The notes beneath the pieces were generated by a model. That model made no database searches. It was not told the origin of the DNA and saw only the letters and a list, made by a program, of their open reading frames with translations. This document shows, one piece after another, positions 1 through 64,000 of a stretch of DNA of 64,000 bases. Source of the DNA: Nitrosopumilus sp. GTDB lineage: Archaea > Thermoproteota > Nitrososphaeria > Nitrososphaerales > Nitrosopumilaceae. The stretch lies in the NCBI GenBank assembly GCA_965197525.1, contig OZ240211.1, positions 1,536,001-1,600,000 on the forward strand, in the 5' to 3' direction. Made by a program: the position numbers and the translations under genes. Position 1 is the first letter of the stretch. Every line of letters starts with the position of its first letter.

Positions 1-1
1 C

Positions 2-661
2 TTTGATAAAATTCCCGGATCGTCTTTTACAAATGGAGGTTTTATTAAATTCGGACCTGATGAAAAATTGTACATCGGTACTGGTACTGTGTCTGAGGCA
101 TCTCATCTACCTCAAGATCTTGATTCTCTAGCTGGAAAAATTTTGAGATTAAATGATGATGGTAGCATACCTGATGACAATCCATTTACGGATTCACCTG
201 TATACTCTTTGGGGCACCGAAATCCACAAGGAATGACTTGGAATGATGCAGGAGATATGTTTGTAGCCGAGTCTGGTCCTGAGAAGAATGATGAGATTAA
301 TTTGATTAAACCTGGAAAAAATTATGGATGGCCTGAGCAAGAGTGTTCTGGCAGTGCAGATTTTGAGGACGCGATACTTTGCTATGATCCAAGTATAGAA
401 CCTGGAGGTATCCTGTTTTATTCAGGAGATTCAATTGATCTCAAATCCTCATTTGTAATGGCATCACTGCGAGCGTTTAATCTATACCAACTAGATTTTG
501 AGGAGGGACTAAGTTCTCAAAAATCCATTCTAAGCGGGATAGGGCGTATTCGTGATGTTGCACAAGGTGTTGACGGCAGTCTTTATGTTATTACTTCAAA
601 TACTGATGGGAAAGGTTTTCCTGATAGTACTGATGATAAACTGTTGAAGATAATACAATAA
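2..661 (+). CDS. PQQ-dependent sugar dehydrogenase (glucose/sorbosone dehydrogenase family), 5'-truncated by window edge
   Basis: Frame open from base 2 (FDKIPGSSFTNGGFIKFGPDEKLYIGTG). Motifs GHRNPQG, DEINLIKPGKNYGWP, GRIRDV. Confidence 0.85.
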   Translation, partial: FDKIPGSSFTNGGFIKFGPDEKLYIGTGTVSEASHLPQDLDSLAGKILRLNDDGSIPDDNPFTDSPVYSLGHRNPQGMTWNDAGDMFVAESGPEKNDEINLIKPGKNYGWPEQECSGSADFEDAILCYDPSIEPGGILFYSGDSIDLKSSFVMASLRAFNLYQLDFEEGLSSQKSILSGIGRIRDVAQGVDGSLYVITSNTDGKGFPDSTDDKLLKIIQ

Positions 662-878
662 CGTCTGACTTGTAAGTCTTGAAACTCTGAGAAATAAAGA
701 GAGATGGTACACTGGTATCAGTTGCCGATTTTACTCATCTGTCTCAGGGTGACTTGGTTATCTTGCAATATGGTATAGCGGAACCTAAAGAAGGAAACAT
801 ATCACTTTCTAGAGTAGAAGAGTTAGCTGGGCAGATTTAAACATGCGATTATATACCTAAAAAGTGAAAAGATTAAAA

Positions 879-1856
879 ATGTCTGAAATAAAATTTGCAA
901 TTCCCAAAGGAAGTTTGGAGGAGGCTACTTTCAAGATATTAGAAAAGTCTTGGACTAGAGTTAATCGCAAGAGCAGAACGTATAGAGTTTATCTTGATGA
1001 TCCAAAAATTCTTGTCAAAATGCTTCGTCCTCAAGAGATTCCAATCTTGGTTGCAGAGGGCCTATACGATGTGGGTATTACCGGCAAGGATTGGGTCGGT
1101 GAGACAAATTCAGATGTTGAACCCATCTTAGATTTAGAGTATGGTAAAATTAAACTAGTTGTTGCATTCCCTGATAAATATCGGTACAAAAATCTCGACG
1201 AGATGATTGCAGACTATGCTATAAAGAAGAAGACGCTTCGTATCTCTTCTGAGTATCTTACCACTGCATCAAAATTTCTAAAACAATCTACATCTTACAA
1301 AAAATACTATGGGACTACTGATCCATTAATTGTAACACCCTGGGTTAGATTAGGCAATAACAAAAATGTACAAATTCATCTCTCATTTGGAGCAACAGAA
1401 GCCAAACCCCCAGAAGACGTTGACGCAATAATGGATGTTACTGAAACTGGTACAACACTTAGACAAAACAAACTAAAAATTGTCGATAAAGTACTTACAT
1501 CCACTGCACATTTGATAATAAATAAAAGATCACTAAAAGATCCCAAAAAACGTGAAAAGATATTCGATATTGTAACTCTTATGCGGGGCGCTGTTCATGG
1601 AAGAAAACATTTACACATTTATCTAAATGTTGAAGAAAAAAATCTCAAAAAACTTCTCGCTCAGATGCCTTCTCTGAAGAAACCTACCATATCTCCATTA
1701 AGCGAAGAGGGCTGGTTTGGTGTCAACGCTATTATTAAAAAAGAAGAGTTCCACAAACTTATCCCTAAACTCAGACAAGTTGCTCAAGGTCTAGTAGTTC
1801 ATGAACCAAGGCAAATACTGGATCTTGAGGAGATAAAACGTGATGAAGAGAATTGA
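879..1856 (+). CDS. hisG: ATP phosphoribosyltransferase (long form)
   Basis: KFAIPKGSL, LRPQEIP, DVGITGKDWV, GATEA, DAIMDVTETGTTLRQNKL, C-terminal regulatory domain. First gene of his cluster; ATG 879 preferred over GTG 864. Confidence 0.95.
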   Translation: MSEIKFAIPKGSLEEATFKILEKSWTRVNRKSRTYRVYLDDPKILVKMLRPQEIPILVAEGLYDVGITGKDWVGETNSDVEPILDLEYGKIKLVVAFPDKYRYKNLDEMIADYAIKKKTLRISSEYLTTASKFLKQSTSYKKYYGTTDPLIVTPWVRLGNNKNVQIHLSFGATEAKPPEDVDAIMDVTETGTTLRQNKLKIVDKVLTSTAHLIINKRSLKDPKKREKIFDIVTLMRGAVHGRKHLHIYLNVEEKNLKKLLAQMPSLKKPTISPLSEEGWFGVNAIIKKEEFHKLIPKLRQVAQGLVVHEPRQILDLEEIKRDEEN

Positions 1857-3139
1857 TACGTACAATTACTGTAACTAGTGTTGAAAAGTTTGTAGAAAAA
1901 ACTCTCTCAAAGTCTTCTTCTATCTCTCCAGATACCAAAGCCCTAGTTGAATCAATTATACGGGATATTAAAAAAAATGGAGATATTGCAGTTAAAAAAT
2001 ACGAAAAAAAATTTACAGGTGCCAATATCCGCTCGTTACGCGTTTCTCAAACGGAGATAAAAAATGCATACTCTAAAATCTCAAAATCAGAGATTGCAGC
2101 ATTACATTTAGCAAAAGATCGGCTCACAAATACAGAGATCGTCATAAAATCTCTGCTAAAAGACAGGATGATTAATAACGATAGCGGAATACAGATATCT
2201 AAAAAATTCATTCCGATTCAAAGTGTAGGCTGTTATGTTCCGGGTGGCTTGGCACGATATCCTAGCTCTGCTATAATGTCTGTTGTTCCTGCAAAAATTG
2301 CTGGCGTGCCAAGAATCGTTGTTGTATCGCCACCTGACTCTGACGGAAACATAAATCCATTAACAGTTGTTGCAGCAGATATCTGTGGTGCAACAGAGGT
2401 ATACAAGACTGGCGGTGCACAGTCAATTGCTGCGTTGTCGTATGGTACAAAGTGCATCACACGAGTTGACAAGATAGTAGGTCCGGGCAGCGCAGTTGTA
2501 TCCATGGCAAAATCTTTGTCAAGTGAGAATACCGGAATTGATATGCATGCTGGTCCTACTGAACTGGGAATTATCGCAGATAGCTCTGCCAATCCAAAAT
2601 TTGTAGCATTAGATCTAATCTCACAGGCAGAGCATAGTAGTGATACGGTATGCTATTTGATTACAACATCAAAAAGACTTGCAAAAGCAGTTGACAACTA
2701 TCTCGACAAGTTAGTTCCCCAAGTTCAAAGAAACGATCTTGTTGAATCCAGCCTAAAAAATAATGGATTTATTGCTATCTGTAAGACTCGTTCTGATGTA
2801 ATCTCGCTTGTCAATCGTCTGGCACCAGAACACCTGGAGATAATGACTCGAGATCCTGAATCACTGTCATCGAAAATTTATTCTCCCGGACTAGTCTTAC
2901 TAGGTGATCATACTCCCTCGTCTGTATCTGATTATATTTTGGGATCAAACCACATACTGCCTACTGGTGGATTTGGCAAGATTCGAGGCTCGCTTTCTAT
3001 TTTAGATTTTCTAAAGGTGCACACTACAGTTACATCATCCAAAAAATCGCTATCCCGAATTTCAGAGCCTCTTTACATTTTGACTCAAGCTGAAGAACTT
3101 CCAAACCATTATCAAGCACTTAGGGGGAGATTAGAATGA
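1853..3139 (+). CDS. hisD: Histidinol dehydrogenase
   Basis: VGCYVPGG, GGAQSIAAL, DKIVGPG, IDMHAGPTE, DLISQAEH, APEHLEI, GSNHILPTGG. Confidence 0.96.
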   Translation: MIRTITVTSVEKFVEKTLSKSSSISPDTKALVESIIRDIKKNGDIAVKKYEKKFTGANIRSLRVSQTEIKNAYSKISKSEIAALHLAKDRLTNTEIVIKSLLKDRMINNDSGIQISKKFIPIQSVGCYVPGGLARYPSSAIMSVVPAKIAGVPRIVVVSPPDSDGNINPLTVVAADICGATEVYKTGGAQSIAALSYGTKCITRVDKIVGPGSAVVSMAKSLSSENTGIDMHAGPTELGIIADSSANPKFVALDLISQAEHSSDTVCYLITTSKRLAKAVDNYLDKLVPQVQRNDLVESSLKNNGFIAICKTRSDVISLVNRLAPEHLEIMTRDPESLSSKIYSPGLVLLGDHTPSSVSDYILGSNHILPTGGFGKIRGSLSILDFLKVHTTVTSSKKSLSRISEPLYILTQAEELPNHYQALRGRLE

Positions 3140-4230
3140 AGACGAAGAAGAAGACGAAGAAGAATAATGATTGGCTTGATGAAAAACTAAAACGATTTTC
3201 TGAACTTGGCGGTTATCAAAAACCTGAACTCGTTTTAGATTCAATGAAGCTTGATTCAAACGAAAATTATGCCATACCAAAACAATTTCAAAATGATATA
3301 CTATCTACTGCAAAAAAAAGTTCTGATATTCGCGCATATCCACTTGGTAGAATAGAGCAGCTAACTGCAGCAATAGCTAAATTTGTTCAGGTACCTTCAT
3401 CAATGATTGGCGTAGGCAACGGTTCTGATCAAATTTTAGATCTTATTTTGCTACATTTTGCATCAAGAAAGACCAAAATTCTTACATGTAATCCAACATT
3501 TGGGTTTTTTGAACAGCGCTGTAAATTGTACGGCATCCCGCTAATTGCTATTGCATTTTCTGACGATATGACGTTAAATGTCAAAGAGTTTTTAAAACAA
3601 TCTGGTAATGCAGACATTCTTTATCTTGATTCTCCAAACAATCCTACAGGATTCCAATTCTCAAAGAACGAACTACGAAGACTTGTAAAGGCCTTTAACG
3701 GTCTTGTGATAATTGATGAAGCTTATGGGGAGTTTAGTGATTATTCTCTTTTAGGCATGACTAAAACCCTGAAAAATCTTATAGTTGTTCGAACCGTGTC
3801 AAAATCGTTTGGTCTGGCAGGCTTGAGGCTGGGATACTTTATTGCAAACAAGAGATTTACTAGCATCTTTATGGATGTCTTACAGTATCCGTATCCTCTA
3901 AGTGCCATTACTATAGAATCTGGAATTGAGGCTCTAAAGAAATCAAACACTGTGAAAGACGCAGTAGGTTTAATCAAAACTGAGCGCGAACGAATCATTA
4001 CAACTTTACGACAATACGATACTTTTGAGGTATTTGACTCTACAGCTAATTTTGTACTCTTTGATGCTTGTGGTTACTATCAACGCGTCTATTCTGCATT
4101 ATCAGAACAAGGAATCTTGATTCGTAAACTAGGCAAGATTGGAAGTCATAAAGGGTGTCTCAGAGTCACCGTCGGAACTAAGGAGATGAATTCTAAATTC
4201 TTATTGGCCATTCGCGATTTATTGGTATGA
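3136..4230 (+). CDS. hisC: Histidinol-phosphate aminotransferase
   Basis: GNGSDQ, SPNNPTG, IIDEAYGEF, RTVSKSFGLAGLRLGY, CLRVTVG. Confidence 0.95.
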   Translation: MKTKKKTKKNNDWLDEKLKRFSELGGYQKPELVLDSMKLDSNENYAIPKQFQNDILSTAKKSSDIRAYPLGRIEQLTAAIAKFVQVPSSMIGVGNGSDQILDLILLHFASRKTKILTCNPTFGFFEQRCKLYGIPLIAIAFSDDMTLNVKEFLKQSGNADILYLDSPNNPTGFQFSKNELRRLVKAFNGLVIIDEAYGEFSDYSLLGMTKTLKNLIVVRTVSKSFGLAGLRLGYFIANKRFTSIFMDVLQYPYPLSAITIESGIEALKKSNTVKDAVGLIKTERERIITTLRQYDTFEVFDSTANFVLFDACGYYQRVYSALSEQGILIRKLGKIGSHKGCLRVTVGTKEMNSKFLLAIRDLLV

Positions 4231-5201
4231 CTTTGCAGGAAAAATTCAAAGGAGTTTACGTTGATGATTCTAAAATCAATATTCTAAATAAAGTTGATTC
4301 CATAATCTTTGATTGCGATGGGGTTTTAATTGATGTTACTAAATCATACGATCAAACAATTGCTAAAACAGTCCAATACATATTGAAAAATTTTGCAAAC
4401 ATTAATGATGCAATAAATGTAGATTTTAAAATTATTGATGGATTCAAATCCACTGGCGGATTTAACGATGAAGTGGATTTGACTTATGCCGTCATACTGT
4501 CTTTAGTTGCTGCAAAAACATTGCAAAGAGATCAAACAAGTTTTATATTTGATGTTATAGACAATGCGGATTCTAATGGCATTACTACTGTTGAGCGTTA
4601 TATTGAAGATTTAGTTGATATATCTGACATTAAACAAAAACTATCATATCCTGATACACATAAACAAAATCCGTTATCATCTATATTTGATCAGCTCTTT
4701 TACGGTCCTGAATTATATCAGGAATTATTTAAAAAACCATCTAATTTTTCAGAGCTGGGATTAATTACACAAGATAATGTTATTTTAAACGATTCACTTG
4801 TTGCACAATTACGAAAAAAATTTAAATCAAAAATTGCCATGGTCACCGGTAGGGGCAACATGTCTGCAAGCTATTCGTTAAAGACATTATTTTCAGAGTT
4901 TGATCTTGACCATTCAGTGTTTCTTGAGGATGAGCCAAGAGCGATGGCAAAACCCAACCCTCAAGCATTATTGAACTGTATCCGAGGATTAAATAGTACT
5001 CTTGCCCTTTATCTTGGAGATTCAATGGAAGATTTCATTATGGCAAAAAAGGTAACAACACTAGGCTGTAATACTGTATTTTGTGGAATTATCGGCACAA
5101 GTCAGGATCCACAGGCAAAACTAGAGCTATTTGAGCAAAATGATGCTATTTTAGCATTGGATTCGATTCATTTACTACCAAAGGTATTAAATTTAGAGTG
5201 A
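4227..5201 (+). CDS. HAD-superfamily hydrolase, candidate histidinol-phosphate phosphatase
   Basis: HAD motif I FDCDGVLID, motif II VTGR, AKPNP, GDSMED. Lies between hisC and hisB and overlaps the hisC stop. Confidence 0.8.
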   Translation: MTLQEKFKGVYVDDSKINILNKVDSIIFDCDGVLIDVTKSYDQTIAKTVQYILKNFANINDAINVDFKIIDGFKSTGGFNDEVDLTYAVILSLVAAKTLQRDQTSFIFDVIDNADSNGITTVERYIEDLVDISDIKQKLSYPDTHKQNPLSSIFDQLFYGPELYQELFKKPSNFSELGLITQDNVILNDSLVAQLRKKFKSKIAMVTGRGNMSASYSLKTLFSEFDLDHSVFLEDEPRAMAKPNPQALLNCIRGLNSTLALYLGDSMEDFIMAKKVTTLGCNTVFCGIIGTSQDPQAKLELFEQNDAILALDSIHLLPKVLNLE

Positions 5202-5233
5202 TGATGATACAGATTAGATAATCTGTGAGAAAT

Positions 5234-5824
5234 ATGGCACTGGCAAGAAAGGCATCATCTAAACGAGACACAAAAGAGACTAGCATCAAAGTGTCTGTAA
5301 ATTTAGATGGTACAGGGCAGGTAAAAGTCAAGACCGGGATAGACTTTCTTGATCACTTGATTACGTCTTTTGGAAAACACGCCATGTTGGATCTTGTAGT
5401 CGATGCCAAGTCAAATGACCGTATTGCACACCATTTGATAGAAGATACTGCAATTACACTTGGCCAAACAATTGACAAGGCATTAAGCTCTAGAAAAAAC
5501 ATTACAAGATTTAGCTATGCCTCTGTCCCAATGGATGAATCGCTTGCAGAAGCTTCAGTTGATCTGGTAAGACGTCCATTCTGGAAACTGACTCTATTAA
5601 TTAAACAAAATAAAATTGAGGATGTCGCACAAGAAGATCTTGAACACTTTTTCCAATCACTACTCCAAAATCTTAACAGCTGTATTCATCTTACTGTAAA
5701 GTATGGAGATAATGATCATCACAAAGTGGAAGCTGCAATAAAATCACTAGCAGTTGCATTTAGATACGCATCAACAAAAGATAAAAAACAGAAAGGTGTT
5801 CCAAGTACAAAAGGTTCTATGTAA
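5234..5824 (+). CDS. hisB: Imidazoleglycerol-phosphate dehydratase (monofunctional)
   Basis: [50 protein letters not shown]. Confidence 0.96.
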
Positions 5825-6429
5825 TGACCAAGGTTGCAATTTTTGACTATGGTGCTGGAAATATCTTTAGTCTGAAAAACTCACTTCAAAAATCAGGTGC
5901 AACAGTAGACGTGATTACCAACTTTGATAAACCTAACGTATATTCTGGTCTGTTGTTGCCAGGTGTTGGCAACTTTGATCCTGCAATCCATAGCATAAGA
6001 AATCTCTCCAAAATTCAGTTTCATGAATATGCAAATGATATCCCTGTATTCGGAATATGTCTTGGGATGGAGATGTTCTTTGGAAAAAGCCAAGAGGGTA
6101 ATCTGTCAGGATTAGATGTAATTAATGGTGAGGTAGTAATACTTCCATCCTCTATGAAAGTGCCTCATATGGGGTGGAACAGTCTTGAGATAAGAGAATC
6201 CGGAAAAATTCTTCAAGACGTTCCTGATGACTCTTGGGTGTATTTTGTCCATTCATACATGGCAAAACCTACATCTGATGATGTCATTACTGCCAAATCC
6301 GACTATGGAATCAAGATTCCTGCAGTTGTCGAGTACAAAAATTTCTTTGGAACCCAGTTCCATCCTGAGAAATCAGGCACAATTGGCAAAACCATGATAA
6401 AGAATTTTCTCAAAGAGTGTCAAAAATGA
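5824..6429 (+). CDS. hisH: Imidazole glycerol phosphate synthase, glutaminase subunit
   Basis: DYGAGN, LPGVGNF, GICLGM, VPHMGWN, YFVHSY, QFHPEKSG. Confidence 0.96.
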   Translation: MTKVAIFDYGAGNIFSLKNSLQKSGATVDVITNFDKPNVYSGLLLPGVGNFDPAIHSIRNLSKIQFHEYANDIPVFGICLGMEMFFGKSQEGNLSGLDVINGEVVILPSSMKVPHMGWNSLEIRESGKILQDVPDDSWVYFVHSYMAKPTSDDVITAKSDYGIKIPAVVEYKNFFGTQFHPEKSGTIGKTMIKNFLKECQK

Positions 6430-7133
6430 AAGTAATTCCTGCCATTGATCTAATGGATAACCAAGTGGTTAGACTGTACAAAGGCGATCCCAACAAAAAG
6501 ACCGTATACAGTAGCAAGCCAGTTGATACTGCAAAACAATGGGAGTCTGACGGTGCAGATATGCTCCATTTAGTAGATCTTGACGCTACATTGGGGCGTG
6601 GCTCAAATCTTGATACTATTCAAGAGATTGCCTCTTCTGTATCAATTCCTATCCAAGTTGCAGGAGGATTAAGAGACGAATCCCTTGTCATGACAGTATC
6701 TGAATTTTCTCCACGACTTGTACTGGGAACCATGGCCTTTAAAGACAAGCCACTTTTAAAATCACTGCTATCTAAACTAGGTCCAGAAAAAATTGTGATA
6801 TCAGCTGATCATGTAGATGGACATATTGTAATTAATGGATGGCAAAAAAACACAGAAATACCTTTAATCCCTGCAGTTAAGGAATTTCTTGATATGGGAT
6901 TTACTGAATTTCTGTTAACTGATGTTAGTCGTGATGGAACACTTTGTGGACCTGATCTAAACTTCTTAGCCGAGGCATGCGCATTACCTAAATCAAATGT
7001 AATTGCAAGTGGCGGCATATCAAATTCCAATGACATTAAAAATGTCAGAGAGCAAGATGCATTTGGTGTCATTTTAGGAAAGGCCCTATATGAGAATAAA
7101 ATTTCGATTGGAGATGCAAAAAAACTATCATGA
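6426..7133 (+). CDS. hisA: ProFAR isomerase
   Basis: VIPAIDL, LHLVDLD, QVAGGLR, TDVSRDGT, ASGGIS, GKALYE. Confidence 0.95.
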   Translation: MKVIPAIDLMDNQVVRLYKGDPNKKTVYSSKPVDTAKQWESDGADMLHLVDLDATLGRGSNLDTIQEIASSVSIPIQVAGGLRDESLVMTVSEFSPRLVLGTMAFKDKPLLKSLLSKLGPEKIVISADHVDGHIVINGWQKNTEIPLIPAVKEFLDMGFTEFLLTDVSRDGTLCGPDLNFLAEACALPKSNVIASGGISNSNDIKNVREQDAFGVILGKALYENKISIGDAKKLS

Positions 7134-7933
7134 CGTTAACTAAGAGAATAATTCCTTGTTTGGATGTTAAAAATGGCCGTGTAGTAAAGGGATTGAATTT
7201 TGAATCAATCAAAGACGCAGGCGATCCTGTAGAACTGGCAGAAAAATACAGCAATGAGGGTGCTGACGAACTAGTCTTTTTAGACATTACAGCATCTGAT
7301 GAACAACGTGTGACTATCACAGAACTAGTCAGACAAGTGGCATCCGTAATTGATATCCCGTTTACCGTGGGTGGTGGCATCCGTTCCCTGGAGGATGCAA
7401 GAAATATCCTACTCTCTGGCGCAGATAAAGTCGGAATTAACACTGCTGCAATAAAAACCCCTCATGTCATTACAGAGCTCATGAAATTATTTGGTCGTCA
7501 GTGTATTGTGGTTGCAATTGATGCAAAAAGAAATTACAACATTGACAATACAAAAAATCTTTTTAGTTTATCTGGGAAGAAATTCTGGTTTGAAGTTTTT
7601 ATTTATGGTGGAAAAAAAGGAACTGGAACTGATGCAATTGCTTGGGCAAAAGACGCAGAAGAGTTAGGTGCAGGAGAGATTCTCCTTACCAGTATTGATA
7701 GGGATGGAACAAAAGATGGTTATGACACCCTACTGACCCGGACTGTTGTTGATGCAGTCTCTATTCCTGTTATTGCATCAGGTGGATGTGGGACACCAAA
7801 CGATATGGTCAATATATTTAAAGAATCAGATGTAGATGCAGCCCTTGCGGCCTCTATATTTCACTATGATACACATGGCATACGGACTGTCAAATCATTT
7901 TTGAAGAGTAAAGGCGTTCCTGTACGATTATAA
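7130..7933 (+). CDS. hisF: Imidazole glycerol phosphate synthase, cyclase subunit
   Basis: [58 protein letters not shown]. Confidence 0.97.
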
Positions 7934-7956
7934 TAGATACTTTATGCTATTCCACC

Positions 7957-8286
7957 ATGGAAAAAACCATCGATGATATTGATTTTGAAAAAAGCGGCGG
8001 TCTTGTTCCAGTCATTGTTCAGGATGCCGCTACAAAAGATGTTCTTACCTTGGCATATGCAAACAAGGAAGCGCTCAATCTTGCTCAAAAATCTGGGAAT
8101 TCTTGGTTTTGGAGCAGATCTAGAGACAAACTTTGGATGAAGGGAGAAGAGTCTGGAAACACTCAAAGGATTAAAGAGATTCGAGTTGATTGCGATCTTG
8201 ATGCTATAATATATCTTGTTGAACCATCAGGACCTGCATGTCATTTGGGTAAACGTGTATGTTTTCATAATTCGTTAGAAAAATAA
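7957..8286 (+). CDS. hisI: Phosphoribosyl-AMP cyclohydrolase (no fused HisE domain)
   Basis: WSRSRDKLWMKGEESGN, DCDLDA, GPACHLG; only 109 aa. Confidence 0.95.
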   Translation: MEKTIDDIDFEKSGGLVPVIVQDAATKDVLTLAYANKEALNLAQKSGNSWFWSRSRDKLWMKGEESGNTQRIKEIRVDCDLDAIIYLVEPSGPACHLGKRVCFHNSLEK

Positions 8287-8291
8287 TTTTA

Positions 8292-8855
8292 CTAGCATAC
8301 TGGCATATATTCTTCTTCATCACCTGGAAGAATCTCGCTTGTAATCTTAAACTCTAAACTGGGATAACTTGTACCTCTAAACACAACTTGCCAATCTCCA
8401 ACAAACGCATCTATTGTACAATAATCTTCAATTGCCGAAAGCTGTGGTTGTAGATAATAGTTGAAATCTGGTCTATCTGAACCATCAAATGGAATAGTTA
8501 GATACACAGATTTGTGTGTGTCATTTAACGGTCTGAGAAACGCTATCTGACCTTTTTCATCTAATTGCAGATTACCGATTCTGACAAAAATTTTCTCTCC
8601 TATTATATATTCACTCCTATCAACTTGGAAGGGTCCTGACGTTATCCATTCTCTCTTTTTAGGTGTATATGTATTTTTGACATCCGTACCGTTAATGTCG
8701 TTGGTTTTATTTTCTATTTTCGGTACTTCTTTTTTGTCAATTCCATCTGTTGTGTCAAATCCTTGAGTAGATATGATTATTATTATTCCAATTACAATAA
8801 CTATGCCAATGCCTATTGGAATCAAGATTTTGCTGTTCACATTTTTCTTTGTCAT
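8292..8855 (-). CDS. Hypothetical membrane-anchored protein
   Basis: 187-aa ORF with N-terminal hydrophobic anchor (ILIPIGIGIVIVIGIIIII). Confidence 0.7.
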   Translation of the reverse strand: MTKKNVNSKILIPIGIGIVIVIGIIIIISTQGFDTTDGIDKKEVPKIENKTNDINGTDVKNTYTPKKREWITSGPFQVDRSEYIIGEKIFVRIGNLQLDEKGQIAFLRPLNDTHKSVYLTIPFDGSDRPDFNYYLQPQLSAIEDYCTIDAFVGDWQVVFRGTSYPSLEFKITSEILPGDEEEYMPVC

Positions 8856-9388
8856 GGTAATAACTAAAAATCTTTCTCAAAATTAACAAATTGTGTAGTG
8901 CCAAATATCGTAATTTTAGTCAGTGCCAAAATATTCTTTTAACTAGTCTACTATCATATTTTTATCACAATTACTTTTTTTTATCTTTAGTTTGATGATA
9001 TATTGCAGCATCATAATATTTCAGATGATGTGTTGAATCTGTTAGTGATACAGAACCATTTGTATCTCTCTAACTATTTGTTACCATCATGTATTCCAAC
9101 TACATGTTCGTCTAGTAACAAAATTACAATATCTGCCGTCTTTGTATCTAGTCGACAGACAGGTGTCTGAATATTACTTTAACTCATAGTAGTTCTCAGT
9201 ATCGCCTCTTTTTGAATAATTTAGTATAATATTTTGATCTTTCATAATTTTTTTCACTAAATTTTATTTTTTTAACAATTTTTTCTTTCAGATCTCTCTT
9301 TCTTACTATATTTTTTCCCTGTAAAAATTAAGTATTGCTTAGCTTGATATTAGGATTTTTTATCTATACCATAACGGAAGGAAGAACA

Positions 9389-10603
9389 TTGACTAGAATA
9401 TCATTACAGTGCAGAGAATGTAAACGAGAGTACGAATCTACGTTCAAGTATATCTGTGATGACTGTTTTGGTCCCCTAGATGTAAAGTATGACTTTCCAT
9501 CCATTACCAAGGATACGTTTACTGGTCGTGAGAATACATACTGGAGATACTTTGAGTTACTGCCAATAGAGAATAAATCAAATATTATCAGTATTGGCAC
9601 TGGAATGACTCCGTTAACTAAAGCAGACAAACTAGGAGAGCAATTAGGACTGAAAAACCTCTATATCAAAAACGACTCTGTAAATCCTACATTTTCATTT
9701 AAAGATAGACCTGCAGGAGTTGCAGTATCCAAAGCAAAAGAATTTGGTCTACCTGCAGTTGGATGTGCATCAACTGGAAATCTGGCATCAGCTACTGCAG
9801 CTCATGCAGCCAAAGGCAGATTTCCTTGTCACATATTTGCCCCCAGTGATATCGAAATGGCAAAGATTACTCAAGCCTTGTCGTATGGTGGAAATTATGT
9901 AGCAGTTAAAGGAACATATGATGATGCGAATAGAATAGCTGCACAAATTGGTGATAGTCGTGGTTTTGGTATTGTAAATATTAATTTACGCTCTTATTAT
10001 GTTGAGGGCTCGAAAACTTTTTCATACGAGGTAGCCGAACAGCTTGACTGGCAAGTTCCTGATCAGCTGATAGTACCTGTTGGCAGTGGAGCAATGCTAA
10101 ATGCAATATGTAAAGGATTCGAAGAGTTACAAACTGTATCATTACTTGATGATGTTTCAAACATGCACATGATAGCTGCACAGGCACATGGATGCGCACC
10201 AGTGGTTGATGCATTTAAGAAAAATAGCAACGAGGTCATTCCAGTTGAGAATCCTGATACTGTTGCAAAAAGTTTAGCCATTGGTGATCCAGGCGATGGG
10301 AGATATGTTTTAAAGCGTCTAGCTCAATACAATGGTTTTGCTGAAGAATCAAACAATCAGGAGATTCTTGATGCAATACTCTTACTTGCAAAAACTGAGG
10401 GAATATTCACAGAACCTGCAGGTGGCGTAGCAGTGGCTGTTCTTAAAAAAATGGTAGAACAAGGAAAGATTGATTCAAATGAGAAAGTTGTATGCTACAT
10501 TACTGGTAATGGTCTAAAGGCAACTGATTCAATCATGAGCGTTCTAAGTAAACCAACATCGATGAATGCAGATATTAAAGAAATATCGGCGGTGGTTAAT
10601 TAA
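9389..10603 (+). CDS. thrC: Threonine synthase family PLP enzyme
   Basis: N-terminal CxxC...CxxC, NPTFSFKDR (PLP lysine), CASTGN, VPVGSG, IFTEPAGG, ITGNGLK. TTG 9389 preferred over the longer ORF start. Confidence 0.9.
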   Translation: MTRISLQCRECKREYESTFKYICDDCFGPLDVKYDFPSITKDTFTGRENTYWRYFELLPIENKSNIISIGTGMTPLTKADKLGEQLGLKNLYIKNDSVNPTFSFKDRPAGVAVSKAKEFGLPAVGCASTGNLASATAAHAAKGRFPCHIFAPSDIEMAKITQALSYGGNYVAVKGTYDDANRIAAQIGDSRGFGIVNINLRSYYVEGSKTFSYEVAEQLDWQVPDQLIVPVGSGAMLNAICKGFEELQTVSLLDDVSNMHMIAAQAHGCAPVVDAFKKNSNEVIPVENPDTVAKSLAIGDPGDGRYVLKRLAQYNGFAEESNNQEILDAILLLAKTEGIFTEPAGGVAVAVLKKMVEQGKIDSNEKVVCYITGNGLKATDSIMSVLSKPTSMNADIKEISAVVN

Positions 10604-10884
10604 TGGCAAGTATAAAGTTCATAATTCCATCTGTACTAAATCAAGGAAATGGGGAAAAATCACTAGATCTTGAGGCTGATTCAATAACTGATGTGTTCCT
10701 TAAAATTTCTGAGCAGTTAGGAGACGACTTTAAGAGGAGAGTGCTAGAAGGTGATGGAACCACTCCACGTTCACTGATTAATATCTATATCAATGGAAAG
10801 AACGCAAAATTCTCTGACGGTATAAACACTGTTCTTAATTCAGGTGATGAAGTTTACATTCTACCTGCCGTTGCTGGCGGGTAG
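10603..10884 (+). CDS. MoaD/ThiS-family ubiquitin-like sulfur carrier (SAMP-like) ending in free Gly-Gly
   Basis: INIYINGKN...DEVYILPAVAGG followed by TAG; beta-grasp signature; overlaps thrC stop. Confidence 0.9.
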   Translation: MASIKFIIPSVLNQGNGEKSLDLEADSITDVFLKISEQLGDDFKRRVLEGDGTTPRSLINIYINGKNAKFSDGINTVLNSGDEVYILPAVAGG

Positions 10885-11080
10885 CAATACTGATAATAGA
10901 TCTGAAGAATTTGAGACATTGCGTATTGTTGAGATATGTAATTGAGTTGATAAACTTGCATCCATATGCTATGTTTGACGTAGCTGATACAGGTAAGATA
11001 GAAACTGGTGCAGCTGCCAAAAAACTTGCAGATTAAATTCTGATTGTCTTATTGAGATATTGATAGTTTCTGTTAATGAT
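10882..11080 (+). pseudogene. ThiF/MoeB (E1-like adenylyltransferase) remnant, 5' part
   Basis: Frameshifted pieces SNTDNRSEEFETLRIV / VIELINLHPYAMFDVADTGKIETGAAAKKL / LNSDCLIEILIVSVND match the E1 core pattern LRIvDrDvIELSNLHRQ.F...DVG..K..VAAKKL..LNP. Confidence 0.75.
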
Positions 11081-11081
11081 T

Positions 11082-12589
11082 AGAGTTTATGATTAATCGA
11101 CCAGAAAAACAGGATCAGAAAAATTTGCCAAATTTTCTATTAAACTAAACTCGTGCCGTTAAATTTACCTCTTGCAAGTATATGGTAATGGACAAACAAG
11201 TTCTAACTAAACTAGAGGCCAAGATGGCAAAGTTAGAGAAAGAGAATTTGAGACTGAAGACAAAACAGATCAAAGAGAACAAGAAAAAAGAGAAAGAGAT
11301 CTCGAGACTGAAGACACGGCTAGCAAAGGAGGACTCATTATGGAATACGGAGCTTGGACAGATGAGGCATTCATCCGTGCTGCCTACAAGATTGCTTCAC
11401 GCACAAGAAATGTTAGAGTATGTGCTCTCAGATGAGAAGATGATAAACGCACTTACAAGAAACACAAAGGAGATATTTTATGACACGCTTGAGGATCTAA
11501 CCCGAATAATCAAAAAATCAAACGACGCCCCGCACTTTCGGGACGACCATAATAGAAAAGAAGAGTCCGGAAACCAGTGCAAGTTGTATATCCGGCACTT
11601 TCTGCTCATGACCCAGGTAAGAAAGGCACATAACATGGGGCAGGAGTCACTTGGTGCATTCTTTGGTATAGATCAGAGCACGGTATCAAACTATCTCAAG
11701 CTTGCAGACAAGTACGATGATGAGCTATATGTAGTGACACCGGACAACCTTACAAAGTACATTGCCACGATAAAATCTGAAGAAGAGTTCAAAGAGATTG
11801 TACCGGGCAGGGACGGTGGTGAGATTACCATAGACGGCTCACTTGTAGAGACCACGCGTCCTGAAGACGAAGACGAGCAAAAGAGACAGTACTCTGGCAA
11901 GGGCAAAATGTTTGCAATAAACACGGCCATGATGATAAACAGGCAAAATTACATCATTGGAATAAGTGATTCCAGGGAGGGAAGCTGCCATGACCTGACT
12001 GTATTGACCCAAGGGTTGCCAGACTTTGGCAAATGGACAGATCGCATGATAAATGGAAAGCGCATACCATCTGACCACCGCATACGCCTGAATCTGGACG
12101 GGGGATACATGGGAATACAGGACTATCTTCTTGGGGTAACAGCAAAGGTACCACACAAAAAACCCAAGGGAGGAAAGCTTACTGCCACCAAAAAAGCACA
12201 AAACAAGGCACACTCCAAAAGACGTGTTCCTGTAGAGAACGTCTTTGCACATGTGAAAAACTGGAAACGCATGTCCGGGCGATACGACGGTACTGCTGAA
12301 GAGTTCAACGTAGAATTCAACGGCATATGTGGAATGTACAACAAGCGAAAGATGTGGCAGGATGATACCTATCAATACTGGAAGGATAAGATAAAGAGCA
12401 GGATATAGCGTCTGTTCATTTTATAATGCTGCCGAGCCGGTACACATGAAGATTCCAAATGCACATGATTGCGCATGATTTTTTGATTTTACCCGTGTTG
12501 GGCCTTACCCGTGTTGGGCTTTAACCTCCCCATATGTAATGCCAATATTTTTTCGGAAATTTTTTTCCAACCGATTAATCATAAACTCT
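11082..12589 (+). mobile_element. IS5-family (DDE_Tnp_4/ISL2-like) insertion sequence, apparently intact
   Basis: Perfect 19-bp inverted repeat TAGAGTTTATGATTAATCG (11081-11099) / CGATTAATCATAAACTCTA (12572-12590). Flanks read as an ATT/ATT (or TA/TA) duplication. Confidence 0.9.
11182..12408 (+). CDS. IS5-family DDE transposase
   Basis: FGIDQSTVS HTH, IDGSLVETTRP, YSGKGK, HDLTVL, LDGGYMG, KPKGGKLT...NKAHSKRRVPVENVFAHVK. Confidence 0.92.
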   Translation: MVMDKQVLTKLEAKMAKLEKENLRLKTKQIKENKKKEKEISRLKTRLAKEDSLWNTELGQMRHSSVLPTRLLHAQEMLEYVLSDEKMINALTRNTKEIFYDTLEDLTRIIKKSNDAPHFRDDHNRKEESGNQCKLYIRHFLLMTQVRKAHNMGQESLGAFFGIDQSTVSNYLKLADKYDDELYVVTPDNLTKYIATIKSEEEFKEIVPGRDGGEITIDGSLVETTRPEDEDEQKRQYSGKGKMFAINTAMMINRQNYIIGISDSREGSCHDLTVLTQGLPDFGKWTDRMINGKRIPSDHRIRLNLDGGYMGIQDYLLGVTAKVPHKKPKGGKLTATKKAQNKAHSKRRVPVENVFAHVKNWKRMSGRYDGTAEEFNVEFNGICGMYNKRKMWQDDTYQYWKDKIKSRI

Positions 12590-12590
12590 A

Positions 12591-13230
12591 TTATTATATT
12601 TCAAATTGCTAAAGGGTATGATGTACTAGTTGACATTCTTGCTAGTGTAAATGATAGATGCACATTAAACAAAAAAGCATGTATAAAATTTAGAATTTGG
12701 TTTATAACGGGAATTATTGTATGTGTTTTAAAACAAATGTTTATGGTTTTACCGAAATCGAAAATCTGCTATTTTGTATGTTTTCTGAATTATTAGATTA
12801 GAACACAATGCCTAACCTGGTATTGGAGATGCATATCCCTCCACATCTCTATGGTTGAAACATTCAAGTTGCAAAACCAGTTTCAACTATTATCAGAAAA
12901 AATCTGGTCTATCAGAAACGATTCTGTGTATTAATCAAAAAAATCCTGATTTTAACAATATCCACGTATTTTGAATATAGAGTGTCTACTATACAAAATA
13001 GATAACTTGAATGTTATCTCAATGGATGCATTCATTATCAAAGTGTAATGTGGCAAAAGAGCCAGGAGGAACCTGCACATTCGATTGCACCTACTTGCAT
13101 ATTTGGTCTAGAAGCAAGTACTCTCCTGTCATTGGGACGCAATCTATTGGATAAAGGGATTCTAATATCACAATTTGCAGTTCCTATGAAGCACATCAGT
13201 GCTGACGCAGTGACAATATCAAATATCTAA
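12591..13230 (+). pseudogene. ThiF/MoeB (E1-like) remnant, 3' part
   Basis: KGYDVLVDILASVNDRCTLNKKACIKFRIWFITG...VLPKSKICYF matches GcDvviDalDsvnaRy.LN.aC....pfvtG...P..saCy.C. Multiple stops and frameshifts; 3' limit approximate. Confidence 0.7.
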
Positions 13231-13390
13231 AAATTTGAATACTGACATGTCTGAATCTTGTAATTCTTTTTGCTTGTCTTTAGATGTGTGCGCAAATGAA
13301 CATAAACTCTCCTAAATTGTCTTTAGCACTGTTGATTATGTCCAATTTTCCCAAAAGTAATATCTAAGAGAAGATTAACAAATAATTAAA

Positions 13391-14362
13391 ATGAAATTAC
13401 AACTATTATTTTTCATATTTACAGTATTTTTATTCACAAGTACTCCCGCACTATCCTATGCTGAGTTAGAATTATTCACAAACAGCAAAGTCTACTCTCC
13501 TGCCCATAATCTTCAAGTATATGGCAACGGGCTAGATGAAGAAAATATAATTATACGACTATTTGCACCTGACGAATCCATTGCAAAATTTGATCAGATA
13601 ACTACCAACCCTGATGGTTCTTTTAATTTTGATCTGTTAACTTGGCCTGAACCATCTGTAAATTTTCCTTATGGGACATATACCATTGAAGTAATTAGTA
13701 CTGCACAAAACGGTCTGTCTCAAAAAATCGATGTAAAGTTTTCATCAACTACGGATCTCCTTGATGTTCCAGTTGAAAGAAATATCAATACGCTAGTATT
13801 TGCACCAGAGACTGCTGCAATCAATCAACCTTTCAGGGTATTTGTTCAGACAACAAGTGATGGCCTCTTGATTGGAAATATCCCATCTGAATTGTTAGGC
13901 AGCACACACGTTCACTTGCCATCCGGCGTCTCTGTCCCTTTGGCTGTCTCTTTTGAAACTCTTCATCAGGGACTGTATTTTGTTGATTACACTCCGCAAG
14001 AGGAAGGAACCCATGTATTTCATGTAGTTGCGTTCAGTCAAGGAACTGTATCTCATGGGTCAGCAGCTACTAATGTTCTAAGCCAAGATTTAGGCGGGAT
14101 CTCAGAACAGATAATCAACCTAAACTCTATCCTAAAGAATACTTCTGATGAGCTTGGTGTTCTTAAATCTGAAATTGAAGGATTTGACAGTGCCTTGGAG
14201 CAGGCAAGTACCAAGATCGACGAAAGTACTGATAACATTGCTACATCGGTAGAATTCATTAGTGAGGCCTCCTCGCAACTCAACTCATTGCTATTTCCAA
14301 TCATTGCATCAATAGGAATCATAGTCGCACTCCAAATTGCAATCCTTGCTAGAAGAAGATAG
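13391..14362 (+). CDS. Exported, C-terminally membrane-anchored conserved protein with coiled-coil segment
   Basis: Signal peptide, heptad region (ISEQIINLNSILKNTSDEL...), C-terminal TM followed by RRR. Confidence 0.8.
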   Translation: MKLQLLFFIFTVFLFTSTPALSYAELELFTNSKVYSPAHNLQVYGNGLDEENIIIRLFAPDESIAKFDQITTNPDGSFNFDLLTWPEPSVNFPYGTYTIEVISTAQNGLSQKIDVKFSSTTDLLDVPVERNINTLVFAPETAAINQPFRVFVQTTSDGLLIGNIPSELLGSTHVHLPSGVSVPLAVSFETLHQGLYFVDYTPQEEGTHVFHVVAFSQGTVSHGSAATNVLSQDLGGISEQIINLNSILKNTSDELGVLKSEIEGFDSALEQASTKIDESTDNIATSVEFISEASSQLNSLLFPIIASIGIIVALQIAILARRR

Positions 14363-14374
14363 TTATAATAGTGC

Positions 14375-17300
14375 ATGAGAACAAAAATAATTATGCCCAA
14401 AGTGGCGATCCTTCTTGTTATACTTCTCTCTTCAGTTACTGTAACTAGTTCGTATGCATTTCTCTCAGGCGATCTATCTCACATTGATGATAATGTTGGT
14501 ACTTTACATCATCCTTCTCTATTCTTTGATTCAGATATTGTACAAGTTGATTCTGAATTTTTCACTGAAAGTGCTTGGAAAAGATATCTTATCTTTGGGA
14601 ATAGTTTACCAGATAACAACTCTTTGGCAAATAATTCAATATACAGCATTCAATCTCAAGCCGGATTTTTTTATGTATCAGTCCTATCTGAACAGACTGC
14701 ATCTAATTTAGCATCACAAGGATATCATGTCATCGAAGATTTTCCATTGGACTTTCATCAATCAAATGATGATACTCCTGATGCTACAAACATCGGCGAT
14801 ATTACAAGCTCCAAACAATCTCTTCAGAGATATAATTCTACTGGCGACAGCGTTGTAATTGCAATTGTAGATACAGGAGTTGATTTTTCAAATCCTGACA
14901 TCCGACACTCGCTTGCACGTGATGATCTCAACCATCCTATAATGCTTGATCCAGACGGTCAAGGAATAGTCTTGACTAACTCAACTTTTTTTGCATATAT
15001 TGATGAAAACGAGATTATTAGAAACTACACCCAACCTCTCCCTTCACACATGACCTCCTCTGTATATGTAACTAAAGACGGGGTATTCCTTGATCTTGTA
15101 CAAGATGGTAGTGGCAGTGATATTCCAATATACAACTCATTCTTCCCATACTTTGGCGATTCAGCTATCTTTAATGGTACAGTAACTGATGATTTTAAGA
15201 TCGGATCTAGTAATAGGGACTATATTAAATCACAGAGTGGTGTATATCGTCTTGGTATGATATACCAAGGTGAGTTAGCTGGACGATTTGCTGGAGTACA
15301 GGTAGTGCCTGTACTGTTAGTGGACTCTTTTACGCCTGGGGTTTATGATACGCTGATTCCTGATATGAGCACATCTTGGACAGATTATACAAAATCTGAT
15401 TTAGATTTATTTGAAGTACCCGACTATGACTTTGATTTTACTGATGAAAAGCCAATTGTGCTAGGAAGTGGTAACGAATTCCTTGTTTATGATTCGGATG
15501 GTGATGGAAGAGATGATTATAGTGCAGGAACTTTTGGTGCACAAGTTTTGGACGTTTATGGCGTTATTAGACATAATTCAACTGAAATTGATGATCATTT
15601 GCAAGCCATCAATGGGACACTGCTACCTGCACTTGATCCAGATGGCGAATTCTTTGGATTGATGACTGATTTTACTGGTCATGGAACTGCAAGTACTGCA
15701 TCCATTGTTTCTCGTGGTCATGAGACTTATGATATTTATGAGAATTCAACGCAATATTCTATCACCGGTGTAGCCCCCGGAGCACAAATCATACCTGTCA
15801 AAGCATTGTGGTTTGGTGATACTGTTTATGGATGGCTGTGGGCTGCAGGCTTTGATAACGACAGTACCAACTGGACGCTTACAGACAAGCCTAGAGCTGA
15901 TATAATCTCAAATAGCTGGGGCATATCTGGTTTTCCTCTTCTTTTGTCATCCCCGGGAATGGATGTGATATCGTTAATTCTTAGTATGTTATCTACTCCC
16001 TCTTCTTTTGATGATGACTATCCTGGAGTAGTCATAGTCGCTAGTGCTGGAAATTCTGGTCATGGTTATGGAACAATTGGACTGCCTGCTAGCTCTCCTT
16101 TTGGTATCACAGTTGGCGCTACAACTAATCACGTCTTTGTTGGATATGGCCCATTTAAGGATCAGCCGCGATTCGGTAATACTACTACTCACAACAATCA
16201 CATAGTTGACTTTTCTAGTCGCGGTCCTAGCACAATCGGAGATCCCAAGCCGGATCTCGTCAGTCTTGGTGCTTTTGGATTTGTTCCAACAAATGTTTTG
16301 AGGGCTTCGGCGGATTCAGACGATGAAGCGTTTTCTTTGTATGGGGGTACTAGCATGTCAGCACCAATCGTTTCAGGCAGTGCGGCGGTATTAATTGAAG
16401 CTATGAAAAAAGAATTCATAGATTATGATCCATTTTTGATTAAAAATATCCTTACATCTACTGCTACTGATCTGGGCAACGATCCTCTGGCACAGGGATC
16501 CGGTTTGGTAAATGTAGAATCTGCCTTAAACTATGTTCACGGTGATGACGGTGTGTTTATAGTGTATAATGATGGTTCTTATGATAATCTTAAAAATGTC
16601 ATGGATCCCGCAATTGCAAGTATAAATTCCACTGCAATAGGTTTTGAGAGTTTTAATCTTCCCACACGATCATTTCCAATGACTAGCTGGTTTGCAGGAC
16701 AGCTGCATCCTGGAGATAGAACCACAACTAGTTTCACGATTGATAATCTTACAAACGATACTCTTTCTGTTGATATCAAACCACAAATTTTATCCATGAT
16801 TGCGCAAAAACAATTCAATGGAACTACAACTCCGCACCAGCAAGATTCTATACTGAATATGACTGATACGTTTATTCCTAATTACGTAAAGTTATCTGAC
16901 GTTCGTATACAAGACAAGTTGAGTGATTTTTTTAATGAAGACGATCCTATTCCTGATGATTCGTCATTAATGGTATTAAATGTAAATTTCTTATTTGATG
17001 ATTTTATGAATAGTACCGCTGATGTCTATGCTGATGATTTCAAAATTGCGTCGTTATATGTATATGATTGGATGGATAACAATAACGACACAAAAGTCAC
17101 AAGTAACGAACTATCTATGGTGAATCGAGCCGGTTCATGGGGAACCGTTCAGGAATTGAGAGTCTCTGATCCTAACGAGCAATTCAACGGCGTGCCTCTA
17201 GTGGGTATTTATCCGGTGCCTACAAGACAGTCATACTGGATAGGCGATACGTCACAAAATTCCACATCCTTTGATTATACCATCTCTGCTAGTTATTACA

Positions 17301-18394
17301 AGAAAGAACCGTGGCCTCTTGTGTGGTCTGAATCAGATACCGTCACTGTTCCTTCCCAAGATGCATCTGTAGTTGATGTAACTATTGTTACACCGCCGGA
17401 TATTTCAACTGGAATATATCAAGGATTTCTAACATTTGAAGGTATTACACATACTGTAAACGCTCCCGTGTCCTTTGTAGTCAAAGAACCCATATCTGAA
17501 AATGATTCTCTAGTTGTTTTTGATGGAGTCTCAAGTAGCGACCTACTTTATGGAAATGGGTATACCAAAGGTGCATTTGATATGGGTGGTAGATATATGG
17601 CAGGTGATTGGCGGCACTACTATTTTGATATACAAGACGAATCTATTAATTCCGCAGCTATTGAGCTTTCGTGGGATAGTGATGATACCAATCTCGCTGT
17701 GTTTGCAATAGATCCTACAGGCCAGATAATTCAGACCAATGTTCCTTCTGGCGTGTTTGGCCATTTCTCTAATTGGATATCTCTTGATTGGTTGGGCAGA
17801 TCTTTCTTTAGTGGGGGCGGAGGTTTTTATCCGGTAAAGAACAAGGATGATACATCAACGGTACTTTTTGTACCGATTAATCAAACAGGAACTTATACAC
17901 TGTTAACACATTCAACTTTGTTTGGCGGCGTATCCACTACGGAACCTATTTCATTGGCAGCTAAATTTACAAATATTTCAAGCGAGGCGGTTGCAGAATT
18001 AATTCTTAGTGATGATAATGACGACAGTAGGGACAACGTATCGAAGAATGATTCTGTTGATATGTCTGACGATGGTACTGCCGTCTTGGAACCTACTGCA
18101 GATTCCAATGATGAACGAGGAACAACTACAGGAACATCCGGTTTGGTACACGATAAAGATACTGATCCATTACAAGATAACAATAACGCATCAAATACAA
18201 TAAAAGCCAAAGAGGTTAATCCTGATGACAGTCTTGTATCGCCTGCTGCCACATCTGATCTATCTGTTGAGGCAATGATTGCAATTGGTGCAAGCATCGG
18301 TGTAGGTATAGGAGTTGGTATAGGCATAGTATTTACCGCTAGACGAAGATCTACTCCCGATAGCACAACGACGTCACAAGCAGTATCATTTTAA
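14375..18394 (+). CDS. S8 (subtilisin-like) serine protease, surface-anchored
   Basis: Signal peptide; catalytic D (IVDTGVD), H (GHGTAS), N (SAGNSG), S (GGTSMSAP); acidic linker and C-terminal GxGxG TM anchor. Confidence 0.92.
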   Translation: MRTKIIMPKVAILLVILLSSVTVTSSYAFLSGDLSHIDDNVGTLHHPSLFFDSDIVQVDSEFFTESAWKRYLIFGNSLPDNNSLANNSIYSIQSQAGFFYVSVLSEQTASNLASQGYHVIEDFPLDFHQSNDDTPDATNIGDITSSKQSLQRYNSTGDSVVIAIVDTGVDFSNPDIRHSLARDDLNHPIMLDPDGQGIVLTNSTFFAYIDENEIIRNYTQPLPSHMTSSVYVTKDGVFLDLVQDGSGSDIPIYNSFFPYFGDSAIFNGTVTDDFKIGSSNRDYIKSQSGVYRLGMIYQGELAGRFAGVQVVPVLLVDSFTPGVYDTLIPDMSTSWTDYTKSDLDLFEVPDYDFDFTDEKPIVLGSGNEFLVYDSDGDGRDDYSAGTFGAQVLDVYGVIRHNSTEIDDHLQAINGTLLPALDPDGEFFGLMTDFTGHGTASTASIVSRGHETYDIYENSTQYSITGVAPGAQIIPVKALWFGDTVYGWLWAAGFDNDSTNWTLTDKPRADIISNSWGISGFPLLLSSPGMDVISLILSMLSTPSSFDDDYPGVVIVASAGNSGHGYGTIGLPASSPFGITVGATTNHVFVGYGPFKDQPRFGNTTTHNNHIVDFSSRGPSTIGDPKPDLVSLGAFGFVPTNVLRASADSDDEAFSLYGGTSMSAPIVSGSAAVLIEAMKKEFIDYDPFLIKNILTSTATDLGNDPLAQGSGLVNVESALNYVHGDDGVFIVYNDGSYDNLKNVMDPAIASINSTAIGFESFNLPTRSFPMTSWFAGQLHPGDRTTTSFTIDNLTNDTLSVDIKPQILSMIAQKQFNGTTTPHQQDSILNMTDTFIPNYVKLSDVRIQDKLSDFFNEDDPIPDDSSLMVLNVNFLFDDFMNSTADVYADDFKIASLYVYDWMDNNNDTKVTSNELSMVNRAGSWGTVQELRVSDPNEQFNGVPLVGIYPVPTRQSYWIGDTSQNSTSFDYTISASYYKKEPWPLVWSESDTVTVPSQDASVVDVTIVTPPDISTGIYQGFLTFEGITHTVNAPVSFVVKEPISENDSLVVFDGVSSSDLLYGNGYTKGAFDMGGRYMAGDWRHYYFDIQDESINSAAIELSWDSDDTNLAVFAIDPTGQIIQTNVPSGVFGHFSNWISLDWLGRSFFSGGGGFYPVKNKDDTSTVLFVPINQTGTYTLLTHSTLFGGVSTTEPISLAAKFTNISSEAVAELILSDDNDDSRDNVSKNDSVDMSDDGTAVLEPTADSNDERGTTTGTSGLVHDKDTDPLQDNNNASNTIKAKEVNPDDSLVSPAATSDLSVEAMIAIGASIGVGIGVGIGIVFTARRRSTPDSTTTSQAVSF

Positions 18395-18601
18395 CTACAA
18401 ATCTGACTAGTTATCATATTTTTATCTGTATGACAGAGTTGACAACAAAACTGCATCTTTTGTATAATTTTTGTAAAAATCATATTCGAATGACGTCTAT
18501 TATTAATAAATCTCAAATTTGAAACTATTCAGCCATATACTGCTCACTAGTTTGAAAATTAAAGAAGATTTATAACCAATTTGGCGATTATTTGAGCTTG
18601 A

Positions 18602-19207
18602 ATGTCAGAACTTGGAACCAAAAAATCTGGCGGATTATCCAGAAGAGATTTTTTAAAGTTGATGGGTGCTGCTGGTACAGGGTTAGCATTTGCTCCATTT
18701 GTTCCGTTTGGTAACTTTATGCCCAATCCTAACCAAGCGTCACTTGAAAAAGTACCTGTTATCTTACCTGATGGCTCTCATGCTAATATCAATACATTTC
18801 CAGTTAACTCTGCTGAAGTTATTACTTATCCTGTCACCGGTGATCCGGCATTAGATGCTGAAGCATTTCGTAAATGGCAATTCATTAGATTGCCTGAAGA
18901 GCTAGGAGGCACAAAAAACGATGTAACTGCCGTTAGAGCTTATAGCATGATCTGTCTCCATCTTTGGTGTTTGTGGAAATATTGGCCAAATGATGGACGC
19001 AAGAGAGGCGAATGTCCTTGTCATGGTACTATGTATGATCCAACTACCGGAACAGCTTTTATTGGTCCTGCATCAGTACAAGCTCCTCCGTCAGATACAT
19101 TAGCTGAATTAACCTTGGAACTTGATGCAGATGGATTCTTCTATATTCTGCCCCCCAAGTTTGGTGTAAACGACAATGGAGTAATTGGATATGGCCGTTT
19201 CGCTTGA
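18602..19207 (+). CDS. petC: Rieske 2Fe-2S protein of complex III, Tat-exported
   Basis: SRRDFLK twin-arginine signal; CLHLWC and CPCHG Rieske boxes. Confidence 0.92.
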   Translation: MSELGTKKSGGLSRRDFLKLMGAAGTGLAFAPFVPFGNFMPNPNQASLEKVPVILPDGSHANINTFPVNSAEVITYPVTGDPALDAEAFRKWQFIRLPEELGGTKNDVTAVRAYSMICLHLWCLWKYWPNDGRKRGECPCHGTMYDPTTGTAFIGPASVQAPPSDTLAELTLELDADGFFYILPPKFGVNDNGVIGYGRFA

Positions 19208-20864
19208 AAGAAGAACTGGAGTAGTTGCGTTCCTTTACTGGCTCTGGGACGGAGTAGACAGAACTATATTTACTGCAATAAAATTTTCATTTCCTGCTAG
19301 ATTTGTAAGCCCATTTGGATTTTTAGGGATGCTTACATTTATCATATTCATTATTCTTGGAGTTTCTGGCGCGTTATTGATGTTTTATTACCAACCAATT
19401 CTTGACAGAGCTTGGGATAGTGTTGAGTTCATAAACGATGAGGTTCCGTTTGGGTTTCATATTAGAAACATCCACTATCATGGTTCAAACGCAATGGTGC
19501 TTTTGGCTGTTTTACACATGTATTATCAATATTTTAGCGGACGATACAAAATTCGAAACGAAGTTTTATGGATGACTGGTGTTATTCTTGGTACCGTAAC
19601 CATTCTTGAAGCATTTACCGGCTATGATGTGATATTTAGTGAGAGAGCAGAACTTGCGATTAGTATTGCAGCATCGCTTACAACCTCGATCCCAGTGGTA
19701 GGCCCGACAATTCGTGACGCGGCGCTTGGCAGTGGGTTCTCTGATTTTGTATTGCGATTTTATGCGCAGCACGTATTTCTGCTGCCGATAGTAATGCTTG
19801 GATTGATGGCAGTCCATTTCCCAAGATTTCTAGTTTTTGACGTACCAATGGTGATGGCAATCAGTGGCGCGATTCTGATTACCGGAGGCGTATTCCCAAT
19901 TGATCTTGGATTCAAATTTGAACCTGATAAACCGCCTGGTGTAACAGTCCCTGAGTGGTACCTTACAGGAATCTATGCATTTATGAGAACACAATATGAC
20001 AAGTTTGTCACGGGATTACTGTGGCCGTTGCTGTTTATCATATCATTTGTGCTGATTCCATTCATTGACCGATATAAGAAATTCTCTTGGAGAGATAGAC
20101 CAATTATTACAGCATTTGGTATTACCAGCCTTGCTCAAATTATGGTTACCACCTATTGGGGGTTCTACATCTCTCCTGACGCCAAAATTCCTCTAGTTGA
20201 GCGCTTGGTTATTGATCCTATATTCTTCTACTCTACTATGATACTGTTAGTACCATTGGGCTTTGGATTTACTTATATGATGATCAAACTAGCCAATGAG
20301 GCAGAAAGAAAATCAAAGATTGCGAAAAGTAACGGTCCACAAAAAGTAGCTACTATCAGCCTTTCTGAAAAATGGATTAATTGGTTGCTTATTGCTCTCT
20401 TAGCATTCCAAGTATTTCTAAACATTGCAGCATATAATGCAGCTTTGACAGGAATGAAGAATGTCTCATTATTCTTTGTTGGAATTATATTGCTAGTATT
20501 TGCAGCATTCTTCCATGTGTATAGATATGCACTCAGTCAACAAAAGAATGCACCTCCGCCTGCGCCTGAACCTGTAGACGATGACACGCCAAGATTATCT
20601 GAGCCTGATCCTCCATCTGTCGAATCTTCTGCCGGAGAACTTTCAGAAGGAGATAATACATCCAAAGATGCGCCAAAACCGCAAGTGTCTGGACCTAGTA
20701 GTAGCAGTAGTGGTAGCGATACCGGCGATGGTGCTGGGACTGACGATGTTCCTCTACCTAAGATTCAAGCAGACGTAGAAATTCCATCCGATGCTAATAA
20801 TAACGACATTACTAATACTAATAATAATAATAATATTGGCTCAAGTGATCTTACCAAACCATGA
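19191..20864 (+). CDS. petB: Cytochrome b of complex III with low-complexity acidic tail
   Basis: LMFYYQP, RNIHYHGSN, LHMY, FYAQH, PEWY motif; multiple TM helices. Confidence 0.93.
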   Translation: MAVSLERRTGVVAFLYWLWDGVDRTIFTAIKFSFPARFVSPFGFLGMLTFIIFIILGVSGALLMFYYQPILDRAWDSVEFINDEVPFGFHIRNIHYHGSNAMVLLAVLHMYYQYFSGRYKIRNEVLWMTGVILGTVTILEAFTGYDVIFSERAELAISIAASLTTSIPVVGPTIRDAALGSGFSDFVLRFYAQHVFLLPIVMLGLMAVHFPRFLVFDVPMVMAISGAILITGGVFPIDLGFKFEPDKPPGVTVPEWYLTGIYAFMRTQYDKFVTGLLWPLLFIISFVLIPFIDRYKKFSWRDRPIITAFGITSLAQIMVTTYWGFYISPDAKIPLVERLVIDPIFFYSTMILLVPLGFGFTYMMIKLANEAERKSKIAKSNGPQKVATISLSEKWINWLLIALLAFQVFLNIAAYNAALTGMKNVSLFFVGIILLVFAAFFHVYRYALSQQKNAPPPAPEPVDDDTPRLSEPDPPSVESSAGELSEGDNTSKDAPKPQVSGPSSSSSGSDTGDGAGTDDVPLPKIQADVEIPSDANNNDITNTNNNNNIGSSDLTKP

Positions 20865-20915
20865 GTATCAAATTTCTAAACAAGCTTTATAAGAACTTGA
20901 CCGGTTGAAAAAATT

Positions 20916-21380
20916 ATGAGCACACCAACTTCAAGTCATGCGTATGGTATTGGGGTTATTGCATTAATTGTTGGCATGTCAGCTACTATGGTATTTTATA
21001 CTTCATTCTATCTTCCAGAATCTCTTCTTAAACCCTCAGTGTCTGAACATATTCTAGAACCTGAAGAAGATTTTATAGTTAAAATTGTTGCAGGCGCCCT
21101 GACTGAAGGAAATGAAAATTATGTTCCAAATAAGGCAGAAATAATTTTGGAGGCTAACAATAGGGTAATCTGGGAGAATGATGATGAGACTGCGCATACT
21201 GTCACACCTGATCATAGATATGATGATGGTTACAGTGGTCAATTCGATTCACCAGGAGTCATAAAACCTGGTGAATCTTACGAGTTCTTGTTTACAGAAG
21301 AAGCTGAAGAGATTACTTATCACTGCATACCACATCCATGGATGACTGGAACTATATCTATAGAGAAACAAAAATTCTAG
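20916..21380 (+). CDS. Plastocyanin-like blue copper (cupredoxin) protein, membrane-anchored
   Basis: AHTVTP and YHCIPHPWM type-1 Cu ligands; follows cytochrome b. Confidence 0.9.
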   Translation: MSTPTSSHAYGIGVIALIVGMSATMVFYTSFYLPESLLKPSVSEHILEPEEDFIVKIVAGALTEGNENYVPNKAEIILEANNRVIWENDDETAHTVTPDHRYDDGYSGQFDSPGVIKPGESYEFLFTEEAEEITYHCIPHPWMTGTISIEKQKF

Positions 21381-21384
21381 GATA

Positions 21385-21738
21385 TTATAAAGAATAATTA
21401 GCAAAAATTATTTGACTCTCGATCTCTTTATGTTGTTCAATAATTGATGCTCTAAATTTGATTTCATGTTCTTTCTGTTTTGGCTCAAAGTTAATTGATG
21501 CAGTAAACTCTGCTTTATTCTCAGGCATTACGTCTCGATTTATAAATAATCTTGCCACATTATGAGATATTTTTTTTCCATTATATGATTTGTATATTAT
21601 ATGCTCATTAGAATCTAAAATTTGTGTATTTATTACTACTCCATCATATCTTCCTGGATACGACACATAAATTGTTCCTATGATTTCAGAATTTGGATGT
21701 ATGGTTGTCGTATTTAATTTGAATTCAATATCTTTCAC
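21385..21738 (-). CDS. Conserved hypothetical protein
   Basis: 117-aa ORF with normal composition, convergent with the cupredoxin gene. Confidence 0.7.
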   Translation of the reverse strand: MKDIEFKLNTTTIHPNSEIIGTIYVSYPGRYDGVVINTQILDSNEHIIYKSYNGKKISHNVARLFINRDVMPENKAEFTASINFEPKQKEHEIKFRASIIEQHKEIESQIIFANYSL

Positions 21739-22050
21739 AAATACTTGTAACTTGCTTGGAATAATAATTTTATCACGTGACTGGTTTATATCTACACGTA
21801 GATGGTTTTAATAGACTCCGACTAGCCCTCTTCAAATGGTATGGACATACATGTCTCAAAGTAAAGACGTGTCATTAGATGTATCGGATCACAAGGTCAG
21901 CAGCATGCGTTGACTAACAAATCTTTAGGTTAGGCATAAAGTACAAAATAACGTGATTCTAAATCTTTAGAATCACTATCTGCTTTAAATAAAGTTTGCA
22001 AGGATCATCTTTTGAACTTGAACCACTCAAACAATAGTACGACGGTAAAA

Positions 22051-24180
22051 ATGACACAACAACATGAGAAGATTCGGATAAGGGTGGGAATTGATGTTGG
22101 CGGGACATTCACTAAAGCAGTAGCCATCAATATAAAGACAGGTTCCATAATATCAAAATGTACAGTTCCTACAACTCACAATGCAGTAAAAGGAGTGTCA
22201 GAAGGCATACTGCAAGCTCTATCAAACATATTAGATGAATCGCAGATAAATATTCATGATATTGAATTAATCTCGCACAGCACAACCCAAGCAATAAACG
22301 CATTACTCGAATCTGATACCTCCAAAGTAGGAATTGTTGCAATGGGTGTAAGTCCTGAAAAGAAAAATATCATTAAACGTACAAACCTGCAAGATACCAA
22401 GATAAATTCCCAACAGGATATTAAAACATGTCACACGTTTCTAGACACATCTCATTTGATTTCTGAGCAGGAGGTAAAGCATGCCATTCAAGAATTACAA
22501 AAACAAGGAGCAGAAACCATAGTAGCAACCGAATCTTTTAGTGTCGATGATCCATCTAACGAGTTATTTGTAATGAAAAACGCAAGCGATCTTGGTATTC
22601 TGTCTACTGCATCTCATGAGATCTCCGGTATTTATGGACTGGAAATAAGAACTCTTACTAGCGCAGTTAATGCAAGCATTCTTCCAAAAACATTTCAAGT
22701 TGCAAAGTTTGTAGAAGAGGCAATACATGATACAGGTGTACAAGCTCCATTAATGATAATGAAAGGCGATGGTGGTGTAACCAATATGAATACATTTAAA
22801 ACAAAACCCATTCTTACAATTTTATCAGGTCCTGCCGCAAGTGTGGCGGGCGCATTACTTCATCTTCATGTTACAAACGGCATTTTTGTTGAAGTTGGGG
22901 GCACGAGTACAAATATCTGCATTATAAAAAATGGACGACCTGAATTTAGATACGTTACCATCAAAGAACATCCAACCTGTGTTCGTTCTATGGATGTGAG
23001 GATACTTGGAGTAGGAGGCGGCAGTATGATAAGGTGTAAAAACAACAGAGTCTCAAAGATAGGTCCTAGAAGTGCCCATATTGCTGGGTTAAAGTATGCG
23101 TGTTTTGCTGATCCGGCCGATTTGAGAACAGGTCGTATAGTCATGATAAAACCCAAAGAGGCTGACACTGACAGCTATGCTGCTATCAAATGTGAAAAGG
23201 ATACGTATGCTATAACCAATACATGCGCTGCAAATGCTCTTGGAATGATTGAGAAAGAAGATTATGCCTTTGCAAATCAAGAATCTGCAAAAATTGCAAT
23301 GGAGATCTTTGCAAAGTTTATTGGAGTCACTTTCCTTGAGATAGCCCAGTCAATTATTCAGACTGCCTCTTTTGAGATTACAAAAACAATTAGTAAAATA
23401 ATAAAAGATGTTAAATTGAATCCGCAAACTCTAAAAATAATTGGAGGTGGTGGAGGTTCTTCCGTACTGGTTCCTTTTGTTGCAAAACAATTAGGCTTTC
23501 AATACCAAAAAGCAAAACACGCTGAAGTAATATCTTCTATTGGTGTTGCATCCTCGATGCTACAAGAAGAGATTGAACATACTATGGTTGACCCAACTCC
23601 CGAACAGATAGATCTTGCGCATAAAAAAATTCATACGATTATGGTAAACAATGGTGCAGTTCCTGAATCAATTATGATTGACAGCGAATACATTTCAGAA
23701 AAATCTCTTTTGCGAGTTACAGCAATCGGAAATGTTGAACTAGATAGTTCAGATACTACAAAAAACGTGTTTACTTTGGATGAGGCAAAGACTAGAGCAA
23801 GTGAAATAGTTCAAATCTCAGAGGAGCTAATTGATCTGAGTTTTGAATCTGATCACTATCTTGTTTTTTATGGTCATATTGCTGAAAAACGTTTTTTCAG
23901 TAAGAAGAATCGCCATCCTGTAGTTGTATTAGATAGATTCGGAAAGATGAAGATGTCCTTGAATAATGGACGAATCTTTCAGGGAGGCAAAATTTCCATA
24001 TTGGAGGATTTAGATGACTTTTTAGAATCACGAAATAACGATATTGCCCCACAGGTTTATCTGATAAACGATTTTAAATTAATTGATTATTCTAGTTTAA
24101 CATCGTCCTCTCACATACTTAGTGCAGTCAAACAGGAATTAGATAGAAATGAGAGATCAGCTATAATTATTCAGGTCTGA
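22051..24180 (+). CDS. Hydantoinase/oxoprolinase family protein (HyuA-like)
   Basis: GIDVGGTFTKA, HSTTQAINALLE, ILSGPAASVAGA, VEVGGTSTNI, VGGGS, GGGG. ATG 22051 preferred. Confidence 0.88.
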   Translation: MTQQHEKIRIRVGIDVGGTFTKAVAINIKTGSIISKCTVPTTHNAVKGVSEGILQALSNILDESQINIHDIELISHSTTQAINALLESDTSKVGIVAMGVSPEKKNIIKRTNLQDTKINSQQDIKTCHTFLDTSHLISEQEVKHAIQELQKQGAETIVATESFSVDDPSNELFVMKNASDLGILSTASHEISGIYGLEIRTLTSAVNASILPKTFQVAKFVEEAIHDTGVQAPLMIMKGDGGVTNMNTFKTKPILTILSGPAASVAGALLHLHVTNGIFVEVGGTSTNICIIKNGRPEFRYVTIKEHPTCVRSMDVRILGVGGGSMIRCKNNRVSKIGPRSAHIAGLKYACFADPADLRTGRIVMIKPKEADTDSYAAIKCEKDTYAITNTCAANALGMIEKEDYAFANQESAKIAMEIFAKFIGVTFLEIAQSIIQTASFEITKTISKIIKDVKLNPQTLKIIGGGGGSSVLVPFVAKQLGFQYQKAKHAEVISSIGVASSMLQEEIEHTMVDPTPEQIDLAHKKIHTIMVNNGAVPESIMIDSEYISEKSLLRVTAIGNVELDSSDTTKNVFTLDEAKTRASEIVQISEELIDLSFESDHYLVFYGHIAEKRFFSKKNRHPVVVLDRFGKMKMSLNNGRIFQGGKISILEDLDDFLESRNNDIAPQVYLINDFKLIDYSSLTSSSHILSAVKQELDRNERSAIIIQV

Positions 24181-24537
24181 TGAAGAAGAGGCCTACGACC
24201 GTTTTGTTATGCTAGTATTATTGATATCCTAAACTATATTTTGATTATCCTAATCGCTTCTCATCCAAGTTGTAATATCTTAGCTACGTTACTAATTCTC
24301 AAGTATATGATATTGGGATTGAATTTCTACATAATCCTAGTCTGTAGTACAGTTTTCAAGATAATAAATGGGCCCAAAGGGCTCCGGTACGGCATCTGGA
24401 GCGGGCCCATAATGACAGCAGAAAGCGATCAGGACGCTTACAATATTACTGTCACATTATTTTTTAATTCATTTTCAATAACGTTTGCAAGAGAACTGTA
24501 ACTGGAATCAAAATAGGTAATCTGTGCGGCACGATCG

Positions 24538-25338
24538 GTGCCATTCCACCGTCATGTATTTAAAGACTTAATTCAATTCTCTATTGACGCAGGATTGTAC
24601 AGTCTATATGTCGATGAAAGCGGTCATGTGCAAAACTACCGCCCCACTACCTATCATGATCCGGAACACCGATATTTCGTACTAGGAGGAATCATAGCTG
24701 GAGCCGATCAGATCCCGATTCTTGAGCAAAAAATTGAAAGAATAATTGAAGAATATTTCGTAAGATCTGATCTACCTGACACATTCAAGCTGTCTTACCA
24801 TGGATTGCGCAATGGAACCATGCCTCCATACAACGCCCTAGATCCAGGAACCAGGTATGCTATTGCAAACGAGATGTTCAACACAATTGCAAACTCCGAC
24901 TGCCATCTTATTTCCTGTATCATAGATCTGGACTATATATACAGAAACTACATTAACAAAATACCGCAGAGAATACTGGCACTTTCATTCCTGACAGAAC
25001 GATTTCAGTATTTTCTGCTTGAACAAAAAAAATCGGGGACGATCATTCACGAGTATGTGACAAGGCAGATAAACAGAGCCATGCAGACCAACTATGGACG
25101 GTTGTTTAAGACGCATCATCTTCCACAAACTGTCAAATTCTCAAACATTGACAACAGGATAAAATTTGCAAGAGTTGCAGAGGCGCCCATCCTTCAACTC
25201 AGTGATTTTTTTGCATATTCGGTTTTGATAAGAGCAAAAACGCACGGAAAAAAGCAGGATCGGTGGAGATCCGTATCCCACAAGTATTACAATCTCGATC
25301 ACCCCAATGTCTTCAAACGTGGAAACTGTTCATTGTAA
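24538..25338 (+). CDS. DUF3800 family protein (RNase H-like fold)
   Basis: LYVDESGH, YFVLGG, C-terminal LQLSDFFAY (QxxD). Start may be a downstream TTG near 24595. Confidence 0.85.
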   Translation: MPFHRHVFKDLIQFSIDAGLYSLYVDESGHVQNYRPTTYHDPEHRYFVLGGIIAGADQIPILEQKIERIIEEYFVRSDLPDTFKLSYHGLRNGTMPPYNALDPGTRYAIANEMFNTIANSDCHLISCIIDLDYIYRNYINKIPQRILALSFLTERFQYFLLEQKKSGTIIHEYVTRQINRAMQTNYGRLFKTHHLPQTVKFSNIDNRIKFARVAEAPILQLSDFFAYSVLIRAKTHGKKQDRWRSVSHKYYNLDHPNVFKRGNCSL

Positions 25339-25343
25339 AAATG

Positions 25344-25397
25344 GCGGTCCCTTGGATACATTGTATCCAGCGCGTTCTATACAAAACACAGGACCGT
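25344..25397 (+). ncRNA. Candidate DUF3800-associated structured RNA
   Basis: Outer stem GCGGTCC (25344-25350) / GGACCGT (25391-25397) enclosing hairpin TGGATAC-ATT-GTATCCA (25353-25369), starting 5 nt after the DUF3800 stop. Confidence 0.55.
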
Positions 25398-25499
25398 AAT
25401 TAAAGTAAGACACGGGGCTATATATGACTTTATGAGTACGGGATCGCTAGTTGGGAGCTATATTCTGGTAGAAAGTATCTGGAGCTGGCAATCCTGCCG

Positions 25500-25803
25500 T
25501 GTTCTGGATGATTGTTAAGCCTCCTTTGGAAATTATAACACAGGAATGGAGAAGGTCACCATGCTATACGCGACCACAGGCATGATATGTACGATATCAT
25601 GCAGGATACGACGCCGGAGCAGCTTGACCTGATGCTAGAAGTGCTGAGACGCACAGACAATATGCAGGGAAAGACCTCACGGTAGTATCTTTAGACAAAC
25701 GGTTGTTGACGCAGATTCCGCATAGCGCCTGATCACACGTGGATTATGGATATTTGTAGGTACATTGCCAAACGGCAAGGTCGTGTTGCAGAGGCAACGA
25801 TAA
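25500..25803 (+). pseudogene. Possible decayed 3' end of an archaeal tyrosine integrase
   Basis: RQTVVDADSA*RLITRGLWIFVGTLPNGKVVLQRQR* resembles, from recall only, the C-terminal tail of archaeal integrases. Points at the tRNA att site. Catalytic residues not identifiable; start approximate. Confidence 0.35.
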
Positions 25804-25837
25804 CAACAACAGAGATGGTTCGAACCAGATGCTATGA

Positions 25838-25912
25838 TGGGCCCAAAGGGCTTCGATCCCTTGACCATTGGATTAGAAGTCCAACACTCTATCCATGCTG
25901 AGCTATGAGCCC
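25838..25912 (-). tRNA. trnR: tRNA-Arg (anticodon TCT)
   Basis: GGGCTCATAGCTCAGCATGGATAGAGTGTTGGA-CTTCTAA-TCCAATGGTCAAGGGATCGAAGCCCTTTGGGCCCA folds as a cloverleaf; no intron, no encoded CCA. Confidence 0.95.
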
Positions 25913-26198
25913 AAAAATTTAGCAACAAATTCCCATTTTAAGGGTTTAGGTCTTTAGCATTTTATATGTCAATTTTTTTTGTTCTGTTTTCTTGAACACA
26001 ATATCATGTCAAAATCTTTTGAATAATTTGGTTCTGTATCAATATAATGGATTACATCGCATCAAACTATACAATGCTATCCCTATTGTGCACACGAATC
26101 ATTAATCTCCATTTAAAGAAAAATGTATAACTTGTCGCCAACTACACTGTACCCACCTCTTATTACCATCTTCTTCGTTTATGGGCGTAACCTGTGAT

Positions 26199-27056
26199 TT
26201 ATGACCAACTTTTTTGATAACTATCCCTCTCCATTTTGAAAAGAAATTGCTGTGCATATCCTGCATATGGTCCGAAATGATCTACGATTCTTTTGTGTAG
26301 AATATCGTACTGTTTTTCAGTTATTGTCTTGGTTTCTAGTTGAAATTCTTCTGCATAATATTTCTTTAAAATTCTGATCATCCATCTATCCAATGGAAAA
26401 GCTTCCAACTTGTTTAATGAAAACAGCAATACACAATCTGCCACTTTGTTTCCAACTCCTGGAATACTGCAGATCTTTTCTTTTGCCTCTTGGTAACTGT
26501 TGCATCTCTTCAAATATTCCAAATCTATCTCTTGCAATGCTATCATGTTTGCAGCTTTTTTGATGAATTTTGCACGGTATCCTACTCCACAACTTTTAAT
26601 CTCATCAATTGACGCTCTTGCAAGTTTCTCTGGTTTTGGGAATAAAAAAAACTCTCGGTTATCATATGATGCCTTGGTTCCAAATTTTTCAGATATTCTC
26701 TCTAGACTAACTCTGATCTTTTGAATATTAGAGTTTGAGGATACAATAAACGAAATTAGACATTGGAATGGATCTTGTTGCAGTATTCGCAATCCTGGAT
26801 ACTGTTTTACAGCTTTTTTTGTCGTTCCATCCTTTGAGATCATCTTTGCTATCTTTCCAAAATCATCCTTTTTTCTAAAAAAATCTGTTTTAATATTGTT
26901 ATATGACGATATATTTGCAGATTCACTAATCCTTAGAACGTCCTGACCGTTGATACAATACCAGTAATCATCACCATCATATCTTCTCCAAAGGAATACC
27001 TGCCCACTATTAATTGAGTCTTTGACATTTATCGTATTGTTACTACTATTGTGCAT
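26199..27056 (-). CDS. 8-oxoguanine DNA glycosylase (OGG1-like, HhH-GPD)
   Basis: SGQVFLW, GLRILQQDPFQCLISFIVSSNSNI, GVGYRA, IPGVGNKVADC, FPLDRW, GPYAGYAQQFLF. Confidence 0.9.
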   Translation of the reverse strand: MHNSSNNTINVKDSINSGQVFLWRRYDGDDYWYCINGQDVLRISESANISSYNNIKTDFFRKKDDFGKIAKMISKDGTTKKAVKQYPGLRILQQDPFQCLISFIVSSNSNIQKIRVSLERISEKFGTKASYDNREFFLFPKPEKLARASIDEIKSCGVGYRAKFIKKAANMIALQEIDLEYLKRCNSYQEAKEKICSIPGVGNKVADCVLLFSLNKLEAFPLDRWMIRILKKYYAEEFQLETKTITEKQYDILHKRIVDHFGPYAGYAQQFLFKMERDSYQKSWS

Positions 27057-27057
27057 T

Positions 27058-28323
27058 TTAGACAGTTATTTCATCATTTACTGTAGGCGCATATGTCTCA
27101 AATCCAAACTTTTCGTGAATTTCTTGTGCAAACAGCTCGCATGATTCAGAATCTCCATGGACTGTCCACACCTTTGGATTCCCTTTGATCTTTTCAATCA
27201 TACCAAACAACTCCTTTCTATCTGCATGTCCCGAAAATTCAAACTGTTTAACTTGGGCTTTAACACGCAAATCTTTTCCTCTTGTTGAAACCATTCCTGT
27301 GTCAAGTAATTTCTTACCCGGCGTACCATCGCCTTGATACGAAACTAGGGCTATTCCATTTTTACTATCAAAGGACAACTGTTGTAAATAATATACTGCA
27401 TTTCCTCCAACTAACATTCCTGCCGGTGATATTACAACGCAAGGCTCATCCATTGCCCTTGTTCTTTCTTTATGCGTCTTTATTTTGGTTGCACTATTAA
27501 TTGCATTCTCAAATATGTTTGAGTCTCGTAAATATTCTGGATGTTTGAACATTATGTCATTTACCTTTAATGCCATTCCATCCATTATGATCTTGTGCTT
27601 GAAATTTGCGTTTCTTAAAATACAAGCAATCTCTTGTGAACGTTCAACTGAAAATGAAGGAATAAACAGTGTTCCTTTTCTATCAATTACTTCATTTGCA
27701 AATTCTACTAATTCTGACTCTGACTCTCTTCTTGGCTTTTGCTCCTTTTTGGCATATGTACTCTCAGTGATCAACAGATCTATCTCACCTATGTCCATAT
27801 CCATCTCTCGTAACATTCGTGAGCCGTTTGTTTTAATATCCCCTGTATAGAATAACCGTTTTTTATTTGCTTCAACAAGAACGGTACTGCCACCAATCAC
27901 ATGTCCTGACTCTCGTAGCTCAAAAACTGTGTTACCTTTTGTAACTTTTTGTTTAAATCTCACCCTTTTTGCATTTTTCATCATCTTGTTTATTTCTGGC
28001 TGCTCAAAGGCATGTGAGTTTTTCTCAATCTTTAACATGTCTTCAATTAATAGTAAAGAGAGATCCAGTGTTGGAGGAGTAGCGTATACGTCTGTGTTCC
28101 CGCTTACAAATAGTGATGGAACATTACCTGAATGGTCTAGATGTGCATGAGTTATTATGATTGCATCTAGATCCTTTGGTTTCACATGTAGAGGGTATTG
28201 TGGTGGTGAGCCTCGTTTTCCAAATAACACACCATAATCAAGTAGCAATTTTGTTCCGTCACAATTTACCAAAAAACCAGATCTGCCAACCTCGTTTGCA
28301 GCTCCTAAAATTTTTACATTCAA
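27058..28323 (-). CDS. MBL-fold beta-CASP ribonuclease (CPSF-like)
   Basis: GAANEVGRS, THAHLDHSG, SGHVIG, YTGD, ESTY, ERSQE, FSGHAD, VHGD. Confidence 0.92.
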   Translation of the reverse strand: MNVKILGAANEVGRSGFLVNCDGTKLLLDYGVLFGKRGSPPQYPLHVKPKDLDAIIITHAHLDHSGNVPSLFVSGNTDVYATPPTLDLSLLLIEDMLKIEKNSHAFEQPEINKMMKNAKRVRFKQKVTKGNTVFELRESGHVIGGSTVLVEANKKRLFYTGDIKTNGSRMLREMDMDIGEIDLLITESTYAKKEQKPRRESESELVEFANEVIDRKGTLFIPSFSVERSQEIACILRNANFKHKIIMDGMALKVNDIMFKHPEYLRDSNIFENAINSATKIKTHKERTRAMDEPCVVISPAGMLVGGNAVYYLQQLSFDSKNGIALVSYQGDGTPGKKLLDTGMVSTRGKDLRVKAQVKQFEFSGHADRKELFGMIEKIKGNPKVWTVHGDSESCELFAQEIHEKFGFETYAPTVNDEITV

Positions 28324-28436
28324 GGATTAGCTTGCATTTTTAACTAGGTTAAAACCTTTTTACCTGATGCGTCTTGATTATATTTTTTAAAGAATCTCCA
28401 CAAGCTTTAATTAGTGTTAGCTAAGATCCTATCCTC

Positions 28437-28649
28437 ATGGGAAGAAGCTACCAAGAATGGATAGGACAGCAAGATCAAGCTGTTGTCGCCAAAACACGTG
28501 CTGGTGACGAGGCAAACAAACCGCTCCTAAACCAAATTAACTGGATTTGGGTTAACAATCTGATGAATAAAAAAGCAGATCTAAATCCTTCTTCAGCAGA
28601 GCTACTTGACTGGGTTACTTCTGGTCAAATAGACGCAATGAGAAAATAA
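28437..28649 (+). CDS. Small conserved hypothetical protein
   Basis: 70-aa ORF with ATG start in its own intergenic slot. Confidence 0.7.
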   Translation: MGRSYQEWIGQQDQAVVAKTRAGDEANKPLLNQINWIWVNNLMNKKADLNPSSAELLDWVTSGQIDAMRK

Positions 28650-28787
28650 ACGTGCACATCACGTTATCTTTTTGTTTTTTAAATTTTTTATCTAGATTTT
28701 TCGTATATTTTGTCTAGTTACATTTCATAACAGGGTTATGGATTTGAATCATAGTTTAAATAGTGAAAAGCTGCTAGTTATTTTGTA

Positions 28788-29090
28788 ATGCCAATAGCAA
28801 TACTTCCAGACATTGATGAACAAAGATGTATCGGATGTGCACTATGTGTAGAAATCTGTACAACTCTTGGTCCTGATGTCCTTAGAGTGAAACCTGTTGA
28901 AGGCTGGAAGAGAGGTAAAGCATTTGTATTTTATCCAGAAAGATGTATTTCTGATGGCGCATGCATTGGTGTATGCCCAACAAAATCAATCTTTTGGATG
29001 AGACCAATGAATTACACTGCTGGACAACCAGTACCTCTTCATAAGAACGGCGTCTTCATCAAAGGTTGGGCAGAAGACGCAGCACTATAA
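28788..29090 (+). CDS. 2x[4Fe-4S] ferredoxin
   Basis: CIGCALCVEIC and CISDGACIGVCP motifs. Confidence 0.92.
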   Translation: MPIAILPDIDEQRCIGCALCVEICTTLGPDVLRVKPVEGWKRGKAFVFYPERCISDGACIGVCPTKSIFWMRPMNYTAGQPVPLHKNGVFIKGWAEDAAL

Positions 29091-29117
29091 TCTGAATCTT
29101 TAGCACATTCTTTTTTC

Positions 29118-30638
29118 TTATTTTTTATTATAAAGAGATCTTCTCTTGATCTCTTTTGGCAGTCTGTCAATGAAATGCTTCAAGAATTTATCTTCTTTGT
29201 CATAGTATACTTTGGTGAATCTGTTGTTTGTAAAGAAATCATTCCATGTCTCCTCAAACACAGAAAACTCTTTTGGGTCCCAATCTACTCTGGCTGTTTC
29301 ATGATGTGCTGCAGGGAATATATCTGAGATCTCAATCGGAATTAGTCCTAACTGTGGATTATATTGACATATTTGTAACGAATCAAAATCTTTGAATCTT
29401 TTTCTTAAATTAATATATTCAAAAGACAGGTATCCTGGTTTTGTACTTGATTCTTTTGTTATGATCACTTTATCTTTCTTTGATCTGAATCGTCTTATCA
29501 TCTTGTGAAATGATTGTACTTCTGGCCTGAATTGATCCTCTTTACTGTACAAGAAGATGGCTCTCTCTTTGAATCTAGGTGTACCTGATTCTAGAAATTC
29601 ATAATTTTCTGTCATTACTTTGATCATCTCAAATAGTTTTGGATGGGCTCTTGCTTTCTTTATTACATACTCCCATAACCTGCCTTCGTAGATTGCTTGC
29701 TTTGTTTTCTCTACTTCAAGTTTTATTGTATGCAAGTTGTGAATTGCTAATGCATTGATCTTTGTGGTTGTCTCTAACTGTCGTAGCTGGTCAGGAGTGT
29801 ATCTTGAGCATATCTCACAATTGCAAGGAAATACTGTGATATCTTTTAGATATCGTGTACCATCATCTGTGATGTATCTTAGTTGTTTGGCATAAAGCAT
29901 GTATGATGCTGAGTCAAATGTATCGCATCCCAAGGCAACTGCAAATGGTATTGTAAGAGGGTGCCCTGCACCAAAGAGATGTAGTGGAATAGAGTGCGGG
30001 ATCTGTTTTTTTGCAGCCACTATCATCTGTGCCAATAATTTGTATTCATATGACTCCATGAACTCTACTGGACTTCCTAACGCAAGCATCTGAAAACCCA
30101 TATCTACTAATTTTTTTGCAGATTTCTTGACAAGCTCAAAGTGCTCTCCCCCCTGAATGGGCCCGATCCAAATTTGGCCGTTATCTTTACTATTTTCAAG
30201 CGTCTGTTTTGAAACTTTAAGTGTGTGTCTTACATATGATTCAGCTTTTTTAATTGGCAACTTGTATCCTGTTGGTTTGTCAAGTGGAATTGCAAAATCT
30301 GTCAGTATTTCTTCTTCAAACTTTGCCATATCAGGTGGCAATATGTCTACGTCTCCATATTCAAGAACTTGATAACCTCCTGAATCTGTCATAACTCCTC
30401 CGTCAAAATCTATTATCTTATGAATTCCTTCTTTTATTGCCTTGTCGCCATAATTCTTTTTTGTAATATATGCATTCGTGATTACCAACTGAAAGCCAAT
30501 CTCTTTGATCTTTTTAGATGGAATTGTCTGTTTTACCGGGTGAATAACTGGTACAAATGCAGGTGTCTGAATCTTTCCATGATTTGTATACAGTGTACCT
30601 ATTCTTCCGGCTAGATCAGTTTTTGATATTTCAAACAA
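29118..30638 (-). CDS. tgtA: Archaeosine tRNA-guanine(15) transglycosylase
   Basis: GRIG, TPAFVPV, MTDSGGYQ, PLDKPT, IQGG, HLFGAGHP, DTFDSASY, CNCEIC, HNL. Confidence 0.93.
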   Translation of the reverse strand: MFEISKTDLAGRIGTLYTNHGKIQTPAFVPVIHPVKQTIPSKKIKEIGFQLVITNAYITKKNYGDKAIKEGIHKIIDFDGGVMTDSGGYQVLEYGDVDILPPDMAKFEEEILTDFAIPLDKPTGYKLPIKKAESYVRHTLKVSKQTLENSKDNGQIWIGPIQGGEHFELVKKSAKKLVDMGFQMLALGSPVEFMESYEYKLLAQMIVAAKKQIPHSIPLHLFGAGHPLTIPFAVALGCDTFDSASYMLYAKQLRYITDDGTRYLKDITVFPCNCEICSRYTPDQLRQLETTTKINALAIHNLHTIKLEVEKTKQAIYEGRLWEYVIKKARAHPKLFEMIKVMTENYEFLESGTPRFKERAIFLYSKEDQFRPEVQSFHKMIRRFRSKKDKVIITKESSTKPGYLSFEYINLRKRFKDFDSLQICQYNPQLGLIPIEISDIFPAAHHETARVDWDPKEFSVFEETWNDFFTNNRFTKVYYDKEDKFLKHFIDRLPKEIKRRSLYNKK

Positions 30639-30667
30639 TATGATACATCACAAAAGGCGTTATTTAA

Positions 30668-31288
30668 TCAATCAGCAAAAAACTTCTTCAAATCGTTGTT
30701 TTTCTTCACCAGTTCAAGCCAATCTATCACCGCCTCTTCTTTATTTTTGCTGTCTTTACTGTAATCTGAAATTAGAGCAACTACGTCCTTCACTACTACA
30801 TGAATGCTCTTTTTGCTGACGTTTATTTGAAATGCCTTTTCTTGGAATTTGATTTTGGCATCATTGGCAATTATACCTAATATTTCACTTGCCACATTAT
30901 CTCTTGTCTTTACATCTGAATATCCTCTCTCTTTGTATACTGATAACAGCTCATAGGGGTCTCTTCTTAAAATGATCATTATTTTGATATTTTCTTTATG
31001 GCATACATAAGGTGCTAGATGACCTACAATCATGTTTTTTCTGCACAAATATTCTTCTCTGACTAGCTCTCTTAATTTTTCAGTATCTACATCGTTTGTC
31101 TCTGCATTCTCTTCGAGCAGATCTGCATTCATGGCTATCTCGTTGATATCTAATATTGGCAATCCTAGTTCTTGAGCAACTCCTTTGGCAATGGTATGTT
31201 TTCCAACGCCCGGATTTCCCGTAATTACTATTGAGGTTCTGTGTAATCTTCGGGTGTTTTTTATGTTATTCATACCAAAACTAAACAT
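30668..31288 (-). CDS. AK6/Fap7-type nucleotide kinase with an element-derived N-terminal extension
   Basis: ITGNPGVGKHT P-loop, VGHLA (hhhGH) motif, ERGYS. The codons upstream of SIVITG lie inside the TIR element. Confidence 0.85.
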   Translation of the reverse strand: MFSFGMNNIKNTRRLHRTSIVITGNPGVGKHTIAKGVAQELGLPILDINEIAMNADLLEENAETNDVDTEKLRELVREEYLCRKNMIVGHLAPYVCHKENIKIMIILRRDPYELLSVYKERGYSDVKTRDNVASEILGIIANDAKIKFQEKAFQINVSKKSIHVVVKDVVALISDYSKDSKNKEEAVIDWLELVKKNNDLKKFFAD

Positions 31289-32566
31289 TGTTTCAACAAC
31301 GTCCTTGATGATTACTTGACTTTGACATATCGACTATTCGGATTACCGGTGTACAGGGTTCCGACATCGTTGACTCAAAAGTATCAAACTTCGCTTCATT
31401 TATGCCATCTCTACTATCCCTAAACCTAGGGGACAGTTTGCGTGATATATTCATGGCAGCGATAATATCCCTATCCATGTATAATCCGCAATTATTACAC
31501 AACATTTTACGACTGTGTTGCATGTCCTCTTGGAGTTTCTTTCCGCATCTTGGACATTGCGTGCTTGTGCGTTTTGGGTCTACAAATTCAACTGGAGGTA
31601 GCCCGACCCACCGGGCTTTGTATTCTATCTGTCTTTGCAGTTCAAAGAATTGCCATCCGTTCAATCTACGTCTGTATTTGTTACCTTGACTGTTCCCCTT
31701 CCTGTATAGTTTTCTAATTCCTTTCAGGTTTTCTAGAACAATAACTGCTTTTTCTTTGACCGCATTATCCACAATATCTTTGGATATTTTGTGGATGTAT
31801 TGTTTTGTTCTGTTGGTCATTCTTTTCTGTCTCTCTTTCCAAAACTGATCTTTCTTTCTGCGATCATTTCTGCAGAATCCGGATCTAGCATGTATTGTGT
31901 TCTCTTTGATTGAGAGCAGTTTGTTTGTCTTGTAGAATGTTACCTTTTCCTCATTTCCACAGGTGACGTTTCTAAGGTTCCTGTCTACTCCCATTGTCTT
32001 GGTACACTCTATTTGTTCTGTTTCTTTGGAAACCCAGAGACTGATGTTGAGGGCAGTCCATGAAAATGAGCGTACTGTCAAGGCAGGATCAGACAGGATT
32101 TTTTGTGTGTGTTGGTTTAACATGATGTTGATAGAATTTCTACTCTTGTATGGAATTGTCAACAGTACACCATTGTGTTTTACTCCATAACAGTTTGTGA
32201 TAAATGGTTTTTTTACCGTTGGATACTTCACTTTGATGCCACGTTTCACGGATTGTTTTCTGTTAGCTAGTATACCTGCAGCCCTTGATATTGCATTGAG
32301 TTTGCATGATGATAAAATATCATAGTTTCTCAACTCGTGATAACACAGCATAGACAATCGCTTCATGTTATGGGTATCTTCTTTTAACCCCATCTTGATA
32401 CAGCAGTTAACCATCTCTGTGAATGTGACCATCATACCCATGAGGTCTGAATTCGGTGTATATTTTTGTGCTATTGACTTTATCGCCCTCAAAGGCTATA
32501 TTACGATTCAAGGATATTTAAGTGTAGATATACTGAGTTATTAGCACCCGAAGATTACACAGAACC
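31235..32566 (-). mobile_element. 1332-bp non-autonomous element with perfect 22-bp TIRs carrying a solo tnpB
   Basis: GGTTCTGTGTAATCTTCGGGTG (31235-31256) and its exact reverse complement (32545-32566). No tnpA; no target duplication visible. Confidence 0.85.
31293..32492 (-). CDS. tnpB: TnpB RNA-guided endonuclease (IS200/IS605 type)
   Basis: RuvC-I GVDRNLRN, RuvC-II LENLKGIR, Zn ribbon CPRCG...CNNCG, RuvC-III DRDIIAAMNI; all three catalytic acidic residues present. Confidence 0.92.
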   Translation of the reverse strand: MRAIKSIAQKYTPNSDLMGMMVTFTEMVNCCIKMGLKEDTHNMKRLSMLCYHELRNYDILSSCKLNAISRAAGILANRKQSVKRGIKVKYPTVKKPFITNCYGVKHNGVLLTIPYKSRNSINIMLNQHTQKILSDPALTVRSFSWTALNISLWVSKETEQIECTKTMGVDRNLRNVTCGNEEKVTFYKTNKLLSIKENTIHARSGFCRNDRRKKDQFWKERQKRMTNRTKQYIHKISKDIVDNAVKEKAVIVLENLKGIRKLYRKGNSQGNKYRRRLNGWQFFELQRQIEYKARWVGLPPVEFVDPKRTSTQCPRCGKKLQEDMQHSRKMLCNNCGLYMDRDIIAAMNISRKLSPRFRDSRDGINEAKFDTFESTMSEPCTPVIRIVDMSKSSNHQGRC

Positions 32567-32609
32567 AACTTTTGTAATACTAATAAGTAGATTTAGACAT
32601 TACAGAGTA

Positions 32610-33797
32610 TTGCAAATTGGTTTACTTGGAAAAGCAAATGTTGGGAAATCAACGTTCTTCTCTGCTGCAACTGAAACTCAGGTAGCTACTGGAAACTTTC
32701 CATTTACAACTATTCAACCAAATATTGGCGTGGCCTATGTAAAATCTGATTGTGCCTGTAAACATTTCCAAATTTCACATGATAATCCATTATGTATTGA
32801 TGGTACTCGTCTTATTCCTGTAAAATTAATTGATATCGCAGGACTAGTTCCTGGTGCGCATGAGGGGAAAGGATTAGGGAATCAGTTCCTAGATGATGCA
32901 CGACAAGCTGAGGTTTTAATTCATGTTGTTGATATCGCAGGAACTACTGATATTCAAGGACAATCCGTACCAATTGGGACTCATGATCCCATGGAGGATA
33001 TCGTATTTGTTGCCGACGAGTTTGATCAATGGTTTGCAGATATTCTCAAAAGAGAATGGGACAAGATCACTCGTGAAATCGATCAAAAGCGAGCAAAACT
33101 CACAGACGGCATTGCCAAACGATTCTCTGGGTTGGGAATTAAAGACTATCAAGTACATATAATCTTGCAAAGATTAGGGTTGATTGCTAGAAATCCCAAG
33201 GAATGGAAGGATTCAGATATTTACACATTTGTCAAAGAGCTTCGAAAAGATACAAAACCTATGATCATTGCTGCAAACAAGGCAGATCTATGTCCTGATC
33301 TTGATATTTTAGAAAAAATCTCAGATACTGTAATCCCTTGCAGTGCAGAAACTGAACTACTCTTACGAAAAGCCTCAAAGTCAGGTATTGTAAGTTATTC
33401 TTCAGGTGATGATAATTTTACAATTGCAAACGACAAACAGCTTTTACCTCCACAACAAAAAGCCCTCGAGTTGGTAAGTTCTGTTTTTTCTAAAATTAAA
33501 ACAACAGGAATTCAACAAATTCTAAACACTGCAGTTTTTAACTCTCTAAAATTTATTGTAGTCTATCCCGTAGAAGACGAAACTAAACTTACCAATAAGG
33601 ACGGTGTCATCTTGCCTGATACCAAATTGCTTCCGCAAGATTCCACTGCAAAAGATTTGGCAGCCTTGATTCATGCAGATATTGCAAAAGGATTCTTACA
33701 TGCAATTGATTGTAAAACTAAGCAAAGAATCAGCGGCGATCAGAAATTAAATGATGGGGACGTAATCAAAATTGTGTCCACACTTAGTAGGGGATAA
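32610..33797 (+). CDS. ychF: Obg-family redox-regulated ATPase/GTPase YchF-like (archaeal type)
   Basis: GKANVGKST, NFPFTTI, DIAGLVPGA, NKAD, C-terminal TGS domain. Confidence 0.88.
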   Translation: MQIGLLGKANVGKSTFFSAATETQVATGNFPFTTIQPNIGVAYVKSDCACKHFQISHDNPLCIDGTRLIPVKLIDIAGLVPGAHEGKGLGNQFLDDARQAEVLIHVVDIAGTTDIQGQSVPIGTHDPMEDIVFVADEFDQWFADILKREWDKITREIDQKRAKLTDGIAKRFSGLGIKDYQVHIILQRLGLIARNPKEWKDSDIYTFVKELRKDTKPMIIAANKADLCPDLDILEKISDTVIPCSAETELLLRKASKSGIVSYSSGDDNFTIANDKQLLPPQQKALELVSSVFSKIKTTGIQQILNTAVFNSLKFIVVYPVEDETKLTNKDGVILPDTKLLPQDSTAKDLAALIHADIAKGFLHAIDCKTKQRISGDQKLNDGDVIKIVSTLSRG

Positions 33798-33798
33798 T

Positions 33799-34785
33799 AT
33801 GCTTGGATTAGGTATTGAAAGTACAGCTCATACTTTTTCTTGTGCTGTTATTGAAAAAAATAAAAACAAAGGAAAGATTCTATCGGATATCAGGAAAATT
33901 TATCGTCCAAAAGATGGCCAAGGCATTCATCCGCGAGAAGCATCCCGCCATCATATTGAGAACAGTTCTCTTGTTTTATCTGAATGTTTGCAGGAGGCAG
34001 GCATTACCGTTAAAGATTTGGATATTATCTCCTATGCTGCAGGACCTGGGTTAGGACCATGTTTACGTGTAGGTGCAGTAGTTGCAAGATCATTATCTTC
34101 ATTTTATAAAATTCCTATATATCCTGTAAACCACGCACTTGGTCATATTGAGTTAGGAAAATTGCTGACCGGGGCTACCAATCCACTGGTATTATTGGTA
34201 TCTGGAGGGCATACAATGCTGCTAGCATTTCTTAACTTTCAGTGGCGTGTATTTGGCGAAACACTTGATATCACATTGGGCCAGCTCCTTGATCAGTTTG
34301 GTCGTTCTCTTGGATTTGCTTCTCCTTGTGGACGAGATATAGAAGAGTTAGCATCTACATCATCCTCAAACTATATCTTGTTACCTTATTCTGTAAAAGG
34401 AAATGACGTATCTTTCTCCGGCTTGCTATCTGCAACAAAATCTGTTGCCAAAAAAAATAGGACCGATGCGTGTTATTCTCTTCAAGAGACTGCATTTGCA
34501 ATGATCAGCGAGACCGTTGAACGAGCATTGTCCTTTACACGCAAAAAAGAATTGATGATAGTAGGAGGTGTTGCTGCTAACAAGAGGCTGTCTACGATGC
34601 TTCAAGATGTTTGCAAACGCCATCGAGCCAAATTTTTTGTAGTTCCATTACAATATGCAGGCGATTGCGGTTCTCAAATATGTTGGACCGGGCTCTTGGA
34701 ATCAAAAATTAAAAGAGGTGCTATGTTAAAGGATACTTTTGTAAGACAATCTTGGAGATTGGATTCAGTTAGAGTAGATTATTAG
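33799..34785 (+). CDS. kae1: KEOPS subunit Kae1 (t6A synthesis)
   Basis: GIESTAHT, HPREASRHH, VNHALGHIE, LVSGGHT, GETLDI, GGVAAN. Confidence 0.95.
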   Translation: MLGLGIESTAHTFSCAVIEKNKNKGKILSDIRKIYRPKDGQGIHPREASRHHIENSSLVLSECLQEAGITVKDLDIISYAAGPGLGPCLRVGAVVARSLSSFYKIPIYPVNHALGHIELGKLLTGATNPLVLLVSGGHTMLLAFLNFQWRVFGETLDITLGQLLDQFGRSLGFASPCGRDIEELASTSSSNYILLPYSVKGNDVSFSGLLSATKSVAKKNRTDACYSLQETAFAMISETVERALSFTRKKELMIVGGVAANKRLSTMLQDVCKRHRAKFFVVPLQYAGDCGSQICWTGLLESKIKRGAMLKDTFVRQSWRLDSVRVDY

Positions 34786-35108
34786 TCTTTGAACTCTTTT
34801 ATCTGTATGTTGATGGTTTTTAGCCAACCGTTTGTATTAAAGACTCCGAATTTAAAAGATTCCTCCTCTCCCTTGCTGGTTGTGACAGTAAAACATACCT
34901 TTTTTATGAATAATCCTTCTTTCCAGGTCTTTGTAATGTCTTTCAACGATACATCAAGTATGGTATCACCAAAACGTTTTGAAAAATCCATTATTCTTGC
35001 ATTAGTTTTATCAAATGCTAATCTCTTATTTGTTAATGTTAAAATTCCTGCCCCTAGGTTATCCTCGCTACAATCCTCTTGCTTTATCTTCTTTTCTCCC
35101 TCGTCCAT
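34782..35108 (-). CDS. Hypothetical protein, possibly PH-like fold
   Basis: 108-aa ORF; the GILTLTNKRLAF pattern is typical of PH/GRAM-like domains. Confidence 0.65.
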   Translation of the reverse strand: MDEGEKKIKQEDCSEDNLGAGILTLTNKRLAFDKTNARIMDFSKRFGDTILDVSLKDITKTWKEGLFIKKVCFTVTTSKGEEESFKFGVFNTNGWLKTINIQIKEFKD

Positions 35109-35145
35109 GATTAACTTTTATTGAATTCTTTTGAATATAACGTTA

Positions 35146-35766
35146 ATGAAACTATTAAAAAAAGGCGCAGAAGCTGACATTTATCGGACCATGTGGCAAA
35201 ATTCTGATGCTATTTTGAAGAGTAGAAAAATAAAAAACTATCGTAACACTCTACTTGATTTAAAGATACGAAGACAACGAACAGTGAAAGAGTCGCAAAT
35301 GCTCTCATTTGTCAAGTCATTTGGTGTTCCCACACCGATTGTTTATTTTGTAAACTTGGACACTGCCTCAATTACTATGCAAGAAATTTCTGGAACACCA
35401 GTACATGACTTGCCTGAATCGCAAATTATTCAATTATCAAAAAATATAGGACAATTAGTGGGCACACTTCACAAAAATGGTGTAATGCATGGAGACTTGA
35501 CAACTTCGAATTTCATTCTCTCTGAAGATACCATCTTTGTAATTGATTTTGGCTTATCTCAAAATTCAATAAAACCTGAGGATCATGCAGTTGATCTAAG
35601 ATTAATCAAGGAGATCCTTAATAGCGCTCATGCTAAAATTATGCAACCATCTTGGAAGAATTTTCTATGTGGATACAAACGCGCAGTCGGCAATGCATAT
35701 TACATCAAAATAATTAGACTAGTTTCAGAGATCGAAAGTCGTGGTAGGTATGCCAATGTCGTCTAA
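35146..35766 (+). CDS. bud32: KEOPS kinase Bud32/PRPK
   Basis: KKGAEA, VMHGDLTTSN, IDFGL, AVDL, RGRY C-terminus. Confidence 0.93.
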   Translation: MKLLKKGAEADIYRTMWQNSDAILKSRKIKNYRNTLLDLKIRRQRTVKESQMLSFVKSFGVPTPIVYFVNLDTASITMQEISGTPVHDLPESQIIQLSKNIGQLVGTLHKNGVMHGDLTTSNFILSEDTIFVIDFGLSQNSIKPEDHAVDLRLIKEILNSAHAKIMQPSWKNFLCGYKRAVGNAYYIKIIRLVSEIESRGRYANVV

Positions 35767-36298
35767 ATTACTCTTTGTATCATCAAATAATCACAAATAT
35801 CATGAAACAAAAGAGATCATGAATTCATTTGGAGTCTCTCTTGATTTCTGTAAATTAAATTTGGAAGAGATACAATCAAACACTCTTTCTGATGTTGCAG
35901 CAAAAAAAGCTCAAGACGCATTTGCGCAATGCCGAAAACCGCTCATTATTGAAGATGCAGGTTTATTTGTTGATGCGCTAGCAGGTTTTCCAGGACCTTA
36001 TTCATCATATGTCTTTAAAACCATTGGAAATGATGGAATTCTAAGTCTTGTAAAAAATAATCGCAAGGCAAAGTTTGTATCAATTGTCACTTTTTGTAAT
36101 GGAACCATTTTACAGTCTTTTGTTGGTAAATTGGATGGAACCATCTCTCAATCTAAGCAAGGAGATGGCTGGGGATATGATCCAATATTTATTCCAAAAA
36201 ATCTTGAAAAAACCTTTGCAAAAATAGATAATAAAAATACCCTGTCTCATAGATACAAGGCGTTAAAAAAATTCGCTAACTGGTATGCGCATAATTAG
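35750..36298 (+). CDS. rdgB: Non-canonical purine NTP pyrophosphatase (RdgB/HAM1)
   Basis: SSNNHK, EEIQ, EDAGLFVDALAGFPGPYS, GWGYDPIF, SHRYKAL. Confidence 0.94.
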   Translation: MPMSSKLLFVSSNNHKYHETKEIMNSFGVSLDFCKLNLEEIQSNTLSDVAAKKAQDAFAQCRKPLIIEDAGLFVDALAGFPGPYSSYVFKTIGNDGILSLVKNNRKAKFVSIVTFCNGTILQSFVGKLDGTISQSKQGDGWGYDPIFIPKNLEKTFAKIDNKNTLSHRYKALKKFANWYAHN

Positions 36299-37307
36299 AA
36301 ATATAACGATCAATGAATCGTTGATTGTTTTGCAAAATTACGATTCTTGAAACGATACTTTCATCCATTACTGAAAATATTTTATTTTGTTTTACAATCT
36401 CTTCGCTGAAATTTTTTATCTCTTGCATTTCTAACATATTTGCACGATCTAACCTATTAGTCGAACGTCCAATATGCATATAAGATTTAATTTCGATAAA
36501 ATGTGGGTTTGCTTTTCTGAACATCTCTGCAAATGCTGGAATTGTTTCCTTTCGATCATTGTAACCTCTGATCAATGTAATTCGCAATACAGTTCTTGTA
36601 TTCAAATTTTTTAACATTCCAAGCGTTCTATTCCATCTCTCCCATGAATCTTTGTATCTAGGTTGATTTATTCGCCTAAATGATTCATAATCTGCTGCAT
36701 TCGTTGAAAGATACAACTGGGTTGGTAGCGCATCTTCGTCTTGCAATCTTTGAATCATATCCGGTTCTTGACCGTTTGTTACTAGAAAAACTGACTTTGT
36801 TGCTTTTAGTGTATTTAAATATTTGATAAGTTCTGGAAGTTTCGGATACATTGTTGGTTCGCCAGATAGTGAAATTGCATAATGACTTGGCAGTAATGAT
36901 TCATCTAGTCGTTGTTTGTCATTTCTAGAATCACCGTAAAATCCATTGATCAATTTTTTTCTTTCTGCCATCAATTTTGTTAAGATTTCCTCTGGTTCTG
37001 CGACTTGCTGATATTCCATCTTCATTGAATCATAAAATTCCATTGGCCTCCAACAGTATACGCACCTATTTTCACAATGCATTCCTGCAGGAGAGAATTC
37101 CATGCATCGGTGTGTTGAAATTCCATAAAACTTGTGCTTGTAGCAGTTACCTTCGTGCTTGTATGATTTTTTTGTCCAATGGCAAAGTCCTACTGTTGCA
37201 TGATCTGCCACACCATATTTTGCCTTTTTTAGCTGTGCAGTTATTGCCGGTTTTATTTGAATTAGCTGTTCTTCTCCATCATCAACTATTTCACCTGAGC
37301 AACTCAC
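36276..37307 (-). CDS. tyw1: 4-demethylwyosine synthase (radical SAM)
   Basis: CHWTKKS, CYKHKFYGI, CENRCVYCWR, SLSGEPT, VTNG, EIKSYMHIGRS. Confidence 0.94.
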   Translation of the reverse strand: MSCSGEIVDDGEEQLIQIKPAITAQLKKAKYGVADHATVGLCHWTKKSYKHEGNCYKHKFYGISTHRCMEFSPAGMHCENRCVYCWRPMEFYDSMKMEYQQVAEPEEILTKLMAERKKLINGFYGDSRNDKQRLDESLLPSHYAISLSGEPTMYPKLPELIKYLNTLKATKSVFLVTNGQEPDMIQRLQDEDALPTQLYLSTNAADYESFRRINQPRYKDSWERWNRTLGMLKNLNTRTVLRITLIRGYNDRKETIPAFAEMFRKANPHFIEIKSYMHIGRSTNRLDRANMLEMQEIKNFSEEIVKQNKIFSVMDESIVSRIVILQNNQRFIDRYISNYAHTS

Positions 37308-37446
37308 AGTTACTGATATTGTTTTACTTTACTTAAATTAATCGGGGTTTTTATAAAACTTGAAAAATTCTTCTGACAAATATTGTTAATTTGTGTTAAT
37401 ATTACAGTGAGGTTTAATAACTGGTTTTTCAAGATAGATTTAAGCA

Positions 37447-39882
37447 TTGAAAAAAATACAATCACTGGCATTTCTACTGTTACTTGTAACTACACTAACT
37501 AGTATGCCAATTAATCCTCCTGCATTTGCAGTAGATGACTTGGACGGTGATGGTGTTGATGATACTATGGATTTATGTCCTAATTTACAAGAAGATTATG
37601 AAGGTGTAACAGATGGTTGCCCCTCTTCATTTGTTCCATGGTATGATGAAGATTTTGATGGTATAGAAGATCATATTGATCAATGTCCAAGTCTTAGAGA
37701 ACATTATAATCAATTCCAAGATGATGATGGTTGTCCTGATACTCTTCCTGGAACTGGTTCCGGGGGCGCACCTGATTCTGATAATGATGGATTTATTGAT
37801 TTAGTTGATTTATGTCCAAATCAACCTGAAATACTTAATGGTGTTTTAGATAGAGATGGTTGTCCTGATTCGTATGATGCAGGCGACCGTGATTCTGATG
37901 GTATATCTGATTCTATAGATCAATGTCCACTAAGCTCTGAAACCTATAACCGGTTCCAAGATGATGATGGTTGTCCTGATACTGTAACTGATTCTGCTTT
38001 TGTTGATTCTGACAATGATGGCATTCAAGATCAAGTTGATTTTTGTATATCTGAGCCTGAAGTGTATAATGGCTACAGAGATTTTGACGGCTGTCCTGAT
38101 GTTTCATTAGATATTTCATTTACTGACGGTGACGGTGACGGTATAGCAGATCAATTTGATATCTGTCCTGTACACCCTGAAACTTTCAATCGATTTGCTG
38201 ACTATGACGGCTGTCCTGATACTCTTCCATTATTTACTAATGCGTTAAATGATATAGATGGAGATAGAGTGGCAGACATTGATGATGCATGTCCGTTAGA
38301 CCCTGAAAGATACAACGGTTTTGAAGATCATGACGGCTGTCCTGACGTTCCTGATTATGTACGAGATAATGATTCTGATTTTGATGCTATTCCTGACAGT
38401 CTTGATGAATGTCCACAGGTTGCAGAAACTTATAATCAATTCCAAGACGAGGACGGCTGTCCTGACTTTGTAGCATCACACACATCAGTACCTGACTCTG
38501 ACGGCGATGGATTTAATGACTATACAGATTTGTGTCCAAACCAACCAGAAACATTCAACAACATATCTGATAGAGACGGCTGTCCTGATAACAGTCCTAC
38601 AGTTGATAGAGACGGGGATGGAATTTCTGATAACATAGATGGATGTCCAATTGTACAAGAAACTTATAACAATATTAAAGATCATGACGGCTGTCCTGAC
38701 GACGGTTCTGAATTCTTTGGATCTGATTACGATAACGACGGTCTTCTTGATTTAAATGATCGATGTCCTCTAGTATCTGAGACTATCAATGGATATCAAG
38801 ATCAAGACGGCTGTCCTGACGTCTCAGTATCTGACGCTGATAATGATGGCGTACCTGACACAATAGATCAATGTCCTTTGACTAACGAAACTTGGAATCA
38901 CTATCAAGATAACGACGGCTGTCCTGACGTATCAGTATTGGATACTGACTTTGATGGATTAATTGATTCTGTAGACCAATGTATCTTTGACCGTGAAACC
39001 TTTAACGGCTTCGAAGACGAGGACGGCTGTCCTGACTATCCTGTATTTATTGCCACAGTTGATTCTGACTTTGACGGAATTATAGATGAGCTGGATCAAT
39101 GTCCGCGAATTCCTGAAACTTATAACAAGATGCAAGACGAGGACGGCTGTCCTGACTCTGTAATAGTTACTAGTGGCGTTCCTGACTCTGACGGTGATGG
39201 AATTAATGACTATAACGATCACTGTCCAAATCAAGCCGAGACGCGCAATGGAATTCTAGATTTTGACGGCTGCCCTGACAATTACATATCATCTGATGAT
39301 AGAGACTATGATGGATTACCTGATGCCATTGATGCCTGCCCAATCGCTAAAGAGACCTATAATAGATTCCAAGACGATGACGGCTGCCCAGACTTTGTAC
39401 TCGAATCAATTGTAGCGGATTCAGATAATGACGGAATACGTGATGTTATTGATGACTGTCCTCTTGAGAGTGAAATATTCAATGGTTTCCAAGACGAGGA
39501 TGGATGTCCTGATGTTATTGATTTACCACCCGATGCTGATGGCGATGGTGTTCCGGATGTAATGGACTTGTGTCCAGAACAAAGTGAGGTTTGGAATAGA
39601 TACGTTGACCATGATGGTTGTCCTGATATTATACCAATAGGAGATATCATAGTTGACAGTGATAATGATGGTATAACTGATGATGTTGATTTATGTCCAA
39701 ACGATAGAGAGTCATGGAATAAATACAACGATGCAGACGGCTGCCCTGACATCTCTCCTGAGCAGTCAAGATACAGACATGATGCTGATTTGGATGGTAT
39801 TATCAACGAAAGTGACGTATGTCCTCTAGAACCTGAAGATTATGACGGCAATCAAGACGAGGATGGTTGCCCTGACCCATAG
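37447..39882 (+). CDS. Secreted thrombospondin type-3 repeat (Ca-binding) protein, about 20 repeats
   Basis: Signal peptide, then repeats of DxDxDGxxDxxDxCPxxxExxNxxxDxDGCPD. Confidence 0.92.
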   Translation: MKKIQSLAFLLLLVTTLTSMPINPPAFAVDDLDGDGVDDTMDLCPNLQEDYEGVTDGCPSSFVPWYDEDFDGIEDHIDQCPSLREHYNQFQDDDGCPDTLPGTGSGGAPDSDNDGFIDLVDLCPNQPEILNGVLDRDGCPDSYDAGDRDSDGISDSIDQCPLSSETYNRFQDDDGCPDTVTDSAFVDSDNDGIQDQVDFCISEPEVYNGYRDFDGCPDVSLDISFTDGDGDGIADQFDICPVHPETFNRFADYDGCPDTLPLFTNALNDIDGDRVADIDDACPLDPERYNGFEDHDGCPDVPDYVRDNDSDFDAIPDSLDECPQVAETYNQFQDEDGCPDFVASHTSVPDSDGDGFNDYTDLCPNQPETFNNISDRDGCPDNSPTVDRDGDGISDNIDGCPIVQETYNNIKDHDGCPDDGSEFFGSDYDNDGLLDLNDRCPLVSETINGYQDQDGCPDVSVSDADNDGVPDTIDQCPLTNETWNHYQDNDGCPDVSVLDTDFDGLIDSVDQCIFDRETFNGFEDEDGCPDYPVFIATVDSDFDGIIDELDQCPRIPETYNKMQDEDGCPDSVIVTSGVPDSDGDGINDYNDHCPNQAETRNGILDFDGCPDNYISSDDRDYDGLPDAIDACPIAKETYNRFQDDDGCPDFVLESIVADSDNDGIRDVIDDCPLESEIFNGFQDEDGCPDVIDLPPDADGDGVPDVMDLCPEQSEVWNRYVDHDGCPDIIPIGDIIVDSDNDGITDDVDLCPNDRESWNKYNDADGCPDISPEQSRYRHDADLDGIINESDVCPLEPEDYDGNQDEDGCPDP

Positions 39883-39897
39883 GAGCTGTCTTTGATA

Positions 39898-42078
39898 ATG
39901 AAGGGTAGATATCTGCTAGGATTCTTACTTTTACTTACATCAACTATCGGTATGATGCCTGGTACTGTATTTGCTAATGATGCACTTGACTCTGACGGTG
40001 ATGGGATACCCAATAACTCAGATCAATGCCCACATCTTGTAGAGGATTATGATCCACAATATGGCGATATTGAGGACGGTTGTCCTGCAGATTTTATTCC
40101 TTGGTATGATGCTGATTTTGACGGAGTTCAAGATCATCTTGACGCCTGTCCAACTGTAAAAGAAACTCACAACCAATTCCAAGATGATGACGGCTGCCCT
40201 GATGTCTCTCCTTATACTACAGCATCCATTCCTGACACTGATGCAGACGGCTATTCTGACTATGTGGATTTATGTCCAACTCAACCTGAAACATTCAACG
40301 AATTCCAAGATGGAGACGGCTGCCCTGACAGATACTCTTTTACTCTAGATTTTGACAGTGACGGCATTCTTGATATCTTAGATACATGCCCACTAGAACC
40401 TGAAATATACAACCAACTCCAAGATGAAGACGGCTGTCCTGATACCATAGCCTCTCCTGATATACAATATCAATTTCCAGATAGTGACGGCGATGGTGTT
40501 GATGATAGATGGGACCAGTGTATTGGTGAGCTAGAAAATTATAATGGTTATTTGGACACAGACGGCTGCCCTGATGTGCCTGTTGTTTTGTCATCTCCTC
40601 CACCTGACGCTGATTATGACGGAATCTTAGACGATGTTGATGCCTGCCCACTCGAACGTGAAAACTATAATGATCTTCAAGACGAAGACGGCTGTCCTGA
40701 CGTACTAGTCTTTACAGTGGATAGAGATACTGATAAGGATGGTGTTTTAGATAAGAATGACTCTTGTCCTTTTAATCCTGAAACTTATAACGCATATCTT
40801 GACGAAGACGGCTGTCCTGACAATCTTATAACTAATCCACTTATCCCTGATTCTGACGGCGATGGATTTGCAGATTATGAAGATTTGTGCCCAATTCAAC
40901 CTGAGACATTCAACGGATTCCAAGACGAGGATGGATGTGCTGACAGCCATACCTCTACTGTGGACTCTGACTTTGATGGAGTTATAGATGCTTTAGATCA
41001 ATGTCCACAAGAACCTGAAATATACAACCAATTCCAAGACACAGACGGCTGTCCTGATGTTGTAGACGCTATTACTGGTACAACGTATCAGTTCCCAGAT
41101 GATGACGGCGATGGCATAGATGATAGGTGGGACCAGTGTCTGGGCGAGGCTGAAAATTATAATGATTATTTAGATCATGATGGCTGTATTGATATTTTAG
41201 GTACAGCATCCTCTCCTCCACTTGATTTAGATGGTGACTACATCCTAGATGATGTGGATCAATGCCCAAAATTGGCTGAGAGATACAACGGATTCCAAGA
41301 CGAGGATGGATGCCCTGATAACATTGACTACGCAATAGCAGTTATTGACACTGATTCTGATGGCATCTTCGACGATGTAGATCTCTGTCCTCTCATTAAG
41401 GAGATTTATAACCTATATGAGGATGCGGATGGATGCCCTGATCGTTTAGCAAGTGATAGACCTGTATACGATTCTGACGGCGATGGATTTGCAGATTATG
41501 CAGACTTGTGTCCAACACAACCTGAGACATTCAACGGATTCCAAGACGAGGATGGATGTGCTGACAGCCATACCTCTACTGTGGACTCTGACTTTGATGG
41601 AGTTATAGATGCTTTAGATCAATGTCCGCAAGAACCTGAAGTTTATAATCAATTCCAAGACACAGACGGCTGTCCTGATGCTGTAGATGCTACTCCTATT
41701 ACAACGTATCAGTTCCCAGATGGTGACGGTGATGGCATAGATGATAGGTGGGACCAGTGTTTGGGCGAGGCTGAAAATTATAATGGTTATTTAGATCATG
41801 ATGGCTGTATAGATATACCAGGATCATCTGCAAATGCTCCAGTTCCTATTGACTCTGATGGTGATGGATATCTTGACAGAAATGACTTATGCCCAACAAG
41901 TGCAGAAGTTTGGAACAAGTATCTTGATTGGGATGGCTGTCCTGATATAGCTCCTGAACAACAGAGATTTGTTCACGATTATGACTTGGATAGTATAATA
42001 AATCAAGACGATCTCTGTCCACTTGATCCTGAAGATTATGACGGCGACAATGATCTAGACGGCTGTCCTGATCCTTAG
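39898..42078 (+). CDS. Secreted thrombospondin type-3 repeat protein, 17 repeats
   Basis: Signal peptide; 17 TSP3-like repeats counted by eye. Confidence 0.92.
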   Translation: MKGRYLLGFLLLLTSTIGMMPGTVFANDALDSDGDGIPNNSDQCPHLVEDYDPQYGDIEDGCPADFIPWYDADFDGVQDHLDACPTVKETHNQFQDDDGCPDVSPYTTASIPDTDADGYSDYVDLCPTQPETFNEFQDGDGCPDRYSFTLDFDSDGILDILDTCPLEPEIYNQLQDEDGCPDTIASPDIQYQFPDSDGDGVDDRWDQCIGELENYNGYLDTDGCPDVPVVLSSPPPDADYDGILDDVDACPLERENYNDLQDEDGCPDVLVFTVDRDTDKDGVLDKNDSCPFNPETYNAYLDEDGCPDNLITNPLIPDSDGDGFADYEDLCPIQPETFNGFQDEDGCADSHTSTVDSDFDGVIDALDQCPQEPEIYNQFQDTDGCPDVVDAITGTTYQFPDDDGDGIDDRWDQCLGEAENYNDYLDHDGCIDILGTASSPPLDLDGDYILDDVDQCPKLAERYNGFQDEDGCPDNIDYAIAVIDTDSDGIFDDVDLCPLIKEIYNLYEDADGCPDRLASDRPVYDSDGDGFADYADLCPTQPETFNGFQDEDGCADSHTSTVDSDFDGVIDALDQCPQEPEVYNQFQDTDGCPDAVDATPITTYQFPDGDGDGIDDRWDQCLGEAENYNGYLDHDGCIDIPGSSANAPVPIDSDGDGYLDRNDLCPTSAEVWNKYLDWDGCPDIAPEQQRFVHDYDLDSIINQDDLCPLDPEDYDGDNDLDGCPDP

Positions 42079-42366
42079 TCTCTCACTTATTCTAGTGAAT
42101 ATACACGTCATAATTTATGAATACCAAGTAGTTTATCCATCATTAATATTATCGCACCCTGTTTCCATTCAACACCCTATTGATCTATTCTCCGAGCGAT
42201 TCGATCTTGTAATTTAAGAGAAGTTTTTTTTGTGCAAGATAATATATGTCGTAATTCTTGATATACAACGATTTATTCATAAATGAGGGGGTTCTTTGCC
42301 TATTTTTTTAAAAATTTTCCTATCGTGAGACTTAATAATTACATAATACAATCAACTTTAGAAACT

Positions 42367-44547
42367 ATGAAACGATATTATGCTTTAGGACTCTTGCTTT
42401 TTCTAACATTTACTATTGGCATGGTGCCTAGTAGTATATTTGCCAATGTGTCCCTTGATTCTGACGGCGATGGGGTGCCAAATAATGCTGATTTGTGTCC
42501 TCATCTTTTAGAGGACTATGATCCACAATATGGTAATAATATTGACGGTTGTCCTGCAGATTTTATTCCTTGGTATGATTATGACTATGATGGCATACCC
42601 GATCACATTGATAAATGCCCAGCTGTGAGAGAAACTCACAATAGATTCCAAGACGAAGACGGCTGTCCTGATATACTGCCTAGTGATGCAAGGGGTACAC
42701 CTGACACTGACGCTGATGGTTATAATGACTTTGTAGACCTATGTCCAACCCGATCTGAGACATTTAACGGAATTGATGATCTAGACGGCTGTCCTGACGA
42801 AGCTTTTACTTTGAAGGATGATGATCAAGATGGAATTTCAAACTCCATGGATGTATGTATATCACAACCTGAAACTCACAACTTGTACTTGGATGAAGAC
42901 GGCTGTCCTGACACTGTTGATACGTCTAGTTCTACATACATATTTCCTGATGATGACGGTGATGGCATAGATGATAGATGGGACCAATGTCTGGATGAGG
43001 CAGAAAATTATAACGAATTCTTGGATTGGGATGGCTGTATTGATGTACTAGGTTCGCCTTCTAACCCTCTTATTGATTCAGACTATGATAGTATTCTTGA
43101 TTCAGTCGACGCATGTCCGCTAGAGCGTGAAAATTATAATCGTTTCCAAGATGAGGATGGCTGTCCTGATCAGCTTGTGTTTATAACTGCAGGTGATTAT
43201 GATGGTGATGGAGTACCAAACGATGTTGATCTATGTCCTTACTATAAAGAAGTCTACAATTTGTTCCAAGACGAAGATGGCTGTCCTGATTCTGTCGCAA
43301 ATGGCTTTGTAACTCATGACTCTGATGGTGATGGAATTGTTGATAATCTGGACTTGTGTCCAACTCAACCTGAGACATTCAACGGATTCCAAGATAGTGA
43401 CGGATGTCCTGATAAACATACATCTACTGTGGACGCCGACTTTGACGGCATTTTAGATATTTTAGATCAGTGTCCATTAGAACCTGAAATATACAATCAG
43501 TTCCAAGACACAGACGGCTGTCCTGACGATGTATCTGAACCCTCATCTATTCTTACCTTCATTTATGATGATGCTGATAATGATGGAATAGATGATAGGT
43601 GGGACCAATGTCTGGGCGAGGCAGAAAATTATAATGGATTTTTAGATACTGATGGTTGTATTGATGTTCGTGGATTTACTCAACCTGCATTACTTGACTC
43701 TGACTATGATTTTATCCCAGATGTATATGATGAATGCCCAACTCTAGCTGAGAGATACAATCAATTCCAAGACGAGGATGGCTGTCCTGATGCTACGTCC
43801 TATGATTCCGTATCTGATACTGATCGTGATGGAATACCAAACCATCTTGATCAATGTATATTGATTCAAGAGACTTATAATAGATATCTTGATGAAGACG
43901 GCTGTCCTGACGGCATTACTGATACTCGCTCTTCTTTTGATAGTGACAATGACGGAATCATTGATAACGTAGATTATTGTCCAACCCAGCCTGAGACATT
44001 TAACGGATTCCAAGACGAGGATGGCTGTCCTGATCGTTTACTCTCTGTACTTGACTCTGATTCTGATGGACTCACAGACGGTCTTGATATGTGTCCATTC
44101 GAGCCTGAAATATACAATCAATTCCAAGACGAGGATGGCTGTCCTGACGATGTAGCTGACCCTGCTAGTTCAGAATATCAATTTTTAGATACTGACGGTG
44201 ACGGTATTGAGGATAGATGGGATCAATGTGTTACTGAAGTAGAGACCTATAACGATTATGTAGATACTGATGGCTGTCCTGATGTTATACCTGCAGAACC
44301 TATTGATGTCCCAAACCGTGATATTGATAACGATGGTTACTATAACGAAGTTGATCAATGTCCACAAAGTCCTGAAACATGGAATAAATACAATGATCAC
44401 GACGGCTGTCCTGATGTCATTCCTGAACAGCGACGATTCATCCATGATGCCGATCTAGACGATATTCTTAACAGCTATGATGCTTGCCCTCTAGATCCTG
44501 AAGATTACGACGGCGATAGAGACACTGACGGCTGTCCTGACAATTAA
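42367..44547 (+). CDS. Secreted thrombospondin type-3 repeat protein, 17 repeats (paralog of the upstream gene)
   Basis: Signal peptide from ATG 42367; same repeat order as 39898-42078. Confidence 0.92.
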   Translation: MKRYYALGLLLFLTFTIGMVPSSIFANVSLDSDGDGVPNNADLCPHLLEDYDPQYGNNIDGCPADFIPWYDYDYDGIPDHIDKCPAVRETHNRFQDEDGCPDILPSDARGTPDTDADGYNDFVDLCPTRSETFNGIDDLDGCPDEAFTLKDDDQDGISNSMDVCISQPETHNLYLDEDGCPDTVDTSSSTYIFPDDDGDGIDDRWDQCLDEAENYNEFLDWDGCIDVLGSPSNPLIDSDYDSILDSVDACPLERENYNRFQDEDGCPDQLVFITAGDYDGDGVPNDVDLCPYYKEVYNLFQDEDGCPDSVANGFVTHDSDGDGIVDNLDLCPTQPETFNGFQDSDGCPDKHTSTVDADFDGILDILDQCPLEPEIYNQFQDTDGCPDDVSEPSSILTFIYDDADNDGIDDRWDQCLGEAENYNGFLDTDGCIDVRGFTQPALLDSDYDFIPDVYDECPTLAERYNQFQDEDGCPDATSYDSVSDTDRDGIPNHLDQCILIQETYNRYLDEDGCPDGITDTRSSFDSDNDGIIDNVDYCPTQPETFNGFQDEDGCPDRLLSVLDSDSDGLTDGLDMCPFEPEIYNQFQDEDGCPDDVADPASSEYQFLDTDGDGIEDRWDQCVTEVETYNDYVDTDGCPDVIPAEPIDVPNRDIDNDGYYNEVDQCPQSPETWNKYNDHDGCPDVIPEQRRFIHDADLDDILNSYDACPLDPEDYDGDRDTDGCPDN

Positions 44548-44601
44548 ACCACTTGGACAATTTTTGAAATAGTAAATATACCCGGTTTGTAAATCTGTTT
44601 T

Positions 44602-45561
44602 ATGCTTCCAAAATTTTCTAGCAAGGCATTTTTAGCTCCTATGGCAGGGGTTAGTGATCCTGCCTTGCGGCTACAGTGTAAAATAATGGGAGCTGGATTG
44701 GTGGTTACGGAATTTACTAGTATACACAGTATTGTTGCACGTGAACAGCAACTCGAAGAGATGCAGACAATACAACAATTTATTGAATATTCTGATCAAG
44801 AGCGCCCACTCTCAATCCAATTGTTTGGTTCAAATCTGGCAGCTTTGGAGGAGGCTGCTAAAATTGTAGAACCGCATTTTGATATAATTGACTATAACAT
44901 GGGGTGTCCTGCACCTCATATAACCAGTCAAATGGCAGGAGGGGCACTCTTACAACAGGCTAATCTGACTCGTCAAATATTTTATACTCTTGTAAATGCC
45001 GTAAAGAAACCTGTAACCCTCAAAATTCGTTCCGGTGTAACTAGTGCAAGCAAATTTCTATTTCGAGATATCGCTGAAATTGCAGAAGAAGAAGGAATAC
45101 AAATGATTACACTACATCCCAGAACAGTAAGCCAGGGATATTCTGGCCACGCTGATTGGAAGATGATCAAAGAACTCAAAGAAGTTTCTAGCATCCCGAT
45201 TGTTGGGAATGGTGACATTACTACTCCTGAACATGCTAAAGCTATGATGGATGAAACTAATTGTGATTATGTGATGATAGGACGCGGTGCTATGGGCAAT
45301 CCATTCTTATTTGAGCAGATTAATGACTATCTTGAAACTAACTTTTACACTGAGTACTCGTTTAAAGATAAGTTGAATGCTTTTTTTGACTATCTTCGTC
45401 TTACTAGTCAATACAAGATAAAATTTGCAAATATCAAAGGTCAGGCAATGCGATTTACTAGAGGAGTGCCGGGTGCCTCTAAATTACGTTCACAAATTAC
45501 TGTTTCAGCCAGTGTTGAAGAATTAGAGAAGATTATGACCGATGCATGTTATTTATCTTAG
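44602..45561 (+). CDS. dus: tRNA-dihydrouridine synthase family protein
   Basis: LAPMAGVSD, QLFGS, IDYNMGCP, TLKIR, HPRT, GNGDI, VMIGRGAMGNP. Confidence 0.93.
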   Translation: MLPKFSSKAFLAPMAGVSDPALRLQCKIMGAGLVVTEFTSIHSIVAREQQLEEMQTIQQFIEYSDQERPLSIQLFGSNLAALEEAAKIVEPHFDIIDYNMGCPAPHITSQMAGGALLQQANLTRQIFYTLVNAVKKPVTLKIRSGVTSASKFLFRDIAEIAEEEGIQMITLHPRTVSQGYSGHADWKMIKELKEVSSIPIVGNGDITTPEHAKAMMDETNCDYVMIGRGAMGNPFLFEQINDYLETNFYTEYSFKDKLNAFFDYLRLTSQYKIKFANIKGQAMRFTRGVPGASKLRSQITVSASVEELEKIMTDACYLS

Positions 45562-45618
45562 GTTCTGTTAATTAGTGGGTTGTTGGAAGGTCAGAACGCC
45601 CGATAAGTTAACAGAACC
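45561..45618. mobile_element. 58-bp MITE with IS6-like ends
   Basis: GGTTCTGTTAA (45561-45571) / TTAACAGAACC (45608-45618); flanks TTATCTTA and TTATCTTC. Confidence 0.75.
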
Positions 45619-45655
45619 TTATCTTCTACTCTGTTCAATATTAGGGAGTTTTCAA

Positions 45656-45780
45656 GAGACTGTAAAGTTAGGGATGTAATTATTACAAGTTTTAAGACTG
45701 TAAAATTCGGGAGGTATATCGTGATCTGTTTTGAGACTGTAAAGTTAGGGAGATGACACGTTGTTTGGCTTGAGACTGTT
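45656..45780 (+). repeat. Left-end array of 19-bp repeats GAGACTGTAAAGTTAGGGA, 38-39 bp period
   Basis: Copies start at 45656, 45694 (variant), 45733 and 45772 (partial). Confidence 0.85.
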
Positions 45781-45832
45781 ACACTGTTAAAAACACGTCT
45801 TCTTTATAATATAGCCTGATGAGTATTATCTT

Positions 45833-46705
45833 ATGAAACAAATTTCTATTATGATATTAGGTATCATAATAACAGGATCTATGTTTACAGTTTATGCTAT
45901 AGATCAGGCAACAGCACAAGAAAAATTAATTCCAGATTGGATAAAAGGCACTGCTAGTTTTTGGATTAATGATGATATCACAGATTCTGAATTTATACAA
46001 GCTATTGAATTTATGGTCAATAATGGAATAATTAAAATTCCAATGATTCAAAATCTTGAAAATGAATTATCAGTATCAAAAAACAAGATTATAGAGTTAG
46101 AAACGAATACATCAGAATTAAAAACATATACTAGCGTATCTAAAACAACAAAAGATTTCTTAACTTTCAGCGATAAGATTTATGAATTTGGGGATGATCG
46201 TGCCAAAATTGAATATGAAACTCTCATTAAATGTAAATCTGTTGATAATAATTTAAAATTTCTTGAATTTACTAAATGGTTATCATATTATACTAACTAT
46301 ACAGATGATTTGACAATACAGGTTGAGGAACTTACAGAATCATTTGAATCTATATCCATCACTGACGTAACACCAGAAGAAAAGGTTATGCTAAAATATC
46401 TATATGATGAAACTAATCTAATAAATGGTATACACTACAGTGAACTTCAATTTTCCATATATGATGAATTATTAACATGTTTAAATGAAGTTGAGAATAA
46501 ATTTCTAAAAAATCCCAATACACTCACAAATCCAACAACACAAACATGTAATTTGTTTTGTGATTCAAGAGGGTATGAACCACAATGGGCTAAATCAATA
46601 AGTGAAGAAACTGCTTTCAACACATGTATTGATACTATTCCATTAGATAATAGCCCAGACTCTTTATGGTGTGATGAGTTCATTGAATATCTAGTGTTAG
46701 GTTAG
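45833..46705 (+). CDS. Secreted protein with Nitrosopumilus-type IPxWIK domain and C-terminal Cys-rich module
   Basis: Signal peptide; IPDWIKGTASFW...FIQAIEFMVNNGII; CNLFCDSRGYEPQW...WCDEF. Confidence 0.8.
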   Translation: MKQISIMILGIIITGSMFTVYAIDQATAQEKLIPDWIKGTASFWINDDITDSEFIQAIEFMVNNGIIKIPMIQNLENELSVSKNKIIELETNTSELKTYTSVSKTTKDFLTFSDKIYEFGDDRAKIEYETLIKCKSVDNNLKFLEFTKWLSYYTNYTDDLTIQVEELTESFESISITDVTPEEKVMLKYLYDETNLINGIHYSELQFSIYDELLTCLNEVENKFLKNPNTLTNPTTQTCNLFCDSRGYEPQWAKSISEETAFNTCIDTIPLDNSPDSLWCDEFIEYLVLG

Positions 46706-46954
46706 ATATCATCCCTTTCATTTTTTAGGATTTTGAAGAAATAATATCACTGTAAATATGAATACTATTCTTGATGCTATTATTCCTATAGTTATCTTGA
46801 CGACCTATATGATGCGTTAGAGTTGTTACAACTTCTTTGAACCAAGTTGAAATATTTACAAAAGTATCATTTTTGATTAACCACAATTTGTTGTTAACAT
46901 TGGTTACTTTACTGAAAATGTCATTTTTCGCTAACTAAAATACTCTAAAATGAT

Positions 46955-47566
46955 TTACTTTGGCGGCCTCTTACCGTCCATATATTCGATACACCAAGAG
47001 TAGTCTCGATCTTCAGTTATTAAGATGTCTAACATACCTCTATCTGAGTCTTCAATATAGGCAAAACATGTAAACTCGATAACACGCTCAGACTGTCCTT
47101 TGGCCCAGTCCGGTTCCCAGTCTCGTATAATTGATGGTACATTTTTCAATGCCTCTTCATACTCTCGTGCTTCTAGCTCTCTCTCTTCTAGCTCTCTCTC
47201 TTCTAGCTCTCTCTCTTCTCGCTCCCGCTCCCGCTCTTGTGCATACTCTTCATCATAAAATGGATATACAATTACTATAATAACAAACAATAACATTATG
47301 ACAATTATTAACAAACCTGCGATCCATGAATTTGATAGTTTGGCAAACCATGATAATCTATAGAATACGTAAGTACTCAATAATGATATGAGCCAAGTGG
47401 TCATCATGAAGACCGACACATAATCTTTTGAATCAAATGTAAAAATATCGGGTTGAATGGAATGTATATGTATTACATTAGACCCCATAACTGTAGCTAC
47501 CGCAAACGCAAGCAGAAATTTCAAAAATCCACTTTGATGTTTTTCTTCTGCTGTATGAGGAAGCAT
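46955..47566 (-). CDS. Membrane protein with Glu/Arg tandem repeats and Cys/Trp module
   Basis: TM helices; 15-bp repeat x3 at 47171-47215 (ERELE); EPDWAK...C...WCIEY. Confidence 0.65.
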   Translation of the reverse strand: MLPHTAEEKHQSGFLKFLLAFAVATVMGSNVIHIHSIQPDIFTFDSKDYVSVFMMTTWLISLLSTYVFYRLSWFAKLSNSWIAGLLIIVIMLLFVIIVIVYPFYDEEYAQEREREREERELEERELEERELEAREYEEALKNVPSIIRDWEPDWAKGQSERVIEFTCFAYIEDSDRGMLDILITEDRDYSWCIEYMDGKRPPK

Positions 47567-47609
47567 AAATCAAAAAAATGTACCAATTATTTAAAAATTT
47601 AGAAGTCAT

Positions 47610-47748
47610 GGTTCTGTTAACTTGATGAGTGGTAGTTTACCATATGATATTATTGACATCAATTAATACTATAACAGGCATAATCCTACATCAGCGTTAT
47701 ACTCATCCCAGTACAACAACACATAACACCCGTCAAGTTAACAGAGCC
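47610..47748. mobile_element. 139-bp MITE with IS6-like ends
   Basis: GGTTCTGTTAACTTGA (47610-47625) / TCAAGTTAACAGAGCC (47733-47748), 15/16 match; CAT on both flanks. Confidence 0.8.
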
Positions 47749-47749
47749 C

Positions 47750-47890
47750 ATCTTTTTGAAACCTCAAACACTTTTTTGCAATCCATTATCTCACCGTTTA
47801 GGCGTTTCATCTTGTTGCTGTCACGATCTCTCTTCCCTGTAATGTAAACATGTCTAATATAATTTGTCTTCTTTTCAAAACTAAAAAACA
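47750..47890 (-). pseudogene. Fragment of an IS6-like transposase gene
   Basis: FEKKTNYIRHVYITGKRDRDSNKMKRLNGEIMDCKKVF resembles the NNxxERxNGExRDRxKV catalytic-E segment. A 31/33 copy lies at 60148-60180. Confidence 0.55.
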
Positions 47891-47968
47891 GTTTTACACA
47901 AAATAATTTTTACGCCATATCCACATTATTAGACAGGACCCAAATCACCCCAAGCGTTTTTAAAAACA

Positions 47969-48199
47969 TTACTTTATCTTTTGTGTCTTCTTTAACAACT
48001 CATGAGTCATTCCAATCATAACAAATGCTCCGCCAAACAACCCGGCTATAATCCCATATAACAAATTGCCTGTCAACCAGTCCACCATGCATATAAATAG
48101 CAGTATACTAACGAACCCACTAACTAACACTATTACTGCAATACCTACTAGGCTTCCAATACTATTAGCTGTATCATCAAAGGCAGGCATGGCAAACAC
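47969..48199 (-). CDS. Small membrane protein
   Basis: 76 aa, two to three hydrophobic helices. Confidence 0.6.
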   Translation of the reverse strand: MFAMPAFDDTANSIGSLVGIAVIVLVSGFVSILLFICMVDWLTGNLLYGIIAGLFGGAFVMIGMTHELLKKTQKIK

Positions 48200-48283
48200 T
48201 GGAATTGATGCAATATTAAAGTATGAGACATAAACAAAAAGCGTTTCTTTGTTGATTAAAAGTGCTAAATAGTATAGATCAAG

Positions 48284-49312
48284 ATGTATTCTATCAGAAA
48301 AATGAAACTAATTGTCATTGTAATAATTGGGTTAATTATTGTAATCGGAGTACCGATATCACTGATATCATTTTTCATCTATGATGCAGGGCTTAAGGCC
48401 GAGAAGAAAGAGGCAGAATGGCAGGAAAGGGTTGAGGCACATAGGCTTCAAGAAGAGAAACAAGCAGCAGAGAGGTTAGAGGCAGAGGCTGTAGCAGAGA
48501 GGCAAGAGAGGTTAGAGGCAGAGGCTGTAGCAGAGAGGATAAAGGTAGAAAAAGCAAGAGAAAGTGAATCAATCTGTCATGATGAAATAATTAAAGAAAG
48601 AATAGAACAGGCTATCGTTCTTAGTAATCGATTCTATCAAGCGTGTGAACCTGTCCAATATGGATCATATAATGACTTTGTTATATTTTCTGACAAAATG
48701 CAGACTGTTGAAAATCAGATAAATCTTCAAACAAGTTTTCAAGCAATAAATGAAAGCATACTGGACTTGATTATCACAGTTGAAAACAACTGTCAGTATA
48801 CAGAAATACGTGACATAGGTATTGATCTAAAATATGACTTTATTGTAATGAGTTTATGCTTTGAAGAAGTGTATGAGCAGTTTGGAGAATTTCCAGGTAT
48901 GGAATTAGGGGTATGGGATAACGATCATAATCCTCAACATAATACAAACAATAGCCAATGTCATATATTTTGTGATTCAAGAGGATATGAACCCGATTGG
49001 ATAATATATCAAGAAGATCTAGATGATCTTCTAACAACGTGTGTAGATGATGTACCGTTGGATAATAGCCGAGATTCGTTATGGTGTGATGAATTATATG
49101 AATATGCACTTTCGCCAGGCGGAGTTTCCAGCGATTCTAATAGCCAATGTCATATATTTTGTGATATTTACGGATATGAGCCACAATGGGCCAAATCAAT
49201 GGATGTTTATCAAGCAGCTGGAGTATGTATGTCAATCTTTAATAATTCTGAACAGGCAAGTGATGATGATCTATCATGGTGTTATGAACTTGCAGGATAT
49301 CTAGTGGAATGA
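48284..49312 (+). CDS. Membrane-anchored protein with coiled-coil repeat and two Cys-rich modules
   Basis: N-terminal TM; 36-bp duplication (ERLEAEAVAER); CHIFCDSRGYEPDW and CHIFCDIYGYEPQW modules. Confidence 0.8.
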   Translation: MYSIRKMKLIVIVIIGLIIVIGVPISLISFFIYDAGLKAEKKEAEWQERVEAHRLQEEKQAAERLEAEAVAERQERLEAEAVAERIKVEKARESESICHDEIIKERIEQAIVLSNRFYQACEPVQYGSYNDFVIFSDKMQTVENQINLQTSFQAINESILDLIITVENNCQYTEIRDIGIDLKYDFIVMSLCFEEVYEQFGEFPGMELGVWDNDHNPQHNTNNSQCHIFCDSRGYEPDWIIYQEDLDDLLTTCVDDVPLDNSRDSLWCDELYEYALSPGGVSSDSNSQCHIFCDIYGYEPQWAKSMDVYQAAGVCMSIFNNSEQASDDDLSWCYELAGYLVE

Positions 49313-49566
49313 TGTTAATCAAAAATTTAGGCTGTGATTTTGTAAAACGTTTTACAGTGTAAAACATCAACAAATGCGTTTTTTTGTTGATAATTGTCAA
49401 ACAACTCCATAAAAAGTGGAATTAAACAAATTACATAATAATACACTGTTCCAAATTAGAGATATTTCCAGACACTGTTTAATTAGGGACATATACACGG
49501 TCTATTTTAAAATCATTAAAGAAAGCCAAACTAATAACAAGATAAAACATGTTATAAAAAATAGAT

Positions 49567-49833
49567 ATGACGCGCAAACTGATACTCGCACTGCCAATCG
49601 GCATCCTGGTTTGCGCGGCTGCGATATTCTCGATTGAGGAACCGTCTCCAAATCCTTATCTGATGGAACCGGGAAGTTATGCAGGGCTACAATGTTGTAA
49701 CAATCATGAATGCTACGTCGCTCATGACATAGAATGGATGTCCCTTGAAACACATGAGTGTATTCCAAGAGCAGGTGCGGACAAACAACCCATACCCGAC
49801 GAATGGATTTGGCGTGACGATCTTTTAAAATAA
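49567..49833 (+). CDS. Small secreted Cys-containing protein
   Basis: Signal peptide MTRKLILALPIGILVCAAAIF; QCCNNHEC motif. Confidence 0.6.
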   Translation: MTRKLILALPIGILVCAAAIFSIEEPSPNPYLMEPGSYAGLQCCNNHECYVAHDIEWMSLETHECIPRAGADKQPIPDEWIWRDDLLK

Positions 49834-49856
49834 TATCTGAAAAATTATAGATTCTA

Positions 49857-50100
49857 TCAGATATTCCCCATCACATACTCTAACGCAACTCTAAACTCGT
49901 CTAGGGTTATCTGTTTTTTTATTACCAGTGGTGCAAGATCAGTCATGACCCAGGCAGGTATGTCTTCTCCCATGTGACTCAGGCCCATGGCATCCAGCAG
50001 CTGGCCGTCGTCTGCCACCTCGGACTCAAATCCAGACCACGCGCGCAGTACGGACAATGCGCGGTCATAATCTGAGTCATCATCAAAAGTCTCAATCCGC
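49857..50100 (-). pseudogene. Orphan C-terminal domain of a thaumarchaeal surface protein
   Basis: RIETFDDDSDYDRALSVLRAWSGFE...DIPAWVMTDLAPLVIKKQITLDEFRVALEYV. No signal peptide or upstream domain; abuts the end of the HEPN gene. Confidence 0.55.
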
Positions 50101-50125
50101 TATTGGCTTTTCCTAAACTTCTTTT

Positions 50126-51511
50126 TTATTCCTTATTTGTGCAAAGAATATTTTGTGCATTGGAAACAATTCTATTTGCTTCTTCTTGGCAGTATTCCAA
50201 TAAAGATTTGTCTAAAATCTGGATGAAATCGGACTTGGACATATCCATAGTAACTGATACAACAAGTGCTATCCTTAGAATTTCCAATAATTCTTTGATA
50301 AAAGCATCCGGTCCACCATATTTTTTTAGTTTTTCCTCGTCCTTAGATCCAATACAATCGCCATGAACAAATTTACTTCTTATAGTATAGGCATCTTTTA
50401 TCTTGTCTCTTACATTCAGTTGATCTTTACCAAGAAACTTCATAAGGCTTGCGACTCTTAATGACAGCCTGAATGATAACTCCCCACTATCTTGTTGGAG
50501 AAATATACTTTCAAGCCCCATTACAGCATCAGCAATTTTTCGATCTGTAGAACTATTTTTCAGGCAGTCTACATATCTGTTGTAGGCTATTGTAGCAAAT
50601 TTATCTTTTTTTGATAAAGTGTTAGATATTTTTTTAGCATTGTCTTCAAGTGAAGAGAAAAATTTTTTCAAGCATTCTTTATCTGATTGTCTAACGAGGT
50701 AAGTGTGGGCTGCACGTGAATTATCTAACGTTTCTATGTTCATTCCCCCACCCCCAAACCAAGGATCCATTATAACAGAATGCATTTTAAAACGAATATG
50801 TCTGATACTTCCTACACGGAATAATCTTAATATGGATATTATATGTTTAATTCTATTTATTAATTCTATATCAGTTTTGGCATACATCTCCACATCAATA
50901 ATGGCAGTAGGATATTGTTTAGAAACATCACAATCCGCAGGATATGCGGGAAAGTTTTCATTAATGTCCTTTTCAGAAGTTTGCCGAATTTTTATTCCAC
51001 ATCCTAGATTAATAGACGGTTCTTGTAATATTATACCAATCAGTTCTACAGTAGCATAACATGGAAACTTCTCTCCTTTAAGATGTTTTAGTGCATCAGA
51101 TACAATTTTTTTAATTTCTTCACTAGTCCATTCATGCTTGAATGCAGATAGCATAAAAAGTCGTAAAGATACATCAACTGTGTTTTTTGGTAGTTGATAG
51201 TTGTCCAAAATTAATTTTTCAAGCTCTAACACTCGTGGTGATTTTAAAAAATGCTGTGTAACAGTCATATGTAAATCCGACCAATATAAAATAGGATTTT
51301 CTTCTTGTGTCATATTTGTAATTGTTATACCATTATTATGGACACCAGAATCATCATATGTAAAATTACTTACAGTCCATCGATATTGGGAATCCATACT
51401 GTTTGTTTTCAAAGTATCATCGTTTTTGCCATTTTTGATAATCCCAACTATTTCTGTTAAGATTTCAACAAATAATTGATGAACTAGATTGTCCACAGAT
51501 GAAGAAGCCAT
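50126..51511 (-). CDS. ApeA-like HEPN domain protein
   Basis: C-terminal DAVMGLESIF...ELSFRLSLR...AYTIRSKFVHG (Rx4H). Confidence 0.8.
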   Translation of the reverse strand: MASSSVDNLVHQLFVEILTEIVGIIKNGKNDDTLKTNSMDSQYRWTVSNFTYDDSGVHNNGITITNMTQEENPILYWSDLHMTVTQHFLKSPRVLELEKLILDNYQLPKNTVDVSLRLFMLSAFKHEWTSEEIKKIVSDALKHLKGEKFPCYATVELIGIILQEPSINLGCGIKIRQTSEKDINENFPAYPADCDVSKQYPTAIIDVEMYAKTDIELINRIKHIISILRLFRVGSIRHIRFKMHSVIMDPWFGGGGMNIETLDNSRAAHTYLVRQSDKECLKKFFSSLEDNAKKISNTLSKKDKFATIAYNRYVDCLKNSSTDRKIADAVMGLESIFLQQDSGELSFRLSLRVASLMKFLGKDQLNVRDKIKDAYTIRSKFVHGDCIGSKDEEKLKKYGGPDAFIKELLEILRIALVVSVTMDMSKSDFIQILDKSLLEYCQEEANRIVSNAQNILCTNKE

Positions 51512-51834
51512 ATGATAAAGTGTTGTATGCTTTACATATATAGAAATCATTCTTTTCTACTGTTCTGTTAACTTGTTGAGGTATAATTCCTCGTGTTAAC
51601 TGTAGAAGGGTGTTTTTTATAGTCAATTGCGAATCGCATATAACTTGTCATTTAAATCTGCATACGGATTGTTAATCTGCCCTTCCGACATACTCTTTTT
51701 TTCTAATTTATATTCAATATTATCTAGATTCTTGATCACATCCATTATACCTTGAATTAATCAATAATGTTTGCAACGGTATTTCATAATCTCTTGCGAC
51801 TAATAATTATATGTGGTTTTATTGACGGATTTTT

Positions 51835-52998
51835 GTGTTTGGAAAAAACCTAGATGATGTAACTTATGATGACATAATCAAACTGAAAGAAAGAAAAATA
51901 GATGAAAGTGACATTTTAGATTACAAGATAGACTTTCAAAAAGAGGATGAGATCATAAAACATGTTTGTGCCTTGGCTAACACTCGTGGAGGATACTTGA
52001 TCTTTGGAATAAAAGCATCAAAGGATGGCGGACATCCAACAGAGATTAGAGGAATGGAGAATAACAAGATACATAAAGAAAAAATTGAAAATTTAATGCT
52101 GTCTAACATAGTTCCACGTTTGGACATCAAAATAAAAACAGTTGCAGTACCAGATACAGAAAATTCAATTTTGCTTGTACAAGTTCCTGACAGTTACAAC
52201 AAACCACACTATAATCAGAAGAACAATAAATTCTACAAACGATACAACTTTCAATCTAATGAAATGACAGAACAAGAAATTGCAGATTCCTACAGGAGAC
52301 GTTTTTCATCACATGATCAAGTTGAGCAATATGTGAATCGTTTGTTTAGAAAACAAAAGACGTCTTCCCTTGTTGAGAGCATCATAGTTATTCCGTCAAA
52401 TATAGAACATAGATTAATCGACACATTTGACCGCACAAAGTATGAATGGTTGGGAGATATTTCGCTAAAACATAGTTGGGGACCGCGTGCAAATCCAAAT
52501 AACTTTTTTCCGTCTAGTCTACGACCTTTTGCCGATGGACTTTATAGTAAGAATGGAGAAACACAAAGAACAGAGATTCATAGAAACGGCTGCATTTTTT
52601 ATACATCTGTCCATGAACAGTTACTCTATAATAATTTGAAAGCCAGATCTAATGACAACGATTATTATAATTTACTGTCTGGAGTATATGCAGTTAAAAC
52701 AATGCATACACTCCAAGCCGCATATCAGATCATGTCTCATTATAACTACCTCGGCGAGGTAAAGATTATTGCGAGAATTGTTTGTCCTCCTCACACTCAA
52801 TTACTTTTTAAGGATAATAGGCTTATACGCCTCTCTCAAAACTTAATCATTCACATAGAAAAGATGTTCTCATTACAACACATCAAAACCAATTATCAAG
52901 AGATTACCGCAGATGTTATGCATGAAGTAGTAAACCATTTTGGAGTAGAAAGATGTGAGTTATTTGATACAGAGGGACAATGGATAGAAGATTGCTAA
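51835..52998 (+). CDS. Schlafen/AlbA_2 domain protein
   Basis: ESDILDYK, KHVCALANTRGGYLIFGI, FYKRYNFQSNEM. Confidence 0.85.
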   Translation: MFGKNLDDVTYDDIIKLKERKIDESDILDYKIDFQKEDEIIKHVCALANTRGGYLIFGIKASKDGGHPTEIRGMENNKIHKEKIENLMLSNIVPRLDIKIKTVAVPDTENSILLVQVPDSYNKPHYNQKNNKFYKRYNFQSNEMTEQEIADSYRRRFSSHDQVEQYVNRLFRKQKTSSLVESIIVIPSNIEHRLIDTFDRTKYEWLGDISLKHSWGPRANPNNFFPSSLRPFADGLYSKNGETQRTEIHRNGCIFYTSVHEQLLYNNLKARSNDNDYYNLLSGVYAVKTMHTLQAAYQIMSHYNYLGEVKIIARIVCPPHTQLLFKDNRLIRLSQNLIIHIEKMFSLQHIKTNYQEITADVMHEVVNHFGVERCELFDTEGQWIEDC

Positions 52999-53051
52999 TG
53001 AATTTTTGACAGGTCAATATGATTACTGACTATCTCTTGAGATTTTAAAAA

Positions 53052-53339
53052 TTAAGGTCTAACGTGATTTAACACTACTTTTTTACCATGTAGATCTTGG
53101 TTATGACAAAAATCAACCTGAAAATTAAAACCACAGTTAACACATAGAAAACCTGGCGTTGAGTTAGGTAATGTGTCGGCACATTCTGCACCGCATAGTA
53201 AACAATTCATCCCATGTGGGTCATACCATACCTCTGTTTTGCCGTCATCAGATACTTGATACCAATATCCTTGAGGAACTTCAAGTTGTCGTTCATGTCT
53301 TGTGACACCTTTTAGTGTCTTGTAGGCTGTAACCTCCAT
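53052..53339 (-). CDS. Small hypothetical Zn-ribbon protein
   Basis: CLLCGAEC...CVNCG. Confidence 0.6.
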   Translation of the reverse strand: MEVTAYKTLKGVTRHERQLEVPQGYWYQVSDDGKTEVWYDPHGMNCLLCGAECADTLPNSTPGFLCVNCGFNFQVDFCHNQDLHGKKVVLNHVRP

Positions 53340-53460
53340 AGTATATTTTAGTGTAGATAGGGTTTAAAAGTTTGTTATAAAATTAGATATGATTAATTTT
53401 TGTTCTTTGTTAATTCATACTCACTAAGAATGGAACTTTGTAAAAATATTTCAAAGAACA

Positions 53461-53778
53461 TCAAATGCACAAGTTTGCATATTCCTCAACCTTACTACGA
53501 CCAATCATATGTGTATCGTTTTGATTACCAGAAGGTCTAGGACACAGTAACAACCAACGCTGTATCCGATTATGCCTCTGACATTTTGGCGGTTCTAAAA
53601 CTGGCAGATTCATTCTTTTCATGTCATGTTTGTTAATTCCGGTAACTAACACACCATTTGGTTTTAGCATTTGTGCAATATTTTGTAATATTTTTTTCTT
53701 AGATTTCATATCAATATAACGTATAACGTTCAGACAGATTATAATATCAAATTGATTTTCATATTTTAACTGCTGCAA
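53461..53778 (-). pseudogene. C-terminal part of a class I SAM methyltransferase (CheR-like)
   Basis: EFICADLQQL...FDIIICLNVIRY...LKPNGVLV present; SAM-binding motif I absent; upstream overlaps the next gene. Confidence 0.55.
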
Positions 53779-53806
53779 GTCAGCACAGATAAATTCTACT
53801 CCACTG

Positions 53807-55336
53807 TTATTTTTCAGGGTTAGGATCAGAGGATATATTAGAATTGTGTCGAATATGAATATCCGTTTGCTTGAGGAGTTTGACTATGTCATTCCTTAAC
53901 GGATTAACCCTCCTGTCGAAACCAGTAGTTTCATGCGCATCACTCTCGATCACACACTTGCCGTAACCGTCTGGACATATGGCAATGTGTCCATTCCATT
54001 TGCTGTCATTTGGAAACTTGAGCCGAATAATGACTGCATTTTTATCGTTTATCGAAATGTTTGCGATCGGATCCTCAAAAGTAGCACACATACTTCGGAT
54101 GCATGGATCCGCATGCCATGCAGAGCTTGCAGCCTCTATATAACGCGTCCCGGAAAGTCTCCCTGTTCCAGTAATGCCGCCAATTGAGTCCCTAAGGGCA
54201 TCGAGAGCTGCGTAGGTCGTTACTGCTTCGTATAAGTCAGATGGTAATTTTTCAAGATCGCAGGTATTCGGAGTGATAGGTGTAGCCGGATCGTTCGCTA
54301 AATCCCTGATAGTTGAGTTGAGCGAAGATTTGGTCCGTAAAGAGTCGAGGAGTTGTGGTCCATACGCTTCTTTGACCGTTGACTTGGAATTGCGTTCATC
54401 AAGCACCTTTTGTGGACTTGAAGATTTCTCTGGAGATAGAACATCTGGCATGATTTGAGGGGTAAACCATCCGTGGCGTCCTTGCATTGCTTCCAGCATT
54501 GCTGATGAAACGTCTAGATCAACAGTGTCTTTTGCAGGTTCTTTGCTAGTCATTATCGCAAAGCGATATTCGCGTTGGTCTTGAAATCTGCGGTCTTTTA
54601 TAAAAAGTGGTAGTAACGTAAATGCAGTTTCCGTGGTTGAACTAAATATTACATCATATGGACCATCTGCATAAACTACGGGGCCATGATAGATAACCTG
54701 CCCTTTGTGCTTTGTGTTGAAAGTAGAATTATTACCAAAAGTGTGACGCATGGAGCCGTTATCACCCTGAGGCCCACACTGTTCTGCCACCATGGAGCCA
54801 AGAACCCGAGCAAATTCCCGCGGATGGCGTATGTATGAGGTATGGTCGTACTCACGCACAGATTCTTGCCACTTGTCTTTGTCACTCTGATTTGTTGGTT
54901 CGATTGAAGTGCAGAATATCCATCCACTCTTATCTGAAGTTAACGATTCTGTTGTCGTGGGTGTGATTTTGCCATCATCTACTCTATGTCTACTTGGTGT
55001 TTCCATTGGCTCTGATGCTAGATCAGATTTGTTATTGGCAGATTGTGCTCTTAGAGCACTATTCTGTTCGTTTAGTTTCCCGGAAGGATTAGTGCTAGAT
55101 TGTTTTGCTTCAGCAGTATCACCGATCAGACCTTTTTCGATATTCCTAAATACTTTCGGTTTAGATAAGTGTATTTTATTACATCTTTCAATTGCATACC
55201 GTTCATCACATCCTTTGATCAGTGTTGTGATTGGTACACGGTCAGATGGACGCCGAAAATCTACATATATTACCAGGATAAGATTGCCAGCGTTATCTAC
55301 ATGAAAACCTTCGGACATCAGAAAGGGCTCACACAT
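53807..55336 (-). CDS. Hypothetical protein (509 aa)
   Basis: Long ORF; FIKDRRFQDQREYRF motif; family not recognised. Confidence 0.75.
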   Translation of the reverse strand: MCEPFLMSEGFHVDNAGNLILVIYVDFRRPSDRVPITTLIKGCDERYAIERCNKIHLSKPKVFRNIEKGLIGDTAEAKQSSTNPSGKLNEQNSALRAQSANNKSDLASEPMETPSRHRVDDGKITPTTTESLTSDKSGWIFCTSIEPTNQSDKDKWQESVREYDHTSYIRHPREFARVLGSMVAEQCGPQGDNGSMRHTFGNNSTFNTKHKGQVIYHGPVVYADGPYDVIFSSTTETAFTLLPLFIKDRRFQDQREYRFAIMTSKEPAKDTVDLDVSSAMLEAMQGRHGWFTPQIMPDVLSPEKSSSPQKVLDERNSKSTVKEAYGPQLLDSLRTKSSLNSTIRDLANDPATPITPNTCDLEKLPSDLYEAVTTYAALDALRDSIGGITGTGRLSGTRYIEAASSAWHADPCIRSMCATFEDPIANISINDKNAVIIRLKFPNDSKWNGHIAICPDGYGKCVIESDAHETTGFDRRVNPLRNDIVKLLKQTDIHIRHNSNISSDPNPEK

Positions 55337-55818
55337 AGTAAATCTGTGTGACTGACAGAATTATAAATCAAGTGTTGTACGGGGTGTCATTCAAATCTCA
55401 GTTCTACAGATCGTAACAGGCTAGATTACCCGGAACGCTTCTGTCAGTTTTTCAAACCAATTCAATTCCTGATTACCCCACGTGAGTAGGCACGTCATTA
55501 TGGTGCCGAACATGATCTTTCCTATGACATCTACAAACTGCTGGCGTATCTCTGTTTGTTTCGCACATACGTTAGTTTTCATGTTCGGAGCCTAACTGCG
55601 ATTAACCCTAATGAATTGGTAAGAATGGTACTGAGTGATAGAGCTCGTATAGATATGTGTCCAACCATCTTCTTGGCGAAACACTGTTCCCAGCTGATGC
55701 CGTACTCAAACACACAAAAATCCAGAAAATCTTTAAAAAGAGTGCACATAGATATTCTTTTAGCTATAAGACTAATGATATCAGCACATCTATAAACTGT
55801 CATGTGTTTTGAATTCGC

Positions 55819-56214
55819 GTGCAGTATTCCAATTGGAATGATTTTGAAAAATTTCATCAGAAATCTACACGATTTAGTCGCAACACTATGGCTACAATGG
55901 GATTTGGTTATGGCGGTGCTAGTCCGGAAGCTAAATGTGCCGTGTTCTCGCTGTTATATATAAAGATGGTTGGGACGTTCCACAATAAAATAATAGATTA
56001 CTGTAGTCGCAACGAAATAAAAACTAAGAACAAACCCTTACGCATATTGTTGGACAAGATAAAAGAACATAATGTGATAAATTTGAATTTTGCAGAATTA
56101 GAATGCATACTCAGTAAGCGCAACAGTATAGCACATGAGCCTGATTTCCTTATATCCGAGAGTACGTTTGAGATGGATAAAAAAACACTGTTTGCTGAAT
56201 ATTCGAAATTATAG
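55819..56214 (+). CDS. Small protein with HEPN-like motif, possibly truncated
   Basis: ILSKRNSIAHE (RNxxxH). Confidence 0.5.
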   Translation: MQYSNWNDFEKFHQKSTRFSRNTMATMGFGYGGASPEAKCAVFSLLYIKMVGTFHNKIIDYCSRNEIKTKNKPLRILLDKIKEHNVINLNFAELECILSKRNSIAHEPDFLISESTFEMDKKTLFAEYSKL

Positions 56215-56428
56215 TTAGGATCACAAATTCGTGTGGATTAATTCAGTTTTTTTGTTTATGTATTTAATCAATTTCAGATTGAATCATACTAGATAATATG
56301 TCGAGATGGCCATATATAGTTGGGGTCAAAAAGTTTCGATCATTGAATCTTATACTCCACGTAGCCAACATGAGCCGAATTTTTTGACTCCTATGCATTA
56401 TTGGAGCACATGCACGAGTTCAGATAAC

Positions 56429-56809
56429 TTAATGATACGACATACCGCTACTAGTGCGACGTAATATTCTAATGTAATTAGATAGTGGTTCTGAACATCT
56501 CTTGCAAAAGGTTGCTGTAGAACCTATTATTCTAACTTCTTTTACTGTTAATGGTTCAAATGTATCTAGGAACATAAGGCAATATGTCTGCACGCCAATA
56601 CAATCAATACCGCATGTAATACATATGCCATCTCCAAACTGTTGTATGACACGTTTGACATAATCAAAAAGATCCACCGTACATCTATTGCAAAATAAAA
56701 TACCGGTTCCGTCAAGATTCTTTACATTCAATGGCTTCAACGTAGTAGTTTCAAACAAATAACTTTTAGGTTCATTCCCGCATTCTGTGTCACAAATACC
56801 ACATTTCAT
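56429..56809 (-). CDS. Tandem two-domain Cys-rich (Zn-binding) protein
   Basis: Internal duplication CGICDTEC...FCNRC / CITCGIDC...FCKRC. Confidence 0.7.
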   Translation of the reverse strand: MKCGICDTECGNEPKSYLFETTTLKPLNVKNLDGTGILFCNRCTVDLFDYVKRVIQQFGDGICITCGIDCIGVQTYCLMFLDTFEPLTVKEVRIIGSTATFCKRCSEPLSNYIRILRRTSSGMSYH

Positions 56810-57533
56810 GCTATCACTATTCCGTTGATCATATAAATTGACTATAAGAGTTCATCGTACTGCGGTTTTGTCTAGTCAAAGTCACGAGGATGTTCTTCTC
56901 AACGTACGTGATATAAAATCTAGTGTCTGTCTGCATTCATATTTATTGATACAGATCGACCTTGGTAATGCATCAACTGGCTATAGTAACGCATATAAAT
57001 TTGCGCAGTCTTACCTGTAGCCAATTTCTTTGATTAGGTTATCATGATATGGTTGTAGGCACCATCGTGCATGGAAATGTATGTATTTTCTTCAAAAAAT
57101 AATGTTTAGGTGTACGAACTTATGCTTTTAGATGTATGTTTGTAATTATTCCATTCATGACGTTTCGCGGAATCGTTCTGGACCACCTGTATCTGGGAAG
57201 AATCCGGAGACTTTTGAGATCTCCATCGTAGTAACGGTACAGACAGTCGCAGATCCACGTGAGACAGTGTACCGGGATGTTGACAGTCCATCCACGGACA
57301 TGTCAAGGACTCGTACCATGCAAACGACGACTATTTTGATTTGAACCTTAGTCATCCTTCTTGCGTGCCTTTTCGAGTTCTTCCCGTTTTGTATCATCCA
57401 TGCATCTTTGAGATGAGATCTGATCTACAAACTTTTCAATTAATTATACGCAAACTTTGACGCGTCGATATAGGCACGTTTGAAGAGGTTGTGTGACTAG
57501 CTACATTTTGTAGAAAATTTTTACGCTAACTTT

Positions 57534-58469
57534 TCATTCTTGGTACAGTTCGGAGTATTTGGCAATCCACATAACAGATGCTTGGCTAAGACCAGTCAAC
57601 CACTTTAGTTGCGCGTGGGTGTGTTCCGGTTGTACGGGTTGAACAAATTTGGGCGGCCTGAGTGAACAGCCGAGTTTTACGGCAAGTTGGTCAAATTCGG
57701 CTAACAATTCATCCATATTATCCCCTTTTTTCTTGAGTTTTTCCTCCGGTGTATTACTCAGTGAGTGTGAGCCCATATTACGGGTTCTTCGTATGATGTC
57801 TACTGCGGCAAAGAATAGCTCGGCATCTGATCCCCAGCACTCATCGCTTTTGACCTTGTCCTTAAATTTGCACATTTTATTGTACATGGAACGCTCGTTC
57901 CACGTACCCATCATCTTGTCAGCATAATGCTCAATTGCCTGTAACATTGTGAGGAATAAACCACGCCATGCCGAAAGGTCATCGCGCCTCCTGATGTGAG
58001 CATGGATCAGACAGATCCCATATATGGAGAATTTATTGCCAGAACATAATGGTAGTACGTTAAACGGTAGAACCGGCGTAGGGATGTCATCTATACCATA
58101 CCACAACACATCCCAGTTCAGCATCAATCCATGGAATATTGCAGGTATGTTCTGTATTAAATAATCGGCATCCGCAAAGCGGGCAGATTTACTGCCCACT
58201 ATGACCACATCCACATCCAGAATGTTTCTAGGATCCAAGCCTAACTCATGTTCAATGTTAAATCCCATGCCTTTCAGGAATTGAACAATCTGATTCATTT
58301 CATAATGCATGTCATCCAGATCCGTGCTAATATGCAGTATGTTTACATACCTGGATCTGACTCTGTTGCGTCCTGTACACCGAAACATCTCAATACGAAA
58401 GTCCGCCATTGAATGGACGAATTTCCCCCAATCAAGTCTGGAATCAAACTTTGGTGTATTGGTAGTCAT
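57534..58469 (-). CDS. Hypothetical protein with C-terminal HEPN-like motif
   Basis: 311-aa ORF; IIRRTRNMGSH (RNxxxH). Confidence 0.7.
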   Translation of the reverse strand: MTTNTPKFDSRLDWGKFVHSMADFRIEMFRCTGRNRVRSRYVNILHISTDLDDMHYEMNQIVQFLKGMGFNIEHELGLDPRNILDVDVVIVGSKSARFADADYLIQNIPAIFHGLMLNWDVLWYGIDDIPTPVLPFNVLPLCSGNKFSIYGICLIHAHIRRRDDLSAWRGLFLTMLQAIEHYADKMMGTWNERSMYNKMCKFKDKVKSDECWGSDAELFFAAVDIIRRTRNMGSHSLSNTPEEKLKKKGDNMDELLAEFDQLAVKLGCSLRPPKFVQPVQPEHTHAQLKWLTGLSQASVMWIAKYSELYQE

Positions 58470-58554
58470 GTAGCATCACACATGATTTAGATGACTCCAA
58501 GTATTATTCATATGTTAGTCAACAGGTGACATACTGTGGAATATGAAAAGTAAT

Positions 58555-59080
58555 TACCCCCAAAAAAACTCCCCTTAAATAGAATTCAGTTATACAAATA
58601 ATGGAAACGTTGTGTTTGTTGCAAAAAATAAAAATAGAGATGTTTTGTTTTAAGATGTTTTTCAAACACAACAAACACAGCGTTTTCCAAACAACGATAA
58701 ATACAAACAACGATAAATACAAACAGTTGCCAGTCAACTGGATATTTTTTATTTAATGAAATAATTAGACATGTTTTTGTAGTCTGTGTTTATCATTTGC
58801 CTAAAAACCACCAAAAAAAGTGGCTTAAATAGAATTCATTTATCAAATAATGAAGATGTTGTAGTTTGTTATAAAAAATTAATAAGTTTGTTTGATGTCA
58901 ATACTTTTTGGTTTTAACCATAAAATAACAAATACAACATCTTCAAAATAACTATAAACCCAAACAGTTACTAGTCAACTGTATATTGATGAAGATACAC
59001 ATATTTTTAATAATCTTTAATTATTGTTTGTAATATATCCAAAAAACCCCAAAAAAAGTGGCTTATATACTATTCAATAT
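58555..59080 (+). repeat. Degenerate tandem units (about 240-250 bp): TATA-like box, long hairpin, palindrome
   Basis: CTTAAATAGAATTCA at 58574 and 58824, CTTATATACTATTCA at 59062; stems 58602-58621/58669-58689 and 58851-58872/58925-58945. Confidence 0.75.
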
Positions 59081-59089
59081 TCTATAAAC

Positions 59090-59650
59090 ATGAACATTTT
59101 AAAATGTTTACCAAAAAATGACCTCTTTACGCCACGTCAACGAAGACGAGCAGTATCAGGTCCAATTGTCGCAATTCTGATTATCGTTGTAGCAATTGCA
59201 ATTGTCGCAATTTTGATAGGTACAACTACTGATTTGATAGGTACAGCAAGTATTGTTGATTCAGTTGATCTTTCCAAGCAGACACTGTATGCAAAGCAAG
59301 AATTTGCCAGTATTACTGTGAAAAATAGTGGTACTACACCGATAGAAGATATTCAAGCATATTTGCTAATTACAAGTGACAGTGATTGTGGAAATGAGGG
59401 TACTTATAGAGCCTCAATTGGTGTAAATACTCTTACAAATGGTACTAAGGTTGTACAAGAGATAGAAGAACTAAATCCTGGTCAATCAGCAACAATTAGT
59501 GGTGATCTCTATCAAACTGATACTACCACTGGTATTGATTGCACTGGTACTAATAATATTGATGATCGAAAAGAATACATCATTCAAGTAGACGGTACGG
59601 GTGAAGGTACTCAAGAAACATCATTCACAACAACTGTCCGTTCTAGATAA
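59090..59650 (+). CDS. Archaeal type IV pilin-like protein (class III signal peptide)
   Basis: RQRRRA|VSGPIVAILIIVVAIAIVAILIG; ITVKNSGT; ATG 59090 lies about 25 nt after a TATA-like box. Confidence 0.8.
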   Translation: MNILKCLPKNDLFTPRQRRRAVSGPIVAILIIVVAIAIVAILIGTTTDLIGTASIVDSVDLSKQTLYAKQEFASITVKNSGTTPIEDIQAYLLITSDSDCGNEGTYRASIGVNTLTNGTKVVQEIEELNPGQSATISGDLYQTDTTTGIDCTGTNNIDDRKEYIIQVDGTGEGTQETSFTTTVRSR

Positions 59651-59751
59651 TCATAGATAGGACAATCAACATTTTTTTATTTTTTATTTAATGGAATGAC
59701 ATTTTTGTATTATTCTTTGTAACGCAGTGCCACATGCGCCCCCTTTCTCTT

Positions 59752-59819
59752 AAATTTTTTCATCCTAATTTTCGATTTTTAGATGAAATTTTTTCATCCT
59801 AATTTTCAAAATTTAGATG
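59752..59819 (+). repeat. 34-bp tandem duplication
   Basis: AAATTTTTTCATCCTAATTTTC...TTAGATG, two copies. Confidence 0.7.
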
Positions 59820-60214
59820 ATTTTTTGTGGATTATATTGATGGGTTACATAGGCTTAAACTCAGACTCTGTTAACCCATCGAAACTTTTAGGCATTTTTA
59901 GTGACTGTGATCTAAAACACTCTACACGGTGTCTACGCTTGGCAAACATCAACAAGAATGTAATCCCAAACATCATGAGTAATGTAGAAATGGAAGATAG
60001 GTGGATTGATGTGTGGACAATACTATTACAAAAAACTCGACGAATGTTATTTGGTAGAAAATATTTAGGTAAACATACATTTGGATTGGCCTTCACATTT
60101 GTAGTCATGCTATTGTTTTCATCCCTGTCTCTTTTTTCTACAATGTGAATATGATTTGTCTTCTTTTCAAAACCAAAAAAGACATTTTATATAAAACGGA
60201 ATCGTAACCGACGT

Positions 60215-61597
60215 ATGGACTCTAGAAATAAGAAAGCAACGTTGATTTTCTCAGAACATAATCCAATAAAAAAGATAACAAAGAATCACTACACTGTAGA
60301 ATCGCAAACCTCAGATAATACATACAATGTTAGAAAAATGCCAAAATCTGATGTATGGACTTGTGAATGTAGTGATTTTCACTTTAGACTGAGAAAATCA
60401 GATGACAAACACTGCAAACACATCAAATCTTGTATTTTAGTGGTAAATTCTATAAGAATACATCGCAGAATAGAAAAAACTGACATGCCAAAGGTTTGCT
60501 CAGCGTGCTATTCTAATGAAATTATTAAATCTGGATTTAGAACACTAAAGAATGGAACAAAGAGACAGCGTTATGAATGCAAAAAATGTAACAATAGGTT
60601 TATTCTAGGTGAGAATGGATTTTCAAAGGTAGAAACAAATCCCAAAATAATCTCAGAATCCATCAATTTAGTCATGTCAGGAATGTCATATAGAAGTGTT
60701 GCAAGACATATTGAGACATCACGTCAAATCAAGATTAGTCATACGTCTGTAAATAGTTGGATAAAAAAATATACCATTCTAATCAAGGAATATGTAGATA
60801 CTCTTGTTCCTAATGTATCTGATGTATGGTCCTTGGATGAAATGTACCTAAAGGTTAAAAACACAAAAAAGACAGGCAAGGGATTCCATGATTGGTTATG
60901 GAATATAGTTGACCCCAAGACTAGATTTTTGATAGCTACAGAAGTATCAAAGAGAAGGGAAACTAGTGATGCAAGAAAAATTATCGCTAGTGGAAAGCGT
61001 ATTGTTTCACAGAATAATAGACCAAATTACGTTCTAACTGACTCTCTACACGCTTATGAAAAGGCGATAAGAAAAGAGTTGGCAAATCGTACTGCTCACG
61101 TCAAAACCAAGTCTCTCAAAGATGGTTTTGTTAACAGGCCTGTTGAGAGATACCATAACACATTTCGTGAAAATTTAAAGTCAAGACGCGGACTAGGAAA
61201 TGATGAATCTGCACAGAGATTTTCTGATTTACATAGAATACATTATAATTTTACAAAACCACATCAAGGATTAGACGGTAAGACTCCAGCTCAAGAAGCT
61301 GGAATTGATCTTAAATTAGGTCATGACAAGTATAGGGATTTAATCAAGTTAGCAGGAACTAAACCAAACTTTGTAAATAATTTGGGAAAGAGAATCGATA
61401 AACTATCAATAATTCATGAAGGCGACTGTATCAAAATTTCAACTAAAGAGTGGATTGACAAAAAAATCTGGAGAGAAATTAATGATATTCTAAGCCTTCA
61501 CAAATTTAGCTGGTTATCTAATGGTAAGGACAGTTGTTGGATTAGAATTAACTCTTTGCCAATAATACAAAAAGATAAAGACGATAACCAAGACTGA
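60215..61597 (+). CDS. IS6-like (IS240-type) DDE transposase with N-terminal SWIM and Zn-ribbon domains
   Basis: SWIM WTCECSDF...HCKHI; CSAC...QRYECKKC; HTH MSYRSVA...ISHTSVNSWI; D WSLDEM, D LTDSLHAY, E VERYHNTF; YNFTKPHQGLDGKTPA. Confidence 0.88.
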   Translation: MDSRNKKATLIFSEHNPIKKITKNHYTVESQTSDNTYNVRKMPKSDVWTCECSDFHFRLRKSDDKHCKHIKSCILVVNSIRIHRRIEKTDMPKVCSACYSNEIIKSGFRTLKNGTKRQRYECKKCNNRFILGENGFSKVETNPKIISESINLVMSGMSYRSVARHIETSRQIKISHTSVNSWIKKYTILIKEYVDTLVPNVSDVWSLDEMYLKVKNTKKTGKGFHDWLWNIVDPKTRFLIATEVSKRRETSDARKIIASGKRIVSQNNRPNYVLTDSLHAYEKAIRKELANRTAHVKTKSLKDGFVNRPVERYHNTFRENLKSRRGLGNDESAQRFSDLHRIHYNFTKPHQGLDGKTPAQEAGIDLKLGHDKYRDLIKLAGTKPNFVNNLGKRIDKLSIIHEGDCIKISTKEWIDKKIWREINDILSLHKFSWLSNGKDSCWIRINSLPIIQKDKDDNQD

Positions 61598-61673
61598 AAA
61601 ATCCTAAAATACTATCACCTATATGCTCATTTATATCAGAATTTAGATTTAAGCAGAGATTTACAATAATAGA

Positions 61674-62624
61674 TTAAGGACAACTCCGACATTTGCCCTC
61701 TATAAATGGTCTTCTTTTAAGATCATCTTTGATCTTTTCTAATTCATTCTTAAAACAATCTAACTCTGTTGAGATATTATAGTATTCAGATCCATACTCG
61801 CTGTAGGATTTTTTCAATGAATCATCATTGATTATCTCTGTTACTAACTTCTTGTATTTCTCAAAATCTATCTCGCTATCAGACCCCATGTGAAAACCAT
61901 TAGGTTTCCACTTTGAATAAATTACTTTGTGTTCATTTGATTTATTATAATATAAAGATTTCAGAGCATGTTCAGAAAAACCATTAACATTTTTGAAATA
62001 ATCTATTATAAATTGTCGAATATTTGATATGTCGTAATATTTTAATTCAGTGACTCTATTTTCAAAGTCAGAAAAACACTCATCCATTTTTTCTTTTATC
62101 TTGTCTTCCAGAATTTCCGCAATACTGGTTTTGCTGTCGAGTTCGTCCAACATGGTTTTTACTTTTTCCCAGTGTTTGTAGATGTGCTTGTATTTATCCT
62201 TAAGATGCTCTATTGCAGAGTCATAATAGAGATAAGCAGATTCAGATTTCAACTGGTCTTCATATAATGTCTCAGGCAGTATGCCTTCCTCCAAGTCGTG
62301 ATAATAGTGGGGGCTATCTGGGTAGTATTCCTTTGGGAATTTGATAAAGTATTTCCACCGTTCTTCCCCTCTACCGTGATCAAGTTCAACAAGTGTAAGC
62401 ATTTTGTAGACTTCATTTATGGATTTTGTATGTTCTTTTTTCTCACTGCGTGGTACTTCATTTCCGAAAAAGAACTTCTTAAGAATTACTAGCAAAAATC
62501 CCACGCCCACAGTTCCAATAATTGGTGTAATTGACTTGCTTTCATCTGGTAATATTATAGGCAATAATAGAGCTACTGATATAACTAGGATTGCACTTAT
62601 GAACCAGATATACCTTCGTCGCAA
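61674..62624 (-). CDS. Hypothetical membrane-anchored protein
   Basis: 316 aa with two N-terminal TM helices. Confidence 0.75.
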   Translation of the reverse strand: MRRRYIWFISAILVISVALLLPIILPDESKSITPIIGTVGVGFLLVILKKFFFGNEVPRSEKKEHTKSINEVYKMLTLVELDHGRGEERWKYFIKFPKEYYPDSPHYYHDLEEGILPETLYEDQLKSESAYLYYDSAIEHLKDKYKHIYKHWEKVKTMLDELDSKTSIAEILEDKIKEKMDECFSDFENRVTELKYYDISNIRQFIIDYFKNVNGFSEHALKSLYYNKSNEHKVIYSKWKPNGFHMGSDSEIDFEKYKKLVTEIINDDSLKKSYSEYGSEYYNISTELDCFKNELEKIKDDLKRRPFIEGKCRSCP

Positions 62625-62718
62625 TTCTTAACCTGTTCGTCATTATTTTGTCAATATATAACCATTATAACATTCAATTTTATACCCCTATCACGACAAC
62701 TAAGCAGACACCAAATTT

Positions 62719-62997
62719 TTAACAGAATGTAAACGGGTGGCCTACCTTTCCACAGTTCATCTTATCAAGCCCCTGCACCATGAGCTCCTCGTTTATCTGA
62801 AGCATAAACAACTTGCCGCGATCTATGTATTTGCGGTTATCATACTGGAGTCTGCATTCGTTTGAACTGTAAGATTTTTTAGTACCATGCTTGCCTAGTT
62901 TGTCTGGAGAGGATGTGTTTTTGGTCATGATTGATAGTCTGATTGACAACGCACCTCTCTGTTCAATACAGTTTTCTATTGAAAGTGTTTGATACAA
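62719..62997 (-). pseudogene. N-terminal remnant of an archaeal IS5-family transposase
   Basis: YDNRKYIDRGKLF...DKMNCGKVGHPF resembles the N...RG...MNxGKxGxP(F/Y) start of archaeal IS5 transposases; no DDE core. Confidence 0.5.
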
Positions 62998-63079
62998 CGT
63001 TCAAATTCAGTTGTTCTATGCCTAATCTGATCTGATTTTGGATTAGTTAGGCGTGGTTGATGATAATTAGGAAACAGAG

Positions 63080-63174
63080 TTCCGAAAAAGAACTTCTTAA
63101 GAATTACTAGCAAAAATCCCACGCCCACAGTTCCAATAATTGGTGTAATTGACTTGCTTTCATCTGGTAATATT
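63080..63174 (+). repeat. Exact 95-bp direct copy of 62462-62556
   Basis: TTCCGAAAAAGAAC...CTGGTAATATT read identical at both sites. Confidence 0.9.
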
Positions 63175-63176
63175 GT

Positions 63177-63251
63177 AACTTGTAATAATTACATCCCTAA
63201 CTTTACAGTCTCACGCCAAATACCCTGTCACCTCCCTAACTTTACAGTCTC
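63177..63251 (-). repeat. Right-end array of the 19-bp repeat (inverted relative to the left end)
   Basis: TCCCTAACTTTACAGTCTC at 63194-63212 and 63233-63251 (39-bp period); 63177-63193 matches left-end spacer 1. Confidence 0.85.
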
Positions 63252-63329
63252 TTGAAAACTCCCGAATATTGAACAGAGTATTATCTTCAACTCTGAATGC
63301 ATGTAAAAACATCCTCGTCGTAGTCTAGA

Positions 63330-63449
63330 TGATGGATCGACCCCTTGGGAAACATGTGCTTCGCGCACTTAACTTTGAATGGGGCAATCCGAGCTGCTGC
63401 GTTCCTGTGCCTCGCGCACTGATAGGTGATTGCAGCCTCCGATCCATCA
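63330..63449 (+). ncRNA. Candidate IS110 bridge RNA / structured left non-coding end
   Basis: Stem TGATGGATCG (63330-63339) / CGATCCATCA (63440-63449) enclosing two GTGC(T/C)TCGCGCAC hairpins (63356-63368, 63407-63419). Confidence 0.55.
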
Positions 63450-63479
63450 AAAACAATCCGCAAGGAGGTGATAAAAAGG

Positions 63480-64000
63480 ATGAGAAATATTGGAATAGAC
63501 ATTAGCAAGAGAAAATGCGTGGTATGTGTCATGGATGACAAGGAAAGAATACTAGAGGAGACTACATATGACAATACGCTAGAAGATGCAAAAGAGTTTG
63601 CAGGCAGGATGAAAAGAAAATACGGCAAGAGAAGGGGACAGTGCCGTGCGGCATGCGAGACTACAGGAAACATGTGGCTCAAGACATTTGAGGCATTTGA
63701 GGAACACGACATACCAATCCAGCTTGCCAACACCTACAAGATGAAGATAATATCAGATACTGACATCAAGACGGATCCCATCGATGCACGAAAGATTGCC
63801 AACATACTTCGTGTAGAGATGATTCCACGGTGTTATGTGGCGCCCCCAGTACTGCGTGATGCCAGAGAGCTGCTCAGGTACAGAATAAGCATGGTTCAGG
63901 CAAGGACTGCACTTATCAACTATACACACGGTCTGCTTGACAAGTACGATGTAAGACTGAACGTCTCAAACATGTACAGCAAAAAAGCCATCGGACTGCT
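63480..64000 (+). CDS. IS110-family DEDD recombinase/transposase, 3'-truncated by window edge
   Basis: Not in the ORF track (no stop in window). MRNIGIDISKRK...ACETTG...KTDPIDARKIA...RELLRYR; AGGAGGTG SD upstream. Confidence 0.9.
   Translation, partial: MRNIGIDISKRKCVVCVMDDKERILEETTYDNTLEDAKEFAGRMKRKYGKRRGQCRAACETTGNMWLKTFEAFEEHDIPIQLANTYKMKIISDTDIKTDPIDARKIANILRVEMIPRCYVAPPVLRDARELLRYRISMVQARTALINYTHGLLDKYDVRLNVSNMYSKKAIGL

Follow-up and report, generated by a model that had tools for sequence, protein, structure and literature searches.

The locus described here raises the question of what becomes of a ubiquitin-like (Ubl) sulfur carrier when the E1 enzyme encoded directly behind it is dead. 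It lies in a 64,000-nt stretch of DNA from Nitrosopumilus sp. (the window; its genome is labelled G000). From the letters of this stretch an earlier note had proposed that one extra G split a Ubl-E1 fusion, leaving a carrier with a ready-made Gly-Gly terminus beside a decayed E1. The features, in window coordinates, are as follows.

9335..10603, + strand: ThrC-like PLP enzyme with an N-terminal Cys4 ribbon (maximal ORF; Pfam PALP, 231 bits)
10603..10884, + strand: stand-alone MoaD/ThiS-family Ubl sulfur carrier, 93 aa (Pfam ThiS, 36 bits; TAG at 10882-10884)
10885..11081, + strand: E1 (ThiF/MoeB-type) pseudogene, left part (tblastn HSPs, DNA alignment, tally of indels and stops)
11079..11081, no strand: left copy of the target-site duplication, ATT (comparison of IS copies; empty site in L083 and L084)
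11082..12589, + strand: IS element, 1508 bp (inverted repeats, Pfam DDE_Tnp_4, second copy, empty site)
11182-12408: DDE_Tnp_4 transposase ORF of the IS element (Pfam, 57.5 bits)
12590..12592, no strand: right copy of the target-site duplication, ATT (comparison of IS copies; empty site)
12593..13300, + strand: E1 pseudogene, right part (tblastn HSPs, DNA alignment; end approximate)

The carrier gene is intact, as the earlier note had read it. Its ATG overlaps the TAA stop of the ThrC-like gene (TAATG), and its 3' end, GCT GGC GGG TAG, encodes a protein that finishes in AVAGG, the C-terminal Gly-Gly available for adenylation, with the stop immediately after. The match to Pfam ThiS (PF02597; 35.5 bits in the genome scan) is well above the cut-off of 22.5, while SAMP1 (NCBIfam NF041918, 41.6 bits, curated cut-off 60) and archaeal MoaD (moaD_arch, TIGR01687, 42.7 bits, curated cut-off 49.5) give scores under threshold. 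In an alignment of 15 stand-alone and fused Ubl sequences, the carrier keeps 49 of 49 invariant columns. The dN/dS analysis that the earlier note had called for gave an omega of 0.047 for the Ubl against a Tara relative (dS ~0.62), and 0.036 for the ThrC-like gene, both lineages being without the fused E1. Judged by these substitution patterns, strong purifying selection acts on the Ubl and on the adjacent ThrC-like gene.

Among 151 genus representatives the closest to G000 is G117 (79% nucleotide identity over the Ubl), and closer relatives were drawn from metagenome contigs. The 90%-identity protein cluster of the Ubl has five members from independent assemblies, all of 93 aa, and in the five assemblies the stop follows straight after the Gly-Gly (TAG in four, TAA in one). 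One of these contigs, L083, is 99.6% identical and carries the same GGGTAG junction and the same E1 decay; L084 likewise has this junction and a decayed E1, and L081, L082 and L085 also stop after the diglycine. In L084 the Ubl is 94.3% identical with 0 gap columns, compared with 88.5% and 37 gap columns for the downstream DNA. The Gly-Gly stop has been kept in five lineages while the DNA behind it diverged or was deleted.

The neighbouring E1 is dead, and its remnants continue past the IS element as the earlier note had claimed. Remnants of the Ubl-fused ThiF/MoeB type span 10885 to about 13300: tblastn with an intact congener fusion recovers fusion residues 156-205 on the left of the IS and 203-332 on its right, with changes of frame and stops, and a MAFFT DNA alignment carries the homology on to about 13230-13300. 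The left part consists of a 35-nt linker remnant followed by homologs of fusion residues ~150-206, and the right part corresponds to residues ~207-430, that is, the rest of the adenylation domain, the CxxC motifs and the C-terminal TBP-like domain. Only 35 nt separate the GG from the first secure E1 homology (TLRIV), versus about 169 nt in orthologs; this net loss of ~134 nt corresponds to RYSRQ...GTGGLG, so that the ATP-binding GTGGLG loop is gone. Both CxxC zinc motifs are destroyed, and at least 13 frameshifting indels and 8 stops were counted. The remnant has neither a continuous ORF nor a GxGxxG loop (PF00899: 12.2 bits, below the 28.1 cut-off), and carrier and E1 do not share one reading frame at this locus. 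In the right part, identity at the three codon positions is 63/65/55%, compared with 87/92/52% for an intact pair and with 84/89/61% for the Ubl against G117. This contrast with the selected Ubl indicates that the E1 remnant is evolving neutrally and has been a pseudogene for a long time.

The insertion within the remnant has the full set of IS5/Harbinger-type marks: a transposase matching DDE_Tnp_4/DDE_Tnp_1 (Pfam), perfect terminal inverted repeats of ~19 bp, a 3-bp target-site duplication (ATT), a further copy and an empty site. The second, near-identical copy lies at G000:C1:406953-408460, flanked by TTT. The insertion point falls in E1 coding region, in the codons for VSVND|Y. Both L083 and L084 have a single ATT at this point and no IS, and carry all the other lesions. 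With the same junction and decay around an empty site in the 99.6% identical L083, the insertion is, on sequence comparison, recent and into DNA that was already dead.

The single-ORF fusion cited in the earlier note, with AVAGG followed by SEEL, proved real in genomes of the same genus: 14 of the 17 sampled congeners that have the Ubl encode one ORF of ~444 aa with the junction AVAGG-S(E/D)(E/D)L...RxSRQ. The nearest species-level relative, G117, is fused like most congeners, and a ThrC tree places G000 as its sister (support 99/100), in agreement with HisF identities. Synteny, the E1 remnants and this sister species support descent of the Ubl gene from a Ubl-E1 fusion. Separate orthologs as the normal state, which the earlier note had named as evidence against its account, were found in other families of the order, where Ubl and E1 are separate adjacent genes, but not in the genus, where orthologs are mostly fused. 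The fission thus undoes a fusion that was itself derived. No description of such a Ubl-E1 fission turned up in a literature search.

How the fusion broke is less clear. The earlier note has one G inserted in GGC GGT AGC to give GGC GGG TAG C, with E1 decay following. In its favour, deletion of one G opens a +1 frame reading AGG-SNTDNRSEEFETLRIVEICN and ending in TLRIV (GTLRIV in the fusion), and the last Gly codon is GGT in relatives. The proposed cause fares worse, as the base concerned is a variable third codon position, the codons before TAG or TAA in the five lineages of the stop-sharing clade being GGG, GGG, GGG, GGC and GGT. The ACTGATA linker motif lies 7 nt after the GG in the window, but its possible counterpart in L085, a short match of 8 of 9 bases, lies 12 nt after the GG and in frame 0. 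Furthermore, the ~134-nt loss by itself gives a +1 offset, the corresponding stop of G018 is an in-frame one, with DRFSRQ still readable in the same frame after it, and the presence of at least 13 further frameshifts hides which lesion came first. We therefore consider insertion of one G an unlikely origin, one possibility among several. A sequencing or assembly error in a gene that is really fused might be suspected from the G-run beside the stop and the single-contig assembly, and was a weakness that the earlier note itself had raised. Five independent assemblies with a stop after the Gly-Gly, two of them (L083 and L084) with the same junction and a decayed E1, and a decay that comprises a ~134-nt deletion, frameshifts and stops reduce its probability to practically nil. 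The idea that the IS inactivated the E1 and that the other lesions came later has in its favour the position of the element within E1 coding region, but is already refuted by the two contigs with every other lesion and an empty site; the two IS copies, moreover, are only one indel apart in 1.5 kb.

Activation of the carrier would need another E1, as the earlier note had stated, and the genome search that it proposed found exactly one. The ORF at G000:C1:105402-106445 is the sole ThiF match over the cut-off in G000 (PF00899, 242.5 bits). It is intact and encodes 348 aa; the genome's own called product, seen in a protein homology search, is shorter at 330 aa. Both the GxGxxG loop and a pair of CxxC motifs are present (invariant residues G35/G37/G38/G40, C168/C171 and C241/C244). 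This stand-alone E1 shares 50% identity with the fused type, as well as its C-terminal domain. The predicted complex of the Ubl with it scored 0.62, compared with 0.00 for the best of 3 controls, and passes a mark that 58 of 80 solved complexes, but just 2 of 110 mismatched pairs, attain. At least 90% of the contacts recur between the runs, with a partner pLDDT of 81 or more, and the Ubl tail (residues 89-93) is placed against the GxGxxG loop of the E1 (residues 35-40). Solved structures of MoeB-MoaD-type complexes exist, so this result may mirror no more than likeness to them. Elimination, together with a model similar to complexes already solved, leads us to infer that the stand-alone E1 activates the Ubl in trans.

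The ThrC-like gene matches the NCBIfam thrC models and adjoins the Ubl in all relatives; a second ThrC homolog lies at G000:C1:270997. A ThrC homolog beside a carrier gene, together with a distinct second ThrC homolog, is the gene layout of the MetM/MetO thiocarboxylate homocysteine pathway, which is ascribed to Streptomyces by Hasebe et al. 2024 as cited by GapMind 2026 (10.1101/2024.10.14.618325). G000 has no match to the HcyBio family and no convincing Cys_Met_Meta_PP enzyme. A PDB sequence search with the ThrC-like protein returned plain threonine synthases only and no MetM-type entry, and Iyer et al. 2006 do not mention threonine synthase in the Ubl-E1 context. From its gene context, the ThrC-like enzyme is probably a MetM-like, thiocarboxylate-dependent homocysteine synthase. 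The search for JAMM proteases suggested in the earlier note showed that two JAMM genes are retained in the genome; nothing in their neighbourhoods (a cupredoxin protein and a coiled-coil protein) ties them to this locus. That the carrier needs no processing protease is plausible for its maturation, but does not extend further: both JAMM genes are kept, and a Mec hydrolase is a listed step of the MetO pathway in the GapMind account (10.1101/2024.10.14.618325).

Two other fates of the carrier have to be weighed. The earlier note had left room for sulfur transfer being lost, in which case the Ubl would look intact only for being short. The dedicated E1 is indeed dead, and 43 of the 151 genus genomes are without any such E1, showing that the module is not universally needed. 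However, the Ubl and the ThrC-like gene show omega values of about 0.04-0.05 between two lineages that lack the fused E1, every invariant Ubl residue is retained, and the Gly-Gly stop is preserved in five lineages over downstream DNA that diverges or is deleted. These observations speak against such a loss, and we consider loss of the whole pathway very improbable. Alternatively, the freed Ubl could serve mainly as a protein modifier, by SAMP-like conjugation, and not as sulfur carrier for the ThrC-like enzyme. Its free Gly-Gly end, a weak similarity to SAMP1 and the two JAMM genes would fit this role, but both the SAMP1 and moaD_arch scores are sub-threshold, no E2- or E3-like context was seen, and a metabolic partnership is suggested by the stop/start overlap and by the conservation of the gene pair throughout the order; a modifier role is accordingly quite unlikely, if less so than loss of the pathway.

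We consider it likely that the locus records an old fission of the Ubl-E1 fusion, displacement of the fused E1 by a paralog, and a carrier that feeds a MetM/MetO-like thiocarboxylate pathway. The fusion typical of Nitrosopumilus-type archaea would have split so that the Ubl ends exactly at the Gly-Gly, a terminus then kept by selection. With a stand-alone E1 present the fused E1 would have been dispensable and would have decayed by loss of its ATP-binding loop and a build-up of frameshifts and stops, the IS arriving lately. The free Ubl would be adenylated and thiocarboxylated in trans by the genome's only intact E1 and would hand its sulfur to the translationally coupled upstream ThrC-like enzyme, which in turn would convert O-phosphohomoserine to homocysteine. 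The high-GC sister clade would have undergone the same E1 replacement independently. This is a tidy gene fission and conventional biology, not a new kind of system.

Closest among known systems are the thaumarchaeal Ubl-E1-TBP fusion proteins that Makarova & Koonin 2010 (PMC2948915) pointed out. The locus and the upstream ThrC-like gene are shared, the Ubl is 65-73% identical to sampled fused Ubls, and the pseudogene keeps remnants of the E1 core and C-terminal domain; here, by contrast, the 93-aa Ubl has a gene of its own that ends at Gly-Gly, the adjoining E1 is a pseudogene and the E1 activity would come from an unlinked paralog. As in MetM/MetO, a threonine-synthase homolog is paired with a small carrier, the E1-type sulfur ligase is encoded elsewhere and a JAMM/Mec-type hydrolase is in the genome. 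This likeness is one of gene context, and the lineage here is archaeal, the carrier was ancestrally fused to E1, and the E1 was not seen to carry a rhodanese domain. MoaD-MoeB, ThiS-ThiF and SAMP-UbaA share the beta-grasp Ubl with C-terminal Gly-Gly, an E1 with GxGxxG and two CxxC motifs and the Ubl tail at the nucleotide loop, where the present model places it. They differ in context, which here is a ThrC-like enzyme and not Moco, thiamine or tRNA-thiolation genes, and scores against the SAMP1, moaD_arch, UbaA and MoeB equivalog models are below curated cut-offs. In the CysO-CysM-Mec+ cysteine pathway of Mycobacterium, a PLP enzyme likewise uses a Ubl thiocarboxylate as sulfide donor and a JAMM protease releases the amino acid, but the PLP family member is CysM, not ThrC-like, and the product is different.

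Reversal of the fusion exactly at the diglycine could be recurrent and maintained by selection, a suggestion we make tentatively and would put at somewhat under an even chance. Three separately placed stops are seen, in the clade under study, in G018 and in G002/G151, only in genomes with the divergent stand-alone E1 paralog, and in the clade under study the stop has been kept across dS ~0.6 with everything downstream decayed. Were this so, the locus would be a natural experiment with three lessons: a fused Ubl has to be set free before it functions, a 50%-diverged E1 is able to act on it in trans, and a mature end that needs no protease gains an advantage after the fusion has broken. The locus itself shows, through natural intermediates, how a fused carrier-activator goes back to two separate functions, the carrier being kept, the cis E1 abandoned and an unlinked paralog retained. 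The locus also argues that the Ubl part of Nitrosopumilaceae fusions, of which there are thousands in metagenomes, acts as a free Gly-Gly protein, and it offers the 93-aa Ubl and 348-aa E1 as a candidate pair. For annotation, the "threonine synthase" beside the Ubl is probably homocysteine-forming, the GG stop is genuine and about 1 kb downstream is pseudogene.

The stand-alone E1s group together with support of 99/97, and the fused E1s of the genus are their sister group. This type is otherwise found mainly in the high-GC sister clade, whose fused E1 was lost independently; G002, G018 and G151 have it together with a locus that holds the Ubl only, and typical fusion genomes give a single E1 match. 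The G117 assembly is 83% complete, which limits any reading of stand-alone E1 absence there. Either an ancient paralogy followed by reciprocal loss or an early transfer out of the high-GC clade could account for the gene. G000 is similarly diverged from G002 and G018 in HisF (70-72%) and in the stand-alone E1 (66-71%), whereas the ThrC tree puts G000 among fusion-bearing species. Synteny around the stand-alone E1, which has FEN-1 as neighbour, breaks down in G002, G151, G018 and G146. The GC content of the stand-alone E1 is 43% (GC3 34%), compared with 39.6% for the genome and a GC3 of 27-30% for the ThrC-like and Ubl genes, a mild elevation that fits transfer and vertical descent alike.

The complete genome of this Nitrosopumilus sp. 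(G000; 2.21 Mb, 39.6% GC; the window is C1:1536001-1600000) encodes a 93-residue ubiquitin-like sulfur carrier (Ubl) of the MoaD/ThiS type beside the decayed remains of a ThiF/MoeB-type activating enzyme (E1). The locus is a clean gene fission with displacement by a paralog, observed twice in the genus, and is not a new kind of system; for the locus as a whole, the earlier note was right in its observation and in most of its interpretation. Its features are as follows.

Upstream of the ThrC-like gene: histidine operon.
9335-10603: ThrC-like PLP enzyme (Pfam PALP; NCBIfam thrC models).
10603-10884: Ubl ORF of 93 aa (Pfam ThiS above cut-off), ending in AVAGG with TAG immediately after.
Left of the insertion element: E1 remnant, fusion residues 156-205 (tblastn).
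11082-12589: insertion element (IS) of 1508 bp with ~19-bp perfect inverted ends and a 408-aa DDE_Tnp_4 transposase at 11182-12408.
Right of the insertion element: E1 remnants, fusion residues 203-269, 266-308 (with stops) and 308-332 (tblastn).
From 13391: conserved secreted-protein gene, the next long ORF past the E1 remnant apart from the transposase.

The TAA stop of the ThrC-like gene overlaps the ATG of the Ubl, and from the Ubl to 13391 there is no long ORF other than the transposase. Downstream of the locus, 13391-18394 encodes a 323-aa secreted protein (weak Filamin-repeat match) and a 1339-aa S8 peptidase, an order also seen in L081, L083 and L084 (metagenome contigs of close relatives).

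With an intact congener fusion as the tblastn query, the E1 remnants appear in shifting frames, and when the DNA is aligned (MAFFT) to 15 orthologous fusion genes the homology extends to ~13230-13300. Projection on the ortholog frame reveals at least 13 frameshifting indels, 8 stops and a net loss of ~134 nt between the Gly-Gly and 'TLRIV', with the RYSRQ and GTGGLG motifs gone; both CxxC motifs are destroyed, and Pfam ThiF reaches only 12.2 bits. The E1 beside the Ubl is indeed dead, its remnants continuing past the IS, as had been proposed. The Ubl, by comparison, retains 49 of the 49 columns that are invariant across 15 stand-alone and fused Ubl sequences. Its codon-position identity to G117, the nearest species-level relative, is 84/89/61%, the signature of purifying selection, and that of the E1 remnant is 63/65/55% as against 87/92/52% between two intact orthologs, so the E1 has drifted neutrally for long.

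The Ubl in G000 descends from a Ubl-E1 fusion. The single fusion with AVAGG that the note had described is present, as one open frame of ~444 aa, in 14 of the 17 same-genus genomes with a Ubl in our first sample, where it reads ...LPAVAGG-S(E/D)(E/D)LS.KELD+FSRQVMLEE...GTGGLG; of 4051 matching public proteins, the fused architecture (PF02597+PF00899) is dominant among the matches listed, and 'Ubl-E1-TBP in Thaumarchaeota' was noted in 2010 by Makarova and Koonin (PMC2948915). Orthologs are normally separate in other families of the order, but not within the genus: in those families Ubl and E1 are neighbouring genes, the first of which stops at or just past the Gly-Gly (for example GGA TAG AAG ATG in G037), so that the fusion is derived and the state in G000 a reversal. 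The ThrC-like protein tree places G000 as sister to the fusion-bearing G117 (99/100), a placement that HisF identity fits (87% to G117, 83% to G012, 70-72% to G002 and G018).

In the complete 1.64-Mb congener G043 (G043:C1:1405500-1410000) the fusion is broken by a single frameshift at ~residue 190, with 87% identity on either side; the genome yielded no other E1, and the break reflects either a sequencing error or a gene only just inactivated. G146, a high-GC genome (62-64% GC at the loci concerned, which include G146:C2:2160845-2161921), carries the fusion locus twice as well as a stand-alone E1; behind the Gly-Gly of the fusions a long linker rich in Gly, Ser and Ala has been inserted, and an extended linker follows the Gly-Gly in G135 too.

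The split is old and common to a small clade. Clustering at 90% identity groups the Ubl into a set of five proteins, each of 93 aa and from independent assemblies. The ENA metagenome contig L083 (99.6% identity over 1287 aligned bases) shares GGCGGGTAG and the lesions with the window, its IS site being empty with a single ATT, and L084 (Ubl 94.3% nucleotide identity; DNA downstream 88.5% with 37 gap columns) has the same junction and pseudogene without the IS. In L085 and the Tara contigs L081/L082 the Ubl, at ~88% nucleotide identity, ends GGC TAG and GGT TAA, respectively; L085 retains no more than a short, doubtful stretch resembling the linker, and no E1 DNA is recognisable in L081/L082. 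In place of the remnant, L081 has ~415 nt of unrelated DNA with a higher GC content; a 45-aa ORF called at L081:5282-5419 overlaps the Ubl stop with its ATG (TAATGA) and has no family match on record. A stop directly after the Gly-Gly in five independent assemblies rules out an assembly error as the source of the stop and places it before the radiation of this small clade.

The same relatives, with the lesions but without the IS (L083, L084), exclude the element as the cause of E1 death; it is a late bystander. It is also young, as its second genomic copy (G000:C1:406953-408460) differs by one indel; the target site duplications are 3 bp at the two copies (ATT and TTT). The element carries a 16-nt tandem duplication (12489-12520), and G000:C1:574979-575046 contains two short pieces of it.

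A one-base insertion at the Gly93/Ser94 boundary, the proposed 'one extra G', may have split the fusion, and deleting one G does open a +1 frame continuous with secure E1 homology. However, the base in question is G/G/G/C/T across five lineages, like a synonymous third position, with TAG or TAA always next, and the ~134-nt net loss alone yields the +1 offset. The ACTGATA linker motif, 7 nt past the GG in the window, has a possible counterpart in L085 (8/9 bases) 12 nt past the GG in frame 0, and the G018 counterpart of the stop lies in frame, where DRFSRQ can still be read after it. The insertion has no more support than a TCR-to-TAR nonsense change with later indels; the frame restoration stands, but not the extra G as the established cause.

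Activation, it had been argued, would need another E1, and the genome search found exactly one ThiF-family gene over cut-off, at C1:105402-106445: an intact 348-aa ORF that retains the nucleotide loop and the two CxxC motifs and matches fused E1s at 50% identity from end to end, C-terminal domain included. A 370-aa transposase-like ORF lies ~4.5 kb away (G000:C1:110901-112013). The stand-alone proteins group as one clade (99/97) in the E1 tree, sister to the fused E1s of the genus. Among 151 genus genomes the type occurs at 66-71% identity only in G002, G018 and G151, where the locus is Ubl-only; more distant ones (56-60%) occur in G146 and G097, both also fusion-bearing, and the one E1 match of typical fusion genomes is the fusion. 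In the ThrC tree G146, G018, G002 and G151 form a clade apart from G000 and G117, so the fused E1 was lost at least twice. Stops in this high-GC clade differ (GG-TAG in G018; GGS(G/D)LS-stop in G002 and G151).

When the Ubl was modelled in complex with the stand-alone E1, the score was 0.62 and the best of 3 controls scored 0.00; 58 of 80 solved complexes reach that mark, as do 2 of 110 mismatched pairs. The model thereby passes, which denotes likeness and no proof of binding, since solved structures exist for MoeB-MoaD-type complexes. Runs share at least 90% of their contacts, the partner has a pLDDT of at least 81, and the Ubl tail is predicted to sit at the E1 GxGxxG loop. The paralog very likely serves the freed Ubl. 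The only other ThiS-family match in G000, in a 259-aa frame, is probably a Cgi121-Ubl fusion, as described for Thaumarchaea (PMC2948915). Across the genus, 43 of 151 genomes gave no E1 of either type (E<=1e-20). These include 23 of the 98 high-quality genomes, several at 96-99% completeness; a Ubl match was missing from most of the 43 as well, so the ThrC-like/Ubl-E1 module looks accessory.

The alternative that sulfur transfer is being lost is contradicted by the dN/dS check: omega is 0.047 for the Ubl and 0.036 for the ThrC-like gene (G000 versus the Tara lineage, neither of which has a fused E1, dS ~0.62), and the invariant Ubl columns are kept. Selection on the sulfur-carrier pathway is strong. 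A canonical homocysteine synthase was not found in the G000 genome, which has no HcyBio (PF01837) match and only marginal Cys_Met_Meta_PP (PF01053) matches (<=27 bits). A thiocarboxylate route from O-phosphohomoserine to homocysteine, now in GapMind, is described with a ThrC-like MetM, a carrier MetO, an E1-type ligase and a Mec hydrolase (10.1101/2024.10.14.618325). Gene context suggests that the locus would belong to a route of this type: the Ubl gene forms a translationally coupled pair with a ThrC homolog, a second ThrC homolog lies elsewhere, and alongside the E1 the suggested protease search found two JAMM genes.

Follow-up and report, generated by a model that had tools for sequence, protein, structure and literature searches.

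The 1332-bp unit at positions 31235–32566 of the window, that is, of the whole 64,000-nucleotide stretch of Nitrosopumilus DNA analyzed here, is quite probably a non-autonomous transposon with IS6-like ends, the sole cargo of which is tnpB and an overlapping omega-RNA gene. A perfect 22-bp inverted repeat encloses the intact tnpB. The sequence GGTTCTGTGTAATCTTCGGGTG was located at 31235–31256 on the plus strand and its exact reverse complement at 32545–32566, and no further match with up to three mismatches was found in the window or in 100 shuffles. On the minus strand, from which tnpB is read, the repeat at 32545–32566 forms the left-end terminal inverted repeat (TIR) on the tnpB 5′ side, and the repeat at 31235–31256 forms the right-end TIR on the 3′ side. 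The stop codon was located at 31293–31295, and the interval between it and the right TIR (31257–31292) measured 36 nt, exactly as the first-pass annotation had given it. The stop and the element end were 58 nt apart; for DDE-associated TnpBs, the distance from the tnpB 3′ end to the nearer element end is at most 250 bp. Because the gaps between the TIRs and the ORF were only 30 and 36 nt, there was no space for IS605 ends.

The tnpB ORF (31293–32492, minus strand) encodes 399 aa and was characterized using profile matches and alignments. The window protein matched Pfam Cas12f1-like_TNB (E 2.8e-19, 69.5 bits against a cut-off of 26.3) and NCBIfam NF040570 guided_TnpB (120 bits; cut-off 100), and its best solved structural relatives were TnpB and Cas12f. 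In an alignment with 10 diverse relatives, the RuvC residues D170, E254, and D342 were invariant, as were C313, C316, and C332 of the CxxC...CxxC zinc ribbon, with C335 nearly so. Thus, the exact repeat and the invariant residues confirmed the earlier description of a catalytically intact TnpB within perfect 22-bp TIRs. Moreover, the RuvC triad and the four zinc-ribbon cysteines were intact in 33/33 TIR-flanked genomic copies, and dN/dS between subfamilies was 0.10–0.14; both values point to purifying selection on TnpB.

The window unit belongs to a population of tnpB elements that fall into several subfamilies, are bounded by TIRs, and make 8-bp target duplications (TSDs). The Nitrosopumilus genome (2.2 Mb, single contig, 99% complete) was found to carry approximately 35 full-length copies, and TIRs of the GGTTCTGT type, 22–26 bp long across the family, flanked 33 of the 35. 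Perfect 8-bp TSDs were present at 21 full-length copies, and the least diverged copies differed by 0.5–1%. The window TIR also bounded two sister copies with 8-bp TSDs. The same architecture was detected in a second Nitrosopumilus genome (G061) and in other genera, in G021, G004, G040, and G054, and at 30 metagenomic loci with TnpBs down to 40% identity. Across genomes, the unit recurred at more than 100 loci with TnpBs down to 31–40% identity, and the architecture spanned other families of the order as well as soil metagenomes. The first-pass annotation had proposed looking for further TIR-tnpB-TIR copies at different sites, and these were present. It had also named a single locus with canonical IS605 ends inside the TIRs as the result that would speak against it; many loci were found, and no IS605 ends.

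Shorter relatives were also present in the genome. All tnpB fragments (12/12) were 3′ fragments, and five of them lay in TIR-bounded MITE-like elements keeping the last 100–330 nt, so that only the scaffold region of the predicted guide RNA and the ends were retained. An empty, tnpB-less MITE precursor had been envisaged, but the MITE-like relatives had arisen by deletion and still carry the 3′ end of tnpB. The MITE-sized TIR elements of the genome included examples of 208 bp and 851 bp, and scaffold motifs looked for in the 851-bp element were not found.

In the case of the mobilizing enzyme, no tnpA was present inside the window element. The Y1 transposase (PF01797) gave no match in six frames of the whole genome, in which positive controls were detected, and the serine recombinase (PF00239, IS607 type) gave no match anywhere in the genome; the earlier view of a solo tnpB was thereby upheld. 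The genome does contain an IS6-like DDE element of 1970 bp with an 8-bp TSD and a 378-aa ORF at genome positions 746963–748096. Its TIR was the same as the window TIR over the first 18 nt (18/22 positions identical). The 378-aa ORF matched Pfam DDE_Tnp_IS240 (42 bits; cut-off 27), and its best NCBIfam match was transpos_IS6 at 102.8, which is under the equivalog cut-off of 125. The extra SWIM/zinc N-terminus of the protein and the sizes of the ORF and of the 1970-bp element are atypical for IS6. The close end match to this element was limited to subfamily A; in the remaining subfamilies, the agreement is mainly in the outermost 9 nt. At the loci examined, the transposase and tnpB never occurred within one TIR pair. 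No TIRs could be detected around four further IS6-like ORFs of this genome, which are more distant (28–43% identity). In relatives, the boundaries of most transposase loci could not be established.

Since the sister copies have 8-bp TSDs, a resident DDE element shares 18 TIR nt, and neither an HUH nor a serine transposase was found, the data support the view that the tnpB element is carried between IS6-like ends rather than as an IS200/IS605 unit. The resident IS6-like DDE transposase would move it in trans. Transposition in the family is probably replicative and may be of the cointegrate type, and the indirect traits fitting such IS6-type events were copies without TSD, an end-flush deletion at the window copy, and a reciprocal-flank inversion pair in G061. 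The first-pass annotation had offered capture of TnpB by a DDE (IS6-type) MITE as one explanation. Its carrier, non-autonomous and bounded by IS6-like TIRs, was retained here, whereas a one-off capture was not, given approximately 35 copies and many genomes.

Covariation among relatives showed that a structured RNA covers the last ~200 nt of the unit, extending from the 3′ end of tnpB across the right TIR. The predicted omega-RNA scaffold (31235–31435, minus strand) was delimited using covariation, folding, reduced dS, and retention in the MITE-like elements. Hairpin 1 (31417–31432) and the long-range helix 2 (31402–31407 with 31323–31328) both showed compensatory changes among relatives, and helix 2 was paired in 88% of cases compared with 59% with shuffled partners. 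A conserved GGTAATCC was located at 31340–31347. The terminal hairpin was formed by 31310–31315 and 31243–31248, the latter inside the TIR, and was preserved although the TIR sequences vary. The right TIR appears to have two roles, one as an end for the transposase and the other as the 3′ strand of the terminal hairpin in the scaffold. The last 8 nt of the scaffold, ACAGAACC, were single-stranded in the predicted model, with (C)AGAACC unpaired at the boundary. A single-sequence fold yielded the same helices, with a z-score of only −1.75. Moreover, over the last 30% of the tnpB ORF, synonymous divergence was reduced by a factor of 2.5–3. An Rfam search of the element with E up to 5 gave no match.

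Three features are putative: the 3′ end of the omega-RNA, the guide, and the TAM. The guide had been suggested to come from element-internal or TIR sequence. Two features, the pairing of the inner TIR part inside the scaffold and the position of a TAM-like motif exactly 5′ of the target duplication, instead predict a guide in the flank beyond the right end, which is also where canonical TnpB has it. For the window copy, the predicted guide segment directly 3′ of the scaffold is TCAATAGTAATTACGGGAAA (31215–31234, minus strand), which corresponds to codons 2–8 of a host kinase gene.

The motif in question, W-T-R, was found just 5′ of the duplication on the tnpB 5′ side in 29/29 elements with TSD in this genome, MITEs included (21 with perfect TSDs, the rest with one mismatch or re-registered). 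All 21 perfect-TSD copies carried it, compared with a background of 0.088, and it was found at the same position in 7/9 elements without TSD. On the right-end side, W-T-R occurred in 2/22. Similarly, T-R was present in 12/12 elements of G061, and the TAM-like motif in 9/9 distinct metagenomic elements with TSD. In a distant TnpB clade, T-T-R was looser (6/9), and no differing motif was found there. A small control set consisted of four elements that bear a transposase, end in the same GGTTCTGT, and have 8-bp TSDs; the motif was present on 0/8 of their sides. Because the motif is one-sided, lies at the position of a 5′ TAM, and is absent from transposase-bearing relatives, we infer that W-T-R is a TAM candidate for TnpB.

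The accepted role of TnpB is transposon restoration after scarless excision, as worked out for IS605 and IS607, and DDE-TnpB associations in prokaryotes are rare. Here, TnpB and the guide RNA might serve as a retention or homing module of a replicative IS6-like DDE transposon, so that only insertions correctly oriented beside T-T-purine persist; we put this forward tentatively, at somewhat less than an even chance. Under the favored explanation of the unit, transcription would read through the right end into the flank, and the guide would consist of the 8-bp duplication and the following bases. At an unoccupied site, the guide sequence would be preceded by the conserved W-T-R as the would-be TAM, and TnpB could cut empty or precisely excised sites, whereby the copy would be kept or restored. 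In the retention reading, the TAM would lie just outside the variable 8-bp duplication, which would supply the first 8 guide nt at the TAM-proximal end. A stronger version would have TnpB itself steer DDE insertion to T-T-purine sites. The benefit of such a nuclease for replicative IS6-type transposition is not obvious, as likewise argued in a review (PMC13565253); reviews hold that DDE transposons should gain little from TnpB.

An unlikely, though more serious, competitor is that the IS6-like transposase itself prefers its targets asymmetrically when acting on these ends, and that W-T-R is unrelated to recognition by TnpB. The motif TTR was constant over TnpBs of 40–100% identity and thus did not covary with the nuclease, and the target of the IS605 transposase equals the TAM, so a preference could have come first. 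However, the motif was strictly one-sided by tnpB orientation (29/29 left compared with 2/22 right), whereas DDE transpososomes are usually symmetric. It was also missing from all eight sides of the transposase-bearing elements, and it occupied exactly the place that a 5′ TAM must take if the guide starts at the TSD. It is less probable still that TnpB helps to choose the site, with TAM-bound TnpB recruiting the DDE transposase and the left end being joined beside the TAM. The presence of the motif in every TSD copy, the least diverged ones included, and its fixed orientation relative to tnpB are compatible with this, but insertion at distance 0 from a TAM is without precedent, and the motif is shared by the tnpB-less MITE-like derivatives, although TnpB acting in trans could serve these. 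Furthermore, even the least diverged copies are already 0.5–1% apart, so that targeting at insertion is indistinguishable from a retention filter acting later.

The other explanation in the first-pass annotation was an IS1341-like unit inserted into a MITE. In the form of a chance insertion into an IS6-type MITE and subsequent amplification of the composite, it is compatible with the MITE-sized TIR elements in the genome, such as those of 208 bp and 851 bp, but we consider it very improbable. The short family-like elements were deletion derivatives instead of empty precursors, the ORF-TIR gaps leave no room for IS605 ends, and the right TIR covaries within the RNA scaffold. In addition, the genome is devoid of an HUH transposase, and the architecture is common to TnpBs of 31–40% identity that come from soil metagenomes and from further families within the order.

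The IS200/IS605 elements have no TIRs or TSDs and use subterminal hairpins with the HUH enzyme TnpA (PMC13565253), whereas the present family has TIRs and TSDs and encodes no HUH enzyme. Like the IS1341 group, it has tnpB with an overlapping omega-RNA, a T-rich motif flanking the left end, and a guide predicted to derive from the sequence beyond the right end. As in IS6/IS26 (Varani et al. 2021, PMC7986276), short near-perfect inverted repeats, 8-bp direct repeats, and a DDE_Tnp_IS240-type transposase were found, and the TSD-less copies and end-flush adjacent deletions or inversions fit the intramolecular events of that family. In that source, typical IS6 members are 700–890 bp, only one passenger-carrying member and two MITEs are listed, and the listed archaeal members are euryarchaeal or crenarchaeal. 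The autonomous element here differs in its 1970-bp length and its SWIM-containing, 378-aa transposase under the NCBIfam IS6 cut-off.

Altae-Tran et al. 2023 (PMC10691335) described DDE-associated TnpB branches (DDE-1 to DDE-6) together with solo TnpBs that have the same ends; there, as here, TnpB lies in inverted terminal repeats with the tnpB 3′ end less than 250 bp from an end. Their solo TnpBs share ends with transposase-bearing elements, suggesting mobilization in trans, and ends are also shared here. The partner families named are IS630 (PMC10691335) and ISL2 and IS1031 (PMC13565253); the main texts do not mention IS6 or Nitrososphaeria. The main text of PMC10691335, through which the branches were compared, does not describe a one-sided TAM-like motif beside a variable 8-bp TSD, and the present family may overlap with one of those branches. 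Literature searches that combined TnpB with the IS6 family, or with Nitrosopumilus/Thaumarchaeota, turned up no relevant work. Fanzor1 and Fanzor2* (Yoon et al. 2023, PMC10711439) are TnpB-type nucleases carried as cargo of cut-and-paste-type TIR-TSD transposons, often non-autonomous, in eukaryotes or viruses. As here, the TIR is part of the guide-RNA scaffold, and the Fanzor RNA extends past the transposon end. However, the short fixed TSDs of Fanzor are absorbed into the scaffold, whereas the 8-bp TSD here is variable and by position would form the first 8 guide nt.

Here, a DDE-type, probably replicative family carries TnpB under strong purifying selection, with an inverted repeat built into the predicted guide-RNA fold, and its insertion sites bear an orientation-specific TAM-like mark that is missing from transposase-only relatives. 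With a defined nuclease and scaffold, T-T-R as the candidate TAM, and a candidate transposase, what TnpB does for a DDE transposon becomes directly testable. The family is also a source of compact archaeal nucleases (~395 aa), the candidate TAM of which is short.

The window copy itself has no target duplication, because a deletion removed ~39 bp adjoining its right end. Comparison of the window with three orthologous empty sites indicated that this loss was flush with the right end and included the start codon of the kinase gene. A reciprocal partner of its mismatched flanks was sought genome-wide, but none was found, and the orthologous empty site showed the right-end deletion instead. The copy would first have inserted at TTA-CAAAAGTT, as the TAM-like TTA (32575–32577, minus strand) is directly 5′ of the 8-nt left flank CAAAAGTT (32567–32574, minus strand). 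The second CAAAAGTT and ~31 nt with the kinase promoter-proximal region and ATG would then have been lost, and such an end-flush deletion is of the type made by IS6-type intramolecular transposition. The P-loop kinase gene (30668–31288, minus strand; putative kinase PRK03839-like and AAA_18 by profile matches) has orthologues of ~185 aa with the ATG directly before TCAATAGT. In the window, its ORF begins at an ATG inside the element (31286–31288), 4 nt past the tnpB stop, and runs in frame through the right TIR. The kinase is presumably now expressed from the element, on which this host gene depends for its start codon.

The 22-bp terminal inverted repeat (TIR) GGTTCTGTGTAATCTTCGGGTG at 31235-31256 was located by sequence matching together with its exact reverse complement at 32545-32566, and no further match with three or fewer mismatches was found within the window, nor any in shuffled sequences. 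Between both arms lies a tnpB ORF of 399 aa (31293-32492, minus strand), with 36 nt from its stop codon to one TIR and 52 nt from its start to the outer end of the other. The coordinates and the exact match confirm the first-pass description of a tnpB within perfect 22-bp inverted TIRs, 36 nt from stop to TIR, as written. The protein passes the NCBIfam guided_TnpB model (120 bits, cut-off 100) and Pfam Cas12f1-like_TNB, its RuvC D/E/D residues and four cysteines are all intact, and its nearest solved structures are TnpB and Cas12f.

The first-pass annotation had proposed a search for TIR-tnpB-TIR units at other sites, and these were found in number. In the genome holding the window (G000, a single-contig archaeal genome of 2.21 Mb and 39.6% G+C), tblastn detected about 35 copies of tnpB at full length, in addition to 12 fragments. 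Thirty-three of the 35 were bounded by TIRs of 22-26 bp, all starting GGTTCTGT (scored with one mismatch allowed), and 21 copies were flanked by perfect 8-bp direct repeats of target DNA. Several subfamilies are distinguishable among the elements, which are 1280-1442 bp in size, and amino-acid identity from one subfamily to another is 79-85%. The window copy is a member of subfamily A; its two sister copies are 96-97% identical and carry the duplications TCCAAAAA and AAGGGCTG. All 12 fragments are 3' fragments, and five of them sit in TIR-bounded MITE-like elements that keep the last 100-330 nt and the left (tnpB-5') end. Places of 3' fragments on contig C1 include 143852-144348, 803351-803738, 870887-871264, 1385894-1386101 and 2108878-2109235, and several of the elements are TIR-bounded, 208-497 bp long and flanked by 8-bp duplications. 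These short elements are MITE-like derivatives in which the guide-RNA scaffold was retained and the nuclease lost.

Two further elements of this genome were recorded. At C1:1394563-1396016, subfamily-E ends (83 nt left, 169 nt right) with an 8-bp duplication enclose about 1.2 kb of unrelated DNA, and a 133-aa ORF there fuses a putative transposase-like zinc-ribbon N-terminus, resembling IS1595-type N-termini, to a TnpB C-terminal tail. The other, at C1:883991-884841, measures 851 bp and has an 8-bp duplication and perfect 32-bp TIRs of the GGTTCTGT type. It holds only a 96-aa ORF; neither tnpB similarity nor scaffold motifs were detected in it.

A six-frame search of the whole genome, with positive controls, revealed neither a Y1 HUH transposase nor a serine recombinase. 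A 1970-bp element at 746475-748444, with an 8-bp duplication, has a 29-bp TIR that agrees with the window TIR at each of its first 18 nt. The encoded protein of 378 aa combines a SWIM-type zinc finger with a DDE_Tnp_IS240 domain (above the Pfam cut-off); IS6 was its best NCBIfam family, at a score under that model's cut-off. One further intact copy (89% identity) and one frameshifted copy are present. Since short perfect inverted repeats and 8-bp target repeats are the defining features of the IS6 family (PMC7986276), the ends are called IS6-like, and we infer that the tnpB elements are mobilised in trans by this IS6-like transposase.

The arrangement extends beyond this genome. A second Nitrosopumilus genome (G061) contains 13 full-length tnpB copies with like ends and duplications, and GGTTCTGT-type TIRs also bound TnpBs from two congeners (62-65% identity) and from other families of the order (31-40% identity); 8-bp duplications were found at several of these relatives' elements. 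Under strict criteria, 30 of 80 metagenomic loci (TnpB identity 40-62%) had a recognisable TIR pair of this type. The TIR-tnpB architecture is thus old and widespread, and its recurrence across genomes, families and metagenomes excludes a chance nested insertion. The transposase family is far more widespread than the nuclease: 109 of 401 genomes from the order had a member, while the two TnpB queries were matched in 8/61 and 21/401.

The 21 copies whose duplications are perfect were used to rebuild the unoccupied site. In the three bases adjoining the 5' edge of the duplication on the left side, position -3 was T in 15 and A in 6, position -2 was T in 21/21, and position -1 was G in 12 and A in 9; no other flank position was conserved in these sites. 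This motif, W-T-R, has a background frequency of 0.088. With one-mismatch or re-registered duplications and MITE-like derivatives added, it was present on the left in 29/29 and on the right (tnpB-3') side in 2/22. Seven of the nine copies truly without a duplication keep W-T-R and 8 nt on the left. In G061, T-R occupied -2/-1 in 12/12 delimited copies (W-T-R in 10), and among distinct metagenomic elements W-T-R was found in 9/9 with a duplication and 15/19 without one; in a more distant TnpB clade, the motif was present in 6/9. Where the duplication was missing in G000 or metagenomic elements, the right-end flank was nearly always altered and the left flank intact.

The position and strand of W-T-R are exactly those required of a 5' TAM if the guide begins with the duplication, and on these sequence grounds W-T-R is predicted, with moderate confidence, to be the TAM. 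The motif could arise from targeting at insertion or from a filter acting after insertion. It was found on 0/8 sides of four transposase-bearing elements with duplications. As this transposase-only control is small and the youngest copies already differ by 0.5-1%, the two explanations are not separable.

The last 175-300 nt of diverse elements were aligned. In this alignment GGTAATCC and AGTCGAT stand out as conserved blocks, along with three helices. Helix 1 forms a hairpin whose loop, AGGTT, is conserved, and helix 2 is a long-range 6-bp pairing (e.g., TGGCAT/ATGTCA, CGGGGC/GCCCCG, GCTTCC/GGAAGC and GCCTGC/GCAGGC); both were recovered by RNAalifold, with compensatory changes at all 11 pairs. 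In an anchored count, helix 2 pairs were canonical in 88%, a value lowered by a few mis-anchored rows, versus 59% when partners were shuffled (at most 75% across 2000 shuffles). The third helix, a terminal hairpin, leaves (C)AGAACC unpaired at the element boundary. The inner part of the right TIR supplies the 3' strand of this hairpin, and the 5' strand varies in step with the TIR variant, so that the TIR forms part of the scaffold; the hairpin was absent from the left end and from both ends of the transposase element. The window copy folded singly gave the same helices, with a z-score of only -1.75. Across the final 30% of the tnpB ORF, synonymous divergence between subfamilies was reduced 2.5-3.3-fold, and the MITE-like derivatives and exclusively 3' fragments further support the scaffold. 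The guide, if placed as is usual for TnpB, should begin in the flank beyond the scaffold. The earlier suggestion of a guide from element-internal or TIR sequence is therefore not upheld, the TIR being a scaffold strand.

The window copy lacks a duplication. Read in the direction of tnpB, TTA-CAAAAGTT precedes its left end and TCAATAGT follows its right end; a reciprocal partner was not found in G000. The empty site could be read at the orthologous position of three other Nitrosopumilus genomes, where ...TTATTAGTATTACAGAAATCGTT is followed by about 31 nt, the last three being ATG, and then by TCAATAGTAAT.... In G000 the left part is retained up to CAAAAGTT, and the sequence adjoining the right TIR is already codon 2 of a P-loop kinase gene. 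Insertion was therefore followed by the loss of about 39 bp abutting the right end, namely the second CAAAAGTT and the ~31 nt containing the kinase ATG and promoter-proximal region. IS6-type intramolecular transposition, which yields end-flush adjacent deletions (PMC7986276), may have produced this loss. The start codon of the kinase ORF (PRK03839-like, 30668-31288, minus strand) is now an ATG within the element, 4 nt beyond the tnpB stop, and the reading frame continues unbroken across the TIR, which adds 18 N-terminal residues, or 12 from a second Met. Because the kinase coding sequence adjoins the right TIR from its second codon on, codons 2-8 are the predicted guide in this copy. The wild-type allele has ATG before this stretch, a triplet that fits W-T-R; as one case, this may be chance.

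The article text of Altae-Tran et al. 2023 (PMC10691335) describes six TnpB branches that are associated with DDE transposases and have inverted terminal repeats, as well as solo TnpBs with ends common to transposase-bearing elements. According to a 2026 review, the partner families are ISL2, IS630 and IS1031, and DDE transposons should gain little from a TnpB system (PMC13565253). In Fanzor elements, TIRs and short duplications were shown to be incorporated into the guide-RNA scaffold (Yoon et al. 2023, PMC10711439), and an IS6 review lists one passenger-carrying member and no thaumarchaeal members (PMC7986276). No literature linking TnpB with IS6 or Nitrososphaeria was found. Set beside these known systems, the present elements differ in their IS6-like partner, their strict trans arrangement, a TIR doubling as a scaffold strand and a TAM-like motif that stands on one side only, next to an 8-bp duplication of variable sequence.

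Several other loci carry related sequences. In G061, inverted copies near C1:1325380 and C1:1451430 are flanked by reciprocal 8-mers (TAGAAACT/TTATGTTA versus TTATGTTA/TAGAAACT), the signature of a ~126 kb inversion between copies or of IS6-type intramolecular inversion. In a relative's genome with like elements (G054; locus L030, 2695-2704), exactly 8 bp (TAAAAGCG) separate one element's right end from another's left end, which suggests an insertion directly abutting an earlier one. Within the window, a 460-aa ORF at 60215-61597 (plus strand) has a DDE_Tnp_IS240 domain (57 bits) and 28% identity to the IS6-like transposase; neither GGTTCTGT-type nor other TIRs were detectable within 1.2 kb, and it could be a degenerate or domesticated copy. 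At G000 C1:917372-923722, two outward-facing subfamily-A-type left TIRs surround a 1.3-kb segment, and next to the right-hand TIR lie a 475-aa N6/N4 DNA methylase-HNH fusion and a transposase with SWIM and IS240 domains (37% identity). This locus may be an IS6-like transposon with methylase cargo, and an array of 21-nt tandem repeats of about 400 bp lies nearby (locus L023, ~5020-5450).

What the first reader, a model, noticed from the sequence alone, without database searches (positions are those of the whole stretch)
45619..63288. 17.6-kb IS6-like cargo transposon with long, multi-site TIRs and an 8-bp TSD
Seen: 48-bp inverted repeats TACTCTGTTCAATATT(A/C)GGGAGTTTTCAAGAGACTGTAAAGTTAGGGA (45627-45674, 63233-63280; one mismatch), each flanked by TTATCTTC. 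They enclose the whole accessory region: exported proteins, HEPN/Schlafen genes, a pilin and one intact DDE transposase (60215-61597) with no TIRs visible beside it. Established: IS6 members make 8-bp duplications and have ends like GGTTCTGTTGCAAA (IS257/IS431). They normally move cargo as composites of whole IS copies. Inference: this is a unit transposon in which a SWIM/Zn-ribbon IS6-like transposase acts on distant, complex ends. I do not recall such an element being described in archaea.
Basis: partly seen in the sequence, partly recalled or inferred. Interest (0 to 1): 0.88.

Follow-up and report, generated by a model that had tools for sequence, protein, structure and literature searches.

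The report
Archaeal IS6-like cargo transposon, 17.6 kb
This is a real 17.6-kb transposon in an ammonia-oxidising archaeon, one of a previously undescribed family of IS6-related elements that carry gene cargo (often restriction-modification systems) between long, multi-site ends.

Summary
51-nt inverted repeats (96%) at 45627-45677 and 63230-63280 are each flanked by TTATCTTC. They enclose 17,654 bp with one intact 460-aa DDE transposase (60215-61597).

The transposase matches IS6 best (Pfam PF13610 above threshold; NCBIfam IS6 below its cut-off). Nine delimited relatives of 2.3-11.6 kb in other Nitrosopumilaceae have the same kind of ends; eight of them carry an orthologue (46-96% identical across all loci fetched). 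Seven elements, including the window's, have perfect 8-bp duplications. They share only the transposase. Cargo differs and is often restriction-modification or other defence genes.

Every delimited end of the window's end type carries 3-6 direct copies of a CTGT-AA-TTAGGG motif. A metagenome contig with a 96%-identical transposase has the same right end at another site and a colinear backbone with different cargo. So the large element has moved as a unit.

Relatives have no insert downstream of dus. Here about 30 kb is inserted there, and TTATCTT[A/C] occurs four times at element junctions. In 7 of 26 termini examined, another element's tip lies exactly 8 bp outside. This suggests insertion next to resident ends.

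No description was found in the literature searched. The scan noted this stretch once before, in an overlapping window. It is a new variant of a known kind.

The parts
45619..45626 (.). Left copy of the 8-bp target duplication, TTATCTTC
   Evidence: It abuts the left tip. It is also the right flank of the 58-bp MITE at 45561-45618.
45627..45793 (+). Left end. Terminal site 45627-45648. 19-mer sites at 45656-45674, 45694-45712 and 45733-45751 (38-39-bp period). A partial or fifth site lies at 45771-45793.
45833..49312 (.). Cargo: three predicted exported or membrane proteins (45833-46705 +, 46955-47566 -, 48284-49312 +). Two of them share a C-terminal Cys/Trp module (45833-46705 and 48284-49312).
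   Evidence: No Pfam family. The module also occurs at genome 588502-588717, inside another element of this superfamily, and at 827789-828058, about 2.5 kb from ends of the window's type.
47610..47947 (.). Nested remnant of a GGTTCTGTTAAC-type (second end type) element: a 139-bp MITE-like unit at 47610-47748 plus an adjoining fragment.
   Evidence: The region 47748-47947 is colinear with L057 2498-2700, which adjoins a transposase-paralogue fragment. It has no duplication.
49442..49490 (+). Internal solo left-type end of a related element (two sites)
   Evidence: It is 84% identical to the end at genome 1250334-1250408.
50126..58469 (.). Cargo: a 474-aa protein (50126-51550 -), a Schlafen/AlbA_2 protein (51835-52998 +), a methyltransferase fragment (53461-53778 -), a 509-aa protein (53807-55336 -) and a 311-aa protein (57534-58469 -). 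Nested multi-copy MITEs lie at 49819-50098 and 55418-55762.
   Evidence: PF04326 scores 9e-22 for 51835-52998. HEPN is only a sub-threshold hit (0.0027). The others have no family and no PADLOC hit.
59024..59650 (+). Possible type IV pilin-like protein
   Evidence: Only a weak NCBIfam UpsA hit, E 0.002.
59783..60148 (+). 121-aa ORF upstream of the transposase, conserved (96% nt) with the closest relative only
60215..61597 (+). Transposase, 460 aa. It has a CxCx14CxH (SWIM-like) motif, a C4 zinc ribbon, an HTH, a DDE core (D208, D276, E311, R318) and a conserved C-terminal domain (about aa 385-445).
61674..62624 (-). 316-aa predicted membrane protein, convergent with the transposase
   Evidence: It is 48% identical to a gene in the same tail-to-tail position beside the transposase paralogue of the element at genome 583727-588872.
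62724..63081 (.). Nested multi-copy 358-bp element, flanked by a 98-nt direct repeat (62462-62559 and 63080-63177)
   Evidence: A 100% identical copy lies at genome 1064077-1064434.
63177..63280 (-). Right end: terminal site 63259-63280 and 19-mer sites at 63233-63251 and 63194-63212
   Evidence: It is 94% identical to the right end in L057.
63281..63288 (.). Right copy of the target duplication, TTATCTTC
   Evidence: An IS110 copy follows directly; it sits inside the tip of another small element.
45553..45618 (.). Outside the element: TTATCTTA followed by a 58-bp MITE with GGTTCTGTTAA tips. Its first G completes the dus stop codon TAG.

Best explanation
A single-copy, apparently intact unit transposon of 17,654 bp. 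It inserted as one piece into the 8 bp TTATCTTC at the 3' end of dus. Its 460-aa DDE transposase belongs to an IS6-related lineage found mainly in Nitrosopumilaceae. Inferred: the transposase binds the 3-5 direct CTGT-AA-TTAGGGA sites at each end, pairs the two ends 17.6 kb apart, and joins them to target DNA with an 8-bp stagger. Everything between the ends rides along. Whether this goes through an IS6-style replicative cointegrate resolved by host recombination, or by cut-and-paste, cannot be told from sequence. Elements of the family with and without duplications both occur, which fits the IS6 pattern. The family acts as a shuttle for variable cargo, often restriction-modification or other defence genes. 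New copies tend to land in the 8 bp next to a resident end, which builds arrays such as the 30-kb island here.
For: Shown:
- TIRs, sites and TTATCTTC flanks are present.
- The transposase hits PF13610 at 57 bits (cut-off 27). NCBIfam IS6 gives 105 bits over model positions 2-202 of 202.
- D208, D276, E311, R318, the CxCx14CxH motif and the C4 ribbon are invariant in 36 homologues.
- The model shows an RNase-H-fold transposase or integrase core.
- Elements with this end type and perfect 8-bp duplications: L047 CTAGATTT, L048 AAAAAGTG, L052 CAAAATAC (non-autonomous, orthologue just outside), L051 CTAAACTG (11,554 bp), L054 TGATATCA (8,395 bp). L068, with the other end type, has CCCAAGCG.
- Only the transposase is shared between these elements.
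- Cargo includes type II, type III, type I-like (methylase plus specificity subunit) and ISP-type R-M and a PLD-SNF2 nuclease-helicase.
- All delimited ends of this end type have 3-6 site copies.
- L057 (96% transposase) has the same right end at a different flank. It has four blocks colinear with the window, from 47748 to 63280, with other cargo in between.
- The seven same-genus dus loci read through lack any insert after dus.
- From the literature: IS6 features are an 8-bp repeat, the cTGTt and caaa end motifs, DDE+K/R, and longer clades with a zinc finger (PMC7986276).
Against: - The protein scores below NCBIfam's IS6 cut-off (105 vs 125) and also hits IS1 (67 bits).
- The tips are TA, not GG.
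- No transposition, binding or circle data exist.
- No empty site was found in a near-identical strain. The closest genomes are only about 78% identical in dus, and the metagenome scan gave chance hits.
- TTATCTT[A/C] occurs four times in the island, so the flanking pair is not a clean one-off duplication.
- Several nested MITEs and an internal solo end show that part of the length was added in place.
- Three of the nine delimited relatives of this end type lack duplications.
Confidence: 0.8

Rival explanations
1. A compact 4-6 kb transposon of this family inserted at TTATCTTC and then grew in place to 17.6 kb through nested insertions and recombination. On this reading the present unit has never moved as a whole.
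For: Nested elements lie at 47610-47947, 49442-49490, 49819-50098, 55418-55762 and 62724-63081. GC content is uneven, from 0.28 to 0.45. Most delimited relatives are 4-6 kb.
Against: L057 shares four colinear blocks spanning window 47748-63280, including an old nested remnant, yet has a different right flank. A backbone of at least 8.5 kb therefore predates the split and sits at two sites. Relatives of 8.4 and 11.6 kb have perfect duplications. The recognisable nested repeats add up to less than 2 kb.
Confidence: 0.12
2. The two ends belong to different events. On this reading a solo left end and an autonomous right-hand element trapped chromosomal DNA, and the matching TTATCTTC copies come from the local habit of re-using that 8-mer rather than from one insertion.
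For: There are four TTATCTT[A/C] copies at junctions in 30 kb. Solo ends are common in this genome. An internal solo end exists at 49442.
Against: The two ends are each other's best match in the genome (96% over 51 nt) and carry identical 19-mers. Other ends in the genome are at most 90% identical over shorter stretches. None of the enclosed genes is found at this locus in relatives.
Confidence: 0.05
3. The multi-site ends mark a Tn7-, Mu- or IS21-type system that needs a second, unrecognised transposition protein among the unannotated ORFs.
For: Multiple subterminal sites are typical of those systems (my own knowledge). TnsB is among the fold matches. Several cargo proteins have no known family.
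Against: The elements compared share no gene besides the transposase. No AAA+ or IstB-like hit was found. The duplication is 8 bp, not 5. The fold matches are generic for the RNase-H core.
Confidence: 0.03

Closest known systems
IS6 (IS26) family insertion sequences
   Same: The DDE+R core matches the IS6 profiles best. The duplication is 8 bp. The end motif is CTGTT followed by CAA. Some IS6 clades also have an N-terminal zinc finger or an extra domain. IS6 members are also found with and without flanking repeats, and IS26 inserts preferentially next to a resident copy (PMC7986276).
   Different: IS6 members are 0.7-0.9 kb (at most 1.76 kb) with one gene and short 15-20-bp repeats. They move cargo as pseudo-compound structures between two whole IS copies. 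Only one member (ISDsp3) carries a single passenger gene. Here the elements are 2.3-17.7 kb and carry one transposase gene at most. Each end spans 75-170 bp and holds 3-6 sites. The tips are TA or GA rather than GG in this end type. The transposase has an additional conserved C-terminal domain. No thaumarchaeal members appear in the published IS6 tree.
Transporter IS (tIS), for example in the IS1595 family
   Same: A single transposase carries passenger genes between one pair of ends. The zinc ribbon scores weakly against the IS1/IS1595 N-terminal model. The 8-bp duplication of IS1595 is recalled from memory, not tested.
   Different: No hit to the IS1595 transposase model. The cargo here is far larger and more varied. 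The ends have several sites.
Tn7-like, Mu and IS21 elements
   Same: Several direct transposase-binding sites in each end. Large and varied cargo, often defence genes, as reported for Tn7-like elements (PMC8649781, title and abstract only).
   Different: No ATPase or target-selector partner. The duplication is 8 bp. New copies appear drawn to resident ends rather than repelled by them.
IS4321/IS5075 and IS30-type end targeting
   Same: Insertion at a fixed position relative to the end of another element (from memory, and from the earlier scan note e1-5476749 for the IS110 copy here).
   Different: Here the inferred target is the 8 bp just outside a resident tip. That 8-mer is duplicated, so arrays of tip-8 bp-tip form.

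Membership tests
IS6 (IS26) family | Transposase matches the IS6/IS240 DDE profile | tested here: inconclusive
   PF13610 scores 57.3 bits against a cut-off of 27 (met). NCBIfam NF033587 scores 105.1 bits against a cut-off of 125 (not met), although model positions 2-202 of 202 are covered. IS1 is the second-best hit at 67 bits.
IS6 (IS26) family | DDE triad followed by K/R seven residues after E | tested here: met
   D208, D276, E311 and R318 are invariant in 36 homologues.
IS6 (IS26) family | 8-bp target duplication | tested here: met
   The window element and six relatives have perfect 8-bp duplications.
IS6 (IS26) family | Short 15-20-bp terminal repeats with a GG tip and cTGTt and caaa motifs | tested here: not met
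   CTGTT and CAA are present. However, the tips are TA or GA in this end type (GG only in the GGTTCTGTTAAC type), and the ends span 75-170 bp with 3-6 sites.
IS6 (IS26) family | Length 0.7-0.9 kb with a single gene | tested here: not met
   Elements are 2.3-17.7 kb and carry one to more than 15 passenger genes.
IS6 (IS26) family | Moves by cointegrate formation | not testable with these tools
   The only indirect sign is that copies with and without duplications coexist.
Unit transposon / transporter IS | One pair of inverted ends, a cognate transposase and passenger genes inside, with a duplication outside | tested here: met
Tn7-like / Mu-like / IS21 | A conserved ATPase partner gene and a 5-bp (or 4-8-bp for IS21) duplication | tested here: not met
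   No partner is shared among the elements, no AAA+ hit was found, and the duplication is 8 bp.
Casposon | Cas1-type integrase and a family B polymerase | tested here: not met
   No such Pfam or NCBIfam hit in any of the ORFs of the element that were searched.
IS1 / IS1595 | Transposase passes the family model | tested here: not met
   IS1 scores 67 bits against a cut-off of 100. The IS1/IS1595 zinc domain scores 21.9 against 28. There is no IS1595 transposase hit.

The most novel reading that the evidence does not exclude
These IS6-related transposases direct new insertions to the 8 bp that abut the tip of a resident element, of their own or a related end type, and duplicate that 8-mer each time. 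Repeated rounds would lay transposons side by side and assemble defence and accessory islands in ammonia-oxidising archaea. This would be a chromosomal, duplication-generating counterpart of IS26 array formation, and the opposite of Tn7/Mu target immunity.
Probability: 0.4. Interest if true: 0.75.

Novelty: new variant of a known kind. Interest (0 to 1): 0.62.

Why it matters
IS6/IS26 elements are the textbook case of cargo moved only between two whole IS copies. The 2021 family review lists a single member with one passenger gene. Here an IS6-related enzyme works on distant, multi-site ends and carries 2-15 kb of variable cargo.

The transposase superfamily occurs in about a third of the Nitrosopumilaceae genomes sampled. 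Much of the cargo is restriction-modification or other defence genes. That gives a concrete vehicle for defence-gene flow and island building in one of the most abundant archaeal groups. The only survey of integrated elements in these archaea that was read here describes their IS-like transposons as elements of one or two genes. It also offers a simple one-protein system for studying how a DDE enzyme evolves from short single-site ends to long multi-site ends.

Tried and rejected
- **Metagenome scan for an empty site:** a scan for the dus 3' 19-mer, meant to find the site in a near-identical strain, gave three unrelated chance hits.
- **Species-genome scan for the site:** a scan for the exact 18-mer site gave two single chance hits in Bacteroidota.
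- **Blind scans for back-to-back tips:** two pattern scans over 201 genomes were tried. The loose pattern matched no better than its control. The strict scan for pairs mixing the two end types gave six matches at scattered spacings, with only this genome's at 8 bp, against five control matches. The 8-bp adjacency therefore rests on inspection of delimited elements.
- **Cargo annotation:** PADLOC found nothing for ten cargo proteins. The protein atlas gave nothing useful for the 509-aa protein.
- **Solved structures by sequence:** nothing relevant.
- **Fold search:** only the generic RNase-H transposase or integrase fold, with ISCth4, retroviral integrases and TnsB as top hits. No IS6 structure is available.
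- **SWIM and C-terminal domain:** Pfam does not call SWIM or any family for the C-terminal domain, even at E 10.
- **IS4/IS5-type IS at genome 1610476-1611820:** it has no second full copy, so its duplication length could not be read.
- **Rejected readings:** casposon, tyrosine-recombinase island, and Tn7-, Mu- or IS21-like element.
Full report
**Observation**

The window lies at 1,536,001-1,600,000 of a single-contig 2.21-Mb genome.
- The inverted repeats run over 51 nt at 96% identity (45627-45677 and 63230-63280). TTATCTTC abuts both tips.
- Each end is an array. The terminal 22 nt (TACTCTGTTCAATATT[A/C]GGGAG) are a loose copy of the 19-mer GAGACTGTAAAGTTAGGGA.
- The 19-mer follows three times on the left (45656, 45694, 45733, with a partial further copy at 45771) and twice on the right (63233, 63194), with a 38-39-bp period.
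- Five matches are found in the window against 0.01 expected.

**Contents**

The only transposase between the ends is 60215-61597. The other genes are:
- predicted exported or membrane proteins;
- one Schlafen/AlbA_2 protein (PF04326, 9e-22; HEPN is only sub-threshold);
- a methyltransferase fragment;
- a weak pilin-like hit;
- several proteins with no family.

Small multi-copy repeats are nested at 47610-47947, 49819-50098, 55418-55762 and 62724-63081. A solo end of a related element lies at 49442-49490.

**The transposase**

- Pfam DDE_Tnp_IS240 (PF13610) scores 57 bits against a cut-off of 27.
- The NCBIfam IS6 model is matched over positions 2-202 of 202, but at 105 bits against a cut-off of 125. 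IS1 comes next at 67 bits.
- In 36 homologues the invariant residues include C50, C52, C67 and H69 (CxCx14CxH, the SWIM pattern, though Pfam does not call it). Also invariant are C95, C98, C122 and C125 (zinc ribbon) and D208, D276, E311 and R318 (DDE plus R seven residues on). A set of tryptophans in a C-terminal domain around residues 385-445 is invariant too.
- The AlphaFold model (pLDDT 76) shows an RNase-H-fold core. Its matches are ISCth4, retroviral integrases and TnsB, which is generic. No IS6 structure exists to compare with.

**The family**

The transposase superfamily is found in 75 of 201 sampled genomes of the same taxonomic family at E <= 1e-20. It is sporadic in other families of the phylum. 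The long form (about 447 aa, at least 45% identical) was seen only in this taxonomic family. Sources name the homologues from Nitrosopumilus, Nitrosotalea and Nitrososphaera.

In this genome two end types exist:
- the window's type, TAC[A/T]CTGTT[C/A]AA;
- a GGTTCTGTTAAC type that flanks paralogues about 30% identical.

I delimited nine relatives with the window's end type:

| Locus | Size | Duplication | Cargo |
|---|---|---|---|
| L047 | 4.8 kb | CTAGATTT | HaeIII-type endonuclease |
| L048 | 4.4 kb | AAAAAGTG | MvaI/BcnI endonuclease plus methylase |
| L049 | 5.9 kb | none | type III res and mod |
| L051 | 11,554 bp | CTAAACTG | ISP-type R-M genes, PLD-SNF2 protein |
| L052 | 2.3 kb, non-autonomous | CAAAATAC | aldo-keto reductase plus epimerase |
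| L053 | 5.3 kb | none | N6 DNA methylase plus type I specificity subunit |
| L054 | 8,395 bp | TGATATCA | peptidases |
| L059 | 3.8 kb | none | one unknown protein |
| genome 95414-96521 | 1.1 kb | 7 of 8 bases match | none |

One element of the other end type was also delimited: L068, 4.0 kb, with duplication CCCAAGCG.

The three autonomous relatives compared by blastp share only the transposase with the window element. Every delimited end of the window's type carries three to six site copies, so the multi-site architecture is a family trait.

**Did the large element move as a unit?**

A metagenome contig (L057) encodes a 96%-identical transposase.
- It has a right end 94% identical to the window's, with the same 19-mers, but a different flank.
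- Four blocks are colinear with window 47748-47947, 49504-49827, 59716-61544 and 63176-63280. One of these blocks adjoins an old nested remnant.
- The genes between the blocks differ, and include a TIR-domain protein and a proteasome-like protein.

A backbone of at least 8.5 kb therefore predates the split and now lies at two sites. Together with the 8.4- and 11.6-kb relatives with perfect duplications, this argues against pure growth in place.

**The target and the island**

- In seven of the 19 same-genus genomes with a dus match (about 78% identical), the sequence was read past the stop codon. It runs straight into a conserved promoter and the next gene.
- In this genome that native flank resumes at genome position 1,611,829, about 30.3 kb further on.
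- TTATCTT[A/C] occurs at four junctions: before a 58-bp GGTTCTGTTAA-type MITE (where TTA plus the MITE's G makes the dus stop codon), on both sides of the 17.6-kb element, and next to an IS4/IS5-type IS just before the native flank.
- Right of the element an IS110 copy sits inside the tip AACTCTG|TTTCCCAA of a 135-bp MITE (earlier notes e1-5476749 and e1-5476750).

**Ends next to ends**

Among 26 termini of 13 delimited elements, seven have another element's tip exactly 8 bp outside: both sides of the window element, both sides of L051, L054 right, L059 left and L068 left. In the window and in L051 the shared 8-mer is present three times in a row.

The simplest reading is that new copies insert into the 8 bp abutting a resident tip. 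IS26 and IS1216 are known to insert next to a resident copy (PMC7986276), but by a conservative route that makes no duplication.

Blind genome-wide pattern counts did not add support. The 12.5-kb segment bounded by the third and fourth TTATCTTC has unlike tips and remains unexplained.

**Comparison with what is known**

The IS6 review (PMC7986276) gives these family features:
- an 8-bp repeat;
- a length of 0.7-0.9 kb, at most 1.76 kb;
- terminal repeats of 15-20 bp with a GG tip and cTGTt and caaa motifs;
- DDE plus K/R;
- longer clades with a zinc finger or an extra N-terminal domain;
- one member with one passenger gene;
- archaeal members only from Euryarchaeota and Sulfolobales.

The survey of thaumarchaeal integrated elements (PMC6563490) describes IS-like transposons as having one or two genes and does not mention IS6. 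A 2026 archaeal IS census (PMC13343696) gives counts only. Other searches found nothing on this family.

**Verdict**

It is best filed as a new variant of a known kind: an IS6-related family of archaeal unit transposons with multi-site ends and variable, often defensive, cargo. The window holds the largest and apparently intact example seen here.

Noticed in passing
window 45553-45626 and 63281-63288; genome 1611821-1611828 (L001 12821-12828): TTATCTT[A/C] occurs four times at element junctions within a 30-kb island that relatives lack. The first three fit serial insertions. The 12.5-kb segment between the third and fourth copies has unlike tips (a MITE tip and an IS4/IS5-type IS end) and is unexplained.
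   Followed up: partly
L051 6143-6150 and 17705-17712; L054 13898-13905; L059 8216-8223; L068 7122-7129; L066 7964-7971: In other genomes too, tips of two different elements sit back to back, separated by exactly 8 bp, which is the duplication. This holds for 7 of 26 termini inspected.
   Followed up: partly
window 63289-64000 and L001 289-1716: An IS110-family copy (four copies in the genome, 96.6-100% identical) is inserted inside the left tip (AACTCTG|TTTCCCAATTTCG) of a 135-bp multi-copy MITE, directly after the right TTATCTTC. An earlier scan note reads a bridge RNA whose guides match these flanks.
   Followed up: partly
window 62462-62559 and 63080-63177: A 98-nt direct repeat (99% identical) flanks a 520-bp stretch that holds a 358-bp multi-copy element. 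The repeat duplicates the 5' part of the 316-aa membrane-protein gene. Its origin is unclear.
   Followed up: no
window 58555-59076: Three tandem units of about 240-250 bp (67-83% identical) lie upstream of the pilin-like gene. Earlier scan notes read them as promoter-plus-hairpin units.
   Followed up: no
window 45559-45561: The dus stop codon TAG is made of TTA from the target 8-mer plus the first G of the inserted MITE. The other copies of the 8-mer end in C, which would extend dus. The A may have been selected after insertion.
   Followed up: no
window 61674-62624; genome 583857-584813: A 316-aa membrane protein (48% identical) lies tail-to-tail with the transposase in two elements of this genome that have different end types and transposases only about 32% identical. 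It is not found beside orthologues in other genomes.
   Followed up: partly
window 45833-46705 and 48284-49312; genome 588502-588717 and 827789-828058: The C-terminal Cys/Trp module of the exported cargo proteins recurs inside another element of this superfamily and about 2.5 kb from ends of the window's type elsewhere in the genome. This protein type may therefore be recurrent cargo.
   Followed up: no
L001 1890-5312 (genome 1600890-1604312): A 1140-aa LVIVD-repeat surface protein and two fibronectin-type-III proteins lie in the same island, together with degraded IS3-type (rve) and transposase-paralogue fragments.
   Followed up: no
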